Virus genome (UHGV): UHGV-0010228 | DNA length: 64,000 nucleotides | Source of the DNA: a virus | Direction: 5' to 3' (one strand) | Shown here: positions 1 through 64,000 of the stretch, piece after piece | Numbering within the stretch: position 1 is the first letter of the stretch | How the letters are laid out: each line of letters starts with the position of its first letter | The notes under the pieces: model-generated | What the model was told of the DNA's origin: nothing | The model's database searches: none | Seen by the model: the letters and a program-made list of their open reading frames with translations, nothing else | Program-made: the position numbers and the translations under genes

Positions 1-2
1 AA

Positions 3-1310
3 AAATCAAAATTTATCAATGATAATATTTCAATCTATACTAAAAATAAAATAGGTCAATATAGTAAATTCTTAGAAAAGAATCCTATATTTGTAACATA
101 TTATCATCTAAATCAAGCTATGACAAGGTCAGATGTTGGTACTGGTGGTATTGAGAAGGATATAGGAGATAGATCTCCATTAAGATTTAATAAGATCTTA
201 GATTTTCCTTTATATAATATACCAGAATTAAAACCTGATTTAGTATATGATGAAACCGGATATGATATAGATTTAGATATGAGTGATATAGTTTTATTAC
301 CAAATACAATAAAACCATCACCATCTGATTATGTATTAATAAAATTCCCAGGGATTAAAACTTATTTATTTAGAGTTAATTCAGTCGGATATAATACCGT
401 TCAGTCTAATGATTTCTATACTATATCTATGGATGTTAGATATATTGGTACTGATGTTGATGTTGCTAATATTGATAAACAAGTTGTAGAAACTTATCAG
501 ACAATATTCGAGAATATTGGTACTCAGGATAAATGTTTTATCAAATCAACAGATATTGACATAGTCAATAGTATAGTAGATCTGTTTTATACAATGAGAC
601 AGTTTTATATGGATATGTTTTATAAACAGGATTGTAATTCGTTTGTATATACATCTACACAAGGTACTCCATGTGGAGAAACTTTAACTATATATGACCC
701 ATATTTGGAAGCATTTATTAATAAATCAAATATTTTCTTTGATGAAAATTCTGAATATGCTCTCGTATTAACGCCTAATGATATATTAGATGTATGCTTT
801 AATGATACCTTTAATCGTAGTGTGTATAATGCAGTATTAAAGCATTCCACATTACAATTATCAAGGTATCAATATTATTATACATCAGCAGTTCAAAAAT
901 CTGCGTCTCCATTTAATCTATTAGGATATAAAACAAATTCAGTAAAGGTATTTACTAGTAAAATTGATTTGCGTAAATATGGAAATGATGGTAATGAACC
1001 ATTGTGGGTAGACCTAAATCCAATACCAGGATGGAAAGATACATGGACAGCTGGTGCTGATAATGCATATTTCTCTCTTGATTTTTTAGGTTGGCTTAAG
1101 GATGGGGATTGTATGCCATCAGATTATTTCCAGAGATTTATATATAATTATATGTATGATATTAAATTCCCAATATCTAAACGTGAATTATATGAAGAAT
1201 CTGATAAAGATTTACAAAGATCATATAAGTATTTACCGATAATATTGTATATACTAACACAGTTATATAATGAATATTTTCATAATGGCAAAGCTCTCGA
1301 CTTACCATAA
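3..1310 (+). CDS. hypothetical virion-module protein, probably 5'-partial. The frame is open from the window edge and the first ATG at 120 has no SD.
   Basis: Tracked ORF 120..1310 (396 aa). The same frame has no stop back to nt 3. No RBS precedes the ATG at 120, whereas downstream genes have strong GGAGG sites. Confidence 0.5.
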   Translation, partial: KSKFINDNISIYTKNKIGQYSKFLEKNPIFVTYYHLNQAMTRSDVGTGGIEKDIGDRSPLRFNKILDFPLYNIPELKPDLVYDETGYDIDLDMSDIVLLPNTIKPSPSDYVLIKFPGIKTYLFRVNSVGYNTVQSNDFYTISMDVRYIGTDVDVANIDKQVVETYQTIFENIGTQDKCFIKSTDIDIVNSIVDLFYTMRQFYMDMFYKQDCNSFVYTSTQGTPCGETLTIYDPYLEAFINKSNIFFDENSEYALVLTPNDILDVCFNDTFNRSVYNAVLKHSTLQLSRYQYYYTSAVQKSASPFNLLGYKTNSVKVFTSKIDLRKYGNDGNEPLWVDLNPIPGWKDTWTAGADNAYFSLDFLGWLKDGDCMPSDYFQRFIYNYMYDIKFPISKRELYEESDKDLQRSYKYLPIILYILTQLYNEYFHNGKALDLP

Positions 1311-1336
1311 TACCTTTAAGAAGGGAGAAATTAACA

Positions 1337-2224
1337 ATGTTAGAAAATTTAGATGAAGCTTTAAGAAATCCATTATATGAATCTCTGATCGAATTTGATG
1401 AACCAGAAGACGAAATGGATTATGCTGAAGAATCAAAAAAGGTAGACATTAATTCATTAACACTGGATGATTCAGATATTGATGAGCTTTTAAATGACGA
1501 TGATGACGATGACGATGAACCAGATTTAGAATCTGCAGAAGTTATTGAGGACGAATTCGATGAAGCTTTAGAATCAGTATTATATGATGATTTATCATCA
1601 GGTGATGAAAGTACTGATGATATTGTAGACGCACTCGAATCTATCTATGAAGAAACTGAAGAAGAAATCGAATCGGCATTAGAAAGCCTGGAAGGGGAAT
1701 TTGATGATGATTTAGATTCAGCATTAGAATTCCAAGATACTAAATCAGAACTTGCTCGTAAAGCACTGATAGCTGTCAACCCTACTACTATGCCGGGTTA
1801 TGCTATTAATCGTGGATTCCGTGTTGCTCATATTCGAAAGAGATTGCCTATAATTAATAAAGCGGATGATGTGATGGATGAAGCAAAAAAAATAAGCAAA
1901 TCAGACCCTCAGGGTGCAATTGAAAAGATGAAATCTGCACAAAAAATGTACGAAAGAGCTCTCCAACAGGCATTATCTGCAAGATGGTGTAATTCGACAG
2001 TTGAATCATATCTTAAAAATAAAATTGATAGATGTAGAGCTTACATCTTAAAATTTGATGGCGATGGACGAAGCATCCTTGAAATAATGAAATCTTTTGC
2101 TAAAGAACGTAGAAAATCAGTCAAGGATGCTAGAAAAAGATTGAAGAGCGGTGAGGATTTAGGAGCTGAAGAATCCTGGGTTGATTTTGAAGATGACTTT
2201 GATTTTGATATTGACGAAATTTAA
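1337..2224 (+). CDS. highly acidic protein (Asp/Glu-rich N-terminal ~190 aa, basic C-terminal half, C-terminal DFDFDIDEI). Possible scaffold, chaperone or DNA-mimic-like protein.
   Basis: RBS AAGAAGGGAGA 7 nt upstream of the ATG. 295-aa ORF with a D8 run and about 45% D/E across residues 20-130. Confidence 0.7.
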   Translation: MLENLDEALRNPLYESLIEFDEPEDEMDYAEESKKVDINSLTLDDSDIDELLNDDDDDDDEPDLESAEVIEDEFDEALESVLYDDLSSGDESTDDIVDALESIYEETEEEIESALESLEGEFDDDLDSALEFQDTKSELARKALIAVNPTTMPGYAINRGFRVAHIRKRLPIINKADDVMDEAKKISKSDPQGAIEKMKSAQKMYERALQQALSARWCNSTVESYLKNKIDRCRAYILKFDGDGRSILEIMKSFAKERRKSVKDARKRLKSGEDLGAEESWVDFEDDFDFDIDEI

Positions 2225-2238
2225 GGAGGAATATAATT

Positions 2239-2946
2239 ATGGCTAACATATCATTATATGATGATTATGATTATGCTACTGAAGGTATTTTCAGACCTTC
2301 AAAGGCAAATCGTGAAAAAGTTTCTAAGATGGAACTTAAAGAAATGCTTAGCATTTATATTAGAAAGAAGCAGAAACATGACCCTGGCTTCTTTGACAAG
2401 AGTGCCTCAAAGTTAAAAGCTGCAGCTAAAGAGATGAATGAAAGATATAGTGATGAATCTGATAGTGAAGGTGAGTCAGTACAGTTCATTGCTGTAGATG
2501 GAATTCCATTTGCTGTAATACTTAAGGATAATAATCCAACAAGCATTATGTTTATGAGAGCTGGTAGTGTATCTAGAGGTAAGCTCGCAAAGCTTTCAGT
2601 GAACTCACTCAAGTCTGTTACTAGAGGTGCTGCTAGACAGTTAGATAGTGAAGATAAAGCTGCAAAGAAAGCTGCTAAGAATGCACCTGCAGAAGGCGGT
2701 GAAGCACCTGCTGGTGAATCACTCACTGATTTTGACTTCGATGAAGAAGACATTGAAGCAATGGAAGGTGTTATTAAGTGGCTGAAGGAAAAGCGTGCTA
2801 ATCGTAAGGCTAAGAAAGCCGCTAAAAAGGCTGCGAAGGATACTGAAGATGAAGGTGAAAGTGTTGATGATGTTGATGAGTGTGTAGAATCACTTGAAAA
2901 TATCCTCCTTGAGTCATATATTGATGGTGATATAGACTTATTTTAA
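2239..2946 (+). CDS. hypothetical Lys/Ala-rich protein with an acidic C-terminus (DFDFDEED...DIDLF). Its position before terL makes a small-terminase or scaffold role possible but unproven.
   Basis: RBS AAGGAGG. 235-aa ORF with KKAAKKAAK repeats. It shares the DFDFD C-terminal motif with the upstream gene. Confidence 0.65.
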   Translation: MANISLYDDYDYATEGIFRPSKANREKVSKMELKEMLSIYIRKKQKHDPGFFDKSASKLKAAAKEMNERYSDESDSEGESVQFIAVDGIPFAVILKDNNPTSIMFMRAGSVSRGKLAKLSVNSLKSVTRGAARQLDSEDKAAKKAAKNAPAEGGEAPAGESLTDFDFDEEDIEAMEGVIKWLKEKRANRKAKKAAKKAAKDTEDEGESVDDVDECVESLENILLESYIDGDIDLF

Positions 2947-2953
2947 ACTTTTT

Positions 2954-2996
2954 AATAAGAACTTTACCGTAAATGGTAAAGTTCTTATTATTTTAT
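2954..2996 (+). terminator. rho-independent terminator (15-bp stem AATAAGAACTTTACC/GGTAAAGTTCTTATT followed by a T-run)
   Basis: Perfect hairpin immediately after the stop at 2946, followed by ATTTTAT. Confidence 0.7.
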
Positions 2997-3016
2997 AATA
3001 AGGAGGTTTTTGAATC

Positions 3017-5338
3017 ATGGCAAGGATTACAAATTTAGATGAACAACCAAGAATATACGATGATTCTAAGGTTGATATTAATAATTTATACATAGATGAT
3101 TCTACAATGCCTAAAGAATTTGAAGATAATATAGTACAACTTCAAAATGCTGCAGCATCTTCATTAAAACAGCGAAAACCAATATACAATTTTAAGACTA
3201 AAAATAAATCATTTTTAAATCTTTATAATGATTTATATAATATGGGTATTAAAAATAATAAATTCTTTTTAAAATTATATGATAAAGACTTATTAACCAT
3301 AGACCCATATTCTCCAATATTACCTAAAGACTTACAGTTGAAGATAATATTAGAATGCTTTATTAATCCATGGTATTATTTAAGAGAAATCGCAAGGATA
3401 CCAGTAACAGGTTTGCCGATTGAACCTGGTGGTGGTGTACCGTTTAAAGCTGATAGAGGAAATATTGCATCATGGTATTTATTTCTGAACGGAATAGATC
3501 AGTACAATAGTAAGCCGAGACAGCAAGGTAAAACTCAGAATGCGCTATGTGAATTCTTATATGCATTTCAATTCGGTACTTTATCAACTCAAATGCTATT
3601 CTTTAATAAGGATCAACCACAGGCAGCCGAAAATTTAGCTAGAGCTAAGGATCAGAGAGATTTATTACCATCATGGATGCAAATGAGAACGTTTATTGAT
3701 GAAAATGGTAAAGCTGATAATGGTAAAGATAATGTTCGATCATGGAAGAGTCCAATTACAAATAACGAAATTAAGGTAATGGGTAAAGCAACTTCAATGA
3801 TGGCTGCACAAAAGATGGGAAGAGGTGCAACTGCCCCATTACAATTTTATGATGAAACTGACTTTACTCCATATCTTGATGAAATTTTAGGTTCAGCATC
3901 ACTAGCATATTCGAAAGCAGCTGAAGTTGCAGCTAGTAATAAATCACTATATGGTAGATTATTCTGTTCTACACCTGGTGACTTGGATACTAAAGAAGGT
4001 GCTTGGGCATCTGAATGGATAGGTAGAATGTTTGTTTGGAAAGATGAATACTATGATAGACCAATAAATCAGATAAAGGCAACACTTTCAAGAACCGATA
4101 ATAATGGTATCGTATTTGTAGAACATAATTGGAGGCAATTAAAATTAACGAATGCATGGTATGAAAAACAGTGTAAATTACTTGATTATAATGAACTTCG
4201 CATCATGCGTGAAATTGATCTTAAGCGCGTACATGGATCAAATCAGTCACCATTCAAAAGATCCGATATTATATATCTGACTAAGCATCAAAAGAATCCT
4301 ATAAAAACATTAGATCTACAAAAGAATTTCTTATACTTTAATATATATGAGAATTTTAAACCAAATATACCATATATATTAGTAGTTGACCCATCTGAAG
4401 GTCTTATGGAAGATAATAATGCAGTTACAATCATTAATCCATATTCACAAAAACCAATATGTGAATTTAAATGTAATTATATTTCACAAAAGAAGATGTA
4501 TGAGTTATTATGTGCATTAATGGATCAGTATTGTCCTAGATCTATGATCGTTATAGAAAATAATAAGGGTCGAGAATTAATAAACTACTTCCTAGACTCA
4601 AGATATAAATATAATTTATATTATGATGATAGTAAGTTACTTAGTAATATAACTGAAAAAGTTGATAAATATGGTTCATTAGTACAAGAAGCAAATCAAC
4701 GAAGAGCATATGGATTATCAACTACTAGATCTAATAGACCAAAATATTTTGCAATATTAGAAAATGTAGTTGAAGAGAGAAAAGAACTAATCTATACAGA
4801 ATATTTAGTAGATGATGTTTGTGGATTGATTAGAAAGCCTAGTGGAAAGGTAGAAGCAGGACCAGGTAAGCATGATGATAATATAATGTCATATCTTATG
4901 GGATTATATATCTATTATAATGCCCCAGATGATTTATTGGAACGCTATGGTATTATCAGAGGTGCATCTGATCCTAATATATATGATAATGATGGTAAAG
5001 AATTGACCGAGGAAGAGTCTGTCAGACAGTTAAAGATGTTAGCACAGACGCAGGCTTTACCACCTGAATTACAGCAGATTCTTAATGATACATTAACACA
5101 AAGAAATGAAGTTGATGATAGCTGGGATTATTATAAACAAATAGAAGATGCAAAAAAGAATTATAATCAATTACCATCAGAAATGAATGCATATGATAGA
5201 TTGGCATCACAGAATATAATTCAATCCGGAAGTCCATTAGATGACACATATTGGGCAAATTTTGATAATGATATAATTAAATCTAACTTTGAAAGATATG
5301 ATCATTCGCAATTTGATATTAATGATTATATCGATTAA
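3017..5338 (+). CDS. terL: terminase large subunit (ATPase plus RNaseH-like nuclease)
   Basis: 773 aa. Walker-A-like KPRQQGKTQ. C-terminal nuclease-type motif ILVVDPSEGLMEDNNAVTIINP. RBS AAGGAGG. Confidence 0.85.
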   Translation: MARITNLDEQPRIYDDSKVDINNLYIDDSTMPKEFEDNIVQLQNAAASSLKQRKPIYNFKTKNKSFLNLYNDLYNMGIKNNKFFLKLYDKDLLTIDPYSPILPKDLQLKIILECFINPWYYLREIARIPVTGLPIEPGGGVPFKADRGNIASWYLFLNGIDQYNSKPRQQGKTQNALCEFLYAFQFGTLSTQMLFFNKDQPQAAENLARAKDQRDLLPSWMQMRTFIDENGKADNGKDNVRSWKSPITNNEIKVMGKATSMMAAQKMGRGATAPLQFYDETDFTPYLDEILGSASLAYSKAAEVAASNKSLYGRLFCSTPGDLDTKEGAWASEWIGRMFVWKDEYYDRPINQIKATLSRTDNNGIVFVEHNWRQLKLTNAWYEKQCKLLDYNELRIMREIDLKRVHGSNQSPFKRSDIIYLTKHQKNPIKTLDLQKNFLYFNIYENFKPNIPYILVVDPSEGLMEDNNAVTIINPYSQKPICEFKCNYISQKKMYELLCALMDQYCPRSMIVIENNKGRELINYFLDSRYKYNLYYDDSKLLSNITEKVDKYGSLVQEANQRRAYGLSTTRSNRPKYFAILENVVEERKELIYTEYLVDDVCGLIRKPSGKVEAGPGKHDDNIMSYLMGLYIYYNAPDDLLERYGIIRGASDPNIYDNDGKELTEEESVRQLKMLAQTQALPPELQQILNDTLTQRNEVDDSWDYYKQIEDAKKNYNQLPSEMNAYDRLASQNIIQSGSPLDDTYWANFDNDIIKSNFERYDHSQFDINDYID

Positions 5339-5346
5339 TAAATTTA

Positions 5347-5385
5347 ATATACAGAAATATGCTATAAATGTATATTTCTGTATAT
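5347..5385 (+). terminator. hairpin terminator after terL
   Basis: ATATACAGAAATAT-loop-ATATTTCTGTATAT perfect stem. Confidence 0.6.
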
Positions 5386-5438
5386 TAACCATTACAATTC
5401 TTTAATATGAATTTTAATAGAAAGCGAGATTCATTGTT

Positions 5439-6215
5439 ATGAGCGTATATAAATTAGAAACGGTCGCCGAAATTATGCAGTCATTAGACGTCGGCGAAAC
5501 AATTCAAATGATTAAATCTCAGATAGAAAATCCTGACGATGATTATATCACTCCAGTTATTGATATCTTCCAACCAGTCTATAATAATTATAAAGATTTA
5601 TTAGATATAACAGAAACTGAAGATCCTGAGGATATTTCAATAGCAAAAGATAATTTCTTTATGATCTGTCGCAATATCATAGATGCTATATGTGAAAAGT
5701 ATGATATGTCGATAGATGATGATTATTTAGATGATAATAGAGAAAAGTTAGTTGGTATAACATTAGGGTTATACTCATTTATGATTAAGGATTTTTATGC
5801 TGTAACTTATGAAATTATTAAAAATTATTTTGTGGAAAATATGGTAGCATTATATGATGTATTCAAAGGAATATCCATGGGTAAAGATGCTGTATCATCT
5901 TCAAATATGAAAAGATATTCCTTAGCAATGGCAACTTTAATGACTAACATATATGATATTGCAGATTATATATTTACAATGATCGATCAGGTTAATGTAT
6001 TTGATTATATAGATCCTGGTTATATACCATTGGTAATTATAAGGAATTTATATAATAAAGGTGTATTATCTGGTAATTTTGTAAGAGTATTTGCAGATAT
6101 ATTCAAAGATAATATTCCATTAAGATCTAAAATTTGTTTCGAAATATTATACCAGATAAAGAATGAAACAATTGAAGATATATTTAAAAGACTTCCAGTT
6201 GATAAGGAGAATTAA
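5439..6215 (+). CDS. hypothetical protein
   Basis: 258-aa ORF in a co-directional block. The SD is weak. Confidence 0.55.
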   Translation: MSVYKLETVAEIMQSLDVGETIQMIKSQIENPDDDYITPVIDIFQPVYNNYKDLLDITETEDPEDISIAKDNFFMICRNIIDAICEKYDMSIDDDYLDDNREKLVGITLGLYSFMIKDFYAVTYEIIKNYFVENMVALYDVFKGISMGKDAVSSSNMKRYSLAMATLMTNIYDIADYIFTMIDQVNVFDYIDPGYIPLVIIRNLYNKGVLSGNFVRVFADIFKDNIPLRSKICFEILYQIKNETIEDIFKRLPVDKEN

Positions 6216-6218
6216 ATC

Positions 6219-7121
6219 ATGGATGAAAAGACTAAATTAAATGAACTCGATACAATTATAGGAGATACAAAAGAAATAAATGTCACTGAAGATTTAGATA
6301 AAGATCTTCAGGAATTGTTAGATTCTATTGATAGTATGCCATATATTGAAATTGGTGGACTTAAACAGAGAACTGAAAATGATGTAATTCAATTACAGAA
6401 TGTAAAGCAGTTTGTTGATACTGTAAAAGAAATTGACGATCCGACAACAAGAAAGATTGCTGAAGCTAATATTCTTGATAACGTTAAGCTTCAGACAGAA
6501 ATTAATGATTTCAATACATCGTATGAAGAAGATATGAAGAAGTTTGGAATTATCATTGATAAGTGTACTGCTAAATTAAACGAGATTCCTGAAGAAGAAA
6601 GAAATAAGACATCATTCTTATCTAATTCAATGGTGGAATCATTAAAGTATCGTATTGATAAAATTGATCCTAATAATCTCAATTATGATTATATAGTTAA
6701 GAAGTACAATGAAGTTATTCATGCGTTTGAATACCGCATGGACCATACATATTTAATAGATAGAGCTAAATCATTTATGAGTAATAAGAAGAATCTCAAA
6801 ATGATTAAGAAGTATTTATCTGATAACGGATATGCTAAGAAGGTAATGAAACCATTATCTGTAACAATTAGAATTGAAATTGTAAAAGATGCAATGGAAG
6901 AGTTATTGGATATAACAGGTAGTGAAAAAAGTACGATCTTATTCATTATATTCCTTTCTAAAATTATGGAGAAGGAAAAAAGAAGTGGCAAGGATTCATA
7001 TGTAAAAGTAATGATCTTAAATCTTGCGGATTTACATAATAAAGTATTTGATTTATCAGATCCTGATTACTATAGAGAGTACTTAAAGTCAACTCTTCTC
7101 CCAATATTTAAAATTGATTAA
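6219..7121 (+). CDS. hypothetical protein
   Basis: 300-aa ORF with RBS AAGGAGAA. It starts 4 nt after the upstream stop (translational coupling). Confidence 0.65.
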   Translation: MDEKTKLNELDTIIGDTKEINVTEDLDKDLQELLDSIDSMPYIEIGGLKQRTENDVIQLQNVKQFVDTVKEIDDPTTRKIAEANILDNVKLQTEINDFNTSYEEDMKKFGIIIDKCTAKLNEIPEEERNKTSFLSNSMVESLKYRIDKIDPNNLNYDYIVKKYNEVIHAFEYRMDHTYLIDRAKSFMSNKKNLKMIKKYLSDNGYAKKVMKPLSVTIRIEIVKDAMEELLDITGSEKSTILFIIFLSKIMEKEKRSGKDSYVKVMILNLADLHNKVFDLSDPDYYREYLKSTLLPIFKID

Positions 7122-7184
7122 AAATATATATTATTTATATGAATCAAATATCACAATATATTTATAATAAAGGAGGAGAATAAA

Positions 7185-7664
7185 ATGAAATTTGATTTTG
7201 AAAATTACATCGTTATATCTAAGGGATCATCACTTGATGATTATAAGACTAAAAATGGATATGAATACACTGTTGAAGGTGCAAAGATATATCCACTTGA
7301 AACTGCTCTTCCAATAATCATTCAGGGTTCTGGTTGTGTTGGTGTTGGTTGGATAACTAGATATATAGTTACAACAACATCTACTACAATTAGCTTTGAT
7401 AAATTAATCTTCAATAAGCCTGAAGTTTTAGAAGCATACTATAATTTATATAAAGCAGTAGCATCTAATGATGAAAATTCAGAAGATGTTATAATTCCAG
7501 GACTTAAGAAGAAAAAGGAGCGCGCTCCAAAGAATAAGTTCAGAGTAGATAATGATAGTTATTCTAGATCTTCCAATAAGAAATTTATAGATTCACTTGA
7601 TGATATTGATGATGATGATAGTGATGATGTTTCATCTTTCTTTAGAAATCTGAGAGACTTTTAA
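7185..7664 (+). CDS. hypothetical protein with an acidic C-terminal tail
   Basis: RBS AAAGGAGGAG. 159 aa. Confidence 0.65.
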   Translation: MKFDFENYIVISKGSSLDDYKTKNGYEYTVEGAKIYPLETALPIIIQGSGCVGVGWITRYIVTTTSTTISFDKLIFNKPEVLEAYYNLYKAVASNDENSEDVIIPGLKKKKERAPKNKFRVDNDSYSRSSNKKFIDSLDDIDDDDSDDVSSFFRNLRDF

Positions 7665-7694
7665 AGAATTTCTTATTGAATAATAAAACAAATT

Positions 7695-7728
7695 CCCCTC
7701 AAGGCATATTAGCACCTTGAGGGGATTT
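7695..7728 (+). terminator. rho-independent terminator (CCCCTCAAGG...CCTTGAGGGG)
   Basis: 10-bp GC-containing stem followed by ATTT, just after the stop at 7664. Confidence 0.7.
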
Positions 7729-7744
7729 AATAAAGGAGAAAATA

Positions 7745-8185
7745 ATGATAGGTGATAATTATAATATTCAGTGGAATATTAAACAGCAAGAAGTTGAAAA
7801 TTTCTTTAATTCAAAAATGATTGCTAGACCTAATACATATTCTTCATATGAAGAATATGAAAATGAATTAAATAAATTCAGGAAGATATTATCTACTTAC
7901 GATAAGGAATATATAGATATTGGAGTAGATAAGAAAATTAATGGGTTAATTATATATCCCGATTTATCAAGACCTTCTAAGTGTCATAGAACATATATAG
8001 ATATTGAGAACCCATTTAAAGTTGGTTCTCGTATTTCAGATAAGGTTGGAATAATAAGAATAATGACTTTAAATACACGGGACATGATAATCGGAAATGA
8101 ATATTATGAAGAGAATTTATATTTATCTTATAATTTAAATAAGAATGAAATATACACATCAATATATGCTGATATGAAATTATAA
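7745..8185 (+). CDS. hypothetical protein
   Basis: RBS AAAGGAGAA. 146 aa. Confidence 0.65.
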   Translation: MIGDNYNIQWNIKQQEVENFFNSKMIARPNTYSSYEEYENELNKFRKILSTYDKEYIDIGVDKKINGLIIYPDLSRPSKCHRTYIDIENPFKVGSRISDKVGIIRIMTLNTRDMIIGNEYYEENLYLSYNLNKNEIYTSIYADMKL

Positions 8186-8193
8186 ATAACTTT

Positions 8194-8235
8194 GGGTGAT
8201 GGAATGATCACCCTTTATTTTTTTATTTTTTAACA
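8194..8235 (+). terminator. rho-independent terminator (GGGTGAT...ATCACCC followed by a T-run)
   Basis: Hairpin followed by TTTATTTTTTTATTTTTT. Confidence 0.75.
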
Positions 8236-8257
8236 GCTATGTAAAGGAGGTGAGGTC

Positions 8258-8992
8258 ATGAATTTTTTAATATCAGATGATAAGTATGTATATATAAATA
8301 CAGAGAGAGCTGAAGCTTATATTCCTGAATCATTATTTGGTAATATTGAAGAAAAACCATCTTCAATATGCTATGAATATGGTGAAGGATTTATGACTCT
8401 TGGTGTATTTTATATTGCATTCTTTGATGAGAGCGGAAAAAGAACCCTAAAAACTCTAACATATCCAAATGTATTTGAAACTCGACCATCTTCAAATAGA
8501 TCTGCATCTTTAGAAATTGATGGAATAATAGATAAATATAGAATTCTTGAATATGAAAAAGGTGATATGTTAATGCCATTACAGAATAAACGATCAGCTG
8601 ATAATTGTGAAACTTTTATGAGATTGATAACTAGTGGAAAAATACCATCAGCATTAGCATATGATGAAATATTTGAAGTGTGGCTTAGAAATTTCCAAAT
8701 AAATGACTTAAGTCCTGATGTACCTTCTGTCATATTACAGACAATTATATCAACAATGTGTAGATCTAAAAAAGATCCTAATATTGAATATAGACAGATC
8801 GCTGGAAGAAATCCAAATTATGATAAGCATGGATATAGATCGATGAATATGAATGCTATTTCTGCAAATTCATCTATAATGTCAGCATTATCTTTTGAAA
8901 GATTTGGTGAAAAATTAGCAACGTCGATCAATATGACTAAAGAAGGAACAAAACAGAAAATTTCACCTGTTGAAAAAGTCCTTACTATGTAA
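8258..8992 (+). CDS. hypothetical protein
   Basis: RBS AAAGGAGGTGAGG. 244 aa. Confidence 0.65.
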   Translation: MNFLISDDKYVYINTERAEAYIPESLFGNIEEKPSSICYEYGEGFMTLGVFYIAFFDESGKRTLKTLTYPNVFETRPSSNRSASLEIDGIIDKYRILEYEKGDMLMPLQNKRSADNCETFMRLITSGKIPSALAYDEIFEVWLRNFQINDLSPDVPSVILQTIISTMCRSKKDPNIEYRQIAGRNPNYDKHGYRSMNMNAISANSSIMSALSFERFGEKLATSINMTKEGTKQKISPVEKVLTM

Positions 8993-9079
8993 TGTAAGGA
9001 CGTTCTTGTGTGGAATAACAAGTAATTAAATTAAAATAAAGCTTATATTTAATTTAAAATATAAAAGGAGGTATAAAAT

Positions 9080-10945
9080 ATGCCAGTAAGTTATCAGATA
9101 GTGCCGGAGCATATATACCCTCATCAGATGGTACAGATTAATGATAACTCAGAGGTTGTAGATAATACATATCAGACTAACTTTGATGTTAACTCTATTC
9201 TCTGTGTATTCTCATCTCCTAAAGGTAGAGATGGAATGTATAGCATTACTTCTGGATCTCAGGGTTTTATCAATGAATATGGTGAAGGTTCCTTTGCGAA
9301 CTATGGTCAGCCATATATGCAGGCCTTTGCAGCTGCAAGTTCTGGAGCTGCAACATTACAGTGCCTTAGAGTAACTGCTGATGATGCTACATATGCTGCA
9401 TCATCACTTATGTGCAAGTACTCAGTAGAAGGTACTAAACTTAAGCTTGAATTTAGTGTTGGTGTTGATAACACTAATGCACTTACAGATCTTGATAATA
9501 TTGAAGATGTAAATAAGACAACTACTACAGGTACAGTAAGACTCTTTACTGTAGCTTCAATTGGTAAGGGTGCTTATGGTAATAATATTAGATGGAGAAT
9601 AAGAAATAATTCAGGTTCTGATAAGCAGAATAATTATAAGAATTATATTTTTGATATTTATGAGCAGGAAAATGGCGGTCTTGTTCTTAGAGAATCATTT
9701 TCAGTATCATTCTCAGCAGATGCAATCTGGAATGGCGAATCAATATTCTTTGATGAAGTTATTAATGATGTTGTAAGCGGTTCTAATAAGGTTAAGGTTG
9801 TTTCATTCCCAGAAGCTTTCCAGGAAATCTATGACAAGTATAAGGAAGCTAATCCTGATACTGAATTCACAGTTGATACATTTGACTGTATTCTTGGTAT
9901 TGATAAGTTTACTAGACAGGCTGAAAAGAACGTTGAAATCGTTGCAGAATCAGTAGATGGTGCTGGAACTTCAGTTTCACCGTCTTCAACAGCAGGTCTT
10001 GCACTTGGTGCTGGTAGTGACGGTGCATTAGCACTCACTAACAATGCTGCAACACGTCAGGCTGCTCTTGATGCACTCTACACTAAAGCTTTCAACGGTG
10101 AAATTGACGAATATATCAAGTCAAAGAATAGATATCCTGCATCACTTATAATTGATGCTAATTATCCAGTAGCTACCAAGCGTGCAATGGTTGCTCTTGC
10201 TACTAAGAGAACTGACTGTATGGTAATGCTTGACTGTGGTACTGGTATCACAACAAAGGCATCAGTACTTTCATACATCAACGAAAATCTGGATGATTTC
10301 ACTCAGTCTAGAATTGTTACAATTGAAGCATACTGCATGAAGGTTCGTGATCCGATGACTAAGAAGTCAGTTGTTGTTACATCTGGTTATTGGTTATCAA
10401 GATACTATCCAGTTCATATTAAGAATTGGAATGGTAAGCACAAGCCATTTGCTGGTAATAAGTATGGTATTATTGAAGGTGCAATTAGAAACTCAGTTTA
10501 TCCAACATTTGATGAAGATCTTGATTCAGAAGTTATGGATGAACTTGCAGAAAAGCATATAAACTTTGCTAAGTATAATGCTAATAGAGATACTGTAAGA
10601 GCTATGCAGGATACTAGAAATCCTAAGCTCACAAATCTTAGTGAACAGAATAACATGCTCGTTGTTCTTGATATTAAGAGAGATGCTGAGCAGATTTGTG
10701 CACAGTTCGAATTTGAATTTGCTGAAGCAGAAGATATCTCTAGATATAATACAATTCTTCAGGGACTTGTATCTAAGTATAATGAAGCTCAGGTTCGCTC
10801 AATTAGTGCAGTTATGTCTAAGAGTGATTGGGAATCTAAGCACAACATTATACACCTCGTTATTGCTCTTGTACATAAGGATCTCGTTAGAACTACAATT
10901 ATTGAAATTGATGTTAATAGAGATTCAGATGTTACAGTTGGTTAA
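9080..10945 (+). CDS. contractile tail sheath protein (T4 gp18-like C-terminal domain)
   Basis: 621 aa. KRTDCMVMLD aligns with T4 gp18 RQDCLVLCS. KPFAGNKYGII aligns with gp18 SPAGYNRGQI. The N-terminus has an ...KGRDGMYSITSGSQGFINEYG sheath-like segment. Codon usage looks highly expressed. RBS AAAAGGAGG. Confidence 0.6.
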   Translation: MPVSYQIVPEHIYPHQMVQINDNSEVVDNTYQTNFDVNSILCVFSSPKGRDGMYSITSGSQGFINEYGEGSFANYGQPYMQAFAAASSGAATLQCLRVTADDATYAASSLMCKYSVEGTKLKLEFSVGVDNTNALTDLDNIEDVNKTTTTGTVRLFTVASIGKGAYGNNIRWRIRNNSGSDKQNNYKNYIFDIYEQENGGLVLRESFSVSFSADAIWNGESIFFDEVINDVVSGSNKVKVVSFPEAFQEIYDKYKEANPDTEFTVDTFDCILGIDKFTRQAEKNVEIVAESVDGAGTSVSPSSTAGLALGAGSDGALALTNNAATRQAALDALYTKAFNGEIDEYIKSKNRYPASLIIDANYPVATKRAMVALATKRTDCMVMLDCGTGITTKASVLSYINENLDDFTQSRIVTIEAYCMKVRDPMTKKSVVVTSGYWLSRYYPVHIKNWNGKHKPFAGNKYGIIEGAIRNSVYPTFDEDLDSEVMDELAEKHINFAKYNANRDTVRAMQDTRNPKLTNLSEQNNMLVVLDIKRDAEQICAQFEFEFAEAEDISRYNTILQGLVSKYNEAQVRSISAVMSKSDWESKHNIIHLVIALVHKDLVRTTIIEIDVNRDSDVTVG

Positions 10946-10965
10946 TGGAAAGGAGGAGTTGAAGT

Positions 10966-11898
10966 ATGCCTGCAGAAGATTTAAAAACTATACAGTCTAG
11001 TAGTTATAAAGACTTAAACAATAAACCATTCATGGCGAAGAATGAAAAGTCATTTGAAAACTTCTCATACTTCTTAGGTGGTATTGATGTAACTCATCAG
11101 AATCTTGATCAGTTTAACCCTTATATTCAGGGTGTATCAAGATTATTCATGCATAAACCACCACTGTATATGAATGTTGCATTCCCATCCGCAACACAGC
11201 ATTTTAAAACATATCTCGAATCTGGTTACACTAGAATCGATGGTATTTCCGATATTTCTGTTTCATTCGTAGACTTTGAAGGTGGCTTCGCTGGTCAGAG
11301 ATTCTCTAATGTTTCTCTTGCACAGGATGAAACCGATACGATCACTGTATCAGTATACGAACTTTCAGGTTCACCAGTAAGAGAATATCTCGACACTTGG
11401 ATTTCGGGTGTAAGAGATCCAAGATCAGGTATTGCACATTATCATGGTCTTATTGGTAGAGCTATTACTGATGGTGGTATGGAATATGCGGAAACTAATC
11501 ATACTGCTGAATTTATATATGTAACATTAGATCCAACAGGCCTTAAGCCAGAATATTGCTGCATGTTTGCACATGCATTCCCAACTAAGGTTCCTAAGTC
11601 ACACCTTAACTATGAAAAGGGTGAAAGATCAAACGTTCAGATGGATATTGAATTTAAGGTTACTAAATATGAGTCACCTGCAATAAATGATATTGGTATT
11701 TGGTATATCAATAACTCTAAGGTTACTTACAATTATCTTGACTTCGATCCACACGTTAATCTTGAAGGTAAGGGTTATAATGATTATTACACTTACTCTT
11801 ATGATGGAACATCAGGATTAAATAATGGAGAATCAACTCCGGCTAAGTTTGGTCCAAATGCAAGTACTAAGGTTCAGAAGGACATTTTAAATTCATAA
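10966..11898 (+). CDS. putative tail tube protein (by position after the sheath and weak gp19-like ...DTWISGV motif)
   Basis: 310 aa directly downstream of the sheath gene. RBS GGAAAGGAGGAG. Expression-optimised codon usage like the sheath gene. The motif similarity is weak. Confidence 0.4.
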   Translation: MPAEDLKTIQSSSYKDLNNKPFMAKNEKSFENFSYFLGGIDVTHQNLDQFNPYIQGVSRLFMHKPPLYMNVAFPSATQHFKTYLESGYTRIDGISDISVSFVDFEGGFAGQRFSNVSLAQDETDTITVSVYELSGSPVREYLDTWISGVRDPRSGIAHYHGLIGRAITDGGMEYAETNHTAEFIYVTLDPTGLKPEYCCMFAHAFPTKVPKSHLNYEKGERSNVQMDIEFKVTKYESPAINDIGIWYINNSKVTYNYLDFDPHVNLEGKGYNDYYTYSYDGTSGLNNGESTPAKFGPNASTKVQKDILNS

Positions 11899-11904
11899 TA
11901 TTAA

Positions 11905-11938
11905 GAGAAGAATCCTATTAGGATTCTTCTCTTTTTTA
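11905..11938 (+). terminator. rho-independent terminator (AGAGAAGAATCCT-ATT-AGGATTCTTCTCT followed by T6)
   Basis: 13-bp perfect stem followed by TTTTTT. Confidence 0.8.
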
Positions 11939-11979
11939 ATATGTAATTTAACACTATCTTAAAAAGGAGGTGTTTATTT

Positions 11980-14394
11980 TTGGCAAGACAGGACTCCAAA
12001 AAAACCGACCAGATCAAAGTTGATAAAGATGTTAGTGCTCTTGATGTAGTCGCTAAAAGGATATTATCAACTATTGATAATACATACGATGAAAAAATAA
12101 TTCTTAATAATAAAGCATCTAAATTACACAAGATTATTAATGATGAACTCCAGTTAGCAAAAGGTGTTAGTCAGGGTAATATTGTAGATTTCGTATCTGC
12201 AGTTGCAGTAAATAAGGATCCTAATAATAGAGATCAGAAAGTCGATATAGATGAATTATTTACTCAGGATGTAGGAAATTTATTTGGATATTTCCAGGAT
12301 ACTTATAAGAATAAATATGTTGAATTAGCAGATTTAAAGTTTATTACAAAATTTATACCTGCTATAGGGGAAGCAGTTAAGGTTACTCTCGATTCAATTG
12401 TTGGTGCGGATGATTTATCATCGATATTAACTAGAGTTATCGAATTACCAAAAACATTAACTGAAGAAGAAGTATCTCAGGTAATTGAAGAAATTGAGAG
12501 AATTGAGAGAGAAGAAAAACTTCTCAGAAAATTAAAAAATGTTGATTATAAAAAAGCCTTAGTATCAGGTGTGCATTATGTATATGCAGTTCCATATTCT
12601 GAATTATTTAATGAATATGAAAGACTTAAAGCTAAAGGTAAAATCAACAAGAATCCATTAGCTGCAAATCCTAATCTTAAACCGGGTGCTGGTAAAACCA
12701 GTGGATTTAATATTAAAGCTCAGGAATCTTATGAAGATAGTACAGATTCATTTGCATATGAATCTATAAATTTATTTGATGATAGTGTAATCGAAAATCT
12801 TAATTCAAGTAATATGTTTAATAAAGAAGACATTGCAGAAATTAAGAAATCATTAAAGACTAATACATTACCTATACAGGTATCAGATTCTGAATATCCT
12901 ATAGATGCACTTGAAAGTGTAGCTTCATATCAAGCAATACAGAATCACCTTGGAAGTTATATCAATAAATTTGAAACTGCAGAAGTTCAATATAAAGACT
13001 TTGCATCTTCAGGTACTTATGATATAAATAAAGCTAATGTTAAACCTAAGAAGTTTAATACTAAGGGTACATACATAAAACATATAGATGCAAAGTATAT
13101 GTTAAAGATAAAGATCTTTGATGAAGTCATAGGTTATTTCTATGTAAGAGATACCCCTATTAGCAAAAAAGATGTATCTACTCAGTCTATCACAAATAAT
13201 ACATTATTCTCAATAGGCTCTAATCTTTTCAATTCTACTAAACTAACTGAGAATAAAAGAAATGCTGCTATTAGATCTATTGTAGATACAATATCTGAAG
13301 GAATTATTGATAAATTTTCAAATAAGTTTGTTAATAAGAATTCTGAATTCAAAAGAATCATTGCGGATTGTATAATTCAGAATGGTTTAGTAAATAACCA
13401 ATTCCAGATTCAGTTCATTCCGGCTAAACATGTTATCCCATTTGTAATAAACGAGAATGAAGATGGTGATGGAGAATCTATACTTGCAGATGCATTATTC
13501 CCAGCTAAGCTATTACTTTCATTAGTAGTAAATAAGTTATTAACTTATCTTAATAAGGGTGGCAATAAAACTATTGCTCATATTAAGAAAGGTCCTATTA
13601 ACTTAGATGGTGGTAATCACATTCAGAGAGTAATTAGAATGCTTCAGGAATCACAGATAACATTTAGTGATTTATTATCAACAAACTTAACATTTGCCAA
13701 GTTTGCTAGAGATGGAAATTTATCTATTCCATCAGCTAAGAATGGTGATAGACTCGTTGAATTTGAAGTTCAAGAAGGTCAGCAAGTTGATATGAAACCT
13801 GAAATGGAAGAGTGGCTAGAAAAAATGGCAATAATGGGTACAGGTGTACCATCTGTCATAATGGAATATACTGATGCTGCCGATTATGCTAAATCAATTG
13901 TAACAGCAAATATCAAATTTGCAGGTAGAGTCGCATCACTTCAGGGAGATCTCGAAGATCCAACAACTGATTTATATAAGATATTACTGCTTAATTCTAA
14001 TTTAGATGAAGAACTAAAGAATAAAGCCATACAGGGACTCAAATTCGTATTGCCAAGACCAAAAGTCTTATCAAACCAGAACATATCAGAGTATTTGTCA
14101 ACTATACAGCAGTCAGCTCAGATGCAAAGTGACATCATATTTGGGACAAATGGAACTGATGATAATGATCCGAGTTTACCAAAAGTTAAGGACGAATTCA
14201 TTAAGATGACTGTGGCTGAAAATTCACCATTTATTGATTGGGATGCTGCTGAAGAACGAAGAAGAAAAGCAGTATTATCAGTTAAGGAAAAAGAAAAGAT
14301 CGCTGTACCGACGGGAGATGATAACTCCGATAGTGGAGGCCTCTCAGATGACTTTGGAGGTACTGGTGACGAAGATAATGGTGATGAGTTTTAA
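11980..14394 (+). CDS. putative portal protein. The order terL, sheath, tube then this gene matches T4 16/17, 18, 19, 20. It has an acidic C-terminal tail.
   Basis: 804 aa, largely helical, ending ...DDNSDSGGLSDDFGGTGDEDNGDEF. The call rests on position. No portal motif was verified by eye. Confidence 0.45.
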   Translation: MARQDSKKTDQIKVDKDVSALDVVAKRILSTIDNTYDEKIILNNKASKLHKIINDELQLAKGVSQGNIVDFVSAVAVNKDPNNRDQKVDIDELFTQDVGNLFGYFQDTYKNKYVELADLKFITKFIPAIGEAVKVTLDSIVGADDLSSILTRVIELPKTLTEEEVSQVIEEIERIEREEKLLRKLKNVDYKKALVSGVHYVYAVPYSELFNEYERLKAKGKINKNPLAANPNLKPGAGKTSGFNIKAQESYEDSTDSFAYESINLFDDSVIENLNSSNMFNKEDIAEIKKSLKTNTLPIQVSDSEYPIDALESVASYQAIQNHLGSYINKFETAEVQYKDFASSGTYDINKANVKPKKFNTKGTYIKHIDAKYMLKIKIFDEVIGYFYVRDTPISKKDVSTQSITNNTLFSIGSNLFNSTKLTENKRNAAIRSIVDTISEGIIDKFSNKFVNKNSEFKRIIADCIIQNGLVNNQFQIQFIPAKHVIPFVINENEDGDGESILADALFPAKLLLSLVVNKLLTYLNKGGNKTIAHIKKGPINLDGGNHIQRVIRMLQESQITFSDLLSTNLTFAKFARDGNLSIPSAKNGDRLVEFEVQEGQQVDMKPEMEEWLEKMAIMGTGVPSVIMEYTDAADYAKSIVTANIKFAGRVASLQGDLEDPTTDLYKILLLNSNLDEELKNKAIQGLKFVLPRPKVLSNQNISEYLSTIQQSAQMQSDIIFGTNGTDDNDPSLPKVKDEFIKMTVAENSPFIDWDAAEERRRKAVLSVKEKEKIAVPTGDDNSDSGGLSDDFGGTGDEDNGDEF

Positions 14395-14536
14395 ATCCTA
14401 AATGCTTGGCTAATTTATGAGTAATATGTGTTAACATTTCCCTTATAGTAATAAAAAATGCATTTAGAAATTAAATATTTATTTCTTATAACTCAAGACA
14501 AGCAATGTTTTAAACACTCCAGATTAATTCACGTTA

Positions 14537-14577
14537 AAATAACTAGGATAGACATATGTCTATCCTAGTTATTTTTT
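14537..14577. terminator. bidirectional terminator between convergent genes (AACTAGGATAGACA-TATG-TCTATCCTAGTT)
   Basis: 14-bp perfect stem flanked by an A-run and a T-run. Confidence 0.8.
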
Positions 14578-15196
14578 AAAAATGAAGACCACTAGCAGAT
14601 CCATCAAAACCTGTATCAACATATCTATTTGGATATAGCATTGAATCATAACACTTCATGAATTTTGTACTAATAGTAGATAATAAATTAATTATCTTGC
14701 CAATAGGCTGAATTAATTCCTCATCAATCTCAGCAACATTAAATGTTTCAATATTTTTTATAGTTTCTTTAAATGTTTTATCTAATGTATTAAACATATT
14801 TTTTGCATCATTCATGGGAGCGGTTCTCCACCAATGATCATCCGCATTATTCATTAATATAAAATTCATCTGACGGGTCATCTCATCCCATAATTCATTT
14901 AATCCTTCAAGCTCACTAACCATTACTGGATAATCAGATACTAAATCGTACTTTAAGAATGTCTTATCAAATACTTTCTTAGTTTCTCTGAATCCAACTT
15001 TAAACTGATCATACATCTTAATATGTACTAACTTATCCAACTTATCAGATTTGGTAAGTTTATAGAACCACTGTTTTACTCTTGACCATATTGCTTTAAG
15101 CCAATCTACGAATTTGTTAAAAATTTCAGATACCGAAATTCCTTCTAATACATGCTCATAGTTATTGATTTCTTCTAAAGCTACAGTATAATTCAT
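14576..15196 (-). CDS. hypothetical protein
   Basis: 206 aa. The upstream SD is only weakly GGT-like. Confidence 0.6.
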   Translation of the reverse strand: MNYTVALEEINNYEHVLEGISVSEIFNKFVDWLKAIWSRVKQWFYKLTKSDKLDKLVHIKMYDQFKVGFRETKKVFDKTFLKYDLVSDYPVMVSELEGLNELWDEMTRQMNFILMNNADDHWWRTAPMNDAKNMFNTLDKTFKETIKNIETFNVAEIDEELIQPIGKIINLLSTISTKFMKCYDSMLYPNRYVDTGFDGSASGLHF

Positions 15197-15210
15197 TATT
15201 ACACCAACCT

Positions 15211-15259
15211 TTCTTAATAATAAAAAATAAGGAGTAGATTATATAATCTACTCCTTATT
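15211..15259 (-). terminator. terminator hairpin (AATAAGGAGTAGAT...ATCTACTCCTTATT) at the 3' end of the upstream minus-strand unit
   Basis: 14-bp stem. A T-rich tract follows on the minus strand. Confidence 0.6.
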
Positions 15260-15484
15260 ATGTTCAATGTCGAATACCATTTCGTCATTTTCAAGTGTAC
15301 AAGAAACTCTTACAACAGTTGGATCATCTATAACCTCATTACAGAGTTTGATGAAATCCTCATAATGATTTCCTAACACAGCTTCGAAAATATCATCATT
15401 TATTATATCTGTGACTTTATCAACTGTAATATGTCGAAATAATATTAACTGATCACTGAACACTGGAGTTGTATCAGTATTCAA
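15248..15484 (-). CDS. hypothetical small protein (apparent TTG start)
   Basis: 78-aa ORF with no in-frame ATG near its 5' end, so the start is uncertain. Confidence 0.3.
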   Translation of the reverse strand: MNTDTTPVFSDQLILFRHITVDKVTDIINDDIFEAVLGNHYEDFIKLCNEVIDDPTVVRVSCTLENDEMVFDIEHNKE

Positions 15485-15517
15485 AATTAGTCACCATTTA
15501 TCCTTCCATTGCAAGAT

Positions 15518-15691
15518 TTAATATGCTGCTTCACTTATTGCATCTACAATAGTAGCATTCTTTGCTTTTTCTCGATAAATTAATTCTCGGTGTTTTCGTA
15601 AATATCCAAGTTCTTTAAATGACATATGTAATATATCATTATATGAAAGCTGTCCTTTAAATTCGTATAACACAGTATCAACAAAAGCCAT
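15518..15691 (-). CDS. hypothetical small protein (57 aa from the internal ATG; the tracked ORF starts at TTG)
   Basis: The ATG (MAFVDTV...) lies 11 nt after the stop of the 523-aa gene. A weak GAAAG SD precedes it. Confidence 0.35.
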   Translation of the reverse strand: MAFVDTVLYEFKGQLSYNDILHMSFKELGYLRKHRELIYREKAKNATIVDAISEAAY

Positions 15692-15702
15692 TAAGCTTTC
15701 AA

Positions 15703-17274
15703 TTAACGAATCTCCGTGATCGAACCGAGGACCCGCCAAAAAACCAGTGATTCAATATTAAGATCATGAGTCATTTCTTTACCACAATGTGGGCATTTTG
15801 AATGAAGTGTGAACTTAATCTTGAAATCATATTCATCATTAATTCTATTCTGAAGCATTCTATGATCTTCTTCAGTAATAGATACTAATGTATCGAGCAT
15901 AATCTCTGGTTCATTTTCAGTTACCTGAATATAGCTGCCAGTCTTTTCATTATATATGTATACTTCCTGTAAGAAACATGCAATTGCTGCTGCTGAGCTT
16001 ATTACTATATCTTTCTGATCAATTAATCTATAGATAGTAGCAGCTCTAGCTACTGATGGATATGAAACTACATAAATATTATTTGTAAATGGAGACTGAT
16101 ACATAGTACCCTTAGCCCAATCATCATGCATAGCACGTAATTCTGCAGGCTTAGATTTATTTCCAATTATTTTATCTATACGTTCCTTATATCTATCTGG
16201 CATGTCACTTGTATCTAATATAGATCTAATCTTATACTTAAATGGATAATTAGACTTGCATTCATCACATGTAATTTCTGTTTCAGTTTCTTCCATAGAT
16301 GAGGCAACTAAAATGCCATATAATGCAAGATCAAGATCGTGAAGTGGGAATTTATTTGCAAATTCATCGTATTCTAATACAATTCTACCCTTTTCATCAA
16401 ACTTCTTTAATATACCACCTGATAATATCTTATCATATACTAAAGAAGCCTTCTTATCTATAGCTTCTTCTATAGCATCATCTGGGTATGATATTGATGA
16501 ATATAACTGGATTAACTGAGATCCCTTAAATGTTACGAAATCGCCATAATATGGCAGTGGTACACTATATCTTGAAAGAGCGCCTTCAATTGACTTAACG
16601 TAATCTGCTTTATGATCGGAATCGATACGCTCAACCTTAATATTCTTAAGAGCTTCATCTTCAACTAATACTAAATTAATAGCCTTAGTTGTTCTAAGCT
16701 TAGCATGTTCTTCTTCAGTAAGACCAAGATCTTCAACTGGCTGTTTTGTCTTATCAAGATATATCATACCTACAGTTGTATCTGGTGTTTCATCTTCTAA
16801 AAGTTCTTCTTTTAAATCATTTAATGATACACCATCACCAGTTGTAGGTTCACCAATACCATAATCCTTCTTAATCTTATTAGCAACTGCAATGGATGCT
16901 TCTTTAGGAGAGAATCCATCCATGATTAATTTCTTTTTATATTCTTCATACTTGATTCTATCTTCTGGTGGAATTGAATCAAGTGGGTTTTCCATATCTG
17001 CTGGTGCGGTAGAATCTTCAAATATTGAAGGATCTAACTTAACTGGAGCATCTGGAATATTTATAGGTTCTGATTTTTCTAATGGAACATGGTTGCCAAT
17101 AATGACAGTATCATCTTCTTCAAGTTCAACATCTGGTTCAGGTTCAATAGTTTTCTCAACATCTGAATGATCTCCGAAGCTTACAATTTCAGTTGTATCT
17201 GAATCAAGTGAGCCATTTAAAACGTTATTAGAAGCTGCCTGTGCAAGTTCTTTTAAATTGATTTCATTTCCCAT
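15703..17274 (-). CDS. hypothetical protein with an acidic N-terminal region and two CxxC pairs (CDEC...CPHC). It is co-directional with and adjacent to the gp25-like gene, so it may be a baseplate component.
   Basis: 523-aa ORF. Confidence 0.65.
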   Translation of the reverse strand: MGNEINLKELAQAASNNVLNGSLDSDTTEIVSFGDHSDVEKTIEPEPDVELEEDDTVIIGNHVPLEKSEPINIPDAPVKLDPSIFEDSTAPADMENPLDSIPPEDRIKYEEYKKKLIMDGFSPKEASIAVANKIKKDYGIGEPTTGDGVSLNDLKEELLEDETPDTTVGMIYLDKTKQPVEDLGLTEEEHAKLRTTKAINLVLVEDEALKNIKVERIDSDHKADYVKSIEGALSRYSVPLPYYGDFVTFKGSQLIQLYSSISYPDDAIEEAIDKKASLVYDKILSGGILKKFDEKGRIVLEYDEFANKFPLHDLDLALYGILVASSMEETETEITCDECKSNYPFKYKIRSILDTSDMPDRYKERIDKIIGNKSKPAELRAMHDDWAKGTMYQSPFTNNIYVVSYPSVARAATIYRLIDQKDIVISSAAAIACFLQEVYIYNEKTGSYIQVTENEPEIMLDTLVSITEEDHRMLQNRINDEYDFKIKFTLHSKCPHCGKEMTHDLNIESLVFWRVLGSITEIR

Positions 17275-17301
17275 ATGATATCTTCCTTTCCATATATTGA
17301 T

Positions 17302-17718
17302 TTAACCCCATGATATTTCAAAATCTAAAAACTTTTTACCAACTTCAGAAGCGACTGCAGAAGCATCGACCACTCCATTATCGGTAAATTCAAATACCAA
17401 AATCATCCATGTTTGACCATTATCACTTACTATCTTATTAGCACTAACATTTGTCAATGGAACATCTGGTAAATATATTTCAACCTGATTCTGTATTATT
17501 GATGGTAAATCATTAATAACATCATCCATGTATTCATAATCGTAAGATTTGATTCCAATACCCATTTCAGGCATTGATGGATAAGTACCAGGCTCTAGAA
17601 ATAAAAGATTTAATATTAATTGAGACCATGCATTTTTACCAATCAATTCTGCTGGTTTATTGAATACATCGATCCCTAATAATAATTCTTTTTTACTAGC
17701 TTCGGTGTATGTAGTCAT
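17302..17718 (-). CDS. baseplate wedge protein (gp25/GpW family-like)
   Basis: 138 aa. ILNLLFLEPGTYPSMPEMGIG and IYLPDVPLTNV resemble T4 gp25 LLGIITTRKGSRPFDPEFG and YEPRIDKLAVNV. Confidence 0.55.
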   Translation of the reverse strand: MTTYTEASKKELLLGIDVFNKPAELIGKNAWSQLILNLLFLEPGTYPSMPEMGIGIKSYDYEYMDDVINDLPSIIQNQVEIYLPDVPLTNVSANKIVSDNGQTWMILVFEFTDNGVVDASAVASEVGKKFLDFEISWG

Positions 17719-17798
17719 CTATCGTCACCTCTTAGTAAATTTTATTAAATATTTGTGCTCGCATATAAAAAAATATAAGTAAAAAGAAATAGCTGATA

Positions 17799-19415
17799 TC
17801 AGCTATTTCTTTTTAATGATTCATATAATTCAATCATCTCACATTTTGCATTTGGTTCACTAATTTCCATTACAGTTTCCAAACGCTTATCGAGATTTCG
17901 AATTAATAGATCAGTAGACCCTATATAAATAGAGCAATGATCATTAGGACCAAACATGTATATTCGTTCATGCTCTAAATAAGGACCATTAATAGTTATA
18001 ACTTTTATTCCTATAGGATTTAATCCTATAGAAGTTCTACAGATAACTTCAACATCAACCCCACAATTAGCAGCTCGTTGAAGATCTTTGATTATAGATC
18101 TATCCATTAGGTGATTTACCTTAATACGGATTTTACCTTCAGAACCTTTCCTCATCTGCTCTCTAATTCTTAGTCGTATTAAAGCTCTGGCATTATTTTT
18201 GACATTACCATATCCACTATTAGTGAATCTTTGAGCTATAATATCAGATATAATGCCATATGCAGTTCTTATAACTGCACTATCTGAAGATATATAATGC
18301 AGATCTATATATTGACCAGATGTATCTGCATTATAATTACCAGTACTTACATGTGCAAATGCTTTTTTATCGGTACATGCTAAGAATATCTTACCATGTA
18401 TTTTATAATTAAAGAATTTAGATCTAATAACTATATTAGGATATTCTTTTCGAAGTTCTAGTAATTGTCTGATATATTCTTCATTAGGTTCTTCATTACC
18501 TCTAGCCATAACTTCTATATAGATAAATACTCGTTTACCTAATTTTGCAGCCTTGTAAACGGATTCGATAATTTTAGAATTATCTTCAAATCTATACAAA
18601 GTTAAGAAGATATATTTTATTTTTTGATGGATACACATCTGGTCTATAAAGTTTTGAACATTATCAAAACTATCCAATGGTGTTCTATAAATATATCCTT
18701 TACCAGTAGATAACTCTTTAAAATAATCAATATTGTTAAATGAAGTTTCTAGATCATTCTCAAATAATTCAGGATGTTTTTCCTTAGTTAATTTGAATTT
18801 ATTACATGCCTGAAGGACTCTAATATCAAATACGAACGGTACATCGATTTTATAGTTTTTAATGACGTTCATTATTTGTCTAGAATCATTCTCGATATCA
18901 GCATAAATTATAGCAATACGATAATCCTCAAGTGTTTTAGTTTTTGGATGTAAGTATTGTCTATCCGAAAGTATCCTAATTATCATAGAATGTCTTAGAT
19001 GAGCATAATCTTTTTCTTTATCAACTTCTATGAAAAAATTACGATAGATCCTAGGAACCAAATATAATTTATCAGGTTCAAGTTTACGAACCGTTTTATG
19101 ATTACCCCATTCCGCTTTGAGGTCTATTATATCTGGTTTTTCTTCCTTGAATCTATCGCTCATCATTATCATTCCAATATTGATCTTTCTAACTAACTTA
19201 TATAGAGTCAATATTTGTTCTGATAATAGATATGCATTGTAAGTTCTCATTCTAATATCAATATGCTCTAAGATATTAGATCTTACAATATTAAAATATT
19301 TAAGAGAGGATAATATCGGAGTATTTGGATTTATACCCTTCATTAATATCCTCTCTTGAAATTCTAATGATATCCATTCAGGCACATGATCCATTGGAGG
19401 AACATATTTTAGCAT
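17799..19415 (-). CDS. ppk: polyphosphate kinase 1 (PPK1)-like protein lacking the N-terminal domain region
   Basis: KIHGKIFLACT...FAHVSTGNYNADTSGQYIDLHYISSD matches PPK1 KIHAKLFL...[24 protein letters not shown] around the catalytic His. YLEHERIYMFGPN...YIGSTDLLIRNLDKRLE matches YLEHDRVYIF...YLSSADWMTRNIDYRIE. IKYIFLTLYRF...GKRVFIYIEVMARGNEE matches IKMTLYRVAKDS...GKKVTVVVELQARFDEE. Confidence 0.75.
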   Translation of the reverse strand: MLKYVPPMDHVPEWISLEFQERILMKGINPNTPILSSLKYFNIVRSNILEHIDIRMRTYNAYLLSEQILTLYKLVRKINIGMIMMSDRFKEEKPDIIDLKAEWGNHKTVRKLEPDKLYLVPRIYRNFFIEVDKEKDYAHLRHSMIIRILSDRQYLHPKTKTLEDYRIAIIYADIENDSRQIMNVIKNYKIDVPFVFDIRVLQACNKFKLTKEKHPELFENDLETSFNNIDYFKELSTGKGYIYRTPLDSFDNVQNFIDQMCIHQKIKYIFLTLYRFEDNSKIIESVYKAAKLGKRVFIYIEVMARGNEEPNEEYIRQLLELRKEYPNIVIRSKFFNYKIHGKIFLACTDKKAFAHVSTGNYNADTSGQYIDLHYISSDSAVIRTAYGIISDIIAQRFTNSGYGNVKNNARALIRLRIREQMRKGSEGKIRIKVNHLMDRSIIKDLQRAANCGVDVEVICRTSIGLNPIGIKVITINGPYLEHERIYMFGPNDHCSIYIGSTDLLIRNLDKRLETVMEISEPNAKCEMIELYESLKRNS

Positions 19416-19579
19416 ACTGCGAAGGCTGCTAATTTATCTCCGAATTTGAATATCTTACTAACAAGCTTGGTATTACCAAGAGCACTAGCCAATTTACCTA
19501 CATGTGCTGTGGCAAAAGCTGCTACTGCAGCTCCAAACTTTGCAATTACCCTTACGGTTGATTTTATATTTTTAAACAT
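19409..19579 (-). CDS. small hydrophobic/amphipathic protein (56 aa from the internal ATG with RBS GAAGGAGAAAAAAG)
   Basis: MFKNIKSTVRVIAKFGAAVAAFATAHVGKLASALG... with a good SD. The longer tracked ORF lacks an SD. Confidence 0.45.
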   Translation of the reverse strand: MFKNIKSTVRVIAKFGAAVAAFATAHVGKLASALGNTKLVSKIFKFGDKLAAFAVC

Positions 19580-19775
19580 CTTTTTTCTCCTTCTTTTTAG
19601 TTTTGTTAGAATCCATAGATTCTGCCTCATTAGCATTCTTTCCATATTTATTGTCCATAGCGTCAGTAAATCCTTTTGTTGTAGTAGGATCATAACTTTG
19701 ATATAATCCCAACGCACCACCGATAATCACGAAAAGTTCAGCCCAATTAAGCGTTGTTATTTTATTGCGATGCAT
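19572..19775 (-). CDS. small transmembrane protein (67 aa, MHRNK...WAELFVIIGGALGLYQ...)
   Basis: One clear TM helix followed by a Lys-rich tail. Its start overlaps the stop of the upstream gene. No SD. Confidence 0.35.
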   Translation of the reverse strand: MHRNKITTLNWAELFVIIGGALGLYQSYDPTTTKGFTDAMDNKYGKNANEAESMDSNKTKKKEKKDV

Positions 19776-19942
19776 AAGAAACTTATAAGAGCAAATCCAA
19801 TAATCGCAAGGCAAACAATTGCTCCTGGAAATGACGGTGATCGAACTGCACATTTAGCCAGTTCGCCTGCAACTTCGCCTGTATTGCTAGCAACATTTAC
19901 TGCGGTATCTCCCGCGTTTTTAACTATTTTAGATACACTCAT
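19757..19942 (-). CDS. small transmembrane protein
   Basis: 61 aa with a C-terminal TM segment AIVCLAIIGFALISFLCIAI. RBS GGAAG. Confidence 0.55.
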   Translation of the reverse strand: MSVSKIVKNAGDTAVNVASNTGEVAGELAKCAVRSPSFPGAIVCLAIIGFALISFLCIAIK

Positions 19943-19944
19943 AT

Positions 19945-20175
19945 TTATAACTTCCTTACACTTTCTATCTGAGCCATAACTTCAGGCCCAAATAATATAT
20001 CTATAGATATATTGATTAACTGAAGAATGATATTTCCTAATGCGCACGACACCTTATAGATACATATACCGAATCCGGTAATGATACCCATTCTTGGTAA
20101 ATATGTTATCAAATATGCAAAGATAAATAATATTCGCTTACCAATATTGGTAAAGAAATTTTTACACATTTCCAT
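19945..20175 (-). CDS. small multi-pass membrane protein
   Basis: 76 aa with two hydrophobic segments. RBS AAAGGAGAAAA. Confidence 0.55.
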   Translation of the reverse strand: MEMCKNFFTNIGKRILFIFAYLITYLPRMGIITGFGICIYKVSCALGNIILQLINISIDILFGPEVMAQIESVRKL

Positions 20176-20193
20176 GTATTTTCTCCTTTCTGA

Positions 20194-20610
20194 TTAGAGA
20201 CAGAATGCAGCACCTGTTGTGGTATTTTCTTCTTCCTCATCATCTATATTTATACAGATATCTTCCTCAAATATCTCAATCGTTTCATCTTCATCGTTCT
20301 TTTTCTTATTTGTCTTTATAGAATCAGATATATATGAATAGCAAGTGCCAAATACAGATCCTATAATTCTGAGCAAGAATGAAATTGATAATAATGGTAA
20401 TGAAACTATCTTCGTTGCAACCGTAGCAGCTTTCTGACCAACAGACTGTTTAGATTTAGGTGTTGATGCGGCTTTCTGCATAACCTTAGTTTTCTTAATA
20501 ATATTTACAGGAGCCTCTACAATATTAGCTACAGTATTTACAACTGCTTCTGCAATAGCACATATTGATGATACTATCGCTTTACCTATATTCAGAATAG
20601 ACTTTAACAT
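20194..20610 (-). CDS. membrane protein with an acidic C-terminal tail
   Basis: 138 aa. TM segment IVSLPLLSISFLLRIIGSVFG. C-terminal DDEEEEN. RBS GGAAAGGAGGTG. Confidence 0.6.
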   Translation of the reverse strand: MLKSILNIGKAIVSSICAIAEAVVNTVANIVEAPVNIIKKTKVMQKAASTPKSKQSVGQKAATVATKIVSLPLLSISFLLRIIGSVFGTCYSYISDSIKTNKKKNDEDETIEIFEEDICINIDDEEEENTTTGAAFCL

Positions 20611-20685
20611 AATTCACCTCCTTTCCGGTTGAGGGGATATAACGATTGATTTATTGATTTAGAAGGGAATCATAACCCTTCTCTC

Positions 20686-20720
20686 GTGTTACATTGCATT
20701 ATAATAATATATTTTCATAA
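20686..20720 (-). promoter_or_regulatory. promoter plus conserved leader motif (minus strand: TATATTATTATAATGCAATGTAACAC) upstream of gene 20194..20610
   Basis: 27-nt block nearly identical to 21303..21329. It contains a TATAAT -10 element. Confidence 0.5.
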
Positions 20721-20730
20721 AATTTATAAA

Positions 20731-20770
20731 AAATAAAGATATTGCTAAAATTAAGCAATATCTTTATTAT
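20731..20770. terminator. bidirectional terminator (AAAGATATTGC-TAAAATTA-GCAATATCTTT)
   Basis: 11-bp perfect stem. The minus strand has T-rich 3' flank TTTATTTTTTAT, downstream of gene 20779..21030. Confidence 0.7.
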
Positions 20771-20778
20771 ATGTACAA

Positions 20779-21030
20779 TTATTTAGAATCATCTTTAGAC
20801 GCATCTTCTTCAACTTCAGTCTCTTTGGCGAAATCGTCGAATACATTTTTTGAATCATCCCAGTCGTCGTAGAAAAGATACATTAGAGGTATCATTGCAC
20901 CAGTAATACAGAGCTTATTTGTCGAAGGCTTTTTATTCTGGAATATTAGTGTTAGGACGACAAATAGAACGGCCAATACAAGACATCCAATTTTCTGTCC
21001 AGTTGGATTATCTATTACAGATTTTTGCAA
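20779..21030 (-). CDS. small membrane protein (TTG start; uncertain)
   Basis: 83-aa ORF with TM segment CLVLAVLFVVLTLIF and an acidic tail. No ATG or SD at the 5' end. Confidence 0.3.
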   Translation of the reverse strand: MQKSVIDNPTGQKIGCLVLAVLFVVLTLIFQNKKPSTNKLCITGAMIPLMYLFYDDWDDSKNVFDDFAKETEVEEDASKDDSK

Positions 21031-21055
21031 TTTTAGTGTCTATCATGATTAAATC

Positions 21056-21238
21056 TCACTTTCGTTTAAAACTGCAAATATTTGCTGATTTGGTTATTAC
21101 TGATTTTATAACACCGATTATAGTACGAACAGCAAACTTTGCTTCAATAATAATTGTAAATGCAGCACCTATTCCCATGATTGTGTATATTATTATCATT
21201 ATAAATTCGCCTAAGCTACCCTGAGTATTATTTTTCAT
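21056..21238 (-). CDS. small transmembrane protein (60 aa from the internal ATG)
   Basis: RBS GAAAGGAGGAAAATTGTA before ATG MKNNTQ. TM segment FIMIIIYTIMGIGAAFTIII. Confidence 0.5.
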   Translation of the reverse strand: MKNNTQGSLGEFIMIIIYTIMGIGAAFTIIIEAKFAVRTIIGVIKSVITKSANICSFKRK

Positions 21239-21302
21239 TACAATTTTCCTCCTTTCTTTTTTAACTAAATTAAGATATTTTTTTAACATGAGCATGAGTT
21301 TC

Positions 21303-21345
21303 GTGTTGCATTGCACTATAATAATATATCATTATTTTTTGTCAA
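21303..21345 (-). promoter_or_regulatory. sigma70-like promoter on the minus strand (TTGACA, 17 nt, then ATTATA) with the conserved TGCAATGCAACAC leader. The -35 element overlaps a divergent plus-strand TTGTCA.
   Basis: Second copy of the 27-nt motif, with a canonical -35 at the correct spacing. Confidence 0.5.
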
Positions 21346-21411
21346 TTTTTATAGTCATATAAATAAGGGTATCAACAAAATCTTAATCTTAATAAGGAAG
21401 GAAGTGATAAA

Positions 21412-23283
21412 ATGAATGGTGTTATCACAATGGCTTCCTCTTCGGCTAGTAGTTTATTTGGTAATGTAGGGTGTGGAATTAGAGAATTAATATTGTCTAA
21501 ATTTCCACCAAATTATTTCAAATATACTAATGTATCTACTGAATTAGCATTTAGAAATTTTAGTAGAGTCTTAGGGAGAAATTCATTAAACGAAATTCGT
21601 AAAAGAGTAAAGCCTTATATTGTAATACAACCAGTATATCAAGTTCCTGAACAAGATTCTTTTCTACAGGGAATAAATCTTACTAAAAATATCGATGATT
21701 TAGAATATGGTATTAGTGGTAAAGAATTATTTACTGTACTTAAAGATGATAAATATGATTATAATTTAAAATTCAAATTAAATCGTGATAAAATAGAGTA
21801 TGAAGTAAGAATAGCTGTTGAATCATTGCATCAACAGTTAGATCTTTATAAGGCATTGCAGAATCATATTGTATGGGAGCGTAGTTATTTTCATCCTATG
21901 GCATTAGAATCCGTGATACCTAAGAATGTAATATATTATATAAGTCATTTATGTCGTATGGATGTTGATGAACACCCTGAAATGATACCAGTATTCTTAA
22001 AGCATATGAATGCTGTTAGTGCAGGATATCCTATCACATATAAGATGAGGAATGCTAGTGCTACAGATGAATATTTTATGTATTATATGCATAATGTTGT
22101 AGTTACTTTCTATGACTTTAATTTAGATAGTGTAGAGAAACGTAATATGGTAGATGATCATTACGAATTATCATTTAGGGTATCTGCAGAATTTAATTTA
22201 CCAGGATTATATATCATAGATGGTAATGTTGATCATGCATATCAGATTAAGAGTTGGATTGAAAGTAAACCAGATATAAATAGTATATCAGATGCAGATA
22301 CTGATTATATACCACTATTTACATATTCTAATTTATGGAATAGATATCCTAGAGAGAAGAATGGTATGCAGTTGTATGGTACTACTATATTTACCACTGA
22401 TAATAAAAATAGTAGATATCATTATGATAATATTGATATTGGTTCCGTATTCGACTTGGACCATACAAGAGTTATCAATTATTATGCATCATATAATAGC
22501 CTAGATACTATTATGCAAGTATATGTACTTAAGAATCAACATGAATTAGAAAGAGGAACGGAATTCTATTTTGATTGGAGTGCTATGGATGTAGTTATTA
22601 TTAATCCTGATAATAAAGCAACTTATAGACTTATAATTTACATAGATTCTGCTAGATTTAATGAAATAATAAGAGATAAAATTGAAGAAACTTATATATC
22701 TGATAAATCTAAACTTAAAGAAAATAAGATCGATTGGATGCATATGTTTGATTCATATAAAATTCCAACTTTCTTATTGGATAAGGACTGTTTTGATGAT
22801 CATGATGAGTTCTACATAAAGATTGATGATGAAGAACAGTCTGTTGGTATCAGTAATGTACATGATAAAGAATTTACAAATATTGAAGAAGCCAATAATA
22901 AACCATTCGGTATGGAATCTATATTTATTCTTTCAGTATGGGAATATATCTTCGGAGTTGATAGGGCTAAATTATTATTAAAGACTCAGAAGTTTGATGA
23001 ATATAGTTATGGATACTATATGTACGATGATGATAATGAAAAATGTTATATCACTAACTTTATTACATATAATCCAGAAGAAAAATCAGACTATTATGTT
23101 CAAATAATGTTTAGTTGGAAAAATATCTTAGGCGATAATTGCTTCGAATTATATGGATCTGATATATCTGATGATAATAAATCTGAAACGTTTATGATAA
23201 TAGATGGAAAGAGATATTCTATAACGAACTTTGTTGATAACTATAAGACATCTCGTCCATCAGATGATATAATTCGCATATGA
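21412..23283 (+). CDS. hypothetical protein (623 aa)
   Basis: RBS AAGGAAGGAAG. Confidence 0.7.
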   Translation: MNGVITMASSSASSLFGNVGCGIRELILSKFPPNYFKYTNVSTELAFRNFSRVLGRNSLNEIRKRVKPYIVIQPVYQVPEQDSFLQGINLTKNIDDLEYGISGKELFTVLKDDKYDYNLKFKLNRDKIEYEVRIAVESLHQQLDLYKALQNHIVWERSYFHPMALESVIPKNVIYYISHLCRMDVDEHPEMIPVFLKHMNAVSAGYPITYKMRNASATDEYFMYYMHNVVVTFYDFNLDSVEKRNMVDDHYELSFRVSAEFNLPGLYIIDGNVDHAYQIKSWIESKPDINSISDADTDYIPLFTYSNLWNRYPREKNGMQLYGTTIFTTDNKNSRYHYDNIDIGSVFDLDHTRVINYYASYNSLDTIMQVYVLKNQHELERGTEFYFDWSAMDVVIINPDNKATYRLIIYIDSARFNEIIRDKIEETYISDKSKLKENKIDWMHMFDSYKIPTFLLDKDCFDDHDEFYIKIDDEEQSVGISNVHDKEFTNIEEANNKPFGMESIFILSVWEYIFGVDRAKLLLKTQKFDEYSYGYYMYDDDNEKCYITNFITYNPEEKSDYYVQIMFSWKNILGDNCFELYGSDISDDNKSETFMIIDGKRYSITNFVDNYKTSRPSDDIIRI

Positions 23284-23368
23284 TAATAATCAAACAAATG
23301 CATAAAGCTTAATTAATATATTTTGGTATTAATTAATCCTTTGAGATTTTAATAAAGGAGGTTATAAT

Positions 23369-24574
23369 ATGCCACACGATATATTATATGATACAACATA
23401 TATATCAAAAGATGGTGAACGGAATGGATATCCATATCCAAATCCTAACGGATATCCACCTCCACCACCATATCCACCGTACCCGTACCCACCATATCCT
23501 GGGCAGCCTGTACCTCCTCCACCAAAGCCACCAACAACGAGTGATATTAATAAACCGTACTATGCAACTCATGGTACGCCTACTAAAATCACTCCGATGT
23601 TTAGGACTATTAATGGAGTAGAATATCAGGTATTACCAGAAACGGTTACAGATGCGGTATATGATCGTGATGGACTTAATCTTACAGCAATTCTTGAATC
23701 ACTTGCAAGAACTGAAGATCTTAAACCATTTACAAATCGTCTTGAGCAGCTCAAGATGGCTGTTACAATTAAAGGCATTCTTGTAAATGATGAGGTAAGT
23801 AACGCAATAGATAAGCTTTATGGTATGACATCTATGTCCATAGGTGATTTATACTTAGTAGAATCAAGGAATTTTGGTAGTGAAGTAAGTTATGATCAGT
23901 ATTTATATGTAGGAATTGAACATGGATGGATGTATTGTGGTACATCAGTACAAGCACAGAATGTAACTGCATATATACATACACATGTAAATAAAGATGT
24001 ACTTGATGCTATACCAGAATTAGTTGCTGATAAAGAAATAGTTCCACCTGGATCTGTATTAATGACAGCTGGTGATGGAACATCATTAATGTGGGCCGAC
24101 GGAGTTATAACAGAAGTAACTTTAAAAGAACACAATGATGATCAAAAAGCTCATCCATATTTAAGATTCTTAATAAATGAAAAAGCTGATAAAGCTATTG
24201 GATATAATGATGTGCTTAAGGTTGATAATTGGACAGAATCTGCAGATGGACAGAATTTTGTGTATGAATATATTAGCAAATATATTCCTGATAATGCATA
24301 TGTTTCAATTCTTCCTATAGAAGATTCAGCGGGAAAGATTGCTGATGCTATTTCTAAAGCTGAAATTCAGTCAAGTTTTGAAATTAGTAGTCCTATATCA
24401 GGAATTACCAGAGCGGTTATTCGTGCAACATATAGACCTACTATAGATATTCCAATCTTTGTAAAGGTCGATCACGATTTAGTAATGCAGGATAATGAAA
24501 TCCCAGATAAGTGCCAGAATTGTAAGTGCTTTGATGGGGAACATTGTTGCATGAGCACATGCATTCATTACTAA
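23369..24574 (+). CDS. proline-rich protein (PYPPYPYPPYPGQPVPPPPKPP N-terminus, Cys-rich C-terminus CQNCKCFDGEHCCMSTCIHY). Possible tail or fibre component.
   Basis: RBS AAAGGAGG. 401 aa. Confidence 0.7.
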   Translation: MPHDILYDTTYISKDGERNGYPYPNPNGYPPPPPYPPYPYPPYPGQPVPPPPKPPTTSDINKPYYATHGTPTKITPMFRTINGVEYQVLPETVTDAVYDRDGLNLTAILESLARTEDLKPFTNRLEQLKMAVTIKGILVNDEVSNAIDKLYGMTSMSIGDLYLVESRNFGSEVSYDQYLYVGIEHGWMYCGTSVQAQNVTAYIHTHVNKDVLDAIPELVADKEIVPPGSVLMTAGDGTSLMWADGVITEVTLKEHNDDQKAHPYLRFLINEKADKAIGYNDVLKVDNWTESADGQNFVYEYISKYIPDNAYVSILPIEDSAGKIADAISKAEIQSSFEISSPISGITRAVIRATYRPTIDIPIFVKVDHDLVMQDNEIPDKCQNCKCFDGEHCCMSTCIHY

Positions 24575-24659
24575 ACATTTATATTAATAATATGAATCAT
24601 TTTTTGATTCGTTTTATTCTCATATTTTATAAATAATTTATAAAAGGAGGAAATTTCAC

Positions 24660-25838
24660 ATGAGTGGAAAAGTAATTGGTTCATTTAATCTGCCAACACC
24701 GAAGCCACATACAACTAACGTAATTTCTAAGGTTAGAGGCGAAGGTCAGACTGATGCAGCTATAATTGCTGAAGTTATTGCAGATGGATCATATGTTCTT
24801 GCTGCTGGCGATATGCTCACTATTCTTGATATGAAGGATGAGTCTATCGTTGGTGAGGTTGCATATGCCTATGATGGTACAGAATTTAAGCCATTAAATT
24901 ATGCATTAGATGCATCTAAGGTATACTTTACATCAGACATTACATGTGCAGGTCAGTATACTGCAGTTGGTAATGTTACTAAGTCTACTACAGGTACAAC
25001 TACAATTGCATCTTCAGGTAAGACAGTAATGGATGTATTCCAGACTATCTTTACTAAGAAGCTTCAGCCAACTATCACTAAGCAGCCATCAGTAACGGGT
25101 TTTGCTCTTACTGGTGCTGGTAAGGTGGAAGCTGGTACTAAGGTTGCTTCTGCAGTATTTGGTACTGCTAAGCTTGATCCAGGTGCTTATACTTATGGTC
25201 CAGCAACTGGTATTGAAGCTGCTGCATTCTCTGTAGATAGAGTTGCACTCCCTGCAGACTCTAGTGCAACAGGTGTTGTAGCTGCAGCTAGTGGTACTGA
25301 TGATAATGGTGGTGCTGGTTTCATAATTGGTGACCAGGGTGGTGATGGAGTTGTTTCTTCACTCGCTTATAAGTGTACAGTAACTTACCCAGAAGGTGCA
25401 GTTGCTAACGATAACCTTGGTGGTGCATCTGATCCAGTTGTTAAGATTGCCGCTGGTTCTAAGACTCTTACTACAACAGCTTATACACCATTCAGAAAGT
25501 ATTTCTATGGTTGCAAGACTTCTCAGGTAGATGAAGTTAATTCTGCATTTGTAAGAGGCCTCACTAACTCTACCGGTGCTGCCGCTAAGGGTACTAAGAT
25601 CACAATCTCAGTTCCTGGTGGTGCAACTAGAGTTGTAATTGCTTATCCTGCTACACTCGGTGATCTCACTGCAGTTGAGGATAAGAATGCTTTTGGTACA
25701 GATATCAAGGGCTCATTCGTTAAATCTGTAGTAGCAGTTGAAGGTGCGAATGGTTATACTGCAATCGATTACAAAGTATATGTAATGGATTCAGGTATTG
25801 CTCTTGCCGCTAATACTCTTACTGCTACAATCGGTTAA
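24660..25838 (+). CDS. Ala/Gly/Thr-rich abundant structural protein (expression-optimised codon usage). Its role is unknown; possibly a major tail or fibre component.
   Basis: RBS AAAAGGAGGAAA. 392 aa, beta-rich composition, GCT/GGT/ACT codon bias like the sheath gene. Confidence 0.65.
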   Translation: MSGKVIGSFNLPTPKPHTTNVISKVRGEGQTDAAIIAEVIADGSYVLAAGDMLTILDMKDESIVGEVAYAYDGTEFKPLNYALDASKVYFTSDITCAGQYTAVGNVTKSTTGTTTIASSGKTVMDVFQTIFTKKLQPTITKQPSVTGFALTGAGKVEAGTKVASAVFGTAKLDPGAYTYGPATGIEAAAFSVDRVALPADSSATGVVAAASGTDDNGGAGFIIGDQGGDGVVSSLAYKCTVTYPEGAVANDNLGGASDPVVKIAAGSKTLTTTAYTPFRKYFYGCKTSQVDEVNSAFVRGLTNSTGAAAKGTKITISVPGGATRVVIAYPATLGDLTAVEDKNAFGTDIKGSFVKSVVAVEGANGYTAIDYKVYVMDSGIALAANTLTATIG

Positions 25839-25857
25839 TAGAAGGGAGGATAAATAA

Positions 25858-28800
25858 ATGGCTAATTTTGAATTTAATGGAGCAACATTAGACTGGGCGT
25901 TAGCGTTTAAGCGTACTGGTGCGTTCCCAGTTGATCTCTCTTCAATGTTCACTTCTTATGCTGATGCTGTAAAGTATGCAGCAGGAGACGGTTCTGATGC
26001 TAGAGGACTTGGAAAGACATCATATATTGGTCAGCCAATCGTAGTATCAGAAAATGATGAAGTTCATATGTATATCATTAAGAGTGATAGAACTCTTGGT
26101 GAAGTTGGTGCAGCATTCAATGGTGATAACGTTTCTCTGGTAGTTACTGACAATGAGGATGGTTCTAAGACACTTGCAGTCGCTGGTGTTAAGGATGCTA
26201 CAGTTGGTCAGACTCCAGTTATTTATAATGCAGGTACTGAAGAATCACCTGTAATGGGTATTAAGTGGATAACTCCAGACACTTCTACTGTAGAAGGACT
26301 TACAACAACAGTTGGAAATCTTAAGACTACAGTTGAAGAGCATACTACTACACTTGGTACACATGGTACAGATATTGAAGATCTCAAGACAGGTAAGGCT
26401 GATAAGGCTACTACACTCGCTGGTTATGGTATCGAAGATGCTTATACTAAGAGCGAAATTGATGGTAAGCTTACTGGTGCTCTTCATTATAAGGGTACAA
26501 AGGAAACATTTGAAGCTCTTACAACAGATACTGAATATACGCCTACAATTGGTGATACATGGAACATTACAACAGCTGGTGGTACTGATGCTAGTGGTAC
26601 TGCTATTAAGGCTGGAGATAATGTTATTTATAATGGTACTGGTTGGGATGCTTCGTCAGGTACAACTGATCTTTCTGCATACTATACTAAGAATGAAGTA
26701 AATACTACAGTTAGTGGTATTAATGATAAGATCACTGCTATAAATGAAAAACTCGATACTGTTTCATCAGATGCAACTAAGGCTGAAAAGTCAGATGTTA
26801 ATGGTAACATCAAGATTGATGGTGTTGAAACTAAGGTTTATACTCTTCCAACTGCAGGTGAAGATCTTGGTGGTATTAAGTCTGCTACTGGCGATAATAA
26901 GGTTGTAGTTGATACTGAATCTGGAGAAGCAAGCGTTGCTTCTATTGCGGCGTCTACAATCAATGGCCAGACTACAGCAGATAAGCTTTACATCAACGAA
27001 GCTGCTGTTGCTGTTGCTGATATATTTGAAACAACTGGTGCTGCTAAGTCTGCTTCTAAGGTTAATAAGACTCTCAAGATTGGTGAGAAGGAATTTGATG
27101 GTTCCGCTGCAGTCGAAATTACATCTGCTGATGTTCCATTACCTGCAGACGTTGCTAAAACAGCAGATATTACTAAGCTTCAGGAACAGATTACTGCAAA
27201 TGGTACAGCTATAGAAGGCCTTAAGACTGATAAGGCTGATGTAGCAACTACACTTGCCGGTTATGGTATTGCTGATGCTTATACTAAGTCTGAAGTTGAT
27301 ACTGAACTTGCTAAGAAGCTCGAAGCTGCAGCTCTCGATAATTATGTAGAATATACTGACTATGCTACTGCTGAAAAGGGTGGTACAGTTAAGTCTTCTG
27401 AAGCTAAGGATGAAATCCTTGTTAAGTCAACTGGTATTATGAGCCTTAATACAGTATCTGCTGATAAGGTTGATGGTACAGTTGCTTCTGCTGCTGATGT
27501 AACTTCTACTATAAATGGTAAGGCAATTAGCACTATCTTTGAAGAAGATGGTGTAACAGCTAAGGCTGCTTCTAAGCTCGCTGCTGCTAGAACTATTTCT
27601 GTTGCTGGTGCTGCTACTGGTAGTGCAACATTTGATGGTTCAGGTGATGCTGAAATTACTGTTGCGCTTAAGGATTCTGGTGTAACTGCAGGTACTTACA
27701 CAAAGGTAACTGTAGATGCTAAGGGTCTTGTAACTGAAGGTGCTGCACTTGCTGCTGCTGATATTCCTGATCTTACACTTGCTAAGATTACAGATGCTAA
27801 GGCACTTGCTGCTAAAGATAAGGTAGCTAGAACTGATATCACTGAAGAATTTGAAGCTGAAATTGCTGCACTTGAAGGTGCTAATCATACACATGATAAC
27901 AAGTCAGTTCTTGATGGTATTTCATCTGCAAAGGTAACTGCATGGGATAAGGCTGTTGAAGATGTTGCTAAGAAGGCAGATTCTGCAACAACTCTTGCTG
28001 GTTATGGTATTGAAGATGCTTATACTAAGGCTGAAGTAAATGGTATGGTTGCTGGTGCATTCCACTATAAGGGTACAAAGGAAACTCTTGCTGCTCTTAC
28101 TGGTGATACTGAATATACGCCTGCAACTGGTGATACATGGAACATTACAACAGCTGGTGGTACTGATGCTAATGGTACTGCTATTAAGGCTGGAGATAAT
28201 GTTTGCTATAATGGTGAAGGATGGGATGTACTTGCTGGTACAACTGATCTTTCTGCATACTACAACAGAACTGAAGTCAATGACGCATTAGCTAAGAAGG
28301 CTGACAAGGATGCATTCGATACAGTATCTGGTAAGGTAGATACACTTGTAACTGAAGTTGAAGATGCTGAAACTGGTCTCATTAAGAAGGTTACTGATGT
28401 TGTAGCTGAGTCTGCTCAGAATAAGAAGGACATCACAACTATTAATGAAACTACAATTCCAGCTCTTGATACTAGAGTTAAGAGTGCAGAAGAATCACTC
28501 GCTGCACTTACAGGTGATGGTGAAGATTCTGTTGCTGCAAAGGTTAAGGCTGTTGACGATAAGGTTACAGAATTAACTACAACAGTTACTGATAATAAGA
28601 CAGCATTTGATGATCATCTTACAGCTGAAACTGCTCATAAGGCTCTCTTTGATAAGAAGGCTGATAAGCCATTCAGTGCTACAGTAACATTTACTAGAGC
28701 TGCTAATGCTACAGCTCTTACTGGAACTATGACTAATGCTGCATTTGCTGAAGATATTGATTACATTATCAATCTTAATGCTGCTACTGCAGCTGCAGAG

Positions 28801-28959
28801 AATGTAATTCGTGAACTCGAATGCTCTACAGTTCCAACTATTACAATTAGTGCTGGTAAGGCAGAAATTTCTATCGAATGTGCTGCTAAAACTAGCGAAA
28901 CTGAGTCTACTGCTGAGATTACAGTTCAGGTATTTCCAGCAGGTACTACAGTAGCGTAA
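25858..28959 (+). CDS. long fibrous structural protein with internal repeats (three copies of ATTLAGYGIEDAYTKSE, two ~105-aa duplicated modules). Putative fibre.
   Basis: 1033 aa. RBS GAAGGGAGGA. Ala/Thr-rich. Confidence 0.75.
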   Translation: MANFEFNGATLDWALAFKRTGAFPVDLSSMFTSYADAVKYAAGDGSDARGLGKTSYIGQPIVVSENDEVHMYIIKSDRTLGEVGAAFNGDNVSLVVTDNEDGSKTLAVAGVKDATVGQTPVIYNAGTEESPVMGIKWITPDTSTVEGLTTTVGNLKTTVEEHTTTLGTHGTDIEDLKTGKADKATTLAGYGIEDAYTKSEIDGKLTGALHYKGTKETFEALTTDTEYTPTIGDTWNITTAGGTDASGTAIKAGDNVIYNGTGWDASSGTTDLSAYYTKNEVNTTVSGINDKITAINEKLDTVSSDATKAEKSDVNGNIKIDGVETKVYTLPTAGEDLGGIKSATGDNKVVVDTESGEASVASIAASTINGQTTADKLYINEAAVAVADIFETTGAAKSASKVNKTLKIGEKEFDGSAAVEITSADVPLPADVAKTADITKLQEQITANGTAIEGLKTDKADVATTLAGYGIADAYTKSEVDTELAKKLEAAALDNYVEYTDYATAEKGGTVKSSEAKDEILVKSTGIMSLNTVSADKVDGTVASAADVTSTINGKAISTIFEEDGVTAKAASKLAAARTISVAGAATGSATFDGSGDAEITVALKDSGVTAGTYTKVTVDAKGLVTEGAALAAADIPDLTLAKITDAKALAAKDKVARTDITEEFEAEIAALEGANHTHDNKSVLDGISSAKVTAWDKAVEDVAKKADSATTLAGYGIEDAYTKAEVNGMVAGAFHYKGTKETLAALTGDTEYTPATGDTWNITTAGGTDANGTAIKAGDNVCYNGEGWDVLAGTTDLSAYYNRTEVNDALAKKADKDAFDTVSGKVDTLVTEVEDAETGLIKKVTDVVAESAQNKKDITTINETTIPALDTRVKSAEESLAALTGDGEDSVAAKVKAVDDKVTELTTTVTDNKTAFDDHLTAETAHKALFDKKADKPFSATVTFTRAANATALTGTMTNAAFAEDIDYIINLNAATAAAENVIRELECSTVPTITISAGKAEISIECAAKTSETESTAEITVQVFPAGTTVA
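26385..26710 (+). repeat. copy 1 of a ~320-bp intragenic duplication (about 88% nt identity to 27981..28290)
   Basis: Direct nucleotide comparison of ...GGTACAAAGGAAAC...GGTGATACATGGAACATTACAACAGCTGGTGGTACTGATGCT... The same duplication shows up as parallel out-of-frame ORFs 26312..26701 and 28040..28291 in the track. Confidence 0.8.
27981..28290 (+). repeat. copy 2 of the intragenic duplication. A shorter third partial copy lies at ~27235..27320.
   Basis: See copy 1. Confidence 0.8.
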
Positions 28960-28990
28960 TATAAATAACCTCACTATTTAATAATTAATT

Positions 28991-29030
28991 TAAATAGGGG
29001 GGGGGGTAAAATTACCCCCCCCCTATTTAA
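28991..29030 (+). terminator. palindromic terminator containing homopolymer tracts (TTAAATAG-G10-TAAAATTA-C9-CTATTTAA)
   Basis: Perfect 16-bp stem read directly from the sequence. G10 and C9 runs are exceptional in this AT-rich DNA. Confidence 0.75.
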
Positions 29031-29091
29031 TGCATATATTTAGCACTCAACTCACGCATTATTTCATCATACTTTAGGAGGGTTAGAAACC

Positions 29092-29292
29092 ATGGCAAAA
29101 ACAATTCGCGGAACACTTATTGTTCCACCAAAAATAAGTGAATCCCTCAAACAAGAAATACAGGATGAAATCAAAAATGCGTCAGTTGACTATAGTCAAC
29201 TGACTAATATTCCCGTTTTAAAAATTGGAGATTACGTTTTTGATGGATCATCCAGTTTAACTATTCCAGTATATAATGGCTCAATAAAATGA
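29092..29292 (+). CDS. small protein with the fibre-type N-terminus MAKTIRGTLIVPPK (shared with gene 38871)
   Basis: 66 aa. RBS GGAGGG. Confidence 0.5.
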   Translation: MAKTIRGTLIVPPKISESLKQEIQDEIKNASVDYSQLTNIPVLKIGDYVFDGSSSLTIPVYNGSIK

Positions 29293-29314
29293 TACTATAT
29301 TCTGGAGGTAAATT

Positions 29315-29773
29315 ATGAATCTAATTGTAAATGAAAAAAATAATTGGGAATTGAATGGAGTATTAAGTACGAATGAGTACAATACAACATTAACAACTGC
29401 AGGATCATTTGTTGACAGAAATATTGAACTTCATATTAGAACGCCTGAAGGAAAAGCTACAATATCGAATGTAACATTAACAGTTGATCCTGAAATAAAT
29501 TACAATTCGGAAAAAGATAATTATAAAATTACAGTTTCAAATACAGTTCAATTATCTCCAGACGTAACACCAGGTTGGATCGAACAAGGAACTAGTGGTA
29601 ATGTTACGATTACTGGAGGTATAGAACTTAATAAGAGTGCGATGACTTCTTCTTTGATAACTGATGAATCAACAAATTCTGGATATAGATATTATAGAAC
29701 ATCTGCATCTGCAGGATATAATGATAATAATTTAAATTCAGATATTGAAGTATATCAAGGAGAATTTAAATAA
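29315..29773 (+). CDS. fibre-module protein (its N-terminal ~60 aa are homologous to the N-termini of 29794 and 31695)
   Basis: RBS GGAGG. LTTAGSFVDRNIELHIRTPEG aligns with FATAGKYVDKDIAFSVKAKDG. Confidence 0.6.
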   Translation: MNLIVNEKNNWELNGVLSTNEYNTTLTTAGSFVDRNIELHIRTPEGKATISNVTLTVDPEINYNSEKDNYKITVSNTVQLSPDVTPGWIEQGTSGNVTITGGIELNKSAMTSSLITDESTNSGYRYYRTSASAGYNDNNLNSDIEVYQGEFK

Positions 29774-29793
29774 ATTGAGGGAGGAATTTGAAT

Positions 29794-31611
29794 ATGGCGG
29801 ATACAATTAATAGTAAACAATTGGTCCATGATGATACTTCGTGGTCGTATAAAACTAAGAATCAAAATGGCACATATACTGCAGCAAATGTACCACTTGA
29901 ATCACAGACAAAAACATTTACATTCGCTACTGCTGGAAAATATGTTGATAAAGACATTGCATTTTCAGTCAAAGCTAAAGATGGATCTGGATCAATATCT
30001 GGTGGTGGCTTAACGATAGACGATATTAGTATAAGTGCAGGTAGTTCATATCTGACTAGCACCAATACAGGTTTAGCAATTACTGTTGGCAATAAAGCAA
30101 CTAGAGCAGCTGCTAGTTATTCTGTTGGAACGGCAGGATGGGTGGATGCAGTGGGCGACGTTACTGGTTTATCATCAACCAGTGCTAGTAAATCATTAAC
30201 AAAATATATTATAAAAGGTGCTGCTAGTGTTTCTGCAAGTCAATCAATTGGTGTAAGTGGTTCAATTAAACATGATGGATCCGGAAATCTCTCAATTTCA
30301 ATGAGTGGTTCAAAATCAATTACTGGTTCAGTTAGTACAGCTGGTTGGATAACATCTGTATCCGCAGCTAATGTAAGTGCTAGTGGTTCAGCATCTGCAA
30401 AGGCTTCTGATCTTGATTCAAACCTTAAAGCTGAGAATATTCTCACTGGTGTTAAAATCTTTGGTGTAACTGGTAAACTTCCAGAAGCTTCATTCTTAAA
30501 TGCAGTAAAAACTGGTGAAAGCGCCGATGATTATACTGATATTTCTGATGCTGAATCAACTCCCGTGCTTATCTCTGGAGACTATTTATATATAACTAAA
30601 GGCTATGTGAATGGAAATAAGAGAATTTCACTTGCTAAATTAGTTCCAGATAAAGCATCACTTGTCACTGCAGGTGCTTCAAATATGCGTTCTGGAACTA
30701 CAGCATATGATAACGATGGTAAGCTTGTGTCAGGTACAATGCCTAATGCGGTTATTACATCAGGTGCAGCAACATTAAAATCATCATCTGTAGGTGCATT
30801 AGCAAATAGTAAGTATCCATTAACGGTTACGGTTACTGCTGCAGCTCCTACGGTTGGTACAACTGGTTATATTTCATCGTCTGAGGGTACTAAGAACGCT
30901 AAAGATTCTTCGGTTACGGTTCAACTTACACCTGCAACTTGCACCGTTTCTGGTGGTGGGTTAACTGCTGGATCAGGGTCTTCATCAATTAATGTAAATG
31001 GCTATTATGATGGCACTAATGTATCTTCAACTGATAAGGTTACGCTTACAACAACTGCAGCTTCAGGTTATTATAAAATAGGCACAACTGGTAAGGGTAC
31101 AGTTAATAGAGCGGCTATTACTGATACTCATACTGCTGGTTGGTTACCTGCTAAGTCGGCTTCTACTATTAGTGCCGCAACTTCACTTTCTTCTAATAGT
31201 GGTACAAGCACATATTATATTAAGAAGTCAACACTTACAAAGGCTAGTACTGACCCAACTACTCCTACACAGAGTATTACACCATCAACTTCTAAGCAGA
31301 CATATATTATTTCTGAGGGTTACTATCCATCAGACAGAACAGTTACGGTTGCTGCTATGACAAATGGTGCTATCAGTGCAGCAGATTCAACATCAATTAC
31401 AGTTACACCTAAATTAGGTACTGCTGTAGAAGATGTTACTAATCTGAAGTACAATGTGCCAATTACTGTATCTGCTTCTGCTACGGCATATGCTAAAGTT
31501 ACTACTTCTGGTTATGTCACTAATGCTAATAATACATCAAAGGCACTTAGTGGCTCCGGGTCAGCTACAGTATCTATTGCAATGTATGATGGTACATTTA
31601 CTATATCATAA
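29794..31611 (+). CDS. Ser/Thr/Gly-rich tail fibre protein with the collar motif NLKAENILTGVKIFGVTGKLP
   Basis: ATG with RBS GAGGGAGGA. The tracked ORF begins 6 nt earlier at TTG. 605 aa. Confidence 0.65.
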   Translation: MADTINSKQLVHDDTSWSYKTKNQNGTYTAANVPLESQTKTFTFATAGKYVDKDIAFSVKAKDGSGSISGGGLTIDDISISAGSSYLTSTNTGLAITVGNKATRAAASYSVGTAGWVDAVGDVTGLSSTSASKSLTKYIIKGAASVSASQSIGVSGSIKHDGSGNLSISMSGSKSITGSVSTAGWITSVSAANVSASGSASAKASDLDSNLKAENILTGVKIFGVTGKLPEASFLNAVKTGESADDYTDISDAESTPVLISGDYLYITKGYVNGNKRISLAKLVPDKASLVTAGASNMRSGTTAYDNDGKLVSGTMPNAVITSGAATLKSSSVGALANSKYPLTVTVTAAAPTVGTTGYISSSEGTKNAKDSSVTVQLTPATCTVSGGGLTAGSGSSSINVNGYYDGTNVSSTDKVTLTTTAASGYYKIGTTGKGTVNRAAITDTHTAGWLPAKSASTISAATSLSSNSGTSTYYIKKSTLTKASTDPTTPTQSITPSTSKQTYIISEGYYPSDRTVTVAAMTNGAISAADSTSITVTPKLGTAVEDVTNLKYNVPITVSASATAYAKVTTSGYVTNANNTSKALSGSGSATVSIAMYDGTFTIS

Positions 31612-31694
31612 TTAATCATAAATAAATAACTATGTATATTAGAATAAGTTATATAATTTATTCTAATATACATTTATTATAGGAGGAAATTTAA

Positions 31695-33509
31695 ATGTCA
31701 ACAACAGACAAATTAACATATGATTCTACAAATAAAAAGAGATCTAAAACTGTGAGTCAATATGAATTATCAAAAACTTATAGTTTTAATACTAAAGGAA
31801 AATATAATGATTCAGATATAGATTTAACAGTAGATATAGATTTAGAACGACTTACTTCTGATGGAACCGCAGCACCAACTTATGTTCTTACAGGAAAAAC
31901 TTATTATAATCGCGGAAAATTATTAGAAGGTAAAATGCCAATAATTAATACTATTTCACTCAATGTATCTTCGATGGATGTTGGTTCTACAATAACTAGT
32001 GCAAGTTCTTCAAGTTATACTTTAGAATCAATAATTAATGATACTCTAACAGACCTTAAATCTTACATTTATTCAGCACTGGATAATGGAATAACAACGG
32101 TTAGGTTTTCGATAACAAATTCTAATCTGGCAGCCTCAATAGGTCTCACTGCAGACAAAATACTTAAAGGTAATACCATATTAGGCATTGATGGAACTGT
32201 GGAGAGCGGCTCAACTTTAGGAAAAGTATATAAACAATCAAATTTTATTATGTCTTCAACTGATAGCTCGATCTGTGTAACGAAATTTTTTAATAAAATA
32301 TTAGTAGCTCAGGTTAATAACGCGTTATATTATTCTGAGGATGGAATAGATTGGACTATATCGAATATTACAACGGGTGCATATTATAGTAAGGCTAATG
32401 AAGTCAGTGGATATGCATTATTATATGGTGAAGCTAAGGGGTGTTTGTATTCTACTGATGGAAAAACGTGGACAAATCTTTCCGGTTCTCTTAGTACAGC
32501 AAATATATCGTATGCCACAGTATTGCTTGATAGCCTTTATGTATCACCAATTAGGAATGGTTTATGGAGAACGTTAGGTACCATTGGTACTACCATGTAT
32601 AGGTGTTTCTCACTTACTTCAGCCGAATATTATGACAAAATTGTTACTTTTGGAGCAGGGAAAAAACAAATAATAATTGCAATAGGTGGCGATAGTAATA
32701 CTGGTATAGTATATTATATGAAAGGGTCAGATACATCATGGACAAAATATGATACTATTACATCTAGGATTGATAACATAATTCAATTAGATAATGGATT
32801 ATACGTCGCAACATCAAGTGTTGGAAGTCATTCGTATTATTCATCGGATCTTATTACATGGAATACCCATAGTGGAATAGAAGATTATGATGTATACACT
32901 CCGGGTGCACTTGCTTATGTTAGTGATAAACCAATTAATGGTAGTCGATATATTGGAATTGCTAATAATAACACTGGACTTTATTATTCTGTAGATGGTA
33001 AAGAATGGATTCAGTCTAGTTTAACTGATGTGCGTTACAGTAGTAGTTCCAATAATAATGGTTTATATATATCAAATAATTATAATTTTGCTATTCAAGT
33101 ATTTACTTTGAATAGTGCTGGCTCACAGAATGGAATATGGTATACTACTAATGGTATTGATTGGACTAAATCAAACAGATCTGGTACTTATTTAGATCCA
33201 ATTGTAGAACTACCGTATTATAACTTATTATATTCTGGATATTATTATTCTGAGGATAATGGTAAGACTTGGGTCCGGTCAAACTTATCACATAAAATAT
33301 ATAATGAGTACTTATACGTCACTGATTCAATAATATGTTATAACTATGACACATATTTATATTATTCGACTGATGGTAAAGTATGGACCAAAGTTAATAC
33401 AAACCATATGTCAGGATTAACATTCGGCGGTATTAGTACTTCAATTGTATCTATTAAAGGCCGAATTATTGTTCCTGACGGCAAATTGGGATTTTTATAC
33501 TCAGAATAA
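31695..33509 (+). CDS. tail fibre protein with BNR/Asp-box-like repeats (YYSEDGIDWTISN, LYSTDGKTWTNLS, YYSVDGKEWIQSS, WYTTNGIDWTKSN, YYSEDNGKTWVRSN, YYSTDGKVWTKVN)
   Basis: RBS AGGAGGAAA. 604 aa. Collar motif LTADKILKGNTILGIDGTVE. Confidence 0.7.
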   Translation: MSTTDKLTYDSTNKKRSKTVSQYELSKTYSFNTKGKYNDSDIDLTVDIDLERLTSDGTAAPTYVLTGKTYYNRGKLLEGKMPIINTISLNVSSMDVGSTITSASSSSYTLESIINDTLTDLKSYIYSALDNGITTVRFSITNSNLAASIGLTADKILKGNTILGIDGTVESGSTLGKVYKQSNFIMSSTDSSICVTKFFNKILVAQVNNALYYSEDGIDWTISNITTGAYYSKANEVSGYALLYGEAKGCLYSTDGKTWTNLSGSLSTANISYATVLLDSLYVSPIRNGLWRTLGTIGTTMYRCFSLTSAEYYDKIVTFGAGKKQIIIAIGGDSNTGIVYYMKGSDTSWTKYDTITSRIDNIIQLDNGLYVATSSVGSHSYYSSDLITWNTHSGIEDYDVYTPGALAYVSDKPINGSRYIGIANNNTGLYYSVDGKEWIQSSLTDVRYSSSSNNNGLYISNNYNFAIQVFTLNSAGSQNGIWYTTNGIDWTKSNRSGTYLDPIVELPYYNLLYSGYYYSEDNGKTWVRSNLSHKIYNEYLYVTDSIICYNYDTYLYYSTDGKVWTKVNTNHMSGLTFGGISTSIVSIKGRIIVPDGKLGFLYSE

Positions 33510-33531
33510 CAAAGGAGGAGAATATTTTATT

Positions 33532-33738
33532 ATGAATTTAAATCTTAAAAACTTATATATCCGTCATGCGAAGGATATTAAAAATCTAGCAGATTCTAAA
33601 GCTGTAGATGTTGGAGTTGCACTCGATATGTGGTGTAATGATAGAGGAATTAGATATGTTCCTCACGATAATGAACAAATAGAATTCCTTAATTTATGTA
33701 GAGAGCATACTTTAGATAAAGTAGTAGAATCTTTATAA
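33532..33738 (+). CDS. small hypothetical protein (68 aa) downstream of the fibre gene
   Basis: RBS AAAGGAGGAG 8 nt before ATG MNLNLKNLY. The tracked ORF starts earlier, inside the fibre gene. Confidence 0.55.
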   Translation: MNLNLKNLYIRHAKDIKNLADSKAVDVGVALDMWCNDRGIRYVPHDNEQIEFLNLCREHTLDKVVESL

Positions 33739-33756
33739 AAATAATAATAATATTAG

Positions 33757-33780
33757 AGAATAGACAAAATTGTCTATTCT
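33757..33780 (+). terminator. hairpin (AGAATAGACA-AAAT-TGTCTATTCT). A variant of the repeated GAATGACTA..TAGTCATTC element.
   Basis: 10-bp perfect stem after the stop at 33738. Confidence 0.55.
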
Positions 33781-33792
33781 CTCTCTATTATT

Positions 33793-34040
33793 TCTCTATT
33801 ACTTTCTCTATTATAACCTATAAATTAATATAATAATATCTATAGTATAGAATAATTATATAATATAATTATTCTATACTATAGATATTATTATATTAAT
33901 TTATAGTATTTTATATTATATATAGATTATAACTATAGAAAGGAGATTATATAATTATGGCTTTTTATAGATGTGATAGAGGATTAGGATTTGATATAAG
34001 TAATAGTACAGGAAATAGTAGTGATGTATTGTATAGTAAG
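33793..34040 (+). repeat. left arm of a ~248-bp near-perfect inverted repeat (promoter region, 71-nt palindrome, RBS and first ~28 codons) shared by convergent paralogues
   Basis: The reverse complement of 37566..37813 is identical over the 164 nt upstream of the ATG and over 57+24 nt of CDS (checked base by base). Confidence 0.85.
33827..33897. promoter_or_regulatory. 71-nt perfect palindrome (AATATAATAATATCTATAGTATAGAATAATTATAT-A-ATATAATTATTCTATACTATAGATATTATTATATT) about 60 nt upstream of the start. Candidate promoter/operator.
   Basis: Exact self-complementarity read from the sequence. A second full copy is at 37709..37779 and half-copies at ~53270..53300 and ~54808..54862. Confidence 0.6.
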
Positions 34041-35744
34041 AAGTTTAATAGAGATGTAGGTGATGTACAATTAAATGAATATAAGTTTCCATCACGTATA
34101 TCTTACTCGCTACTTTCAAATAACTCTTTTAGAATTAATTCTAATATATATTTTGTAAATAATCTTTCAATAGATGGTGTTAAGCCCAGTGATATTAAAT
34201 TAGGAATTAATCTATACAACATAAATGGAACTACTAAAATGGCTTGTGCTAATTATAAAGAAACTACCCCCTTTCAGTATATTTCTGATTATATTCCATA
34301 TTACAAATCCTCATGTTGTATATCCCCATCAATTGGGTATAATAATTATATTTGTGGAAATAATACAATATACCAGATAAATAATGATGATAATCATATT
34401 ATTAAAAAATTTAATCTTACAGAAATTCGTAATCAGATTAATTTTTTATATCATAGATATCGATCTCAAAAAATTGAATCTTTTGTTAGTTCTAGATATG
34501 TACCAGAAATTTTAATATATGATTACATTCATAAGACCGATGATCAAATAAAAACGATCTATAAAAATTATTTCAAATCTAATGGCAATATAAACATTGA
34601 TCCTGATGATTATATTATTAATTATTTCAATAATTTTTATCATCAGGAAATCTACTCTAGCGATATCGGAATATACTCTGAATGCGAAAATTATTTAATG
34701 TGTTATTTTCTCGGAAACGAAATTGGATCAGAAATGATTGATAGTATTGTATTTAAGAATATTGATAATGGGAAATATGACGCTGTATATGATTATACTC
34801 CTGCGGGTAGATATACTAGACATTTAGTATACTTTTTAATTAAGATTGAGAATGACGAAATATATTTATATTCACAAACACTTTTTTCTAATGAAGAATT
34901 TAGATATAAATCTCTTCTAAAAATTGATAATAATCATATCTATCATACAATTAACAATAGATCCTCGATGATAGTATGTGAACGAAATTCGAAAACATTT
35001 GAAATAATCGCTAAATACTCGGGATTTTATGACAATACGTATTATTGCAATATTATTGAGCAAGATAATTATTTTTATTATGTTAAATATGCTAAATTAT
35101 ATAAACTAGATTTGGATCTTAATTTGATATCATCTGAATTATTTGATAATGTTGCAACATTATATGGTGATGATCATATAAGTAAAAATCTTTACGCGAC
35201 GCGGTTATCATATTCAAAAAATCATATTAATATATATGGGTTTACCAACGGATTTGGCTCGAAATCAACTACATTTAATGGTATTTCTGGAACTACGAAA
35301 TATCTTCATAATGATGAAACTTATATAGATATACCAATTCAAACAAATCTAAATACACTTACATTAGCAAATCCTAATCTGCTTAGGGTATATGTTACTG
35401 GTTCTATACACATGCTAGAAGATGTAGCGTGGCTCGAAACAGATGATTGTATATTCATGTTTTATAATAAATCAGAAGCTCCATTATATACAGTATTCAA
35501 TACTGATTTTACATATGGCTACACATTAGATTTATCACAGTATGCATTCTATGATATTTTATCACTGAATTTAAAAAATAATGTATTATATATATCATAT
35601 AGAGATAGTAATCGCAATAGATTAAATATTTCTCGTATAGATCTCTACATCAATATTCTTTACTTTCTTAACAATTATAATGAAATTAATATAACTAATA
35701 TAGACTCTTCTAATTCTAATTATACAGATTACTATTTTAATTAA
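33957..35744 (+). CDS. Asn/Tyr/Ile-rich low-complexity protein, paralogue A (N-terminus MAFYRCDRGLGFDISNSTG..., C-terminus ...YTDYYFN)
   Basis: RBS AAAGGAGATT. 595 aa. Coding GC is extremely low. Confidence 0.7.
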   Translation: MAFYRCDRGLGFDISNSTGNSSDVLYSKKFNRDVGDVQLNEYKFPSRISYSLLSNNSFRINSNIYFVNNLSIDGVKPSDIKLGINLYNINGTTKMACANYKETTPFQYISDYIPYYKSSCCISPSIGYNNYICGNNTIYQINNDDNHIIKKFNLTEIRNQINFLYHRYRSQKIESFVSSRYVPEILIYDYIHKTDDQIKTIYKNYFKSNGNINIDPDDYIINYFNNFYHQEIYSSDIGIYSECENYLMCYFLGNEIGSEMIDSIVFKNIDNGKYDAVYDYTPAGRYTRHLVYFLIKIENDEIYLYSQTLFSNEEFRYKSLLKIDNNHIYHTINNRSSMIVCERNSKTFEIIAKYSGFYDNTYYCNIIEQDNYFYYVKYAKLYKLDLDLNLISSELFDNVATLYGDDHISKNLYATRLSYSKNHINIYGFTNGFGSKSTTFNGISGTTKYLHNDETYIDIPIQTNLNTLTLANPNLLRVYVTGSIHMLEDVAWLETDDCIFMFYNKSEAPLYTVFNTDFTYGYTLDLSQYAFYDILSLNLKNNVLYISYRDSNRNRLNISRIDLYINILYFLNNYNEINITNIDSSNSNYTDYYFN

Positions 35745-35786
35745 TAAAATATACATACTATCTATTATAGATAGTATGTATTTGAT

Positions 35787-37649
35787 TTAGTTAAAGTAAT
35801 AATCAGTATAAGATTCATTAGATGTATCTATAGAATATCCAGAATATGATGTATCATAATCATTAAGAAGATAAAGAGTAGAAGCGTTTTTCGCTAATTC
35901 TATAATAAAATATTCCGAACAATAAGGATTTTTGTTTCCACTCGAATAGACAACATGCGGCATAAATAAATAACGGAATTTATCAATTGGCGATATTAAA
36001 TATTCAAAATTTGAATTCATTTTATCTTCAAATAGACGAATCTCAACTTCATTTGGATAATATGACAGTCTATTTAATAAAATATTTCTTTTAGTCGAAT
36101 ACGCATTCAAAGAAACCATATCCACGCAGAAAGATGTATTTTTTTTTGTAGCGTTACCACTTTCGACATCTGGTAATTTATAATTTATATCATTAAATGC
36201 TTCTAAATTTTCTAAATAATATCCACTAAATGAGTTATCTGAGTCGTAACATCCGTTCAATGTCGAAAGGTATGCTGAATAATACGTTTTTCGAGAGTCA
36301 TAAGAAAAATATAGTTGATTTCCAATTGGAAGTGGAACTAAATTATACCTGTTATGAAAATAAATATTAGTCTGTTTAGTGTTATTGGATATAAAATAAA
36401 GATTAATATATTTATCAATAATTAATTCTCCTGATATTATATCATAATATCTAATCTTATTAGAAAAAAAGACTATTAATTTTGAATTATCTTGGCTTAT
36501 TTTATATATTAAATTAAAGGATCCGTCGCCACTGATAGATTGAAATGGTTTATTAAATATTGCTATTTCAGACAAGGAATTTCTATCAATTACCACAACG
36601 CAATAATCAGTTACGTAAGTAGATTTATAAACATACATATCATCATTAATATATGAGTGGTTATTACTAGTATTATAGACCTCAGTGCTATACATCCAAT
36701 ATTTGGCCAGAATCGCCTGATATTCGTTCGTAGAAGAGTTCATTCCCACTTTATCATTTGGATCAATCTCGAACTTATAACCAATTAAATACGTGTCCGA
36801 GACATCTAGTATTGAATATGTTTTCCATTTATTTCCTGAATTCATAGAATAATCAATAAGCTCCATATTTTTATTAAATTTACACCAAATATAACCTGGA
36901 TATATACGTGAAAAATATTTCTTATATGGCGAATCATTATATGAAAATCTAAAATCTGTAACGTATGGTTTTGGAAATAATAAGAAATAATCTCCCATAT
37001 CATATAATTTAGTTTTTCGGTGGTTTATGTACTTATGAGCATCATATGTATTAGAATCTACCAATGGTGAATTTGGAAATGTGATGTGTTTTATAAGTAA
37101 ACCATCTGAATTATATATGTAATAATGTATTAAGCTGTTATAATCAGAGACTGAAAATATATAACAATTATTTGAGCTGTCATATGATATTCTATCATAT
37201 CTAATATCATAATGGGTTTTATATGAATACAGATCGTAACGTATCATAGCTGTCTCATAAAATAATAAACTAGCAAATATGTGATCCAATTCGGGCATGT
37301 TAATGTATTTTATGGGACTCGTTGTTGTGTCAACAAATTTACAACATCCACGGATACCATAAATTTCCACTTTCTCAGAAATATAATTTTTAATATCCTT
37401 TGTTGTTGGTATAGTGATATCTTTAGTTAACATTGATGGCCTATATCCTCTTTCGTCATAGGATAAATAGTAATCATTCATATGATTTATTGTATTAAAC
37501 CATACGCTATAAAATGAATTTAACGTTTCAATATTACCTTTTCTACTCTCTCCATTGTTAAACGTCTTACTATACAATACATCACTACTCTCTCCTGTAC
37601 TATTACTTATATCAAATCCTAATCCTCTATCACATCTATAAAAAGCCAT
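35787..37649 (-). CDS. Asn/Tyr-rich protein, paralogue B (same N- and C-termini as 33957..35744, divergent middle)
   Basis: 620 aa, convergent with paralogue A. Identical RBS and leader. Confidence 0.7.
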   Translation of the reverse strand: MAFYRCDRGLGFDISNSTGESSDVLYSKTFNNGESRKGNIETLNSFYSVWFNTINHMNDYYLSYDERGYRPSMLTKDITIPTTKDIKNYISEKVEIYGIRGCCKFVDTTTSPIKYINMPELDHIFASLLFYETAMIRYDLYSYKTHYDIRYDRISYDSSNNCYIFSVSDYNSLIHYYIYNSDGLLIKHITFPNSPLVDSNTYDAHKYINHRKTKLYDMGDYFLLFPKPYVTDFRFSYNDSPYKKYFSRIYPGYIWCKFNKNMELIDYSMNSGNKWKTYSILDVSDTYLIGYKFEIDPNDKVGMNSSTNEYQAILAKYWMYSTEVYNTSNNHSYINDDMYVYKSTYVTDYCVVVIDRNSLSEIAIFNKPFQSISGDGSFNLIYKISQDNSKLIVFFSNKIRYYDIISGELIIDKYINLYFISNNTKQTNIYFHNRYNLVPLPIGNQLYFSYDSRKTYYSAYLSTLNGCYDSDNSFSGYYLENLEAFNDINYKLPDVESGNATKKNTSFCVDMVSLNAYSTKRNILLNRLSYYPNEVEIRLFEDKMNSNFEYLISPIDKFRYLFMPHVVYSSGNKNPYCSEYFIIELAKNASTLYLLNDYDTSYSGYSIDTSNESYTDYYFN

Positions 37650-37813
37650 AATTATATAATCTCCTTTCTATAGTTATAATCTATATATAATATAAAATAC
37701 TATAAATTAATATAATAATATCTATAGTATAGAATAATTATATAATATAATTATTCTATACTATAGATATTATTATATTAATTTATAGGTTATAATAGAG
37801 AAAGTAATAGAGA
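37566..37813 (-). repeat. right arm of the ~248-bp inverted repeat (includes the palindrome copy at 37709..37779)
   Basis: See left arm. Confidence 0.85.
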
Positions 37814-37827
37814 TATAGAGATATAGA

Positions 37828-37860
37828 GAATGACTATTATTAGTCATTCTATTTGTTTTT
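37828..37860 (+). promoter_or_regulatory. operator-like palindrome GAATGACTA-TTAT-TAGTCATTC followed by T12. Either a hairpin terminator or a dimeric-repressor site. Further copies at 54764..54785 and 53323..53346.
   Basis: 9-bp perfect half-sites. It recurs three times in equivalent positions next to the promoter modules. Confidence 0.5.
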
Positions 37861-37909
37861 TTTTTGTTATACATTATATTAATATTATATAATATAAGGA
37901 GGTATTATA

Positions 37910-38734
37910 ATGTTTGATTTATATAATACATTAGAATCATATAATATAATAGATAATGATTATGCATATGAAGGTATTATAGATAAAGTAAAAAATGTAG
38001 GTAGTACTATATGGGGATTTGTAAAGAAAATGTGGAAAGGAATGAAAGCTAAACTCGCATGGCTAGTTAAAAAAATGATACGTTCAGTTATAGGTAAAGA
38101 TACGAAGAAAAAGTCTAAAGATGATGATGTTATTGAAGTTGATGCTAAACCTGTAAATAATAAATCTGAAGATTCAAATGAATATAAAAATACAGTAAAT
38201 AATGCAAAATCAAATATTAATGCTAGGCATTTAGATGTGAAACTATTAGAAAAATTCTTTAATCTTAGCATGAAACTTTCATCGATACATAGTATAATTA
38301 ATAGATATCGTATAATGCTGAATCGCCAGTCGTTACATGATGCTAAAATATTTCGAGATTTAGGTGTTGATGTCGATGATATCAAGGTTGATGAAAACGA
38401 CAATGATGATGAGGAGAATAAACTTAGAATATCAGAAACTAAATCATTCATTGAAGAATTACAAGAAACGCTTAATAAGATTCCTAAGGAAAGCCGCATA
38501 AATCTTAAAGAATTTATTAAAACTAATGAATCAGTAACAAAAGCATTCGTTACTGATTGTAACAAAACCATTAAAGAAATTGATGAAATTTTAAAAGAAG
38601 TTGATAAGTTAGTAAAAACATCAACAAGTATAACAGAAAAGACAAAAAATATTATAATCACAAACACAAAAGAGATATCTCAAATAGTTGCAGCATATTA
38701 TAAGTGTATGTCGGATGCTTATTTTTTACATTAA
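37910..38734 (+). CDS. alpha-helical hypothetical protein, MFDLY family copy 1 (first 36 aa identical to 53694..54704)
   Basis: RBS TAAGGAGGT. 274 aa. Confidence 0.65.
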   Translation: MFDLYNTLESYNIIDNDYAYEGIIDKVKNVGSTIWGFVKKMWKGMKAKLAWLVKKMIRSVIGKDTKKKSKDDDVIEVDAKPVNNKSEDSNEYKNTVNNAKSNINARHLDVKLLEKFFNLSMKLSSIHSIINRYRIMLNRQSLHDAKIFRDLGVDVDDIKVDENDNDDEENKLRISETKSFIEELQETLNKIPKESRINLKEFIKTNESVTKAFVTDCNKTIKEIDEILKEVDKLVKTSTSITEKTKNIIITNTKEISQIVAAYYKCMSDAYFLH

Positions 38735-38740
38735 TATAAT

Positions 38741-38775
38741 AAATAGAATTACTCATATGAGTAATTCTATTTATT
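38741..38775. terminator. 32-nt perfect palindrome/terminator (AAATAGAATTACTCATATGAGTAATTCTATTT)
   Basis: Self-complementary sequence after the stop at 38734. Confidence 0.6.
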
Positions 38776-38870
38776 AATATCCTTTATTTTACCTTATAAT
38801 ATCAACATTCTTATAATATGTTACATTTTGTCATGGTAATTTTATTAATTAATATAAAGGAGGTATTTGT

Positions 38871-39896
38871 ATGCCTAGTACAATACGTGGATCACTTGTA
38901 GTTCCCCCTAAAGGTAATTCTACAGGAGGATCTGGTGGATTTGTAATTACTGTAGATTCTGATGGAAACCTTGATAAATCTTGGGGTGAAATAATCACCG
39001 CAAATAATGAAGGTCAGAATTTAATTATAAAAACCGTAGATGCCAATGGAAATGAACGTATTTTATATTTAGACAATATTGATGTAGATTCAACTACAAA
39101 TATTGGTGATATCACATTTGTAAGTGGTACTGTTGATGGTGATGCTTTACAGTTAATATTATCATCTACTGATGGCGTTAATCATACAAAAACCACAACA
39201 AATGTAAATTATGTTGTAGCAGGTGCTGATGGTAAGTTAGATGGAAATTCTATTCCATCAGCATCAGCAACTACTGCAGGTGGAGTTAAATTATCCGATG
39301 CTACAGATTCAGATTTAAATGCAGCTACCGGTGGAACTGCTGCTACTCCTTATGCAGTTAAACAGTTGGCTACTTTAGTTGGTGAAAAGACATCATTTAG
39401 AGAAGTTACTCAGGCAGAATATGATGCATTAGTAGCAGCAAATACTGATGATCCTGAAGTTATCTATGTAATAACAGATTCGGATGATAGTAAGATCATT
39501 GGTCTTATAAATGAAACTATTCATCAGAATCAGACAACGTGGTATGGGACTTCTTCTACTGTAGCAAACTCTCCGGGTAAAACTGTAACTACTACAGGTG
39601 GAGATTTTGTACTCAAAGCAGGTAAGAAAGTAACTGTTAAGTTTACTAATGGTAATACTGCATCAGATATAACTTTAAATGTTGATGGTATGGGTATAAA
39701 GAAAATAACTAGATATGGTACTGTAGCTTCAGGAATATATCCTTGGAGTGCGGGTTCAGTTATTGATTTTATATACGATGGTGAAAGTTTTATAGCATTA
39801 AATGCAACTCCTACTATTCGTATAGGGACTAAAACTCCATCAGCATCAGATGGTATAGATGGTGATATCTTCTTAGTTTATGATGCTAAATCATAA
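38871..39896 (+). CDS. tail fibre protein with the N-terminus MPSTIRGSLVVPPKG (same motif as 29092)
   Basis: RBS AAAGGAGGTA. 341 aa. Confidence 0.7.
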   Translation: MPSTIRGSLVVPPKGNSTGGSGGFVITVDSDGNLDKSWGEIITANNEGQNLIIKTVDANGNERILYLDNIDVDSTTNIGDITFVSGTVDGDALQLILSSTDGVNHTKTTTNVNYVVAGADGKLDGNSIPSASATTAGGVKLSDATDSDLNAATGGTAATPYAVKQLATLVGEKTSFREVTQAEYDALVAANTDDPEVIYVITDSDDSKIIGLINETIHQNQTTWYGTSSTVANSPGKTVTTTGGDFVLKAGKKVTVKFTNGNTASDITLNVDGMGIKKITRYGTVASGIYPWSAGSVIDFIYDGESFIALNATPTIRIGTKTPSASDGIDGDIFLVYDAKS

Positions 39897-39918
39897 TAAG
39901 GAGGTGTGTCATCTTATT

Positions 39919-41934
39919 ATGTCTGAATATATAATAAATGAAATCGGTAGTGCAGAGATGTCTATACCAGACGGTCTTTCAGAAGGTGATACTTTAAGAT
40001 TTAATATTACAAACTCTGATGAAGCAACTGCATATACTGGAACTATAATGAACTGGACAGTTCCTATGGACTTAGTTGTTCAGATAGATGCATATGGATC
40101 TAGAGGTTCATATGGTAACTTATATACATATGGATTAACCGATACATCTAGATCCGGTAATGGTGCACATGTTGGTGGAGTATTTAATTTATCAGCAGGC
40201 TCTGAATTATTAATATTAGTTGGTCAACATGGTAAAGATGCTATGACAGGTACAGGATCTACTAGAGATGGTGTATCTGGTTGCGGTGGTGGAGGAACAT
40301 TTGTTGTCCTTAAAACTGACGAATCAACTGGAAGTTTATTTGTTGGATCTGATACTAATGGATCTAAAGCTGCATATGGTGGATGGTATGTTTCGCCATT
40401 AGTAATTGCTGCAGGTGGCAATGGATCTAAGGATAATGGATATTCCGGAACTGGTCCCGGTAGAGGTGGTTTATCTACAACTTATACATCAAAACCTAGT
40501 TATTCATCATCATTGACAGGTGGTGGATTTGATACTGCATATGGTACAAATAATAGCAATTCATCTTCATATGGATATGGTTTATCATTCTTAAATGGTG
40601 GATTAGGATCTCAGTATGCATATAGTAGATCTAGTATGACACCTAAAGCCGGATTCGGTGGCGGTGGAGGAAACTCCGATGATGGATATGGTGGTGGAGG
40701 TGGTGGATACTACGGCGGTATCCAATCTGCTGCTGCATGCTCATATGTTTCTCCTGATGCTGAATCAGTTATTACTGGTGAGGACGATATTAATGCTGGT
40801 GATGGATATGTTATTATAACTATAATTGAAGGAGGAAAAATATATTCTCCTGAAGTATATATGAGAGATAATGGCGAGATTCATAAATATTCAGATATGA
40901 AAGTATCTGTAAATGGCGAATTAAAAACTATTAAAAACTTCTATTCTAAAATGGATGGAAAATGGGTTAAAATGGCAAGAGAAATTGTAGTATATGAAGC
41001 TGGTAAATCATGGACTCAATCTAATATAGATAGTGGAAGTTTTTATAGTGTATATAATGCTAATGGTATATGGGTAGCTTGTAGTGGTGGTAATGGTCTT
41101 TATTATTCTACAGATGGTAAAGTATGGACTCAATCTAATATAACTAATGATGCTTTTCATACTGTATATAATGCTAATGGTATATGGGTAGCAGGTAATA
41201 ATAATGGTCTATATTATTCTACAGATGGTAAAGCATGGACTCAATCTAATATAACCACTGGAGGTTTTAGACGAGTATATAATGCTAATGGCATATGGGT
41301 AGCATGTGATGCTGATGGTATTTATTATTCTATGGATGGTAAATCATGGACTAAATCTAATATGACTTATGGAACTTATCATGATGCATATAATGCTAAT
41401 GATATATGGGTAGCAGGTGGTAGTGGTAGTCTTTACTATTCTACAGATGGTAAAGTATGGACTCAATCTAATATAGATAATGGTAGTACTACCATCTTTT
41501 TCTCAGTATATAATGCCGATGATATATGGGTAGCAGGTAGTGATAATGGTCTTTATTATTCTACAGATGGTAAAGTATGGACTCAATCTAATATAGATAA
41601 TGGTAGTTTTAATACTGTATATAATGCTAATGGTATATGGGTAGCTTGTAGTGGTGGTAATGGTCTTTATTATTCTACAGATGGTAAAGTATGGACTCAA
41701 TCTAATATAGATAATGGTAATTTTAATACTGTATATAATGCTAATGGTATATGGGTAGCTTGTAGTGATGGTAATGGTCTTTATTATTCTACAGATGGTA
41801 AAGTATGGACTCAATCTAATATAGATAATGGTAATTTTAATACTGTATATAATGCTAATGGTATATGGGTAGCTTGTAGTGATGGTAATGGTCTTTATTA
41901 TTCAGAAACTAGAACAGAATATGTCAATAAATAA
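39919..41934 (+). CDS. tail fibre / receptor-binding protein. Gly-rich N-terminal domain followed by about 8-9 BNR/Asp-box-like 40-aa repeats (GLYYSTDGKVWTQSNIDNGSFNTVYNANGIWVA).
   Basis: ATG with RBS TAAGGAGGTG. The tracked ORF starts 39 nt upstream with no SD. Ends ...LYYSETRTEYVNK. Confidence 0.75.
   Translation: MSEYIINEIGSAEMSIPDGLSEGDTLRFNITNSDEATAYTGTIMNWTVPMDLVVQIDAYGSRGSYGNLYTYGLTDTSRSGNGAHVGGVFNLSAGSELLILVGQHGKDAMTGTGSTRDGVSGCGGGGTFVVLKTDESTGSLFVGSDTNGSKAAYGGWYVSPLVIAAGGNGSKDNGYSGTGPGRGGLSTTYTSKPSYSSSLTGGGFDTAYGTNNSNSSSYGYGLSFLNGGLGSQYAYSRSSMTPKAGFGGGGGNSDDGYGGGGGGYYGGIQSAAACSYVSPDAESVITGEDDINAGDGYVIITIIEGGKIYSPEVYMRDNGEIHKYSDMKVSVNGELKTIKNFYSKMDGKWVKMAREIVVYEAGKSWTQSNIDSGSFYSVYNANGIWVACSGGNGLYYSTDGKVWTQSNITNDAFHTVYNANGIWVAGNNNGLYYSTDGKAWTQSNITTGGFRRVYNANGIWVACDADGIYYSMDGKSWTKSNMTYGTYHDAYNANDIWVAGGSGSLYYSTDGKVWTQSNIDNGSTTIFFSVYNADDIWVAGSDNGLYYSTDGKVWTQSNIDNGSFNTVYNANGIWVACSGGNGLYYSTDGKVWTQSNIDNGNFNTVYNANGIWVACSDGNGLYYSTDGKVWTQSNIDNGNFNTVYNANGIWVACSDGNGLYYSETRTEYVNK
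40990..41905 (+). repeat. tandem ~120-bp coding repeats (about 7.5 units; the last three nearly identical)
   Basis: GGTCTTTATTATTCTACAGATGGTAAAGTATGGACTCAATCTAATATAGATAATGG... recurs with a period of 120 nt. It produces the spurious antisense ORF 41503..41814. Confidence 0.85.
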
Positions 41935-41952
41935 AATTGGGGGTGATATTTC

Positions 41953-42696
41953 ATGAAAATGATGAAAAGAAATAAAACTACCGGTAATCGTGAGATTATT
42001 GGTGGTAGCGTAGCACCTGCTACAATAAAAGTTGAAAATGTTGGTACTGATGTTAAGATAACAACAACTGACCAGGAAGAAACTACAGTAGCAACATTTG
42101 GTAATGGTATAAAAGTTGTAGGTACATTATCTAAAGGTGCTACTGAAATTATACTCAAACATGATCAGATAACTGAAGATAGTATTATTGAATGCTATAG
42201 TAGTGTATACAATGCTAGACCACAAGATATTGAAACTAGTAGTGGGCAGGTTAAATTAACATTTGCTGCTCAGAGTAGTGATATACAAGTTATGATATTA
42301 ATCAAAACTGTAGACATGGGTAAAGTATATCTTGATACAACAGATGCAACAGCAACTGCCAGTGATATCGCTAATGGCAAAACTGCATATGTAAATGGTA
42401 AGAAAATAAGTGGTGGGTTAGAAAACGCTGATTTAATTCATTTAGGAATAACAGACACATCAGAATTGCGCGATTTTGATGATTCAAAAGCAATTGGTGT
42501 TTTATATTCTAGTAATTATAAAATGACTTCTGATAGACTTACCTCCGGAAAATATATTGTTGATATGTCTAATACGGTTATAACTGCATATGCATCATAT
42601 GCTGCATTAGCCGAGGTTATTGGATTAACTGCAGATAAGATTGTAAAAGGCAATACTATATTAGGTATTGCTGGAACTGCAGAAGTATCATCATAA
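41953..42696 (+). CDS. fibre-module protein (N-terminal half paralogous to 42718..43080; C-terminal anchor and collar motifs TATASDIANGKTAYVNGKKISGG and ADKIVKGNTILGIAGTAE)
   Basis: RBS GGGGGTGA. 247 aa. Confidence 0.7.
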   Translation: MKMMKRNKTTGNREIIGGSVAPATIKVENVGTDVKITTTDQEETTVATFGNGIKVVGTLSKGATEIILKHDQITEDSIIECYSSVYNARPQDIETSSGQVKLTFAAQSSDIQVMILIKTVDMGKVYLDTTDATATASDIANGKTAYVNGKKISGGLENADLIHLGITDTSELRDFDDSKAIGVLYSSNYKMTSDRLTSGKYIVDMSNTVITAYASYAALAEVIGLTADKIVKGNTILGIAGTAEVSS

Positions 42697-42717
42697 CTAA
42701 TTGGTGGTGATTGTATT

Positions 42718-43080
42718 ATGAAGTTAATGAGACGAAACAAAACTACTGGTAATAGAGATGCTGTAGGTGAATATATTGATCCTGGGTATTTATCTGTTAC
42801 AACTAGTGGAACTGATATAATAATATCTACGAATAATCCTACTGGAGAAAATACTACCGCTACAGTAAGTAATGGTATTTTAGTAACTGGAAATTTAGCA
42901 GTAGGTGCAACTTCTTTAGTATTAGAAAATCCAAATATTACAACATCAAGCATGTTTGAATGTTATACGTCAAATTATAATATTCGACCTAAGAATATTA
43001 GTGTAGCTGCAGGTAAAGCTACAATAACTTTTATCGCACAAACAGAAGCAGTTACAGTATATTTACTGATAAAAGGATAA
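42718..43080 (+). CDS. small paralogue of the N-terminal domain of 41953..42696 (MKLMRRNKTTGNRD...)
   Basis: RBS GGTGGTGA. 120 aa. Confidence 0.65.
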   Translation: MKLMRRNKTTGNRDAVGEYIDPGYLSVTTSGTDIIISTNNPTGENTTATVSNGILVTGNLAVGATSLVLENPNITTSSMFECYTSNYNIRPKNISVAAGKATITFIAQTEAVTVYLLIKG

Positions 43081-43090
43081 TACATATATT

Positions 43091-43141
43091 AATTACGGTA
43101 TATTCTATATATAGAATATACCGTAATTTCTTTTTTTTTTC
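43091..43141 (+). terminator. rho-independent terminator (ATTACGGTATATTCTATAT/ATAGAATATACCGTAAT followed by T12). Identical copy at 45781..45830.
   Basis: 18-bp perfect stem plus T-run. Confidence 0.85.
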
Positions 43142-43154
43142 TATTATTATGCTA

Positions 43155-43172
43155 TCAAAACATCACAGTAAA
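43155..43172 (+). promoter_or_regulatory. conserved fibre-gene upstream motif TCAAAACATCACAGTAAA
   Basis: Family CAAAACAYCA-YRR-TAAA. Also at 46483..46500, 54941..54958 and 61111..61128, each upstream of a large fibre gene. Confidence 0.5.
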
Positions 43173-43218
43173 CTTAATGCTTTCATTAATTATTTTTTTT
43201 TTGAAAGGAGATGACAGT

Positions 43219-45759
43219 ATGGCTTGGTATGAATATCGAGGAACTACTAATGACAAAGTAATCCCTATAAATACTACAGCAACTGCTGAAGATATAGCAA
43301 CTGGTAAAACTGTATATAGTAATGGTGAAAAAATTGTTGGTAATATAGCATCGATAGGAATTAAAACATATTCCCCAGGAAAGGCAAATATTACTATACC
43401 TAAAAATTATTATTTATCCGGAAATCAGACTATAAAAGGCGATTCAAATTTAATTGCAGCTAATATTATAAAGGGAAAATCAATATTTGGTGTAACTGGA
43501 ACAACCAACGTTGTTAATTATAGAGCTGATACAAAAAACTATACTAGTAGCAGTGAGAATTGTGGCGAAGTGTACAATGGTGTGACAATACCATATATAA
43601 ATGATGCTATGTTGTTTGCGTATCCATCAGAAGCTCAAATTTCTAATAATCGATACTCATCTGGATCGAATCTATTTTTTAGTTCTCTTGGTGGTTATTT
43701 ATGGTATACTATATCATGGTATTATAGATATAACTCGGTTTATCAAAAAGCAAAATATTTACTATATGATCATACACTATCTACAGTAACTGCGATATAT
43801 GGTAATCACTTAGTTAAATTTTTTCAATATCAATATTATATTAACAATGAATCATCTTATGAATGTATTTCAACATATGACTCGAATGTATCATTTAGTT
43901 CAAATTATATATCGATGATATTGAGTGCTGATGATAAATATGTGTATATCAGCGATGTTGGAACGCCATCAACAACAACGGTATATATGGCTAATAATAA
44001 TTCTGGTAGTAGTAAAAACATTACACTCACAAATAAAATTCCATATACATTATGTAGGCCATATTATGAAGAAGAAAAAAATCTATTATTTCATAAAAGG
44101 ATTTATCTTACAGGAAGCGATTCTGCAAATGGTGTATATTATTCATATGATGGAAAAATATGGACTAAGACCAGTATATCATCAGGACAATTTAATATGT
44201 CTGCTAATGTTAAAAGTAGATTAGGATTTATCTCCGTTGGTTCTACATTATACTATTCATATGACGGTATATCGTGGTCTCAATTTTCGAATACTGTTGC
44301 AATGGGCTCTTGTCAAAAATTTGTCAGTGGTACAAATTCAGGACAAAGTATGAATGCTGCTATTGGAAGTGGTGGAAATGAAGGATTGTTATGTATCTCA
44401 CCTTTTAGTGATCTTTCATATGGTGGAGAAATTGACACTACAAACATAACAACGGGAAATTTTCATTATTTAGCGTCAAGTAGCGAATATATAATTGCAG
44501 CATCTGGTGATGATGGTACGCCTATATATTATAGTTATAATGGATATTCATGGGCACAATATGGATCAATAACTTCTTCAGTAAAATGTTTAGAATATGC
44601 TAACGAAATATTTGTATTAGCTACTACCGATGGTATGTATACAAGCAATAAACAGTGTAGTGGTTGGAAAAAAATATCTATCACTGATTCAACGATAGGA
44701 TTTGATTTTGTTTTTTATGGAACTAATAAAGTTTGGGTCGGTGGATATAAAACATTAAATTATGTTTATTACTCAACCGATAATGGTACAACTTGGACTA
44801 AATCTGATGCAATATCCGGCAGTACAGGATTTAGTTCTGGATGTTACAATAGATTTACACAATTATATCTCATAGGTAGTTCGTCAGGAAATGGAATATA
44901 TTATTCAAAAGATGGAATATCGTGGTATCCTAGTGAATTAACATCCCAAACTGTTAATAAATTTATGGTTACAAATACAAATGTTGTTGCATTGACAAAT
45001 GCTGGGGTATATTATTCACATGATGGAGTTGTATGGAATATAACAAATCTTACAAATGCCATATATACAAAGATGAGTTACATTGACGTATTACAACGTC
45101 CAATAATCGATTATGATGTTCTATATGTTAGCACAGGAAGTTCAGATAATACTAATAATGGAGTATGCATGATCGCTGGTTATAATGGATATAATGGATC
45201 ATCTTCCGGATCAATCATATGGTCAATAACTGAAAATTCATCAACATATGGAGCTATAATAGATATTATTACCGATATTGATAATCAATACATTTTTGGT
45301 CTATCTAAAAATGGATATCTGGTGGTTTATAATATACGATCAAAGACATGTGTTGCTAAATTAGTCGATTCTGCTGGTGAAATGTGTAGAATTTCATATA
45401 ACGCAGGAATAATAGCTGTTGGTTATATGTCTAATAATACAAATGTTATAATTAAGACTTTTATATTAAACTATGGAAATACAGATGGAATTAAAAATCT
45501 CATAATCAGGGACTTTACTTCAATCACAACAACATCTTCAGCGTCAGATAATCCACCAAAAATCAAAGCACTTACAATTAATAATGAGGGGATAATTAAG
45601 TTTGGATTATCAAATGGGTATATATCAGCGAGTTATATATGTACAGGTGAATTATATGGCCAAAATATGTTAACATCTGAAGCTATCACAGGTTCACTTC
45701 CAGTGCTAAATGAAGTGGGGGATATTATAGGAACTAAATATTTTAAAACATTTTATTAA
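43219..45759 (+). CDS. tail fibre protein (N-terminal anchor MAWYEY...ATGKTVYSNGEKIVGNIAS, collar NIIKGKSIFGVTGTTN, degenerate Asp-box repeats YYSYDGKIWTKTS etc.)
   Basis: ATG with RBS GAAAGGAGATGA. The tracked ORF begins 42 nt earlier. 847 aa. Confidence 0.7.
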   Translation: MAWYEYRGTTNDKVIPINTTATAEDIATGKTVYSNGEKIVGNIASIGIKTYSPGKANITIPKNYYLSGNQTIKGDSNLIAANIIKGKSIFGVTGTTNVVNYRADTKNYTSSSENCGEVYNGVTIPYINDAMLFAYPSEAQISNNRYSSGSNLFFSSLGGYLWYTISWYYRYNSVYQKAKYLLYDHTLSTVTAIYGNHLVKFFQYQYYINNESSYECISTYDSNVSFSSNYISMILSADDKYVYISDVGTPSTTTVYMANNNSGSSKNITLTNKIPYTLCRPYYEEEKNLLFHKRIYLTGSDSANGVYYSYDGKIWTKTSISSGQFNMSANVKSRLGFISVGSTLYYSYDGISWSQFSNTVAMGSCQKFVSGTNSGQSMNAAIGSGGNEGLLCISPFSDLSYGGEIDTTNITTGNFHYLASSSEYIIAASGDDGTPIYYSYNGYSWAQYGSITSSVKCLEYANEIFVLATTDGMYTSNKQCSGWKKISITDSTIGFDFVFYGTNKVWVGGYKTLNYVYYSTDNGTTWTKSDAISGSTGFSSGCYNRFTQLYLIGSSSGNGIYYSKDGISWYPSELTSQTVNKFMVTNTNVVALTNAGVYYSHDGVVWNITNLTNAIYTKMSYIDVLQRPIIDYDVLYVSTGSSDNTNNGVCMIAGYNGYNGSSSGSIIWSITENSSTYGAIIDIITDIDNQYIFGLSKNGYLVVYNIRSKTCVAKLVDSAGEMCRISYNAGIIAVGYMSNNTNVIIKTFILNYGNTDGIKNLIIRDFTSITTTSSASDNPPKIKALTINNEGIIKFGLSNGYISASYICTGELYGQNMLTSEAITGSLPVLNEVGDIIGTKYFKTFY

Positions 45760-45780
45760 TCTAGAAGTTAAATATCTATT

Positions 45781-45830
45781 AATTACGGTATATTCTATAT
45801 ATAGAATATACCGTAATTTCTTTTTTTTTA
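45781..45830 (+). terminator. second copy of the ATTACGGTATATTCTATAT hairpin terminator
   Basis: Identical 18-bp stem plus T9. Confidence 0.85.
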
Positions 45831-45893
45831 TTAGTATATTATTAAAGTGAATAAATACAATACATAGTATATAATATAAGGAGGAATATTACT

Positions 45894-46424
45894 ATGAAAA
45901 GAATCTCTACTATGGAAGACCTTCGCGAGTTTGCAGATGAAGTAAATACAGTCATCCCAGCTCTGAATGCGGACAAGGAATGTGGTAACGTATATTATGA
46001 TACCGACATAATAGAACAGTGTAGTCTTATAATAGACTATACTGATGAAGAGCACGTTAGTGCTCTGAAGAAGATAGATGAAATTGCTAAGCATCAATTT
46101 CATCTATCTTCTGGTCTGGAGTTGATTCTCCAGATACGGGAATTGTATCAGTTGCGTCGTATTGGTGCACCTGATACTGGGGAGTATGATTACTCCTGTG
46201 GGGCCGAAATGATAATATGTGAACAGGTCCTCAGTACTGCTGAGGCGGCTGAGAAATCTACCATTGAGCAGCGCTGGGGACTTGTTCGACAGGCGGGTGT
46301 TGATATGGAGAAATATTACCCAGTCATCAGCGATGGAAGCCGCTGGGGTGATTATGAGGAGAACGCCAGTGACCTCGCCCAAGTGATAACTGATATTTAT
46401 TTAAAGGGATTATCCCTTAAATAA
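45894..46424 (+). CDS. GC-rich moron: hypothetical 176-aa protein of unknown function (ribosome-binding site and both flanking terminators present)
   Basis: RBS TAAGGAGGAATA. Local GC about 45% versus about 28% nearby. Bracketed by terminators at 45781..45830 and 46441..46470. Confidence 0.65.
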   Translation: MKRISTMEDLREFADEVNTVIPALNADKECGNVYYDTDIIEQCSLIIDYTDEEHVSALKKIDEIAKHQFHLSSGLELILQIRELYQLRRIGAPDTGEYDYSCGAEMIICEQVLSTAEAAEKSTIEQRWGLVRQAGVDMEKYYPVISDGSRWGDYEENASDLAQVITDIYLKGLSLK

Positions 46425-46440
46425 ATATCGTAAAAAATAT

Positions 46441-46470
46441 AAGTTAGGTTTTCCCTAACTTTATTTTTTA
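46441..46470 (+). terminator. hairpin terminator (AAGTTAGG-TTTTCC-CTAACTT followed by a T-run)
   Basis: Follows the moron stop codon. Confidence 0.6.
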
Positions 46471-46482
46471 TACTTATACCTG

Positions 46483-46500
46483 CCAAAACATCACAATAAA
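46483..46500 (+). promoter_or_regulatory. conserved fibre-gene upstream motif CCAAAACATCACAATAAA
   Basis: See 43155..43172. Confidence 0.5.
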
Positions 46501-46545
46501 AATTAATAAAATAAATTATTTTTTGAAAGGAGTTGACTTAAATAT

Positions 46546-49500
46546 ATGCCATGGTTTCCTACATGTGGAGGCGTTGATACATCAGACGCAAATGTAACTC
46601 CAGAAGATGTATTAGAAGGAAAAATAGTATATTCACATAATGGCCCAGTTGTGGGCACAATACCAAGTTTACCAGAAAAAACCTGGATTCCAGGACCTGA
46701 AGAACAGGTAATTCCGGGAGGACATTATATTGCAGGTACACAGACAATTAAAGGTGATCCTAACCTTTATCCAGAAAATATAGTTAAAGGTAAAACTATA
46801 TTTGGTGTAGAAGGCACAGGTATACCTGTGGAATTTAACGATCCAACATTTATTGAAAAATTGTGCGTATCAGATTTTAAAGGTAAAGTTGATTTCTCTA
46901 AAGATTCCGAATATTTCTATACTTATGGTACTTCAATTATTAATAAACATAATTCGACAACTGGAGAAGTTATATGGTCTCAATCAATATCTGATGATAC
47001 TAAAAAAATATATTCAAATTTATATATAACACCAGATGATCTTCTTATATATTATGGATCTAAAAATGGATATTTAAATTCAATAATAGCAGATTCAGGA
47101 ATTTCTCATTTAAGTGTTAAGGTATTAGATACAACAAAATCTGTTGAATATATAAAGGGTATTGAAAATTATAAAGGTTCAACATTCAGCTTATTATTAT
47201 TTGTGCCAAATACAACAGTTATTGGAAGGGTAGATTTTATTGACACGTCTACTAATAATATAGAAACAATTACTATACCATCTAGTTATTCTATCGATGT
47301 CGATGATAAGGATATCTATTATTATTGCAATTCTTCTTCTCCAAGAAAGATATGCAAGATATGTACAGATTCAGCGGATAATTATGAAATTGAAACTGGA
47401 ACTATAAATAGTTATGGAATACAACCTGATGGAAAATATTTATACACAGTAGCTAAGGTTGATAATACTACTGATAAATTATCACAGTATAATGCAGAAA
47501 CTGGTGCATTAGTACGTAGTGTGAACGTTGATGTAAACACCCGTGATAACTGCTCATTACTTATTACGGATAGTTTATCGGAATATATATATCTTCAAAA
47601 TACTAGAACTATATATAGATACTCAACTGATTTGTTGTTAAATTATGCTAATAACCCATTTTTATTTACAGATGGTACAGTGTCCAGTGCTGTTGATAGT
47701 GCTAGTGTTGATAGTAATGGAGAATATGTATATGTATCATATTTAAGTGAAGATACCTCTGAGTTGTATAAATATAAGCAGGTATTTGGATCAATATACC
47801 CATTGGAAAATCCGGATCCTTATATCAATATAGATAGAATTATTAAGAGAAAGAAAGATACTTATAAAACATATGAAACCCCAGTAGAAATCTGGGATGA
47901 TGAATATGATTCAGAAATTGACTCTATTAGTTGTACTGATGATGGTCATTATGTATACATATGCACGCAGAATAATGGATTTATAAAAATGAATTCTGTA
48001 AATAAGAAAATTATATGGTCATATAATGATGGTATGTCAGGATATGTAGTTGTAGATCATAATGATAAGTATGTATATGTAGCAACGAATAGTGCATTAA
48101 CTAAACTTGACGCATCAAATGGTAATGTTGTAATTTCATTATCAGATTATGCAAGATCTAGAACTGCTGCATATTCTATACAGAATATGACTATTACAGA
48201 TGATAATGAATATTTAGTATATATTAATAACAATAGTAGCTCTGCAAGTAGTAGTAAAATTGTTAAATTTAAAACTTCAGATATGAGTGTTAAATGGGAA
48301 AAGACACCTCATACTAATTACATTAACCAATTAGATTTAGTAAGTAAAACTGGAGATATATATTTCAATAAATCTTCTCAGATACCTATTGAAACGGATT
48401 ATATTCTTCCATTCACTGGTGGTGTAAATAATGTAGTATATTTTAATAGTAAATATTTATTATTACCTAATAAAACTTTCATTACTAATAGTGAAACTAA
48501 TACAACTGAGTTTACTTATTACTTAGGCGATACTCTTAATATAGCGTATATGGAAAAGCACACTATTAGTACTGATGGGATGAATACTAATTTTAGCGAT
48601 TATACGATAACCAAAATAGTTGCATCTTCATATGTGTGTATTATATATGTAAAAGGCATTGACAATGCATCATTAACTGAAAGTGAAACTTCATTAAATA
48701 AATATTATTATACTTATGATGGCGTAAATTGGAGTGAGGGTTCATTTGGTTTATACTGCCCAACGTCAAATATTATTAATTGTAGTAATACATTTATATA
48801 TTCGGCATCGGATAAGAGTACATATAATAAATTATTCTCATCATATGATGGAATAAATTGGACTGAGAATACTAATTATACAGATACATATACTAATGGT
48901 ACTGTATGGGGATTAGGATATGTCAATTCAAGATATTTATTAGTATCTAATATATTACAATATTCTACAGATTTTAAAACTTTTAGTACTGCAACTATTG
49001 CTAGTTTGCCTAGTGAAACTGCTGTTGGTGAGAATTTTGCTAATAAATATGGAGAAATTCACTGTGTTTATATATATAGCAGATATTATTTAGCTTGTGC
49101 TGATGGAATATATTATTCGTCTGATTTAAATACTTGGACAAAATGTACATTTACTTATCCGACTAGTGCGGATTTTCCTTCCGAATTATCTTACCCATTA
49201 TTAATGACCAACTATAGTAATTATATATATATTATAGAATCTGCTAGTGGTAATACAGCTGAAATATCGAATTATGTAAGATCAATTTATATTACTTCAA
49301 CATCACAGACATCTTTCAATGTAACTAATATTAAAGCTGCACCATTATTAAGTGAAACATCATCAACATCAACATTATTTGTAACTGGTGGATGTGTAAG
49401 TGATAATGCTATTGCCGGTCTTTATTATTCTACAGATGGTAAAACATGGACTCAGTCTAATCTAACAACTGGACTTTTTAGCGATGTGTGTAATTTTGAT

Positions 49501-52500
49501 ATATGGGTAGCAGGTAGTAGTGATGATGGACTTTATTATTCTATAGATGGTAAAACGTGGACTCAATCTAATATAACAACTGGTCATTTTAGTGCTGTAT
49601 ATAATACTACTGGCATATGGATAGCAGGTAGTAGTATTTTTGATAGTAAAGGTCTTTATTATTCTACAAATGGTAAAACATGGTTTCAATCTAATATAAC
49701 AAGCGGAGGATTCTATACTATAAATTATGCTAATGATATATATCTAGCTTGTGGGGAAGGACTTTATTATTCTACAGACGGTAAAACATGGGAAAAGACT
49801 ACTGTGAGTGGAGGATATCTGACTAGTGGGGGTTTTAGAAATGCATATTACGCTGATGCTATGTGGGTAGTGTGTAGTAATGATGACTATTGCTCTTATT
49901 ATTCTAAAGATGGTAAAGCGTGGGCGCAATGTGAACCAGCTGTCGAAGAGGATGTATTTTGTAATATAGTATATTATTCTAATAAGAGTATATGGGTAGC
50001 TGGTAGTGAGCAAAGTAATGGATTGCAATACTCTACAAATGGTATGTCGTGGACTCAGTCTAATATAAGCACTGGAATTATTAGAACGGTGTGTTATGGT
50101 AATAATATAGTTATAGCTGGTGGATATAACACTGGTATATATTATTCTACAGATGGTAAAACGTGGACTCAATCTAATACAACCACTGGATCTTTTAATT
50201 TACTTTATTATTATGAGGATATATATATAGCTGTTAGTGGCAATAATAAAGGTCTTTATTATTCTACAGATGGTAAAACATGGACTCAATCTAATATAAC
50301 TAGTGGAAGTTTTATGACTTCTATAGGTGAATCATACCACCCAGTTACAACAAATAACAACAATAATTACATCTACTGTAATAGTAGATTAGCATCTTTC
50401 CCTGCGGTTACTGCTGATGATACTCATAGTAATACTAAATATAGTATTGGATCATTAGAGAATTCTAAAATTCAACAATTAACTTATCAGGATACTAGAA
50501 CTACTAATACAACATATTACGGATTATCTACATTTAATAATTCAACAGCAATATTATTAGGTCAATTCGAAGGGGCGAATCAAATTACTGATAATTATGC
50601 ATATTCTACAGATAGTGGAGCAACATGGACTGGTGCGCATATGCCTAAAAAAGGCGAATGGATACATGTCGGAAAATTAATGAGTAAATATATTGCAGTA
50701 TGTAATAGTAGTAATAATTTAGCAATATATGAATCGTCAGATGGGAAATCATGGTCACAGGGATCTATAACAAATTCCAATGGTAACGCATTAGCAAATA
50801 ACATGATATCTATAAATAACGATGAAAATGATGTTAAAATAAAAGTAATAACTAGTCCACTTATATCATCATTTGCAATAATCGTTTATACAACAATTGG
50901 CATAAATGTTGAAGGATATTATGTTTCATCTTCATTAAGCACTGGAAGTGCATTTAAAGTACAAAATTTCTCATCAAATATGACATCAACCCCATTATGT
51001 GCTATAAACGATACTTCACAAAAATGTATGTTTTTAGGTTGGAGTAATAATGGTAAATTTATGTACAGTGATGATATGCTATTATCACTCATGAATGGTG
51101 ATTACTATACTGAAGTTACATCTTCAGAATCAATATCAAACTGGGATATGTATTCTGAAATAACAGGTGTAAAACTTTCAGATACTCAATATTTAGTATC
51201 GATGCAACCAACTTCATCATCAAGCTTAGTTAAAGTAGGATTGCTCGATACAAGTGCAAATACTTTAACATTTAGAGCGTCAACGTGGTATAATGGTAGA
51301 TTTGTTGCTCCAGCAAATGGTAAGTTATATGCACTTAATACTTATAGTGTAAATGGAAATAGTGGTGGAGGTAAATTTACATCTATAACAAACTATGACA
51401 CAACTAATACTGTAAAAGATGATGTTCTTCCGTCAGATCTATCATCATCTATAAGTAAAAATGATAAAACATATACTACATTATGCTCTTCAGGTACAAA
51501 TCTTATTACAGTTATAAATGGTGAACCATATGCATATTATACTAAGAACCCATTAGTAATTTCTGGTGGTGATGATAGATATATTAGAGCTATAGATTTC
51601 TTAACTGGAAATACAATATGGTCATTCTCATTATCATATGCTGCAAATGGTATATATGTAAGTGATGATAAGAAGTTTGTATATGCTACAGTAAATGGCA
51701 ATTCATCATCAGCTAATCTTTATAAATATAATATTAATGCTACTAATTTATCTTCAATGAAGTATTCTACTAATTCATATTCTAGTGCAATATTCGGTAA
51801 TGGAGATAAGATATTTACTGTTAAAAGTTCTAATGGTGGTATATTAGCCGCATATGATCCTGAATATCTTACAAATGATTATTCACTTACAGGTGCTAAT
51901 GATACATCAACTGGACAGGAATATGGTAGATGTTTAACTTATGATTCTGCTGGTGATTATATATATGCTGGTACTTATATGAATACTGGCAAAGGCCATT
52001 TACATAAATATAAATTAAAAGAAATTGAATATGAAAAGATAGCAAGGGTATATAAGACTACTACAACAGGAGAAGATACTGAGGGAAAGGTATGGACTCA
52101 ATCTAATATAAATAGTGGAGATTTTTATACAGTGTATTATGGTAATAGTATATGGGTAGCCGGCAGTATTAGCGGTAAAGGTCTTTATTATTCTACAAAC
52201 GGTAAAGTATGGACTCAATCTAATATAACTAGTGGAGATTTTAGATCTGTATATAATGCTAATGGTATATGGGTAGCTGCTAGTGATAGTGATAATGGTC
52301 TATATTATTCTACAGATGGTAAAGTATGGACTCAATCTAATATAAATAGTGGATATTTTTATACAGTGTATTATGATAATAGTATATGGGTAGCTTGTAG
52401 TGGTAAAGGTATATTTTATTCTACAGATGGTAAATCATGGACTCAATCTAATATAAATAGTGGAGATTTTTATACAGTGTATAATGCTAATGGTATATGG

Positions 52501-53007
52501 ATAGCTGGTGGTATTGATACTGGTCTTTATTATTCTACAAACGGTAAAGTATGGACTCAATCTAATATAACTAGTGGAGATTTTAGATCTGTATATAATG
52601 CTAATGGTATATGGGTAGCTGGTAGTGATAGTGATAATGGTCTATATTATTCTACAGATGGTAAAGTATGGACTCAATCTAATATAGATAATGGTAGTTT
52701 TAATACTGTATATTATGCTAATGATATATGGGTAGCTGGTAGTAGTGTTAATAAAGGTCTTTATTATTCTACAGATGGTAAATCGTGGACTCAATCTAAT
52801 ATAACTAGTGGAGATTTTAGATCTGTATATAATGCTAATGGTATAATTATTGCTGGTAGTTATAGTAGTAATGGTATATTTTATTCTACAGATGGTAAAT
52901 CATGGATTCAATCTAATATAAATAGTGGAGATTTTTATACTGTATATAATGCTAATGGTATATGGGTAGCTGGTAGTATTGATACTGGTCTTTATTATTC
53001 AGAATAA
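46546..53007 (+). CDS. giant (2153 aa) multidomain tail fibre/adhesin. N-terminal anchor, two YVTN-type beta-propeller-like regions, two arrays (about 10 and about 12) of BNR/Asp-box-like repeats. C-terminus ...GLYYSE.
   Basis: RBS GAAAGGAG. Collar NIVKGKTIFGVEGTGIP. Repeats such as GIQPDGKYLYTVAKVDNTTDKLSQYNAETGALV and LYYSTDGKTWTQSNITTGHFSAVYNTTGIWIAG. Confidence 0.8.
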   Translation: MPWFPTCGGVDTSDANVTPEDVLEGKIVYSHNGPVVGTIPSLPEKTWIPGPEEQVIPGGHYIAGTQTIKGDPNLYPENIVKGKTIFGVEGTGIPVEFNDPTFIEKLCVSDFKGKVDFSKDSEYFYTYGTSIINKHNSTTGEVIWSQSISDDTKKIYSNLYITPDDLLIYYGSKNGYLNSIIADSGISHLSVKVLDTTKSVEYIKGIENYKGSTFSLLLFVPNTTVIGRVDFIDTSTNNIETITIPSSYSIDVDDKDIYYYCNSSSPRKICKICTDSADNYEIETGTINSYGIQPDGKYLYTVAKVDNTTDKLSQYNAETGALVRSVNVDVNTRDNCSLLITDSLSEYIYLQNTRTIYRYSTDLLLNYANNPFLFTDGTVSSAVDSASVDSNGEYVYVSYLSEDTSELYKYKQVFGSIYPLENPDPYINIDRIIKRKKDTYKTYETPVEIWDDEYDSEIDSISCTDDGHYVYICTQNNGFIKMNSVNKKIIWSYNDGMSGYVVVDHNDKYVYVATNSALTKLDASNGNVVISLSDYARSRTAAYSIQNMTITDDNEYLVYINNNSSSASSSKIVKFKTSDMSVKWEKTPHTNYINQLDLVSKTGDIYFNKSSQIPIETDYILPFTGGVNNVVYFNSKYLLLPNKTFITNSETNTTEFTYYLGDTLNIAYMEKHTISTDGMNTNFSDYTITKIVASSYVCIIYVKGIDNASLTESETSLNKYYYTYDGVNWSEGSFGLYCPTSNIINCSNTFIYSASDKSTYNKLFSSYDGINWTENTNYTDTYTNGTVWGLGYVNSRYLLVSNILQYSTDFKTFSTATIASLPSETAVGENFANKYGEIHCVYIYSRYYLACADGIYYSSDLNTWTKCTFTYPTSADFPSELSYPLLMTNYSNYIYIIESASGNTAEISNYVRSIYITSTSQTSFNVTNIKAAPLLSETSSTSTLFVTGGCVSDNAIAGLYYSTDGKTWTQSNLTTGLFSDVCNFDIWVAGSSDDGLYYSIDGKTWTQSNITTGHFSAVYNTTGIWIAGSSIFDSKGLYYSTNGKTWFQSNITSGGFYTINYANDIYLACGEGLYYSTDGKTWEKTTVSGGYLTSGGFRNAYYADAMWVVCSNDDYCSYYSKDGKAWAQCEPAVEEDVFCNIVYYSNKSIWVAGSEQSNGLQYSTNGMSWTQSNISTGIIRTVCYGNNIVIAGGYNTGIYYSTDGKTWTQSNTTTGSFNLLYYYEDIYIAVSGNNKGLYYSTDGKTWTQSNITSGSFMTSIGESYHPVTTNNNNNYIYCNSRLASFPAVTADDTHSNTKYSIGSLENSKIQQLTYQDTRTTNTTYYGLSTFNNSTAILLGQFEGANQITDNYAYSTDSGATWTGAHMPKKGEWIHVGKLMSKYIAVCNSSNNLAIYESSDGKSWSQGSITNSNGNALANNMISINNDENDVKIKVITSPLISSFAIIVYTTIGINVEGYYVSSSLSTGSAFKVQNFSSNMTSTPLCAINDTSQKCMFLGWSNNGKFMYSDDMLLSLMNGDYYTEVTSSESISNWDMYSEITGVKLSDTQYLVSMQPTSSSSLVKVGLLDTSANTLTFRASTWYNGRFVAPANGKLYALNTYSVNGNSGGGKFTSITNYDTTNTVKDDVLPSDLSSSISKNDKTYTTLCSSGTNLITVINGEPYAYYTKNPLVISGGDDRYIRAIDFLTGNTIWSFSLSYAANGIYVSDDKKFVYATVNGNSSSANLYKYNINATNLSSMKYSTNSYSSAIFGNGDKIFTVKSSNGGILAAYDPEYLTNDYSLTGANDTSTGQEYGRCLTYDSAGDYIYAGTYMNTGKGHLHKYKLKEIEYEKIARVYKTTTTGEDTEGKVWTQSNINSGDFYTVYYGNSIWVAGSISGKGLYYSTNGKVWTQSNITSGDFRSVYNANGIWVAASDSDNGLYYSTDGKVWTQSNINSGYFYTVYYDNSIWVACSGKGIFYSTDGKSWTQSNINSGDFYTVYNANGIWIAGGIDTGLYYSTNGKVWTQSNITSGDFRSVYNANGIWVAGSDSDNGLYYSTDGKVWTQSNIDNGSFNTVYYANDIWVAGSSVNKGLYYSTDGKSWTQSNITSGDFRSVYNANGIIIAGSYSSNGIFYSTDGKSWIQSNINSGDFYTVYNANGIWVAGSIDTGLYYSE
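49405..50320 (+). repeat. tandem ~120-bp coding repeats (first BNR-like array of the giant gene)
   Basis: Periodic ...TATTATTCTACAGATGGTAAAACATGGACTCAATCTAAT... Confidence 0.75.
52081..53004 (+). repeat. tandem ~120-bp coding repeats (C-terminal BNR-like array). Units are about 95-100% identical to those at 41.5-41.9 kb and 62.3-64 kb.
   Basis: The 70-mer TATTATTCTACAGATGGTAAAGTATGGACTCAATCTAATATAGATAATGGTAGTTTTAATACTGTATAT occurs at ~41563 and ~52653. Confidence 0.85.
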
Positions 53008-53164
53008 TTTTATTTTTTAAATCTAAAAATTTATATTTAATATTAACACTTAATTCACACAAAAGAAGAGTTAAAAATATTAATATTTAATGATATTAAT
53101 ATTTTTCTATTAATAAATTTTGTGTTAATTGAGTAAATTCAATTAATAATTCAAATTTGTAATT

Positions 53165-53224
53165 AAAAAAAAATGTAGATGAGTATATATTTTAAAATAT
53201 ATACTCATCTACATTTTTTTTTTA
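53165..53224. terminator. strong bidirectional terminator (18-bp stem ATGTAGATGAGTATATAT/ATATATACTCATCTACAT between A9 and T9)
   Basis: Read directly from the sequence. Confidence 0.85.
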
Positions 53225-53387
53225 TCATCTATATCTCTCTTCATTCTCTATATATTTTTTTCTATAAATTAATATATAGATATTATTATATTAATTTATA
53301 GGTAAATAAGAGAGAAAAATAGTGAATGACTAATATTAGTCATTCACTATTTTAATATATTTAAATATTTATTAGCTTCATCATTAC

Positions 53388-53681
53388 TTATCTTACACGT
53401 TCACGATAATGCTTACTCCGTAAAGTATTTATTATATTATACATTTCATCTTTACTCATGAATCGAAGCTGATTATCTAATTTATACACATAAAATTTTG
53501 TGGTACCTAAATCAGATTTAAACGTTACTGCTGAAAAAGATATACCTTTGACTTTAAAATATTTAATTTTTGACTTGATATTTGGATTTGAGTTAGTAAT
53601 CTCTTTACCTTTTTCTTTAGCTTGAATCTTATAGAATTCGATAAAGAATTTTTCATTAAGAGTAGTCCGTTTAAAAGGTTA
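53388..53681 (-). pseudogene. start-less 96-codon open frame, in frame with and just downstream of the MFDLY-2 stop and separated from it by three in-frame TAA codons. Probable gene remnant.
   Basis: Hand translation gives PFKRTTLNEKFFIEFYKIQAKEKGKEITNSNPNIKSKIKYFKVKGISFSAVTFKSDLGTTKFYVYKLDNQLRFMSKDEMYNIINTLRSKHYRERVR. The only ATG is near its end. Coordinates are +/- a few nt. Confidence 0.2.
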
Positions 53682-53693
53682 TATAATTAATTA

Positions 53694-54704
53694 TTAATTT
53701 GGCGATACTATTAATTTAGATATAATTGCGCTTATTCTGGTATAATGAGATGATAAATATTTAGTTTTTTTGAGAATGAGTTCATGTATATTAGTTCCTG
53801 TACGGCCGTCACCTATGCGTTGTCGTGCAATACGTAATCCGTTGTCATTTTTCATATTAAATTCGTAATTTCCATGATGAGTTTTTAACTCATTCAGTCT
53901 GTTATTGATAAAATTTAAGATAATACCGGCGCTCTTGTTTAATTTCGATACTTTATTTAAAAGTGTAATATAATGTTTTTCAACACTAGGTATCTTACTC
54001 GTTAATAGATTAGATCCTTTATTCGCTATACTATTTTCCAATTTTGTTAATTGAGAATCAATCTCATCATTAGAATAACGACGGCTATTATCCTCATAAT
54101 ATTCTAAGCGATCTTCTGCCTTATCATCTGATATTATTTTTGTTCCTCGTTTAGCTTCGAGAATTATTATATTTAACGCTTCGTTATATCTATTAGCTTC
54201 CACATCTATATAATCTGCTATTCTTACCAAGAATCTCAAATCAATTTCTAAGTCTTTTTTCAATTGATTACCTTTTAATTTAGGGCTTTTATATCTACTA
54301 GTCTTTTCAGGCTCTGGTAAACTTTTAACTATTGGCTTATCTTCTTCTTTACCATCACTTTTTAATCTTCTTCTAGTTATATTCTTACCTCTACCTTTAG
54401 CAAATTTATTAGATGTAGAAGTAGATAAATTATCTTCATCATTTTCTTCTGGATATGGTTCTTCTTCATCTTCTTCTTCTATTGATTTATTTCCTCTATT
54501 TTTAATAAAGTTTTTAACAGATTCCCACGCTTTCTTTATCTTTTTACCTAATTCTCCTAATTTATTCGTTATAGTTTCCCATATTTTCTTTAACCATCCC
54601 CATATAGTACTACCTACATTTTTTACTTTATCTATAATACCTTCATATGCATAATCATTATCTATTATATTATATGATTCTAATGTATTATATAAATCAA
54701 ACAT
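53694..54704 (-). CDS. alpha-helical hypothetical protein, MFDLY family copy 2 (336 aa; N-terminal 36 aa identical to 37910..38734)
   Basis: RBS GGAGGTATTATA identical to copy 1. Confidence 0.65.
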   Translation of the reverse strand: MFDLYNTLESYNIIDNDYAYEGIIDKVKNVGSTIWGWLKKIWETITNKLGELGKKIKKAWESVKNFIKNRGNKSIEEEDEEEPYPEENDEDNLSTSTSNKFAKGRGKNITRRRLKSDGKEEDKPIVKSLPEPEKTSRYKSPKLKGNQLKKDLEIDLRFLVRIADYIDVEANRYNEALNIIILEAKRGTKIISDDKAEDRLEYYEDNSRRYSNDEIDSQLTKLENSIANKGSNLLTSKIPSVEKHYITLLNKVSKLNKSAGIILNFINNRLNELKTHHGNYEFNMKNDNGLRIARQRIGDGRTGTNIHELILKKTKYLSSHYTRISAIISKLIVSPN

Positions 54705-54763
54705 TATAATACCTCCTTATATTATATAATATTAATATAATGTATAACAAAAAAAAAACAAAT

Positions 54764-54785
54764 GAATGACTAATAATAGTCATTC
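54764..54785 (-). promoter_or_regulatory. operator-like palindrome GAATGACTA-ATAA-TAGTCATTC (a copy of 37828..37849 in inverted orientation, preceded by A10)
   Basis: See 37828..37860. Confidence 0.5.
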
Positions 54786-54898
54786 TCTATTCTCTATTAT
54801 AACCTATAAATTAATATAATTATTCTATACTATAGATATTATTATATTAATTTATAGGTAAATAAGAGAGAAAGTAATAGATAGAGTAATGATAGATA

Positions 54899-54926
54899 GA
54901 GTATACATCGTCTTAGATGTATACTC
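54899..54926 (+). terminator. hairpin (GAGTATACAT-cgtcttag-ATGTATACTC) between the promoter module and the fibre gene
   Basis: 10-bp stem. It overlaps the tracked but unlikely ATG at 54917. Confidence 0.4.
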
Positions 54927-54940
54927 ATATATTATTCGCC

Positions 54941-54958
54941 TCAAAACACCATGATAAA
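54941..54958 (+). promoter_or_regulatory. conserved fibre-gene upstream motif TCAAAACACCATGATAAA
   Basis: See 43155..43172. Confidence 0.5.
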
Positions 54959-54997
54959 TTTTATATAAACCATAAATCCCTGAAAGGAGTGATTATA

Positions 54998-57900
54998 TTG
55001 GCATGGTATACAGCAGTTAATGCACATGATACATCAGATGCTACTGCATCTGATAATGATATTAGAAAAGGTAAAACTGCATATGTTAATAATAAATTAG
55101 TTACTGGTACAATGCCAGAAAAAGCTGCTGCTACATATACACCATCAACGAAAGATCAAACTATAACTAGTGGAGTATATTTAGCCGGAGATCAGACTAT
55201 AAAAGGAGATTCTAATCTCATATCTGATAATATAGTTAGAAAAAAATCAATATTTGGAGTTGAAGGAAATCAAATTCCTATAGAATTTAATGATCAAGTA
55301 AAGATGCTGAGTGGGATTACTCACGAAACTATAACCTATGATAATGAAAAAATATTAACATCTTTTAATAAAAATACCAATGCCGCTGTAATAATGAGCG
55401 CAATTAGATTAAATGATGAAAATTATAATGTAACGAAAGTTTATTCATATAAGATATTATTTACATATTTGTCATTAGATACATATGATGTAGTATCATC
55501 ATCAACATTCATTATTTGTAGATCTAAAATTGATGGTTATGCTGATAGTGATACTGATGAAATAATACAATCTAGAAATAACTTTACTACTACAAATTTC
55601 TTTCCTGTAACTGAAAGACCAATGATAACTAGTATTTCATTAGAAAATGATGGAATAGTACTTGTATCTATGAGAGGAATCAGTTCATACATTGGATCTG
55701 GTGCTAATTTTCAAAATATAGCAAAAATCGATCTGAAAAACGGAAAATTGATATCAACAATGTCAATTCTTGATGATTATGTAAATCATATATCAAATGC
55801 AGTTAATTGTGTGAAAATGATTGATGATAATATTTATATAGATGGTCCTGCAACACAGCCGGGATTAAATTATATAACAGTTGATGGTGCATATTCAATA
55901 TCGCCATACTCATCGGCAATTAATGGATATATATTATATGAATATCATAATGATATAAGCACTGAACCTATACAATATTATGTTGTAACCGAACAATATA
56001 ATTCATCGTTAGGTATATATGAACCAAAACTATCTGAGAAAAAACAGATCCCAGCATATGGTTGGTGTATGGATAGATACTCTAGAATTATGCTTACTGA
56101 TTATCATAATGCTAATGTCTGGGACTATATATGTTATTTTAACGGATATTACTATATAATATTTGGTTTGGCATATGATGATCATTTATTAAGAACTACA
56201 GATTTTTCTAATTTTGATTATATTAGCTTTACTGATGATTTTAAAATTTCATTTTACAGTAATCGAACTGCCATGGTATCTGCTCTTATTTCAGATACAG
56301 TAAATAATAAATTATTATTTTTATGCACTGACGATCATCGTTTTGCTATATATGATGGTACTACTAATAAAACATCATATTTAGCCTTACCATATGATAA
56401 CTATAATACAGGATATAATGGATTTACAACACTTAGAAGTGCGGCATTTGACTATAATAAAACCTTCGTATTTCATTTTGGACAAAATAGTGCAAATTCA
56501 AAAGATTATCCAGATCCAACGAATAACTATATTTTCGTGACAACAAATTATGGATCGTCATACACAGTTATTGACATTAAAGATATCTTTTCAGAAGCTA
56601 TACAAAATCAGCTAAGCGGTTATTCGATTAATTATGGCATTGGTCTTGGATATATAAATGAAGCTTTTTATATATTTTCAACAGCTAGAAATTCTAATTC
56701 ATCGAGTTATAATAGCTATGTTATAATATCTAAATCTATTGATGGACTTAATTGGGAAACACCTACATTAGTATATAATAGCGACACATATTATACAACA
56801 CATTCAAAAAAAAGTATTGCCGGTGATAGTAATAATACTATAGTAATCATAACCACATCAGAACGAAATAATGATGATAGTACAAGAGTAGGATATATAT
56901 ATTCAAGGGATAATGGGGTATCATGGTCATCAATAAATACATTAAGATCTTCTTTTACTGCGAATGGTACTATCGCAACCTCAATTGCATATGGTAATGG
57001 AAAATTTATTGTTACAATTAGCTGTTCTGATGATGATTATGTTAGAATATACTATAGTACAAATGGGTCGTCGTGGTCAAGCACATCTTTATCAATCAAT
57101 AGTGATAAAGAGTGTTGTTATAGAGTTTCGTATTGTAATGATCGCTTTATAATGATGCCATCATGGGGCTATAGATTTTTTTATAGCACAGATGGTATAT
57201 CTTGGACATCATCTGCTGCGCTATATAATAGAGGATCATGCAAAATAACTATAAAACCATATATGCTGACTGATTCTAGATACTCATTGTATTTTAACAA
57301 TTCTTCATATTCTTCACAATATCTTGAAAAGATATTATACATTGTACCGGACTATTGTTCGAGTCTTGGTTGGAGCAGTTATGGTATAAATAAAACGATA
57401 GGAACTCTTGATGGCTCATCGTGGTATTTGTATAAACGTAATGATTCTTTTTCTATTTCAGCTCCTGATTGGTTATCTGATACTTACTATCCTAATAAAA
57501 GTTACGAATGTGATGATGAGAAATCCTTTACAAATAATATTTATATTGGCATGAGTTATGGTACAGACCCAACCTCATCAATATATGGAAAGTACCCATT
57601 TTACACAACTAATGGGCGACAGATATATGCATGGACAGCAATGATTTCTGTGCTTGCTCAGCTTAAATCAATTACTACCAATATGGTTGATTATTTTTGT
57701 GTATTCTATAGCACATATTATAATAAATATTTAATTATACTTACTATATATGATAAACCGAATTCAAAACGTGTTACGTATATGTACTATACCACATCTA
57801 TCGGAACTGCAACTGTAAATAGTTACAATTTTGATTCTGCCGATTTTCACGACAATTTTGTTTCTGCTATAGATATGTCCACTCTTAGTATGTATGAAGA

Positions 57901-59269
57901 ATTAGATATTGGGAAAATTGTCTTTTATAGTAAAACTGGGCTCGCAATTTTTAAATTTAATGCCAATGGAACAGCTATTGATAGTGTATCAATCACAAAA
58001 TTATCTTTTACTGATAATACTATATATAAATACAACAATAAATATTATACATATATTTCATCAAATGATAATATTAAAATTTATGAATCGTCAAATCTTT
58101 CAGATTGGACAACAAAGACTATTTCAGAATGTAATATTTTTAAAATAATAAATCAAGGGGTTGCCTCTTCCAATATTGGAAAGAGTGCTGAAAATTATAG
58201 TTATATGACTCTTGGCAACATTCGCTTATCATTAGGGCTTATTCCATTTAGTGATAAGGGTTATGGTGGCGATGAAATTAACAGTAGTTATAGCAAATCG
58301 ATATCGTCTCCTGGCATATATTTATATGACAGTAGTTCTAATATGGAATATTTAATGTGTATAGATGCTAATTTAATACGAATAGTTCGATCTCAAAAAA
58401 TGAATAATATTGGTGGTGCGCTAGCATCTAATAATTTAGTGCTGTTACATAGTCAAAAAAATAGTAAAAAGGTGCTATACTATATTCATCCAAAGTCTAA
58501 ATCGGGGTATCGAACTTCATTATATAAACTAAATGATGATAGTGATTCATACACAATCATCGACGATTCCCCAAACGATTATATTGATGGCGATGTTATT
58601 GATATATTACAAATATCTGAAACTAGATATATTACAGTAAATAAGCGCAGATTATTATCTACAGCTTTAGGTGTAGAATATGCCAGACCTATGGAATATC
58701 TTATTAATTATTATACTATAAATGAGGGTAAGGCAGATACAAAACAAAATACTATCGCTATATCTGTAAATCCTACTAATTATACATTTACATATTTACA
58801 TAGTATATATTCTAATTCATATATATATACAACATTCTTAAGAAGTGATAATAGGATGATACGATATACTCAAACAAATGATATTGAATCATCATTGACC
58901 GATATACCAGTATCATCTATATCAGGCGTTTCAACATTCGGTGGAGCACTTGTTACTTCGGATTATATATATATAATACGCACAAATAATATTTTACAAA
59001 AGCTATATCGAGGAACCACGTCAATTGGATCATCAATATGGAAATTTACAATTCCACAGACAAATACTAATGAATCATTTATTAAAATTGATATAGATTC
59101 TAGGGGAAATATATGGTGTATTTCACAATATAGAACTGTAATATTAGTAGAGTCAGTAGGCTCTGCATATCTCAAATCTAATAAAACTAATGATCCTGCA
59201 TATATTGCAATAAATAACAGGTCTGAAGAATATAATGATCTATATGATGTTTTTTATATATATGATTAA
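54998..59269 (+). CDS. giant (about 1424 aa) tail fibre/adhesin. Anchor (M)AWYTAV...RKGKTAYVNNKLVTGTMP, collar NIVRKKSIFGVEGNQIP, degenerate Asp-box repeats (YIYSRDNGVSWSS, IYYSTNGSSWSS, FFYSTDGISWTSS). Probable TTG start.
   Basis: RBS GAAAGGAG 7 nt before the TTG. Its N-terminus is homologous to the ATG-initiated MAWYEY and MPWFP paralogues. The tracked ATG at 54917 has no SD and lies inside a hairpin. Confidence 0.7.
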   Translation: MAWYTAVNAHDTSDATASDNDIRKGKTAYVNNKLVTGTMPEKAAATYTPSTKDQTITSGVYLAGDQTIKGDSNLISDNIVRKKSIFGVEGNQIPIEFNDQVKMLSGITHETITYDNEKILTSFNKNTNAAVIMSAIRLNDENYNVTKVYSYKILFTYLSLDTYDVVSSSTFIICRSKIDGYADSDTDEIIQSRNNFTTTNFFPVTERPMITSISLENDGIVLVSMRGISSYIGSGANFQNIAKIDLKNGKLISTMSILDDYVNHISNAVNCVKMIDDNIYIDGPATQPGLNYITVDGAYSISPYSSAINGYILYEYHNDISTEPIQYYVVTEQYNSSLGIYEPKLSEKKQIPAYGWCMDRYSRIMLTDYHNANVWDYICYFNGYYYIIFGLAYDDHLLRTTDFSNFDYISFTDDFKISFYSNRTAMVSALISDTVNNKLLFLCTDDHRFAIYDGTTNKTSYLALPYDNYNTGYNGFTTLRSAAFDYNKTFVFHFGQNSANSKDYPDPTNNYIFVTTNYGSSYTVIDIKDIFSEAIQNQLSGYSINYGIGLGYINEAFYIFSTARNSNSSSYNSYVIISKSIDGLNWETPTLVYNSDTYYTTHSKKSIAGDSNNTIVIITTSERNNDDSTRVGYIYSRDNGVSWSSINTLRSSFTANGTIATSIAYGNGKFIVTISCSDDDYVRIYYSTNGSSWSSTSLSINSDKECCYRVSYCNDRFIMMPSWGYRFFYSTDGISWTSSAALYNRGSCKITIKPYMLTDSRYSLYFNNSSYSSQYLEKILYIVPDYCSSLGWSSYGINKTIGTLDGSSWYLYKRNDSFSISAPDWLSDTYYPNKSYECDDEKSFTNNIYIGMSYGTDPTSSIYGKYPFYTTNGRQIYAWTAMISVLAQLKSITTNMVDYFCVFYSTYYNKYLIILTIYDKPNSKRVTYMYYTTSIGTATVNSYNFDSADFHDNFVSAIDMSTLSMYEELDIGKIVFYSKTGLAIFKFNANGTAIDSVSITKLSFTDNTIYKYNNKYYTYISSNDNIKIYESSNLSDWTTKTISECNIFKIINQGVASSNIGKSAENYSYMTLGNIRLSLGLIPFSDKGYGGDEINSSYSKSISSPGIYLYDSSSNMEYLMCIDANLIRIVRSQKMNNIGGALASNNLVLLHSQKNSKKVLYYIHPKSKSGYRTSLYKLNDDSDSYTIIDDSPNDYIDGDVIDILQISETRYITVNKRRLLSTALGVEYARPMEYLINYYTINEGKADTKQNTIAISVNPTNYTFTYLHSIYSNSYIYTTFLRSDNRMIRYTQTNDIESSLTDIPVSSISGVSTFGGALVTSDYIYIIRTNNILQKLYRGTTSIGSSIWKFTIPQTNTNESFIKIDIDSRGNIWCISQYRTVILVESVGSAYLKSNKTNDPAYIAINNRSEEYNDLYDVFYIYD

Positions 59270-59353
59270 ATATATTATATGCAATAAACTTATATATAAA
59301 AATGATATTTCAAATCTCAAAAAATGTAAATTATTAATGGAGGTATTATTATA

Positions 59354-59710
59354 ATGGCTGATACTAGAAAGTTTATCAGAACAGATGCTAATGAACTCAT
59401 CACATTTACGCATTATATGCCATTTGATGCAGTTCATGGTATGAAGAAGACAGAAGCTGAACTTCTTGAATCTGGTGGTTATCTTGTAGACGATATTCCA
59501 ACAGCAACAGATGTTCCAGAAGGAAAGATAGCTTCAACTCACTATAATCCAACTAAGGGATTCTATTTCACTTATGAGGATGCTCCAGAACCAGTTGTTG
59601 AAGATTCTCCAGAAACTTTAACTGCGAAGGTAGCTGCTCTTGAAGAGTCAAATGAAACAATGGCAGAACTTCTTGACCAGATACTTATGGGTGAAGTTGA
59701 AATTGCTTAA
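59354..59710 (+). CDS. small acidic protein, possibly XkdW-like (often found after tail-fibre genes in Firmicutes phages)
   Basis: RBS TGGAGGTA. 118 aa. Pro/Glu-rich middle and a helical C-terminus (LTAKVAALEESNETMAELLDQIL). Confidence 0.45.
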   Translation: MADTRKFIRTDANELITFTHYMPFDAVHGMKKTEAELLESGGYLVDDIPTATDVPEGKIASTHYNPTKGFYFTYEDAPEPVVEDSPETLTAKVAALEESNETMAELLDQILMGEVEIA

Positions 59711-59726
59711 AGGAGGAAATCTTAAT

Positions 59727-59840
59727 ATGGCAAAGTATCTTGCAATGAGAATCAAGGCTGGAAAGCTTGATAAGGATGAAGTATATGCTAGATATCCTAA
59801 GTATAAGGGTGCAATCGAAGCTATACTCGCCGAAGAGTAA
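59727..59840 (+). CDS. 37-aa protein (MAKYLAMRIKAGKLDKDEVYARYPKYKGAIEAILAEE), possibly XkdX-like
   Basis: RBS AAAGGAGGAAAT. The tracked ORF starts upstream, inside the previous gene. Confidence 0.4.
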   Translation: MAKYLAMRIKAGKLDKDEVYARYPKYKGAIEAILAEE

Positions 59841-59883
59841 AAAAAAAAGAAAACGAGAGGTAAGCATTGCTTACCTCTCTTAT
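59840..59883. terminator. bidirectional terminator (A10, then GAGAGGTAAGC-att-GCTTACCTCTC)
   Basis: 11-bp GC-containing stem between convergent genes. Confidence 0.8.
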
Positions 59884-59888
59884 ATTTG

Positions 59889-61016
59889 CTACTCTGTAGC
59901 TGCTAACTCCAGAGCTTTTGTAATGGTTGTATCAACCATTATCTGTCTAAGCTCTGGAGTTATACCCGCTCCAGCGGCCTTCTTGTGGCCACCTCCGAGC
60001 GGGTTGAATGCCTTAGCTATTATGCTAAGGTCGATATCGTCTCTCTCAGTCCTGAGACTGATGGCGTTGTCGCCAATAATTGCGACAAAATCCAGCTCAG
60101 GATAAATTGCCATGAGCTCATGCCCCACATCGTTCATGAGCTTTTCCGCGAACACTGCGCGGAACTTGTACTCGTGGCCATTAATAGTCGCACTACGTTC
60201 GAAGCTCTTCTCGAGCTTCTTTTCAACGTAGTCAGCGTCCTGTTTAAGAACATTGATTACGAGTGATTTATAAATTCCATCGTGAATATTGTTGAGACCA
60301 TATATTATTAAATCATTCATACTTCTTGGTGGTTTATTGATCTCATATGTTGCATATATGAGATCAATAAAGTTTCTACCGACATCACCACCCAAATGAT
60401 ACACCGTATTTAGCAATTGGGCCGAGTGATAAATTTTTGAATTTAGCCCTAATCCAGCAAACGAAATATTGTTTACGGGATCTTTTTTGAATTCATATGT
60501 ATCATACATACGAATCATTTCGGAAACTAAGTCTCCGATTTCAAAGAAGATGTCGATATTCTCAATATCAACATATCGTAAAACCCCCCATACCAGGCTT
60601 GTAGCGCATATCGGCTCACCTTCGTATGATGAGAGGATGCAACTGTTTTCCTCCCACCACATATTGTCCCAGTCTACCTGGGTCTGGTGGTGATCTATCC
60701 AGATCACCTTATCCAGATGACCTGAGTTACTCAGGAGATCATATGCCTCCTGAGTCAAATTTAGATCTGTTACTACTAACAGATCTAAATCTGCGCTCTC
60801 AAATAATTCGAGAGCTTTTTCAAGGCTCTCGATTAATGGCTTGCCTGGGTTTGATCTATCCCAGGTATGAGTTTTTTCCATGAAAGCCTGTTTAAACAGG
60901 CTTTCGCACCCATATCCGTCAAGATCTGTATGCGAAATAGTATGGATTCTTTCTGGTGGATTCTCCACCATTTCAATAAGCTTTGACGAATATATATTCA
61001 TTTCTCTGTAATCCAT
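59889..61016 (-). CDS. DHH/DHHA1-family phosphoesterase (NrnA-like nanoRNase/pAp phosphatase fold)
   Basis: 375 aa. DHH motif VIWIDHHQTQ. DHHA1 motif GGGHKKAAGAG near the C-terminus. Asp-rich metal-site segments HTDLDGYGC and VVTDLN. The gene is a mosaic of GC-rich (~45%) and AT-rich segments. Confidence 0.8.
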   Translation of the reverse strand: MDYREMNIYSSKLIEMVENPPERIHTISHTDLDGYGCESLFKQAFMEKTHTWDRSNPGKPLIESLEKALELFESADLDLLVVTDLNLTQEAYDLLSNSGHLDKVIWIDHHQTQVDWDNMWWEENSCILSSYEGEPICATSLVWGVLRYVDIENIDIFFEIGDLVSEMIRMYDTYEFKKDPVNNISFAGLGLNSKIYHSAQLLNTVYHLGGDVGRNFIDLIYATYEINKPPRSMNDLIIYGLNNIHDGIYKSLVINVLKQDADYVEKKLEKSFERSATINGHEYKFRAVFAEKLMNDVGHELMAIYPELDFVAIIGDNAISLRTERDDIDLSIIAKAFNPLGGGHKKAAGAGITPELRQIMVDTTITKALELAATE

Positions 61017-61110
61017 AGTTTTATCCTCCTTATAATAACTATGTAGCTTTAACTTTTCAATATAATAATATATTTATTAAAAAAAAACAAATTTCGGTAT
61101 ATTATCCACC

Positions 61111-61128
61111 CCAAAACACGATAATAAA
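61111..61128 (+). promoter_or_regulatory. conserved fibre-gene upstream motif CCAAAACACGATAATAAA
   Basis: See 43155..43172. Here it directly abuts the RBS. Confidence 0.45.
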
Positions 61129-61145
61129 ACGGAGGTGATTAAATT

Positions 61146-64000
61146 ATGGCAGATGAACCTGTAATGTATGATAAAGTATATTATATCCATACTAAATTAA
61201 CAGAAAAATTTCCTATTATTCCATACCGTACAGTTGGTATGATAGATACTGATGATGCTGTATACTGTATGTGCCAAGTAACATCATCAACAGGAAATTA
61301 TGAGATATATAAATTAGATATTCCAAGTGATGGATTAACTCCGATATATGATAGAACCTTAACTTGGAAATCTGCCGCAGTTTTAAGTTATTCAGATTAT
61401 GGTTATATCTATCATTATCAAAAGCCTAATTATTATAGAATGAACGATAAAGATGCTGATTATAAATATTTTATTGTAACCGGTAATAAATTATATTTTA
61501 GCGATGACCCTGTTGGTCCTTTTACTAAAGCAACTGGAGATTTTCTGACTAGTACTGCTCCATCAAATATAGTTTATGCATATTCTAAATATTGTATAAT
61601 TTATCAATATAGATTATACTCTTCAACTGATGGAGTTATTTGGGAAATAGCTAATGCAAATCTCTATGATAAGACAAATTATCAGGGATTATTTATACTC
61701 AATAATCAATTAGTTGCTGCAGTTGTTGGTCTTGAATATTTATATATATTAATCGAAACTACTGGATCGTTACCTGGAACGTGGAAAGAGTATAAATATT
61801 TAAACGACTCTGTTGAAGGTGCATATAAAGGTAATTATATAGAAAGCGTTAATGATTTACTACTTAATGAAATATGTGGTGAAGATATAATTGTAATTAG
61901 TAAAATGTCAAATAATTATTTTAGTTATCAATTTCACCTGGTAAATTTTAAAGATGGATTACCAACAGGTAGTAGCGGGGAGAATTTTTATTCACCACAT
62001 GTTACAGATGCTAATAATGGGTTTTCATTAATTCATTCATCTAAAAGTTATAAGAATGAATATTTCTTATGTTCAGAATCTAAATTGAATGATGTTAAAC
62101 CTGCATTATCAATATATTCAAAATTAGATGCACATAACCAATTTACAGATGTAAGTACTGATACATCTAGTTCTAGTAATAATCTATATACGTTTCAGTT
62201 AGATACGCCTACAGGATTTCATGTATCTAAGAATTGTGATTATGTAATATCATATCCAACTGATTCATCGGAATATATTAAAGAAAAACGAATTATTGAT
62301 GTTGATCCATATATATTTGTAGCTTGTAGTTATAGTGATAAAGGTCTTTATTATTCTAATGATGGTAAATCATGGATTCAATCTAATATAACTAATGGTA
62401 ATTTTCATAATGTATATAATGCTAATGGTATGTGGATAACATGTAGTTATGATAATAATGGTGGTAAAGGACTATATTATTCTACAGATGGTAAAATATG
62501 GACTCAATCTAATATAACTAGTGGAATATTTCATACTATATATAATGCTAATGGCATATGGGTAGCTGGTAGTTATAGTGATAAAGGTCTTTATTATTCT
62601 ACAGATGGTAAAGTATGGACTCAATCTAATATAACCAGTGGTAATTTTAATGATGTATATAATGCTAATGGTATATTTGTAGCATGTAGTTATAGTAGTA
62701 AAGGTCTTTATTATTCTACTGATGGTAAAACATGGACTCAATCTAATATAACTAGTGGTAGTTTTTATGATGTATATAATGCTAATGGCATATGGATTGC
62801 AGGTAGTTATGGTGATAAAGGTCTATATTATTCTACAGATGGTAAAACATGGACTCAATCTAATATAACTAGTGGTAATTTTAGTGGCATATATAATGCT
62901 AATGGCATATGGGTAGCTGGTAATTATAGTAATGGTCTTTATTATTCTACAGATGGTAGAGTATGGACTCAATCTAATATAACCAGTGGTAATTTTAGAC
63001 GAGTATATAATGCTAATGGCATATGGGTAGCTGGTAATTATAGTAATGGTCTTTATTATTCTACAGATGGTAGAGTATGGACTCAATCTAATATAACTAG
63101 TGGTAGTTTTTATGATGTATATAATGCTAATGGCATATGGATTGCAGGTAGTAATAAAGGATTATACTATTCTACAGACGGTAGATCATGGACTCAATCT
63201 AATATAACTAGTAGTAATTTTATTGACATATATAGTACAGTTAATATTATGGTTGGAGGTATTGGTAGTAATGGGCTTTATTATTCCACAGATGGTAAAT
63301 CGTGGATTCAATCTAATATAACTAGTAGATATTTTGAGAATATATATAATGCTAATGGTATATGGGTAGCTTGTAGTGGTAATGGTATTTATTATTCTAC
63401 AGACGGTAAATCATGGAGTCGTGTTTTAAACAAAAGTATTATTAATTCTATATATAATGCTAATGGTATATGGGTAGCTTGTAGTGATAATCATGAAGGT
63501 ATATTCTATTCTACAGATGGTAAAGTATGGACTCAATCTAATATAGATGAGGGATATTTTTATATTGTATATAGTGCTAATGGTATATGGGTAGCCGGTA
63601 GTTCTAATAATATTCTTCCTGGTGGTCTATTCTATTCTACAGATGGTAAAGTATGGACTCAATCTAATTTACATGATGATGCTTTTCATACTGTGTATAA
63701 TGCTAATGGTATATGGGTAGCCGGTAGTTGTAGTAAAGGACTATATTATTCTACAGATAGTAAAACATGGACTCAATCTAATATAACTAGTGGATATTTT
63801 CATACTGTATATAATGCTAATGGTATATGGGTAGCTTGTAGTAGATATGGTCTTTATTATTCTACAGATGGTAAAACATGGACTCAATCTAATATAACTA
63901 GTGATGATTTTAATACTGTATATTATGCTAATGGTATATGGGTAGCTTGTAGTTATAGTAATAATGGTCTATATTATTCTACAGATGGTAAAGTATGGAC
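61146..64000 (+). CDS. 3'-partial tail fibre protein (>951 aa). A distinct N-terminal domain (MADEPVMYDKVYY...), then at least 14 BNR/Asp-box-like 40-aa repeats running off the window edge.
   Basis: RBS ACGGAGGTGA. The frame was checked by eye and has no stop up to 64000. It is absent from the ORF track only because there is no stop in the window. Confidence 0.7.
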   Translation, partial: MADEPVMYDKVYYIHTKLTEKFPIIPYRTVGMIDTDDAVYCMCQVTSSTGNYEIYKLDIPSDGLTPIYDRTLTWKSAAVLSYSDYGYIYHYQKPNYYRMNDKDADYKYFIVTGNKLYFSDDPVGPFTKATGDFLTSTAPSNIVYAYSKYCIIYQYRLYSSTDGVIWEIANANLYDKTNYQGLFILNNQLVAAVVGLEYLYILIETTGSLPGTWKEYKYLNDSVEGAYKGNYIESVNDLLLNEICGEDIIVISKMSNNYFSYQFHLVNFKDGLPTGSSGENFYSPHVTDANNGFSLIHSSKSYKNEYFLCSESKLNDVKPALSIYSKLDAHNQFTDVSTDTSSSSNNLYTFQLDTPTGFHVSKNCDYVISYPTDSSEYIKEKRIIDVDPYIFVACSYSDKGLYYSNDGKSWIQSNITNGNFHNVYNANGMWITCSYDNNGGKGLYYSTDGKIWTQSNITSGIFHTIYNANGIWVAGSYSDKGLYYSTDGKVWTQSNITSGNFNDVYNANGIFVACSYSSKGLYYSTDGKTWTQSNITSGSFYDVYNANGIWIAGSYGDKGLYYSTDGKTWTQSNITSGNFSGIYNANGIWVAGNYSNGLYYSTDGRVWTQSNITSGNFRRVYNANGIWVAGNYSNGLYYSTDGRVWTQSNITSGSFYDVYNANGIWIAGSNKGLYYSTDGRSWTQSNITSSNFIDIYSTVNIMVGGIGSNGLYYSTDGKSWIQSNITSRYFENIYNANGIWVACSGNGIYYSTDGKSWSRVLNKSIINSIYNANGIWVACSDNHEGIFYSTDGKVWTQSNIDEGYFYIVYSANGIWVAGSSNNILPGGLFYSTDGKVWTQSNLHDDAFHTVYNANGIWVAGSCSKGLYYSTDSKTWTQSNITSGYFHTVYNANGIWVACSRYGLYYSTDGKTWTQSNITSDDFNTVYYANGIWVACSYSNNGLYYSTDGKVW
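62320..64000 (+). repeat. tandem ~120-bp coding repeats (at least 14 units), near-identical to those in genes 39919 and 46546
   Basis: Periodic GGTCTTTATTATTCTACAGATGGTAAA(R)(Y)ATGGACTCAATCTAATATAAC... It produces the spurious antisense ORFs 62472..62741 and 62823..63086. Confidence 0.85.

What the first reader, a model, noticed from the sequence alone, without database searches (positions are those of the whole stretch)
33793..37813. Convergent Asn/Tyr-rich paralogue pair flanked by a 248-bp perfect inverted repeat containing a 71-nt palindrome
Genes 33957..35744 (+) and 35787..37649 (-) share identical promoter, RBS, first ~28 codons and last 7 codons (YTDYYFN) but diverge in the middle. 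Both encode very low-complexity N/Y/I-rich proteins. The inverted-repeat arms are identical for 164 nt upstream of each ATG and include an exact 71-nt palindrome, a possible cruciform or bidirectional promoter/operator. Homologous recombination across the arms would invert the 3.5-kb segment. This looks like a recent inverted duplication followed by central diversification, the pattern expected of a receptor-binding cassette. The central palindrome is a striking regulatory candidate.
Basis: seen in the sequence. Interest (0 to 1): 0.65.

Follow-up and report, generated by a model that had tools for sequence, protein, structure and literature searches.

The report
Flippable tail-fibre gene pair, jumbo phage
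Two back-to-back genes for highly variable tail-fibre-like proteins of an uncultured human-gut jumbo phage each carry the same start module with a long DNA hairpin. Because the two modules face each other, ordinary recombination flips, deletes or reshuffles the pair between strains, so this is a plasticity hot spot and not an on/off switch.

Summary
The arms 33789-34048 and 37558-37817 form a 260-nt inverted repeat at 98% identity. The palindrome is 89 nt (44+1+44), not 71.

The window comes from a 224-235 kb human-gut jumbo phage distantly related to Bacillus phage AR9. A and B belong to a tiny family of about 12 known alleles. All share an N-terminus also found in the neighbouring large fibre-like genes, an invariant C-terminus YTDYYFN, and middles that cannot be aligned.

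Each gene keeps its own complete 5' module, so inversion cannot switch expression. No recombinase domain was found in the 64 kb.

Related assemblies show the cassette in both orientations, including in two strains that are 99.95% identical in their flanks. They also show it at a second genomic site, or deleted leaving a scar.

The palindrome keeps perfect symmetry while its interior drifts. It is the longest of many perfect-palindrome hairpins in this genome. My reading is a promoter/hairpin/N-terminus module that acts as a handle for homologous recombination, similar to T4 PeSL cassettes combined with repeat-mediated flip-flop. "Recent duplication then central diversification" is not supported. 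The role of the palindrome itself is unresolved.

The parts
33789..34048 (+). Left arm of the inverted repeat. It is the 5' module of gene A: outer TCTCTAT repeats, palindrome, leader/RBS and first ~30 codons.
37558..37817 (-). Right arm of the inverted repeat. It is the 5' module of gene B.
33818..33906 (.). Palindrome P1, 44+1+44 nt, with unpaired centre base 33862 (A on + strand).
37700..37788 (.). Palindrome P2. It is identical to P1 read on the same strand, with centre base 37744 = A on + strand.
33782..33811 (+). Three TCTCTAT(T) repeats at 11-12 nt spacing on the outer side of P1. In the window this motif clusters only next to P copies.
37795..37829 (-). Four TCTCTAT repeats on the outer side of P2.
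33933..33995 (+). Ultraconserved block: CTATAGAAAGGAGAT leader/RBS plus the first 13 codons (MAFYRCDRGLGFD). The 39 coding nt are identical in 9 of the 10 alleles read, and one allele has a single non-synonymous change. The leader also varies slightly (GTATAG in L017; the spacer length differs).
37611..37673 (-). The same ultraconserved block for gene B.
33957..35744 (+). Gene A, 595 aa. Fibre-family protein with the A-type C-terminus ...NYNEINITNIDSSNSNYTDYYFN.
35787..37649 (-). Gene B, 620 aa. Fibre-family protein with the B-type C-terminus ...LLNDYDTSYSGYSIDTSNESYTDYYFN.
35646..35873 (.). Conserved 3' junction: the last ~30 codons of A, a shared hairpin, and the last ~29 codons of B. It is 94% identical to locus L001, whose gene middles are unrelated.
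35751..35781 (.). Perfect-palindrome hairpin between the two stop codons. It is terminator-like on both strands.
33755..33782 (.). Terminator-like hairpin after upstream gene U (33532-33738).
37827..37850 (+). Terminator-like hairpin plus T-run between P2 and the promoter of gene C.
37851..38076 (+). Left arm of a second inverted repeat: the promoter/RBS and first ~36 codons of gene C (37910-38734).
54538..54763 (-). Right arm of the second inverted repeat, 90% identical: the 5' module of gene C' (53694-54704).
54804..54857 (.). Decayed palindrome copy P3*: a complete H arm plus the last 10 nt of the other arm. It lies at the alternative cassette site between C' and F.
53262..53301 (.). More strongly decayed palindrome copy P4*, with TCTCTAT-type flanks and a neighbouring hairpin.
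54998..59269 (+). Large fibre-like gene F. Its N-terminus (MAWY..DTSDATA..NIVRKKSIFGVEG) is homologous to the first ~93 aa of A and B. It borders the cassette in strains L013 and L002.
46546..53007 (+). Large fibre-like gene G, with the same N-terminal module.

Best explanation
The locus is an accessory, recombination-prone cassette of two complete, convergent genes. They belong to a small hypervariable tail-fibre-like family in an AR9-like human-gut jumbo phage.

Every family gene has the same layout:
- a constant 5' module (TCTCTAT repeats, hairpin palindrome, leader/RBS, first 13-26 codons);
- an interchangeable middle of roughly 450-650 aa;
- a constant C-terminal ~30 aa ending in YTDYYFN.

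In this cassette the two 5' modules face each other, so they form a 260-bp inverted repeat. General homologous recombination between the arms flips the 3.9-kb segment. No dedicated invertase appears to be involved. The flip is neutral for expression, because each gene carries its own module. The constant 5' module and the conserved 3' junction also serve as homology handles. Through them single middles are exchanged, and whole cassettes are lost or appear at a second site bounded by the same modules.

The palindrome is most likely a hairpin of the terminator/insulator or leader type. That would make the module a composite hairpin-plus-promoter cassette. Its perfect symmetry would be kept by selection for folding on both strands, by arm-to-arm template switching, or by both.

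Shown: the anatomy, the family, the natural isomers, the deletion scar and the compensated drift of the palindrome. Inferred: the tail-fibre role, the recombination pathway and the hairpin's function.
For: **Phage identity and context**
- Contigs of 223-235 kb from human-gut metagenomes carry the locus.
- The terminase is ~35% identical to those of Bacillus jumbo phages of the AR9/PBS1 group.
- Sheath, tube and baseplate genes and fibre-like genes surround the locus.

**The gene family**
- A profile search of 1.84 billion representative proteins finds 18 hits. About 12 of them have the MAFYRCDRGLGFD start and most of those also the YTDYYFN end, and none of the middles can be aligned.
- The first ~93 aa align to the N-termini of F and G and to the repeat protein P0015.
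- YTDYYFN is invariant, yet 5 of its 7 codons vary synonymously among the alleles. This indicates selection at the protein level.
- The first 39 coding nt are identical in 9 of 10 alleles (one carries a single non-synonymous change), including those from a phage only ~79% identical in flanking DNA.

**Both orientations exist**
- L002 matches L013 at 99.95% over 4.1 kb of flank, but carries the cassette inverted (99.65% identity).
- In sample ERZ27286990, contig L025 reads U-P(centre T) and contig L003 reads C-P(centre A)-A. Together they are the window's cassette flipped, with both centre bases changing from A/A to T/T.
- These junctions combine unique flank sequence with arm-specific markers within less than the assembly k of 141, so they are unlikely to be graph chimeras.

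**Crossovers are not at a fixed site**
- One exchange lies in the outer 69 nt of the arm. The other lies between codon 20 and the end of the shared coding sequence (codon 26).

**Loss and second site**
- L004, L007, L022 and L024 lack the cassette. They keep a relic of the leader next to P, joined at a CTTTCT microhomology.
- In L013, L014 and L002 the cassette lies between C'' and F, where the window has only the decayed copy P3*.

**Allele swapping**
- A is ~99% identical in the window and in L002, the near-identical sister contig of L013. Its partner, however, is B in one and B3 (P0006) in the other.
- L001 shares only the arms and the 3' junction with the window.

**No recombinase**
- No recombinase domain was found in the ORFs scanned. 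Most ORFs of at least 100 aa were run against Pfam. Five structural ones, including the terminase and sheath, were run only against PHROGs.

**The palindrome**
- Window P and L001 P differ by 6 substitutions and 3 indels per arm, all mirrored in the other arm.
- A third locus has a 34-nt version with the same ends.
- The window holds at least 12 other perfect hairpins with 13-29 bp arms, many with A/T-run flanks.
Against: - All evidence for the isomers comes from short-read metagenome assemblies. No reads were inspected, so the rate of flipping and the coexistence of both forms within one population are unknown.
- The tail-fibre role rests on N-terminal homology to unannotated neighbours and on gene context. 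There is no hit in Pfam, PHROGs or the PDB. The structure model is unusable, with pLDDT 30.
- The promoter was not identified. The AR9-type late motif AACA-N6-TA is enriched upstream of neighbouring structural genes but is absent from A and B. A and B could therefore belong to another temporal class.
- The nucleotide-level invariance of the leader and first 13 codons across phage species exceeds what within-genome gene conversion explains. It hints at an extra constraint on RNA or DNA.
- At the third locus the short palindrome sits in a divergent intergenic region, where a terminator for incoming transcription is not obviously needed.
- The rest of the ~230-kb genome was not searched for recombinases.
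Confidence: 0.6

Rival explanations
1. The palindromes are structure-specific recombination sites. They would be folded hairpins or cruciforms with conserved ends and free interiors, formally like integron attC sites. An unidentified phage nuclease or recombinase would cut or exchange them. That would actively flip, excise and re-insert fibre cassettes at other palindrome-bearing sites.
For: - The ends CTATAAAT...ATTTATAG are conserved while interior length (34, 89, 92 nt) and sequence vary, always with perfect symmetry.
- P copies or their scars lie at every cassette boundary and at both alternative sites.
- The window/ERZ27286990 inversion has its exchange in the outer arm or flank of P.
- Centre-deleted copies show that the element is fragile.
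Against: - The L002/L013 inversion crossed over between codon 20 and the end of the shared coding sequence, not in P.
- The cassette deletion used a CTTTCT microhomology outside P and left a leader relic.
- No recombinase or nuclease domain was found in the 64 kb.
- Perfect palindromes are common as ordinary hairpins in this genome.
Confidence: 0.12
2. The palindrome is a regulatory element shared by both genes. It would be an operator or promoter-associated cruciform, or a 5'-leader hairpin that sets mRNA stability or translation. The inverted repeat then exists mainly because both genes need identical regulation, and recombination is incidental.
For: - P lies immediately upstream of the leader of family genes at three loci in several phages.
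- The leader and first 13 codons are conserved at the nucleotide level beyond what the protein requires.
- A possible stem CUAUAGAAAG/CUUUUUAUAG encloses the RBS and AUG.
- As RNA the hairpin is very stable, at -49 kcal/mol.
Against: - The interior sequence is not conserved, so a sequence-specific operator is unlikely.
- The gene for P0007 has the palindrome collapsed.
- No promoter could be placed.
- The leader stem is not significant against shuffles and cannot show covariation because it is invariant.
Confidence: 0.15
3. The locus is a programmed, invertase-driven host-range switch like the Mu G, P1 C or e14 P segments.
For: - A segment flanked by inverted repeats holds two alternative fibre-like genes.
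- Both orientations are seen in nature.
Against: - No serine or tyrosine recombinase domain was found in the window.
- The arms are 260 bp and hold complete 5' modules. Neither gene depends on an outside promoter or constant exon, so inversion changes nothing that can be read from the sequence.
- The crossover points differ between events.
Confidence: 0.06
4. The pair arose by a recent inverted duplication of one gene, followed by rapid diversification of the middle.
For: - The 5' ends are near-identical and the last 7 residues are shared.
Against: - The middles show no detectable similarity apart from one short motif.
- The C-terminal codons differ synonymously (4 of 21 nt) while the 5' end is identical.
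- The same ends flank at least 12 unrelated middles.
- A keeps ~99% identity across strains while its partner is replaced outright.
Confidence: 0.04

Closest known systems
PeSL (promoter-early stem-loop) cassettes of T4-type phages (Arbiol et al. 2010, PMC2839356; Comeau et al. 2014, PMC4122927)
   Same: - Both are repeated intergenic modules that combine a stem-loop with the expression signals of the downstream gene.
- Both sit at the borders of insertions, deletions and replacements between closely related phages.
- Both act through homologous recombination without a dedicated recombinase.
   Different: - PeSLs are short and number about 50 per genome. They have sigma-70-type promoters and G/C-rich stems, and precede unrelated ORFans.
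- Here the module is ~260 bp and includes the first codons of the protein.
- It is tied to one gene family and has an 89-bp A/T palindrome.
- It occurs as an inverted pair, so the product is inversion. Promoter and terminator activities are untested.
Invertible tail-fibre segments: Mu G/Gin, P1 C/Cin, e14 P/Pin (my own knowledge; summarised in the preprint 10.64898/2026.02.14.705889)
   Same: - A few-kb segment flanked by inverted repeats carries two alternative fibre genes in opposite orientations.
- Both orientations occur.
   Different: - Those systems use a serine invertase, ~34-bp sites and an enhancer.
- They swap variable 3' parts onto a constant 5' part and promoter outside the segment, so only one set is expressed.
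- Here both genes are complete and self-sufficient, no invertase is seen, and crossovers are not fixed.
Recombinase-independent genome isomerism through long inverted repeats (Anabaena cyanophages, preprint 10.64898/2026.02.14.705889; also herpesvirus and plastid flip-flop, my own knowledge)
   Same: - Inverted repeats of hundreds of nt flank a segment found in both orientations among related phages.
- No dedicated recombinase is required.
   Different: - The cyanophage segment is ~30 kb with 400-700 nt repeats of no assigned function.
- Here the segment is 3.9 kb, and the repeats are the functional 5' modules of two paralogous genes.
- Coexistence of both isomers within one population has not been shown here.
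Integron attC sites (my own knowledge)
   Same: - Both are palindromic elements with conserved ends and a variable interior in both length and sequence.
- Both lie at gene-cassette boundaries.
   Different: - There is no integrase here.
- attC sites are imperfect, with extrahelical bases, and their cassettes are promoterless.
- Here the palindromes are perfect, the cassettes carry their own leaders, and observed breakpoints are not confined to the element.
Modular receptor-binding proteins with a conserved N-terminal anchor and exchangeable distal parts (e.g. T4-superfamily fibres and adhesins, PMC3157838)
   Same: - A conserved N-terminal part is shared with other fibre genes of the same phage.
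- The distal parts are highly divergent.
- Exchange happens at conserved segments.
   Different: - A conserved C-terminal ~30 aa tail is present as well.
- The constant 5' part is conserved at the nucleotide level together with the leader.
- The fibre role itself is not demonstrated.

Membership tests
Invertase-driven invertible fibre segment (Mu G / P1 C / Hin-Gin-Cin-Pin type) | A serine invertase gene adjacent to the segment | tested here: not met
   No recombinase domain was found in the ORFs scanned. Most ORFs of at least 100 aa in the 64 kb were run against Pfam, and five structural ones only against PHROGs. The rest of the genome was not examined.
Invertase-driven invertible fibre segment (Mu G / P1 C / Hin-Gin-Cin-Pin type) | Short crossover sites with a fixed core | tested here: not met
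   The arms are 260 nt. Two natural inversions exchanged at different places, one in the outer 69 nt and one between codon 20 and the end of the shared coding sequence.
Invertase-driven invertible fibre segment (Mu G / P1 C / Hin-Gin-Cin-Pin type) | Inversion joins alternative 3' gene parts to one fixed promoter or constant 5' part outside the segment | tested here: not met
   Both genes have their own leader, RBS and start codon inside the segment.
Invertase-driven invertible fibre segment (Mu G / P1 C / Hin-Gin-Cin-Pin type) | Both orientations occur | tested here: met
   L002 against L013, and L003 plus L025 against the window. This holds between samples. Whether it holds within a single population is unknown.
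PeSL-type mobile regulatory cassette | A repeated intergenic motif that joins a stem-loop to the promoter of the downstream gene | tested here: inconclusive
   The stem-loop and the shared leader/RBS are clear. No promoter could be identified.
PeSL-type mobile regulatory cassette | Located at the borders of indels and replacements between close relatives | tested here: met
   Cassette loss, a second site, allele replacement and inversion are all bounded by the module.
PeSL-type mobile regulatory cassette | Many dispersed copies in front of unrelated genes | tested here: not met
   There are four copies or relics in 64 kb, all at the two cassette sites. Elsewhere the element precedes only a family gene.
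PeSL-type mobile regulatory cassette | Circular excision products (mini-circles) | not testable with these tools
   This needs reads or PCR.
Repeat-mediated (recombinase-independent) genome isomerism | Long inverted repeats flank a segment that exists as two isomers | tested here: met
   Equimolar coexistence of the isomers within one stock cannot be tested here.
Integron attC-like structured recombination site | An associated integrase and recombination confined to the folded site | tested here: not met
   No integrase was found. Breakpoints lie outside P in two of three events.
Integron attC-like structured recombination site | A palindrome with conserved ends and a variable interior | tested here: met
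Tail-fibre-like proteins sharing the MAW/FY..DTSDATA..NIxxGxxIFGVxG N-terminal module | Sequence homology of the N-terminal ~90 aa | tested here: met
   P0015 aligns to A residues 1-93 (E 3.7e-6), to F 1-92 (2e-28) and to G (3e-21), all within a small local database. The motif at residues 80-92 is invariant or conserved in the family alignment.
Tail-fibre-like proteins sharing the MAW/FY..DTSDATA..NIxxGxxIFGVxG N-terminal module | Being a virion fibre or receptor-binding component | not testable with these tools
   The module has no functional annotation in Pfam, PHROGs or the PDB. Only gene context supports this role.

The most novel reading that the evidence does not exclude
The perfect palindromes may form a dedicated, structure-read recombination system. 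In this reading they are hairpin or cruciform sites with conserved ends CTATAAAT/ATTTATAG and free interiors. An as yet unidentified jumbo-phage enzyme would use them to flip, excise and re-insert receptor-binding gene cassettes among several genomic docking sites. That would amount to an integron-like device for phage host range. The nucleotide-invariant leader plus first 13 codons would serve as the second recombination or translation-control handle.
Probability: 0.1. Interest if true: 0.8.

Novelty: new variant of a known kind. Interest (0 to 1): 0.45.

Why it matters
- **Mechanism of host-range plasticity.** The locus gives a concrete, sequence-level picture of how an uncultured human-gut jumbo phage keeps its presumed host-recognition genes plastic. 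A shared module of hairpin, leader and N-terminus acts as a recombination handle, and natural strains document flipping, swapping, loss and relocation.
- **Practical warning.** Inverted repeats around paired fibre genes need not be invertase switches. They also break or scramble short-read assemblies, as shown by the many contigs that end exactly at the arms.
- **Testable oddities.** An 89-bp perfect palindrome whose symmetry is preserved while its sequence drifts is unusual. So is a ~65-nt translation-start block that is almost invariant across phage species. Both are cheap to test with RNA-seq, long reads and virion proteomics once a host is found.

Tried and rejected
**Searches that found nothing**
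- blastn of the locus and tblastn of P0004 against 50,697 phage genomes.
- Exact-pattern scans of IMG/VR, JGI metagenomes and GTDB genomes for the palindrome half-site and for the leader/start block. The lineage is present only in the ENA and Logan assemblies reached through protein look-ups.
- Pfam and PHROGs for A and B.
- The PDB by sequence or profile.
- Rfam at E up to 1 across 33000-38600.
- tRNA genes in the window.

**Analyses that did not help**
- The AlphaFold2 model of A with the 6-sequence family alignment had mean pLDDT 30.4 and pTM 0.18. It is unusable, so no fold search was run.
- Sigma-70-type promoter matches are no more frequent than in shuffles, 48 against 50.
- The AR9 early-promoter consensus AAATATATATTAT is not used recognisably. 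An apparent 12/13 match in one arm is a (TA)n coincidence.
- A formal pair count on aligned palindromes was abandoned because MAFFT placed the gaps asymmetrically. The mirrored differences were shown by aligning each arm separately.

**Ideas considered and rejected**
- Transposon: there are no target-site duplications and no transposase, and homology decays gradually into the TCTCTAT repeats.
- Hairpin-telomere site: copies are internal and multiple, and contig ends are explained by repeats.
- Diversity-generating retroelement: no reverse-transcriptase domain appeared in the Pfam scans of the window's ORFs. The divergence covers the whole middle of the protein, not a short templated stretch.
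- Assembly artefact for the repeat itself: it recurs in independent assemblies made with different assemblers.

Full report
**1. The observation**

- The repeat finder reports arms 33789-34048 and 37558-37817, 260 nt, 98% complementary, 3509 nt apart.
- A base-by-base comparison gives perfect runs of 69, 151 and 25 nt. Mismatches are at 33862, 34014, 34016 and 34042.
- The palindrome is 89 nt (44+1+44), at 33818-33906 and 37700-37788. Its only unpaired base is the centre, which is 'A' on the + strand in both copies.
- As single-stranded DNA it folds at -34.7 kcal/mol, z = -10 against shuffles.
- Gene A is 33957-35744 (+), 595 aa. Gene B is 35787-37649 (-), 620 aa. They align only over residues 1-31 (29/31 identical) by BLASTP.
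- phmmer adds a weak match over the last ~32 residues.
- The proteins are rich in N, Y and I (31-35%) but are not low-complexity.

**2. The genome**

- The window has 31% G+C and no tRNA genes.
- It encodes a large terminase, sheath, tube, baseplate and virion proteins.
- The terminase is ~35% identical to those of Bacillus jumbo phages BpSp, AR9 and PBS1.
- Exact-protein look-ups place the locus on contigs of 223,545, 234,045 and 235,396 bp. These come from human-gut metagenomes, including Hadza samples.
- The AR9 late-promoter motif AACA-N6-TA (PMC5312081) occurs 10 times in 39 upstream 100-nt windows, against 1.8 expected. It lies upstream of 38871, 43177, 46546 and 54998, but not upstream of A, B, C or C'.

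**3. What A and B are**

- They have no Pfam, PHROG, PDB or Rfam match. The AlphaFold model is unusable.
- Word-indexed searches found only a handful of relatives.
- A profile search of 1.84 billion representative proteins found 18 hits. About 12 start with MAFYRCDRGLGFDxSNSTG, and most of those also end in one of two related C-terminal forms...NYNEINITNID..YTDYYFN or ...LLNDYDTxYxGYxID..YTDYYFN.
- Between these ends the sequences cannot be aligned, apart from a motif (D/N)Ixxx(I/V)x(I/L)Yx(I/V)xG near residues 80-92.
- This N-terminal ~93 aa is the same module that opens the large fibre-like genes F (54998-59269) and G (46546-53007). It is also repeated in proteins such as P0015.
- The neighbouring genes 25858-28959 and 38871-39896 hit PHROG families labelled tail fiber.
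- A tail-fibre or host-recognition role is therefore an inference from homology to unannotated neighbours and from context.

**4. Two kinds of conservation**

- Among 11 alleles, YTDYYFN is invariant while 5 of its 7 codons vary synonymously. This is the signature of selection on the peptide.
- In contrast, the first 39 coding nt are identical in 9 of 10 alleles. One allele carries a single non-synonymous change (F12Y). The leader CTATAGAAAGGAGAT is the same apart from its first base in L017 and the length of the spacer before the ATG.
- This holds even for alleles from a phage whose flanking DNA is only ~79% identical to the window.
It is not a mark of a recent duplication.
- A and B also have lower G+C (25-27%) than the window average.

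**5. Comparative anatomy**

Name the genes U (33532-33738), C (37910-38734), C' (53694-54704) and F. The arrangements found are listed below.

| Arrangement | Where seen |
|---|---|
| U - P - A> <B - P - C> | window; scaffold_17 of ERZ28615499 |
| U-P(centre T) and <C-P(centre A)-A> <B | sample ERZ27286990, contigs L025 and L003 |
| U - leader relic - P - C (cassette absent) | 223.5-kb contig (L004/L022) and three other contigs |
| <F - P - B3> <A - P - C''> | same 223.5-kb contig, second site (L013) |
| <F - P - A> <B3 | L002, from a sister sample |

- The ERZ27286990 contigs are exactly the window's cassette inverted. Both centre bases flip from A/A to T/T.
- The contigs that lack the cassette are joined at a CTTTCT microhomology. 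This is equivalent to deleting about 33809-37664 of the window.
- At the second site, between F and a C-type gene, the window has only the decayed copy P3* (54804-54857).
- L002 is 99.95% identical to L013 over 4.1 kb of F flank but has the cassette inverted (99.65% identity).
- L002 ends one base before the first position at which the two arm variants differ. This is a weak hint of mixed linkage in that sample.
- In L013 the arms differ by a (TA)n run and several substitutions, so no exact repeat reaches the assembly k of 141.
- In L003, the C-specific flank and the 'A' centre lie within one k-mer. Chimeric graph paths are therefore unlikely, although reads were not inspected.
- Many other contigs stop exactly inside the arms, as expected for a repeat.

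**6. Allele exchange**

- A is ~99% identical in the window and in L002, the near-identical sister contig of L013. Its partner is B in one and B3 (P0006) in the other, and these share only their ends.
- L001 shares with the window only the arms (85%) and a 228-nt 3' junction (94%). That junction comprises both C-termini and the intervening hairpin. Both middles differ.
- Some alleles are split into two ORFs, which is consistent with dispensability.
- A third locus elsewhere in the genome holds a single family gene.

**7. Mechanism**

- Each arm contains a complete leader, RBS and start codon. At the second site both outside neighbours are transcribed away from the cassette. Inversion therefore changes no linkage that can be read from the sequence.
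- No recombinase domain was found in the window ORFs scanned.
- The two documented inversions exchanged at different positions. One is in the outer 69 nt. The other is between codon 20 and the end of the shared coding sequence.
- The deletion used a microhomology outside P.
- Together these points favour general homologous recombination between the two 5' modules. Illegitimate deletion and exchange at the conserved 3' junction add to it.
- A second inverted repeat covers the 5' modules of C and C' (37851-38076 / 54538-54763, 90%). It follows the same design and brackets 16.5 kb of fibre-like genes. No inverted isomer of that segment was seen.

**8. The palindrome**

- Only its ends (CTATAAAT...ATTTATAG) are conserved.
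- The L001 version (45+2+45) differs from the window version by 6 substitutions and 3 indels per arm, all mirrored.
- The third-locus version has 16-nt arms. In L017 the element has collapsed, yet the gene is intact.
- P3* and P4* are centre-deleted.
- The window contains at least 12 other perfect hairpins with 13-29 bp arms, many with A/T-run flanks. P is the extreme of a genome-wide style.
- A hairpin that must fold in transcripts of both strands cannot tolerate G-U pairs. This would select for perfect Watson-Crick symmetry.
- Template switching at quasipalindromes (PMC7202029) would produce the same pattern without selection.
- I favour a hairpin of insulator/terminator or leader type inside a composite module (roughly 0.4). 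DNA-level fragility could be a contributing cause of the local plasticity.
- The specific function is not shown.

**9. Comparison with known systems**

- The module behaves like the PeSL cassettes of T4-type phages.
- The inversion behaves like repeat-mediated isomerism, recently reported in cyanophages.
- The locus fails the defining tests of Mu G-type switches and of integron attC systems.
- I therefore rate it a new variant of known kinds. It is real, informative about fibre-gene plasticity in gut jumbo phages, and has two unexplained details: the palindrome's maintained symmetry and the nucleotide-invariant start block. It is not a new class of system on present evidence.

Noticed in passing
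37851-38076 and 54538-54763 (with adjoining hairpins and P copies: ~37700-38076 vs 54538-54857): A second inverted repeat (226 nt, 90%) is formed by the promoter/RBS and first ~36 codons of two further paralogues. These are C (37910-38734, 274 aa) and C' (53694-54704, 336 aa), which diverge after MFDLYNTLESYNIIDNDYAYEGIIDKVKNVGSTIWG. The repeat brackets 16.5 kb of fibre-like genes. No inverted isomer was seen in the loci fetched.
   Followed up: partly
54804-54857 and 53262-53301: These are decayed copies of the palindrome, with centre deletions between short direct repeats and TCTCTAT-type flanks. The first lies exactly where other strains carry the A/B3 cassette.
   Followed up: yes
43091-43128 and 45781-45818: The identical 38-nt perfect palindrome AATTACGGTATATTCTATATATAGAATATACCGTAATT, followed by a T-run, occurs on both sides of fibre-like gene 43177-45759. 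The same pair is present in L004.
   Followed up: partly
whole window, e.g. 53165-53222, 38737-38776, 14536-14575, 17780-17815, 15226-15259, 2953-2990, 11903-11933: Intergenic hairpins in this phage are typically perfect palindromes with little or no unpaired centre (0-6 nt) and arms of 13-29 bp. They often have an A-run on one side and a T-run on the other, which is the look of a bidirectional terminator.
   Followed up: partly
upstream of 8258, 9080, 11980, 21412, 38871, 43177, 46546, 54998 and others: The AR9-type late-promoter motif AACA-N6-TA is about 5-fold enriched in the 100 nt upstream of genes (10 hits against 1.8 expected). It is absent upstream of A, B, C and C'.
   Followed up: partly
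33933-33995 and 37611-37673; also L013, L001, L016, L017, L019, L021: The leader plus first 13 codons are nucleotide-identical in 9 of 10 family alleles, even across phages only ~79% identical in flanking DNA. One allele has a single non-synonymous change, and the leader varies slightly. A possible stem CUAUAGAAAG/CUUUUUAUAG would enclose the RBS and AUG, but its folding energy is not significant against shuffles.
   Followed up: partly
33862 and 37744; L013 9905 and 13656: The unpaired centre base of the two palindrome copies is the same on the same strand in every genome where both are known (A/A or T/T). The two copies are therefore direct copies, although their flanks are inverted.
   Followed up: partly
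17799-19415 (-): A phage-encoded polyphosphate-kinase-like protein (Pfam PP_kinase_C, E = 2e-30; PP_kinase_C_1, E = 5e-26).
   Followed up: no
59889-61016 (-): A DHH/DHHA1-family phosphoesterase-like gene, with weak Pfam matches below the curated cut-offs.
   Followed up: no
53388-53670 (-): An open frame of ~94 codons without an obvious start codon lies between the decayed palindrome copy and C'. It has no Pfam match and may be a gene remnant.
   Followed up: partly
39880-41934, 46546-53007, 61146-64000 and 31695-33509: Several fibre-like genes carry long arrays of a ~38-aa repeat (GLYYSTDGKxWTQSNIxxGxFxxVYNANGIWVA). Their lengths differ between strains (for example G is 2153 aa here and 1843 aa elsewhere, and E is 684, 633, 619 or 595 aa).
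   Followed up: no
L018 3515-3548, L021 9929-9962 (third locus, outside the window): A single family gene (P0008 or P0009) lies near a head-tail joining gene. It has a 34-nt version of the palindrome 16 nt upstream of the same leader. A C-type gene and a gene with the C-type promoter are close by.
   Followed up: partly

Follow-up and report, generated by a model that had tools for sequence, protein, structure and literature searches.

In Staphylococcus phage phi11, the baseplate-attached receptor-binding protein Gp45 carries a five-bladed propeller platform that binds GlcNAc on wall teichoic acid (PMC4901313). PhiKZ gp131, as summarized in the same article, has a C-terminal seven-bladed propeller, lies at the baseplate periphery, and is suspected of binding a receptor. 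The Klebsiella jumbo phage phiKp24 has 14 tail fibers, with N-terminal attachment or branching modules, variable C-terminal specificity domains, and a broad host range (PMC9700779).

The DNA analyzed here, hereafter the window, is a 64,000-nucleotide stretch of virus genome UHGV-0010228 in which genes for TerL, sheath, tube, and baseplate hub were found. The best matches to its TerL are those of the jumbo Bacillus phages BpSp and AR9/PBS1, at 32 to 35% identity; the source is a low-GC jumbo myovirus, distant kin of BpSp, AR9, and PBS1, and is thus AR9/PBS1-like rather than crAss-like. More than 30 kb of this gut-type phage is taken up by a series of fiber-like genes, placed after the sheath, tube, and baseplate hub genes and two PHROG tail fiber matches (g25858 and g38871). 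We consider this region probably to be the adsorption-apparatus (fiber) module of the phage, with multiple lectin-like propeller receptor-binding heads, and the propeller proteins most likely to be host-binding tail proteins. Megablast of 21 kb of the region against 50,697 phage genomes gave no match, and an IMG/VR scan with a single propeller protein or TerL returned no close relatives. An independent ENA assembly contains the region at 99 to 100% identity, with unlike blade counts in two genes; the region is therefore not an assembly artifact. Its features are the following.

31695..33509, + strand: g31695, 604 aa; BLASTP to g41953, 39% over 123 aa
31827-32219, + strand: internal anchor-type module of g31695 (aa 45-175), from the anchor alignment
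32211-33425, + strand: degenerate propeller region of g31695 (aa 173-577), 6 blades at i-E<0.01 and 9 in total
33789-34048 and 37558-37817: inverted repeat pair 1, 260 nt, 98%, covering the g33957/g35787c promoter region
33957..35744, + strand: g33957, 595 aa, Tyr/Asn-rich, with a divergent anchor-type N terminus (MAFYRC...DISNSTG..DVL) and no blades; convergent partner of g35787c; no match in Pfam, PHROG, or NCBIfam
35787..37649, - strand: g35787c, 620 aa, paralogous to g33957 only in the first 31 residues and the promoter region
37851-38076 and 54538-54763: inverted repeat pair 2, 226 nt, 90%, bracketing 16.5 kb with five fiber-like genes
38871..39896, + strand: g38871, 341 aa, tail-fiber-like, directly upstream of g39919; PHROG 295 'tail fiber protein' at E 2e-5, Pfam Phage_fiber_2 repeat sub-threshold at E 0.0026
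39919..41934, + strand: g39919, 671 aa, with an alternative in-frame ATG possible at 39880; matches PHROG 22713, E 3e-21
40084-40827, + strand: glycine-rich domain of g39919, Pfam ALK_LTK_GRD, 27.2 bits against a cut-off of 24.5
40996-41907, + strand: canonical eight-bladed propeller of g39919 (aa 360-663), 8 blades, AF2 model, closed by a terminal GLYYSE strand
41953..42696, + strand: g41953, 247 aa, the anchor-type module being its C-terminal half (aa 120-247); matches PHROG 13589, E 2e-9
43156..43172, + strand: promoter-like 17-nt motif CAAAACATCACAGTAAA, 61 nt upstream of g43219
43219..45759, + strand: g43219, 846 aa, anchor at 43219-43503, unique C-terminal region; bracketed by identical 38-nt palindromes at 43091-43128 and 45781-45818
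44131-45090, + strand: degenerate propeller of g43219 (aa 305-624), 7 blade matches
46484..46500, + strand: promoter-like 17-nt motif CAAAACATCACAATAAA, upstream of g46546
46546..53007, + strand: g46546, 2153 aa, anchor at 46546-46830, 18 significant blades
47941-48132, + strand: PQQ_2/BamB-like stretch (Pfam PQQ_2) inside an orphan region of g46546
about aa 720-880 of g46546, + strand: degenerate blades
49417-50325, + strand: canonical propeller 1 of g46546 (aa 958-1260), followed by a second orphan region
52075-53004, + strand: canonical propeller 2 of g46546 (aa 1844-2153)
54942..54958, + strand: promoter-like 17-nt motif CAAAACACCATGATAAA, upstream of g54998
54998..59269, + strand: g54998, 1423 aa, TTG start, anchor at 54998-55282, mostly orphan sequence
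about 56723-57235, + strand: divergent BNR-like segment of g54998, 2 significant and 2 weak blade matches
61112..61128, + strand: promoter-like 17-nt motif CAAAACACGATAATAAA, upstream of g61146
61146..>64000, + strand: g61146, cut by the window end, N-terminal 390 aa orphan
62343-64000, + strand: at least 15 canonical blades of g61146, from the blade profile

The six open reading frames carrying the repeat lie where the initial annotation placed them, including the earlier gene at 31695-33509. The blade unit is 37 to 44 aa long (GLYYSTDGKxWTQSNITSGxFxxVYNANGIWVAG). A profile made from 29 canonical units, with significance set at i-E<0.01, detected 56 significant blades (6 in g31695, 8 in g39919, 7 in g43219, 18 in g46546, 2 in g54998, and 15 in g61146); the earlier figure of more than 60 copies is roughly correct, at about 65, once weak and degenerate copies are included. 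All profile-found blades are on the + strand in these six ORFs, as are all 51 matches of a loose Asp-box regular expression, which found none in the three - strand frames, and DNA tandem repeats with a period of 114/117 nt mirror the blades. Whole-propeller profile scores were 922 bits for g61146, 776 for g46546, 474 for g39919, 132 for g31695, 113 for g43219, and 27 for g54998, so that the claim of at least six propeller-type genes is robust for five ORFs and for g54998 comes down to a short divergent BNR-like stretch. Canonical arrays are multiples of eight blades (8, 8, 8, and 16). Judging from ENA contig L112, full-length g61146 would measure ~1079 aa; its blades would number 16, making two propellers, and it would have a tail of ~100 aa. 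A seventh propeller-bearing protein is encoded just beyond the window end. Propeller genes number at least seven in this phage, and canonical propellers at least five.

A copy-number polymorphism of blades was considered and rejected. The deviating ENA assembly, a short-read assembly at k=141, has one blade fewer in g39919 and three fewer in g61146, and multiples of eight are found only in the window. The difference is more likely to come from near-identical repeats having collapsed during assembly.

The AF2 model of the canonical propeller, made from a single sequence and confident in only 1 of 5 models, has eight blades (pLDDT 85.7, pTM 0.83). Each blade in it has four strands in ~38 aa, with A, B, and C formed by FxxVYNAN, GIWVAG, and GLYYS; DSSP places strand C at GLYYS, the turn at TDGKxW, and strand D at TQ, with the Asp-box between strands 3 and 4. 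The ring is closed by a 'velcro' of the N-terminal D strand with the C-terminal GLYYSE. Foldseek returned propellers as top matches (eight-bladed Tako8, Fbw7, and BamB; seven-bladed Ycf48), and phmmer aligned the g39919 propeller with Ycf48 at E 5e-9. The repeats are thus beta-propellers of the BNR/Asp-box kind, as first proposed, with a core that departs from the S-x-D-x-G-x-T-W motif: the HMMER alignment to Ycf48 has a gap there (stdg.kvw vs TDGGDTW), confirming that S-T-D-G-K-x-W is one residue short of the Asp-box. A few degenerate copies retain the eight-residue form, such as YYSEDNGKTW and YYSTDNGTTW.

Likeness to Ycf48/HCF136 and other BNR propellers lies in sequence similarity, four-stranded blades of ~40 aa, and the Asp-box in the C-D turn; Ycf48 is a non-enzymatic binding scaffold. 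In contrast to seven-bladed Ycf48, the phage propeller has eight blades by model and repeat count, a shorter Asp-box, near-identical blades, and a phage-fiber rather than a photosynthetic context, and it does not reach the Pfam BNR models; a photosystem II role does not apply to a phage whose host is non-photosynthetic. Neither BNR nor BNR_2 matched the canonical arrays, the sole match being BNR_2 in g54998 (25.0 bits against a cut-off of 31.4, E 1.4e-5), and no blade family in Pfam, PHROG, or NCBIfam scored above threshold on the propeller proteins. Faint similarities to Pfam DUF6242_C (PF25852) and the Bacteroidota BamI type were seen in g39919, g46546, a g61146 homolog, and many other homologs; the NCBIfam BamI_Bacteroidota match is sub-threshold, and some BFVD matches are named DUF6242, all of them faint or far below cut-off. 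Matches to CyaY, MksE, and PerRB were discarded as artifacts of repeats or composition, with no passing stretch.

The YVTN-type repeats reported in the giant gene were not recovered, TIGR02276 being unmatched at E<=0.1 in the eight proteins scanned. The stretch in question matches PQQ_2 (PF13360) at aa 466-529 of g46546, marginally (29.8 bits against a gathering cut-off of 27.6), and PDB matches of g46546 to BamB are weak (E 0.01-0.3). A second, BamB-like propeller type in the window may be indicated by this marginal PQQ_2 match, its sole support. A homolog search with g46546 aa 96-705 found nothing, and phmmer of the degenerate propeller regions of g31695, g43219, and g54998 against the PDB found nothing useful; sizeable portions of the giant proteins are orphan sequence with no assigned fold.

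The propellers could instead be enzymes, BNR-type glycoside hydrolases of a sialidase, GH74, or F510_1955-like kind, and act not as passive binders but as spikes that depolymerize capsule or cell wall. NCBIfam F510_1955 glycosylhydrolase has sub-threshold matches in g61146 (E 4e-19), g43219 (1e-12), and g31695 (1e-6), to which the BNR_2 match in g54998 can be added, and phage endosialidases are BNR propellers; jumbo phages with multiple depolymerases exist, such as phiKp24 with its 14 fibers. These matches, however, fall far under curated cut-offs (69 bits against 175) and are expected from the shared repeat motif. The canonical blades are near-identical, whereas an asymmetric catalytic site normally needs blade-specific residues, and Ycf48 and BamB, the nearest relatives by sequence for which a structure has been solved, serve as binding scaffolds without enzymatic activity. 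We therefore consider an enzymatic role unlikely.

The initial annotation also noted a shared anchor, and a ~95-aa module (DTSDATAxxDIxxGKTAYVNGxKxTG ... TYTPxxxxQTIxxGxYLxGxQTIKGDxNLxxxNIxxGxxIFGVxGT) does align across eight window proteins, clearly in five, divergently in g33957 and g35787c, and partially in g29788. The parts downstream of it are unrelated, an arrangement of conserved attachment-type domain and variable distal domain. The description of the giant genes as paralogous thus applies to blades and anchor; the rest of these genes have no detectable similarity. Anchor homologs (n=143) are mostly proteins of ~130 aa; one that was examined sits between a Prophage_tail (Tal) gene, on its upstream side, and lysis genes, and tblastn of the anchor reached two unannotated human-faecal phage contigs. 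The module may dock fiber proteins to the baseplate or to one another. Its AF2 model (pLDDT 77) had no Foldseek match in the PDB, and docking is for that reason unconfirmed.

The propeller domain itself is widespread: an alignment query found at least 121 IMG/VR stretches, at least 439 cluster representatives were found at E<=1e-30, and the fold occurs in at least 323 BFVD viral structures, while tblastn of the propeller gave one weak match. Other giant multi-propeller proteins are among the propeller-domain matches, and the initial view of the combination as unusual was overstated. This is an uncharacterized but widespread phage domain, of which the set here is unusually large; the fold, the concept, and the family are all common among phages, so we regard the array as a large, fast-evolving instance and not as something new in kind. 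One phage homolog is misnamed 'photosynthesis system II assembly factor' in GenBank.

Phages of gut Firmicutes, and prophages in these bacteria, carry homologous propellers where tail fibers are encoded. In an Emergencia prophage, a 347-aa propeller protein follows tape measure, Baseplate_J, and Mu gp48 and precedes holin and amidase; on a podovirus-like contig the propeller is fused to Mtd_N; in a 59-kb phage it adjoins collagen-like and XkdV_N proteins; and in Actinomycetia phage DSL-LC01 it lies among collagen-like proteins and a glycine-rich protein. BFVD matches carry the names tail fiber, baseplate wedge, tail collar, and BNR repeat. Because homologs stand at tail-fiber positions and the N-terminal module recurs in the tail modules of other phages, we infer that receptor-binding fibers are the best reading, a role already proposed initially and now well supported by homolog placement; Pfam and PHROG tail-fiber models matched none of the propeller proteins themselves.

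The proteins could alternatively be exposed on the virion without being tail fibers. Head fibers, whiskers, and decoration adhesins are candidates, which would hold the particle to flagella, mucus, or a biofilm matrix instead of engaging the primary receptor. The jumbo-phage group of AR9 and PBS1 has elaborate appendages, which counts toward such a role, as do a match of the neighbor g25858 to a 'head decoration protein' PHROG and a number and size of proteins above the usual load of one baseplate. Against it, homologs in smaller phages fill the distal tail-fiber slot between baseplate and lysis genes, and one is the Mtd_N fusion, so that we think a location off the tail fibers improbable.

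If the propeller proteins are receptor-binding fibers, they would be built into the virion with the propellers as lectin-like heads, each offering a surface repeated nearly eightfold. Their targets may be the repetitive glycopolymers in the cell wall of a Gram-positive gut host, held with high avidity. With many different heads the apparatus would be multivalent, and its host range could be broad. The near-identical, W/Y/N-rich blades hint at a possible arrangement of one sugar site per blade or interblade cleft, as in tachylectin-2, AAL, RSL, and PLL. Similarity to phi11 Gp45 (and its P68 and 80alpha relatives) would consist in a propeller serving as the carbohydrate-binding part against a Gram-positive host; Gp45 differs in having five blades, no Asp-box, and a triple-helical stem in place of the ~95-aa module, and in being the one receptor-binding protein of its phage, compared with six or more here, and tblastn found no sequence similarity between the two. 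PhiKZ gp131 is likewise a propeller protein of a jumbo myovirus, within the broad phiKZ/AR9 assemblage; as summarized, it has seven blades, is single copy, and has a function likewise unproven, and it had no match to the window propeller at tblastn E<=1e-5. The hyperbranched systems of phiKp24 and PhiK64-1/RaK2 share with this phage many fibers on a jumbo myovirus, but their specificity domains are beta-helix depolymerases directed at a Gram-negative, capsulated host; here they are propellers, and branching would be presumptive.

Gene organization leaves some room for a role outside the virion. Chance predicts 0.07 occurrences of the 17-nt motif (the CAAAACAYNNNNNTAAA element) in the window; there are four, each of them upstream of one of the genes g43219, g46546, g54998, and g61146. 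It matches AACA-N6-TA, and the late-promoter consensus of AR9 is AACA-N6-TA/G (PMC5312081). It is missing upstream of sheath, tube, and other structural genes, which speaks against a late promoter of general use; the AR9-type reading was accordingly rejected, and the motif is taken as a shared element. The array is also broken by non-structural-looking genes, a DHH phosphoesterase (59889-61016, - strand) and two helical Lys/Glu-rich proteins. Four genes each have a promoter-like motif and terminator-like palindromes and so form independent cassettes. The propeller proteins could on this view be released from the infected cell or exposed on its surface, for instance for superinfection exclusion or host-envelope manipulation, or else their genes could be selfish repeat genes under weak selection. 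Interspersion of non-structural genes and a high overall pN/pS among blades (0.72) agree with this; yet conserved columns are clearly constrained (pN/pS 0.37), and both anchor and propeller recur in tail modules elsewhere. Nonvirion functions thus seem to us very unlikely, and receptor-binding fibers remain our preferred reading.

Blades evolve in concert at the DNA level. They are 78 to 100% identical in DNA within and between genes, with cassettes common to at least four genes; nucleotide identity reaches 100% for adjacent blades and 97% across genes, and identical residues use the same codon in about 90% of cases. Duplication or gene conversion has therefore been recent. The blades diversify through tandem duplication together with gene conversion, both inside single genes and from one gene to another. 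Amino-acid variation centers on the D-to-A loop: the variable columns (10, 17, 18, 20, 22, and 23) fall there and where strand A begins.

Such variation could in principle be programmed, as host-range switching by an invertible segment of the Mu G or P1 C type or by a diversity-generating retroelement. Two long inverted repeat pairs, the second around five fiber-like genes, an assembly that breaks exactly within that second pair, and Mtd_N on one homolog point that way. Every repeat arm, however, has its own promoter region and start codon in full, and an inversion would simply restore the same genes; a functional invertible switch was rejected on this ground, and assembly L111 has the same orientation as the window. 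No invertase, recombinase, or reverse transcriptase was present among ORFs of >=300 aa in the window. A diversity-generating retroelement was rejected in view of the missing reverse transcriptase and of the mismatches between blades >=85% identical, 23% of which involve no A instead of the adenine-only pattern. The host-range switching of the initial annotation consequently found no support, and a programmed switch is most improbable. A rather unlikely extension of the fiber reading is that the 114- to 117-nt blade cassettes form a recombinational reservoir, from which gene conversion and unequal crossing-over might assemble chimeric eight-site lectin propellers with new D-to-A loops, diversifying host range with neither reverse transcriptase nor invertase.

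Most phages of gut Firmicutes have not been cultured, and annotation is lacking for the bulk of their receptor-binding proteins. The eight-bladed propeller with the short Asp-box and the DTSDATA...IFGVxGT anchor are two modules usable to annotate tail fibers in metagenomes and to correct misannotations, 'photosystem II assembly factor' and 'ALK tyrosine kinase receptor' among them. As an extreme case, this jumbo phage is suited to work on the diversification of binding domains built from repeats, and on the question whether a large number of heads broadens host range.

On sequence grounds, the window derives from a jumbo myovirus, as yet uncultured, in the phiKZ/AR9 assemblage: its structural gene set and terminase matches point this way, and its proteins recur on ENA contigs that reach 235 kb in length. 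The terminase is closest to those of jumbo phages of Bacillus (35% for vB_BpuM-BpSp, 32% for AR9/PBS1) and then to those of jumbo Staphylococcus phages, and phiKZ-type "virion structural" proteins accompany the following genes:

3017-5338, large terminase
9080-10945, tail sheath
10966-11898, tube-like protein
15703-17274, minus strand, T4-type baseplate hub

The G+C content is about 30%, no tRNA genes were found in the window, and no close relative was found among GenBank phages or in IMG/VR. Amid the structural region lies a PPK1-like polyphosphate kinase (17799-19415, minus strand; PP_kinase_C, E 2e-30; PP_kinase_C_1, E 5e-26), an auxiliary gene that is unusual in phages.

The initial annotation reported six fibre ORFs sharing a propeller-type repeat, and all six are present as it gave them (genes are named here by start coordinate, with a trailing c for the minus strand). 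A loose Asp-box regular expression matched 51 times, always on the plus strand within these ORFs, and not once in the three reverse frames. A blade profile made from 29 canonical units (consensus GLYYSTDGKVWTQSNITSGSFNTVYNANGIWVAGSSSN) gave 56 matches at i-E<0.01 and about 10 weaker ones, with 6 significant blades in g31695, 8 in g39919, 7 in g43219, 18 in g46546, 2 in g54998, and 15 in g61146. A whole-propeller profile scored 113 to 922 bits for five ORFs and 27 bits for g54998; the repeat family is thus confirmed across the six, with the caveat that g54998 is limited to a short BNR-like stretch of divergent sequence. At the DNA level, Tandem Repeats Finder recovered arrays with periods of 114 and 117 nt and 77 to 88% matches. 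Canonical blade arrays come in eights, and the fibre array is broken between g54998 and g61146 by a gene on the opposite strand:

g39919, aa 360-663, canonical propeller
g46546, aa 958-1260 and aa 1844-2153, canonical propellers
g61146, from aa 400, at least 15 canonical blades before the window end
59889-61016, minus strand, DHH/DHHA1 phosphoesterase (PHROG 4771)

The C-terminal 324 aa of g39919 are predicted to form an eight-bladed propeller (pLDDT 85.7, pTM 0.83), in a single-sequence run that was confident in one of five models. Each blade maps onto strands A (FxxVYNAN), B (GIWVAG), and C (GLYYS), a turn (TDGKxW), and strand D (TQ), and the modeled ring is closed by pairing of the N-terminal KSWTQ strand with the C-terminal GLYYSE. 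Foldseek matched this model to the 8-bladed Tako8, Fbw7, and BamB and to the 7-bladed Ycf48, which was also recovered by phmmer against PDB sequences (E 5e-9); a one-residue gap inside the Asp-box of that phmmer alignment bears out the earlier remark that the motif is one residue shorter than canonical. Pfam BNR, BNR_2, and PSII_BNR stayed below threshold on the arrays, NCBIfam gave only sub-threshold, repeat-level matches to the propeller proteins (F510_1955 glycosylhydrolase, BamI_Bacteroidota), and precomputed annotations include faint PF25852 (DUF6242_C) matches. YVTN-type repeats had also been proposed in the giant gene g46546, a claim that finds no YVTN match in the NCBIfam scan; the stretch in question has one marginal PQQ_2 match (29.8 bits versus 27.6), weak BamB matches, and no homologues in a collection of 5.8 billion proteins.

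DNA identity reaches 100% between neighboring blades (the last three of g39919) and 97% between blades from different genes, and identical residues share a codon about 90% of the time, which together indicate recent duplication and/or gene conversion. Amino acid variability is focused on blade columns 10, 17, 18, 20, 22, and 23, positions that fall in the D-to-A loop and at the beginning of strand A. The pN/pS ratio is 0.72 overall and 0.37 in conserved columns; in variable columns it is 2.1, a circular figure given that their variability was the reason for choosing them.

Outside the blades, a conserved anchor module of about 95 aa opens g43219, g46546, and g54998, recurs internally in g31695 and g41953, and is found in divergent form at the N termini of g33957 and g35787c and in part in g29788. 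The N-terminal part of g39919 is instead a glycine-rich ALK_LTK_GRD-type domain. Beyond blades and anchor no similarity between the proteins is detectable, and the genes, previously called paralogous, are mosaics rather than simple paralogues. TTG appears to serve as the start codon in two genes of the fibre region, g29788 and g54998; in g54998 this start gives back the conserved M-A-W-Y N terminus seen in g43219. The 143 anchor homologues are mostly proteins of about 130 aa; at the one locus examined, the gene sits between a Prophage_tail (Tal) gene, on its upstream side, and the lysis genes downstream. On a second jumbo-size contig (ENA ERZ27271029 k141_307246; 231,893 bp), a 172-aa tandem-anchor protein that shares 58% identity with the anchor of g54998 adjoins DUF6273 proteins rather than propellers, which suggests that in another large phage this anchor bears different heads.

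The ENA assembly ERZ27286939 is 99 to 100% identical to the window, and two of its contigs carry fewer blades. One (L001, 2042-3943 versus window 39919-41934) lacks exactly one blade (38 aa) of g39919; the other (L112, 6524-9418 versus window 61146-64000) spans the end of g61146 and lacks three (115 aa). The shortfall might be true variation in blade copy number between that assembly and the window, but only the window's blade counts are multiples of eight, so short-read collapse is the probable cause. With the three blades restored to the L112 version, full-length g61146 would have about 1079 aa, 16 blades, and a tail of about 100 aa. Farther along L112, 3' of the window (9713-14647), come an 82-aa ORF and then another giant gene (2167 aa called) with at least 10 significant blades; the array therefore continues beyond position 64000, with at least seven propeller genes in all.

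Several repeated elements accompany the fibre genes. The window has exactly four copies of a 17-nt element, CAAAACAYNNNNNTAAA (0.07 expected), one 32 to 61 nt upstream of each of g43219, g46546, g54998, and g61146. It fits the AR9 late-promoter consensus AACA-N6-TA/G (PMC5312081); because it is absent upstream of the sheath, tube, and other structural genes, we call it no more than a cassette element that these genes share. A perfect 38-nt palindrome, AATTACGGTATATTCTATATATAGAATATACCGTAATT, followed by a T-run, is identical on both sides of g43219 (43091-43128 and 45781-45818); it is terminator-like and would make g43219 a discrete cassette. Two long inverted repeats also lie in the region:

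33789-34048 / 37558-37817, inverted repeat of 260 nt, 98% complementary, promoter region and first 31 codons of g33957 and g35787c
37851-38076 / 54538-54763, inverted repeat of 226 nt, 90% complementary, promoter and N terminus of g37910 and g53694c
37910-38734, plus strand, g37910, helical Lys/Glu-rich protein
53694-54704, minus strand, g53694c, helical Lys/Glu-rich protein

The convergent, Tyr/Asn-rich g33957 and g35787c lie in a 25% G+C island and are unrelated outside the repeat, each arm of which holds a 53-nt near-perfect palindrome. The 226-nt repeat encloses 16.5 kb of fibre genes, and two ENA contigs of a short-read assembly (k141_808322 and k141_489957) both stop within its arms. Host-range switching had been suggested for this system, and programmed switching is not supported: every arm has a complete promoter region along with the opening codons of its gene, so that inversion would leave the products unchanged; no invertase or reverse transcriptase was found among window ORFs of at least 300 aa; mismatches between blades show no adenine specificity; and a scaffold from another assembly crosses the 226-nt repeat in the window's orientation.

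Homologues of the propeller are numerous, with 665 matches in a word-indexed search. An exhaustive search gave 439 cluster representatives at E<=1e-30, 2667 at 1e-10, and 7763 at 1e-3, including proteins of 3000 to 6400 aa with up to 16 matched stretches. IMG/VR holds 121 confirmed propeller stretches, with a mode of eight blades per gene, and one 246-kb contig there has at least four propeller genes. Every close relative among species-representative genomes belongs to gut Firmicutes (Erysipelotrichaceae, Acutalibacteraceae, Eubacteriales, Roseburia, and Senimuribacter). Wherever the surroundings can be read, the homologues occupy the distal tail slot: in an Emergencia prophage, 3' of Baseplate_J and Mu gp48 and 5' of holin and amidase; on a podovirus-like contig, fused to Mtd_N; and elsewhere beside collagen-like and XkdV_N proteins. 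A further such tail setting is in Actinomycetia phage DSL-LC01 (OQ999401.1, 108221-126390), which encodes, side by side amid collagen-like proteins, a Ycf48-like propeller and a giant glycine-rich protein, the same domain pair as in g39919. BFVD yielded 323 structural matches in viruses, several of which are called tail fiber, baseplate wedge, tail collar, or BNR protein. As for the DSL-LC01 pair, their labels, "photosynthesis system II assembly factor" and "ALK tyrosine kinase receptor," are probably annotation transfers from domain hits.

The propeller proteins are most likely adsorption fibres. A shared module at the N terminus would attach them to the baseplate or to one another, with the propellers as the binding heads at the distal end. 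The near identity of the eight blades and their richness in Trp, Tyr, and Asn lead us to favor a lectin-like head. Its repeated sites would give high-avidity binding to repetitive wall glycopolymers; the analogy is with the phi11 Gp45 propeller, a proposed binder of GlcNAc on teichoic acid (PMC4901313). The many heads would resemble the branched system of 14 fibres in jumbo phage phiKp24 (PMC9700779). Beta-propeller receptor-binding proteins, BNR propellers in phage structural proteins, and multi-fibre jumbo phages are already known. What is new is a specific, uncharacterized family of eight-bladed propellers whose Asp-box is shortened and whose blades repeat almost perfectly. New, too, is its expansion within one phage, where at least seven genes encode five or more canonical propellers and several degenerate ones, with concerted evolution at the DNA level.

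Follow-up and report, generated by a model that had tools for sequence, protein, structure and literature searches.

Phage host-binding proteins vary through mosaic exchange, invertible segments and diversity-generating retroelements. The fibre genes of the gut virus genome UHGV-0010228 raise the question of whether near-identical repeats, shared within and between genes, could serve as a further source of variation. We analysed a 64,000-nucleotide stretch of this genome (the window). It forms the tail and fibre region of a jumbo myophage known from human gut metagenomes, AT-rich and about 225-257 kb in size, with a distant relationship to the AR9/PBS1/BpSp and Staphylococcus S6 group. PHROG matches in the window include terminase, sheath, baseplate-hub and tail-fibre proteins. 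The repeat-bearing genes sit downstream of those for terminase, sheath and baseplate hub, their neighbours have tail-fibre matches in PHROG and Pfam, and the translations of several propeller or fibre-like genes have in common a motif of the form T-A-x-D-I-x-x-G-K-T. We infer that the propeller proteins sit at fibre tips and bind the host.

Four in-frame arrays with units of 111-126 bp were found in three genes; these arrays and genes, like the other propeller genes and the gene next to gene A described below, lie on the plus strand. Gene A (39919..41934; 671 aa when counted from the ATG that relatives use, in an ORF that opens at 39880) joins an N-terminal glycine-rich domain (Pfam ALK_LTK_GRD, PF12810; 27.2 bits against a cut-off of 24.5) to a C-terminal eight-blade propeller, and its product is identical to P0125 of a 256,540-bp NCBI/ENA contig. 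Its array A (40990..41907) starts with the partial unit A0, continues with A1-A7 (111-120 bp each) and ends in the closing strand GLYYSE; Tandem Repeats Finder reported 41001-41903 with period 114, 7.9 copies and a score of 1116. The giant gene (46546..53007; 2153 aa), identical in contig L003, has several propeller regions, including array M in the middle (49417..50364; eight more diverged units, detected at 49420-49702) and array B as the C-terminal eight-unit propeller (52066..53004; B0-B7 plus GLYYSE, detected at 52090-53000 with period 117, 7.9 copies and a score of 1177). Gene C (61146..>64000), truncated by the window end, has a conserved N-terminal domain followed by the long array C (62343..>64000), whose complete units number at least 14 (C1-C14), with a fifteenth cut off after its start (detected at 62312-64000 with 14.6 copies and a score of 1526). 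Repeat detection and the ORFs (39880/39919..41934, 46546..53007 and 61146..>64000) confirmed that the repeats are real and in frame. The blade consensus is GLYYSTDGKxWTQSNIxxGxFxxVYNANGIWVAGxxx, and the blades have 37-42 residues, about 38.

The units had been proposed to be propeller blades, and structure prediction agreed. The AlphaFold2 model of the eight units of array A reached a pLDDT of 90.5 and a pTM of 0.86, DSSP assigned four strands to each unit, and a Foldseek search of the PDB placed eight-bladed propellers on top (E about 1e-11). The designer propellers Tako8 and Ika8 (PDB 6g6m-6g6o; query-normalised TM 0.66-0.72) came first, followed by Fbw7, BamB (0.64-0.71) and Ycf48. The model confidently predicts an eight-bladed beta-propeller for an eight-unit array. 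The same fold is found in the designer proteins, BamB, the eight-bladed WD40 domains of Fbw7 and Cdc4, and the BNR-like propellers of uncultured Caudovirales, and Ycf48 matches although it is seven-bladed; sequence identity to the solved propellers is just 9-17%. Eight blades are predicted to close a ring, and gene C probably forms two rings. Old, diverged copies of the array propeller occur in the fibre-like genes 31695..33509 (hhalign probability 99.7%, E 2e-25 against the array profile) and 43177..45759 (99.5%, E 3.5e-23), and a beta-propeller domain of one family is present in at least five window genes. The C-terminal ends were as claimed: gene 31695..33509 stops after GFLYSE, the giant gene after GLYYSE and gene A after GLYYSETRTEYVNK. 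The shared YYSE ending is not a recombination scar in itself; it is the normal C-terminal closure of the domain family, found also in a bacterial homologue and many metagenomic homologues.

The family placement of these propellers is less distinct. Array B matched Pfam DUF6242 (PF19755) with 31.1 bits, above the cut-off of 29, and array A scored below it (22.9 bits); the Pfam HMM search found no DUF6242 match for arrays C and M, and the precomputed PF25852 (DUF6242_C) matches of orthologs are marked 'faint'. The classical Asp-box motif is S-x-D-x-G-x-T-W. Membership of the BNR/Asp-box repeats was rejected, given that the motif S-T-D-G-K-x-W is one residue shorter and that arrays A, B, C and M had no match to the Pfam BNR models (PF02012, PF13088) at E<=10. 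A sub-threshold BNR_2 match (25 bits against a cut-off of 31.4) occurs only in gene 54917..59269 nearby. No Pfam match to WD40 or NACHT was obtained; the arrays behave like the fungal nwd/hnwd family without being members of it. Among 50,697 GenBank phage records there was one weak match only (33% identity); similar propellers are predicted in many phage proteins annotated as BNR repeat or DUF6242, and the array propeller itself is present in several hundred metagenomic proteins.

The original prediction put units of different fibre genes at 95-100% nucleotide identity, which was not borne out: inter-gene units are 70-95% identical, with means of about 85%. Units A5-A7 (41.5-41.9 kb) are 78.5-94.7% identical to the C-terminal units of the giant gene (mean 87.9%) and 77.3-91.2% to the units at 62.3-64 kb (mean 86.2%). 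Identity of 96-100% is confined to pairs inside one array (A6 and A7 100%, A5 and A6 98%, B1 and B4 99%, B3 and B7 96%). Mean unit identity is 85-88% within arrays against 85-86% between them, with maxima of 100% and 95%, respectively; array M is more distant, its units showing 64-88% identity among themselves and to the other arrays. In arrays A, B and C the blades are 80-100% alike in DNA, and the longest exact tracts measure 135 bp in A and 100 bp in B, and between arrays 69 bp (A-B), 50 bp (A-C) and 43 bp (B-C). The 135-bp match, at offset 114, marks the exact tandem duplication of A6 and A7 (41655..41903), which is the stretch most prone to assembly collapse. The 69-bp tract joins unit A5 (41554..41622) to unit B5 (52645..52713) and covers the variable loop DNGSFNT. 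This pair, 95% identical, is a marginal and the sole candidate for single-blade exchange between genes, with a chance expectation of about 0.06 as estimated from identity at the five most variable positions over 64 unit pairs. Since 95% is the best inter-gene identity, the sequence offers no visible sign of a very recent inter-gene transfer in this genome. Within array C, units C4 and C7 reach 95% identity and share an exact tract of 76 bp.

Comparison with related genomes had been proposed as a check on unequal recombination, and it revealed deletions of whole units, exact and in frame, that leave hybrid units at the junctions. The comparison set consisted of human-gut metagenome contigs with flanks 95-100% identical to the window, and all alleles came from short-read assemblies (MEGAHIT k141, SPAdes and MERR22 scaffolds). 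Gene A has eight blade cores in the window, seven in L003 and six in L002. The L003 allele differs solely by a 114-bp deletion whose junction homology is the 135-bp tract of A6 and A7, whereas the L002 allele has a 228-bp deletion with 47-bp junction homology, one substitution and a hybrid unit absent from the window. Gene C carries 16, 15, 14 or 11 blades among the contigs, against at least 14 in the window, and its orthologs are 964, 1086, 1124 or 1162 aa long. The gene C sequences of L014/L015, L016 and L012, with flanks 99.8-100% identical, are 100.00% identical over 3.1-3.4 kb outside exact deletions of 114, 117 and 111 bp, each with 47-58 bp of junction homology. In L013, gene C equals that of the window minus one 345-bp deletion of three units between C4 and C7, with 4 mismatches in 2508 bp, and the junction is the 76-bp exact tract of C4 and C7. 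The longest alleles have eight blades for gene A and 16 for gene C. Of the predicted changes, differences by whole units are supported across assemblies, and the swap of single blades between genes is left with the A5-B5 pair.

Such alleles might instead be artefacts, in which the real arrays are fixed (eight units in A and B, 16 in C) and assemblers collapse or skip near-identical units. The short-read origin of every allele fits this explanation, as do the shortest arrays, which lie in MEGAHIT contigs, and the at least 10 contig ends inside arrays A, B or C, which bear out the collapse risk that had been predicted. The 16-blade form of gene C was found on 4 contigs and the 15- and 14-blade alleles are singletons. 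The seven-blade allele of gene A could be an assembly collapse, because it departs from the window solely by the loss of one copy of an exactly duplicated unit, as a collapse would produce. However, the junction homologies of 47-58 and 76 bp are far below the final MEGAHIT k of 141, and from assembler behaviour, 141-mers that span a hybrid junction should require real reads. The six-blade allele, in addition, combines units into a hybrid and carries a substitution foreign to the window. We regard assembly error as unlikely; recombination would then be the source of every allele, and the variant proteins are presumed to be functional. For the six-blade allele, AlphaFold2 gave only low to moderate confidence (pLDDT 59.6 overall and about 60-89 in the propeller), from a much thinner alignment.

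Collapse does not account for changes larger than single units: whole propellers were gained, lost or found on another gene in related contigs, consistent with the predicted variation between fibres. With array B the giant gene encodes 2153 aa; in the alternative allele of 1843 aa the array is missing as a block. The shorter allele occurs on five contigs from five assemblies (L002, L005, L006, L007 and L009), ends in KTTTSES and a stop right after window position 52065, and is followed by different downstream genes. Some gene A orthologs, of 359-361 aa, are without the propeller. The gene adjoining gene A (41953..42696; 247 aa) has no propeller in the window, and its ortholog in L028 matches it at 95% identity over the first 154 aa, beyond which an eight-unit propeller follows. 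Over its first 1100 nt gene C is 98-100% identical between strain groups, but no unit has a collinear ortholog, and the best unit matches are 84-94%.

A second explanation is that the arrays arose by recent amplification and are now static, young duplications being kept alike by purifying selection and codon bias, with no exchange now and no role in generating variation. The dN/dS of 0.33 on core codons, the strong codon bias of the genome and the ceiling of 95% identity for inter-gene units could all be read this way. However, when units of different arrays agree in an amino acid, they also agree in its codon in 87-89% of cases, whereas phage codon usage would predict about 50%; the similarity is far greater than chance and exceeds the effect of protein conservation alone. 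At synonymous sites the arrays look as alike between as within (dS 0.214 and 0.238, respectively), and positional orthology between arrays is absent; neither pattern fits independent in-situ amplification or a single whole-array duplication. Nearly identical strains that differ by unit indels only, and arrays that differ sharply within frames 98-100% identical, likewise stand against a static origin, which we consider very unlikely.

Amino-acid variation falls at unit positions 10, 17-20, 25-26 and 37-41, which the model places in two loops on one propeller face, presumably the ligand-binding face. The overall dN/dS is 0.84, and it rises to 2.3 on 11 codons, a value inflated by their being picked after the variation was seen. 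Targeted hypermutation, for example by a diversity-generating retroelement, would also focus variation on a few codons per unit, but we give it almost no credence, as variability by consensus base (A 0.125, C 0.128, G 0.118, T 0.095) has no adenine bias, no reverse transcriptase was found among about thirty larger window ORFs scanned, no template/variable repeat pair was evident, and whole-unit indels are not the product of such an element.

We hypothesize, therefore, that homologous recombination pairs blades out of register, which the 80-100% shared blade DNA and exact tracts of 43-135 bp make possible. Such pairing would remove or add whole blades in frame and leave hybrid blades at the junctions, reshuffling arrays within conserved gene frames, and blade segments or whole propellers would occasionally pass between fibre genes. 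The outcome would most likely be rapid variation in host-receptor binding. We hold it probable, with some reserve, that blade recombination as a whole explains both the arrays and the alleles and most likely varies receptor binding. More tentatively, and with more doubt than belief, the at least 30 near-identical blades may form a multigene pool that acts as a built-in diversification device without retroelement or invertase, in which continual recombination creates new orders, hybrids and working rings of six, seven or eight blades, propellers move between genes, and selection acts on the two binding-face loops.

If blade recombination does operate, a pool of near-identical blades would be a further route of variation that needs no dedicated enzyme, and one searchable in many uncultured gut phages, given the several hundred metagenomic proteins with this propeller. 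Short-read assemblies are likely to break or mis-size the fibre genes of such phages, which affects host-range prediction and strain tracking. Whether a closed propeller tolerates the gain and loss of blades has so far been probed mainly with designed proteins, and these arrays offer a test in nature.

Among known systems, crAss-like gut phages carry tandem BACON repeats in tail-associated proteins (de Jonge et al. 2019, PMC6949934). Both are tail-associated tandem domains of gut phages thought to bind the host, and the BACON arrays similarly evolved via duplication and horizontal transfer. Each BACON unit, however, folds independently as a complete domain, like a bead on a string, whereas each unit here is one blade of a closed propeller, so that gain or loss of a blade alters the ring itself; DNA identity between units is also much higher here. 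The Periscope proteins of Gram-positive bacteria (Whelan et al. 2021, PMC8201768) likewise have near-identical in-frame DNA repeats, length variants between strains and a need for long reads in sizing, but the Periscope repeats form rigid rods that change how far the protein projects, unlike a closed globular propeller at a presumed binding tip.

[quoted passage not shown] The fungal repeats act inside eukaryotic cells, as WD40 blades fused to NACHT domains, whereas the phage arrays are non-WD40, Asp-box-like blades in fibre-like proteins. Fungal instability was demonstrated directly in 143 mutants, whereas the phage evidence is comparative only, and exchange between phage genes is weakly supported. 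Both build blades from closely similar DNA repeats spread over several paralogs, differ in repeat number between strains, show concerted evolution within and between genes, diversify a few surface positions per blade, and yield deletions, duplications and new hybrid units by recombination. Should the multigene blade pool exist, it would be a counterpart in phages of the fungal NLR WD40 system and a natural example of a working propeller with plastic blade number.

Tandem Repeats Finder identified four repeat arrays, each in frame within a large ORF: array A (41001-41903, plus strand, period 114, 7.9 copies) in gene A (39880 or 39919 to 41934), array M (49420-49702, plus strand) and array B (52090-53000, plus strand, period 117, 7.9 copies) in the giant gene (46546..53007), and array C (62312-64000, plus strand, 14.6 copies) in gene C, which runs from 61146 to beyond the window end. 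With unit boundaries set at the GLYYS motif, array A consists of a partial A0 in front of A1-A7, the giant gene carries M1-M8 centrally and B0-B7 C-terminally, and gene C contains C1-C14 and the beginning of a fifteenth unit. The mean unit nucleotide identity was 87.8% within A, 86.3% within B and 84.8% within C, compared with 85.6% for A vs B, 85.1% for A vs C and 84.6% for B vs C. The original prediction had proposed near-identical cassettes, 95-100% alike, in different fibre genes. The repeats are indeed in frame and common to several genes, but this identity was too high, as units A5-A7 (41.5-41.9 kb) share 78.5-94.7% with B units and 77.3-91.2% with C units. Identities of 96-100% were confined to single arrays (A6=A7, 100%; A5 and A6, 98%; B1 and B4, 99%; B3 and B7, 96%), and the longest exact tracts measured 135 bp within A, 100 bp within B, 69 bp between A and B, 50 bp between A and C and 43 bp between B and C. 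The repeats are thus real and clearly bounded, and the idea behind the prediction is better supported than its numbers.

The unit consensus, GLYYSTDGKxWTQSNIxxGxFxxVYNANGIWVAGxxx, spans 37-42 residues with four strands in the order FxxVYNA, IWVAG, GLYYS and WTQSN, and arrays A, B and M hold eight cores each. With its S-T-D-G-K-x-W motif the unit is reminiscent of an Asp-box, which is longer by one residue. An AlphaFold2 model of array A, built on an alignment of the window's own arrays, was all-beta (pLDDT 90.5, pTM 0.86); its top matches among solved structures were the eight-bladed designer proteins Ika8 and Tako8, followed by the eight-bladed WD40 domains of Fbw7 and Cdc4, BamB and the seven-bladed Ycf48. 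Among Pfam families only DUF6242 matched, with array B passing (31.1 bits, cut-off 29) and array A remaining under the cut-off; the BNR and WD40 models gave no match to the arrays, and a PDB sequence search with array B returned chance-level matches only. The C-terminal ends of the three fibre genes for which a common ending had been pointed out (31695..33509, the giant gene and gene A) read, as given there, GFLYSE, GLYYSE and GLYYSETRTEYVNK before the stop codon. We rejected the common YYSE ending as a recombination scar and regard it as the normal domain end, since a bacterial homologue, the BspA-like surface protein of an Erysipelotrichaceae MAG, has seven full motifs and the C-terminus ...GIYYSEGT, and many metagenomic homologues likewise have seven full motifs and then a closing xYYS(E/V) strand.

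PHROG and tblastn hits placed a terminase at 3017-5338 and a tail sheath at 9080-10945, and also marked a baseplate-hub-like protein and tail-fibre-like proteins in the window. The terminase is nearest to those of the Bacillus jumbo phages BpSp, Goe21 and AR9/PBS1 and of Staphylococcus S6-like phages (28-35% identity); by this protein the phage is distantly related to the jumbo phages of the AR9/PBS1/BpSp and Staphylococcus S6 kind. From this genomic context, the array proteins are putative fibre or receptor-binding proteins. Profile comparison matched two further genes, 31695..33509 (probability 99.7%) and 43177..45759 (probability 99.5%), as diverged old copies of the array propeller, so the propellers are a family of paralogs, some of them diverged and others in arrays that are nearly homogeneous. 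Against 50,697 GenBank phages, megablast of 38-54 kb found no match, and tblastn of array B found a single weak one, annotated 'photosynthesis system II assembly factor'; an IMG/VR scan with the gene A N-terminal domain gave no relative. This N-terminal domain (40084-40827, residues 69-316 of the ORF from 39880) scores 27.2 bits (cut-off 24.5) with PF12810, the Pfam ALK/LTK glycine-rich domain, and many metagenomic homologues of about 645 aa have one or two PF12810-type domains and no propeller at all. Elsewhere, an ORF at 54917-59269 (1450 aa; 1423 aa in relatives) scored 25 bits with BNR_2, under the cut-off of 31.4, and residues 466-529 of the giant gene form a PQQ_2/BamB-like stretch. The fibre cluster seems to employ more than one propeller type.

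Comparison with related genomes, the check proposed together with the original prediction, revealed change at three levels: blades, arrays and modules. The set comprised 27 loci reached through exact matches to small conserved proteins and one found via a homologue (L001 to L028). Related contigs measuring 223-257 kb derive from human gut metagenomes, Hadza samples among them. Gene A has eight cores in the window and in an identical protein, P0125, from a 256,540-bp NCBI/ENA contig. It has seven in L003, which differs by nothing except a 114-bp deletion with a 135-bp junction, and six in L002, which lacks 228 bp (47-bp junction) and has a hybrid unit and a single substitution. AlphaFold2 gave the six-core product P0001 a pLDDT of 59.6, from an alignment not comparable with that for array A, and this confidence is too low to speak for or against a six-bladed ring. 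Gene C has 16 cores in L014 and L015, 15 in L016 and 14 in L012; these alleles are 100.00% identical over 3.1-3.4 kb apart from exact deletions of 114, 117 and 111 bp, whose junctions lie within 47-58 bp of common sequence and result in hybrid units, and the flanks differ by 0-9 substitutions per 5-6.5 kb. Moreover, gene C of L013 equals that of the window minus one 345-bp deletion (C4 to C7), with 4 mismatches in 2508 bp.

These copy-number alleles were judged from short-read assemblies, and the anticipated risk to such assemblies is borne out by at least 10 contig ends within arrays A, B or C. Scaffold_2003, which matches the window at 99.98%, spans 41735 to 62983, and Scaffold_17 from the same sample ends near 41598; L005, L007, L008, L010 and L011 begin at 41.3-41.84 kb, L008 and L010 end at 52.16-52.20 kb, and L018 to L021 end at 62.4-63.0 kb. 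This clustering weakens the copy-number evidence. If the differences were mainly an assembly artefact, the seven-core gene A allele would be the expected product of collapsing the exact A6/A7 duplicate, and it also fits that the longest alleles are those with 8 and 16 cores and that the gene C alleles with 15 and 14 cores occur once each. However, the junction homologies of 47-76 bp are far under the final k of 141 of the MEGAHIT contigs bearing three deletion alleles, the six-core gene A allele has a unit combination not present in the window, and collapse cannot yield the array-level and module-level differences. We consider a mainly artefactual origin unlikely.

At the array level, the window and L014 agree at 98-100% over the initial 1100 nt of gene C, and in the downstream region the two strain groups agree at 99.7% (L013, a contig with the window-type gene C, served for this measurement), whereas the units in between have no collinear orthologs in the window vs L014 comparison, with best matches of 84-94%. 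Thus the gene C array is a hypervariable cassette in a conserved frame. The minus-strand gene between the fibre genes at 59889-61016 encodes a DHH/DHHA1-like protein (both Pfam hits under the cut-offs) that occurs as two alleles of 375 and 364 aa in the comparison with L012, L014 and L016. Its 3' end, away from gene C (about 60306-60470), has no megablast match between strain groups, and the intergenic region and the start of the gene (L014 5809-6480 vs L013) are about 83% identical, with flanking genes at 97-100%. This gene is a second divergence hot spot, adjoining gene C.

At the module level, the giant gene encodes 2153 aa in the window, L003 (identical) and L004, and 1843 aa on five contigs, each from a different assembly, where it is identical to the window up to 52065 and then ends in ...KTTTSES before different genes. 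Compared with L002 from 16176 onward and L012 791-5441, window segment 52066-54811, containing array B and a 336-aa minus-strand gene (53694..54704), is swapped, in that other strain group, for a 226-aa minus-strand gene and a 595/573-aa pair. The hairpin AGTGAATGACTAATATTAGTCATTCACT (about 53.39 kb in the window) is kept in both versions and is probably a terminator marking the swap point. Gene A orthologs of 359-361 aa stop ahead of the propeller, and in L028, with flanks about 95% identical, it is the following gene (ortholog of 41953..42696) that carries the propeller, joined to its first 154 residues. In L028 2051-4590, compared with window 39919-42696, gene A is reduced to its glycine-rich domain (361 aa), and the order is domain, N-terminal 154 residues, propeller, as against domain, propeller, N-terminal 154 residues and a 93-aa C-terminal tail in the window; this tail is absent in L028.

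A separate cassette of about 4 kb (33789-37817, GC 25%) contains two convergent ORFs, 33957..35744 (+) and 35787..37649 (-), neither with a family hit. Its edges are 260-nt inverted repeats (33789-34048 and 37558-37817, 98% complementary), which contain an AT-rich palindromic element of 107 nt and take in about the first 30 codons of each ORF. L001 and L002 have no cassette at this site and carry the same 595-aa gene with a 573-aa partner after the 1843-aa giant gene instead, where the element core is present once more, as its third copy (window 54823-54839), beside the pair. The segment may be mobile or invertible, or the element may be a shared promoter serving as a recombination site. No Pfam or PHROG hit indicated a homing endonuclease or other mobility gene beside array B or in this cassette.

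Inside the window, codon identity at shared amino acids was 87-89% between arrays and 86-92% within them, against about 50% expected from phage codon usage, and Nei-Gojobori dS was 0.238 within and 0.214 between arrays. The best-matching units of different arrays showed no positional orthology. Taken together, similar dS within and between arrays and the lack of positional orthology make separate in-situ amplification or one whole-array duplication a poor fit, and we regard recent amplification of otherwise static arrays as quite improbable. The dS values and best-match pattern fit a single unit pool with turnover and exchange. B5 has an A-type loop, DNGSFNT, and a 69-bp exact tract in common with A5, making A5/B5 this genome's only candidate for exchange of a blade or loop between genes; the estimated chance of its identity at the five most variable positions among 64 A-by-B pairs was about 0.06. 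A donor for array B was sought among all the units of the window and of three other strains; none exceeded 92-95%, which leaves no recent copy event to name.

Amino-acid variation falls at unit positions 10, 17-20, 25-26 and 37-41. From strand order and antiparallel-meander topology, loops 17-20 and 37-41 are predicted to share one propeller face, with the conserved NANG turn and STDGK hairpin opposite. Codon positions 1 and 2 were more variable than position 3, and dN/dS was 0.84 over all codons, 0.33 for the core and 2.3 for the 11 variable codons; this third value is inflated because these codons were picked after the variation had been seen. A diversity-generating retroelement was rejected as unlikely, there being no adenine bias, and targeted hypermutation is hardly credible here.

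We favour, as a reasonably probable account, recombination between out-of-register blades. Unequal crossing-over, replication slippage or gene conversion would produce in-frame blade loss, gain and hybrids, recombination with diverged donors would reshuffle arrays, and recombination at domain borders would shift whole propellers between fibre genes; selection on the two loops of one face would keep new binding surfaces. Efficient homologous recombination in bacteria and phages usually needs about 25-30 bp, and the exact tracts among units (43-135 bp) are longer than this.

In the full-text literature searched, we found no precedent for phage propellers with concerted evolution, and absence there is not proof. 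Many uncultured Caudovirales proteins are predicted to have similar BNR-like or DUF6242 propellers at 17-26% identity. The nearest phage precedent found is in crAss-like tail proteins, whose tandem BACON arrays have whole domains as units (PMC6949934). Periscope proteins share near-identical repeats and length variation with the phage arrays, but they are rods (PMC8201768). The closest working counterpart is the WD40 domain of the Podospora nwd/hnwd NLR genes. Two reports (PMC1805685, PMC2873952) describe high internal repeat conservation with repeat-number polymorphism, concerted evolution within and between paralogs with a few surface residues under positive selection, and repeat gain and loss seen directly in mutants. 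The phage arrays, which have neither WD40 nor NACHT, appear to share the behaviour of this system, but not its family.
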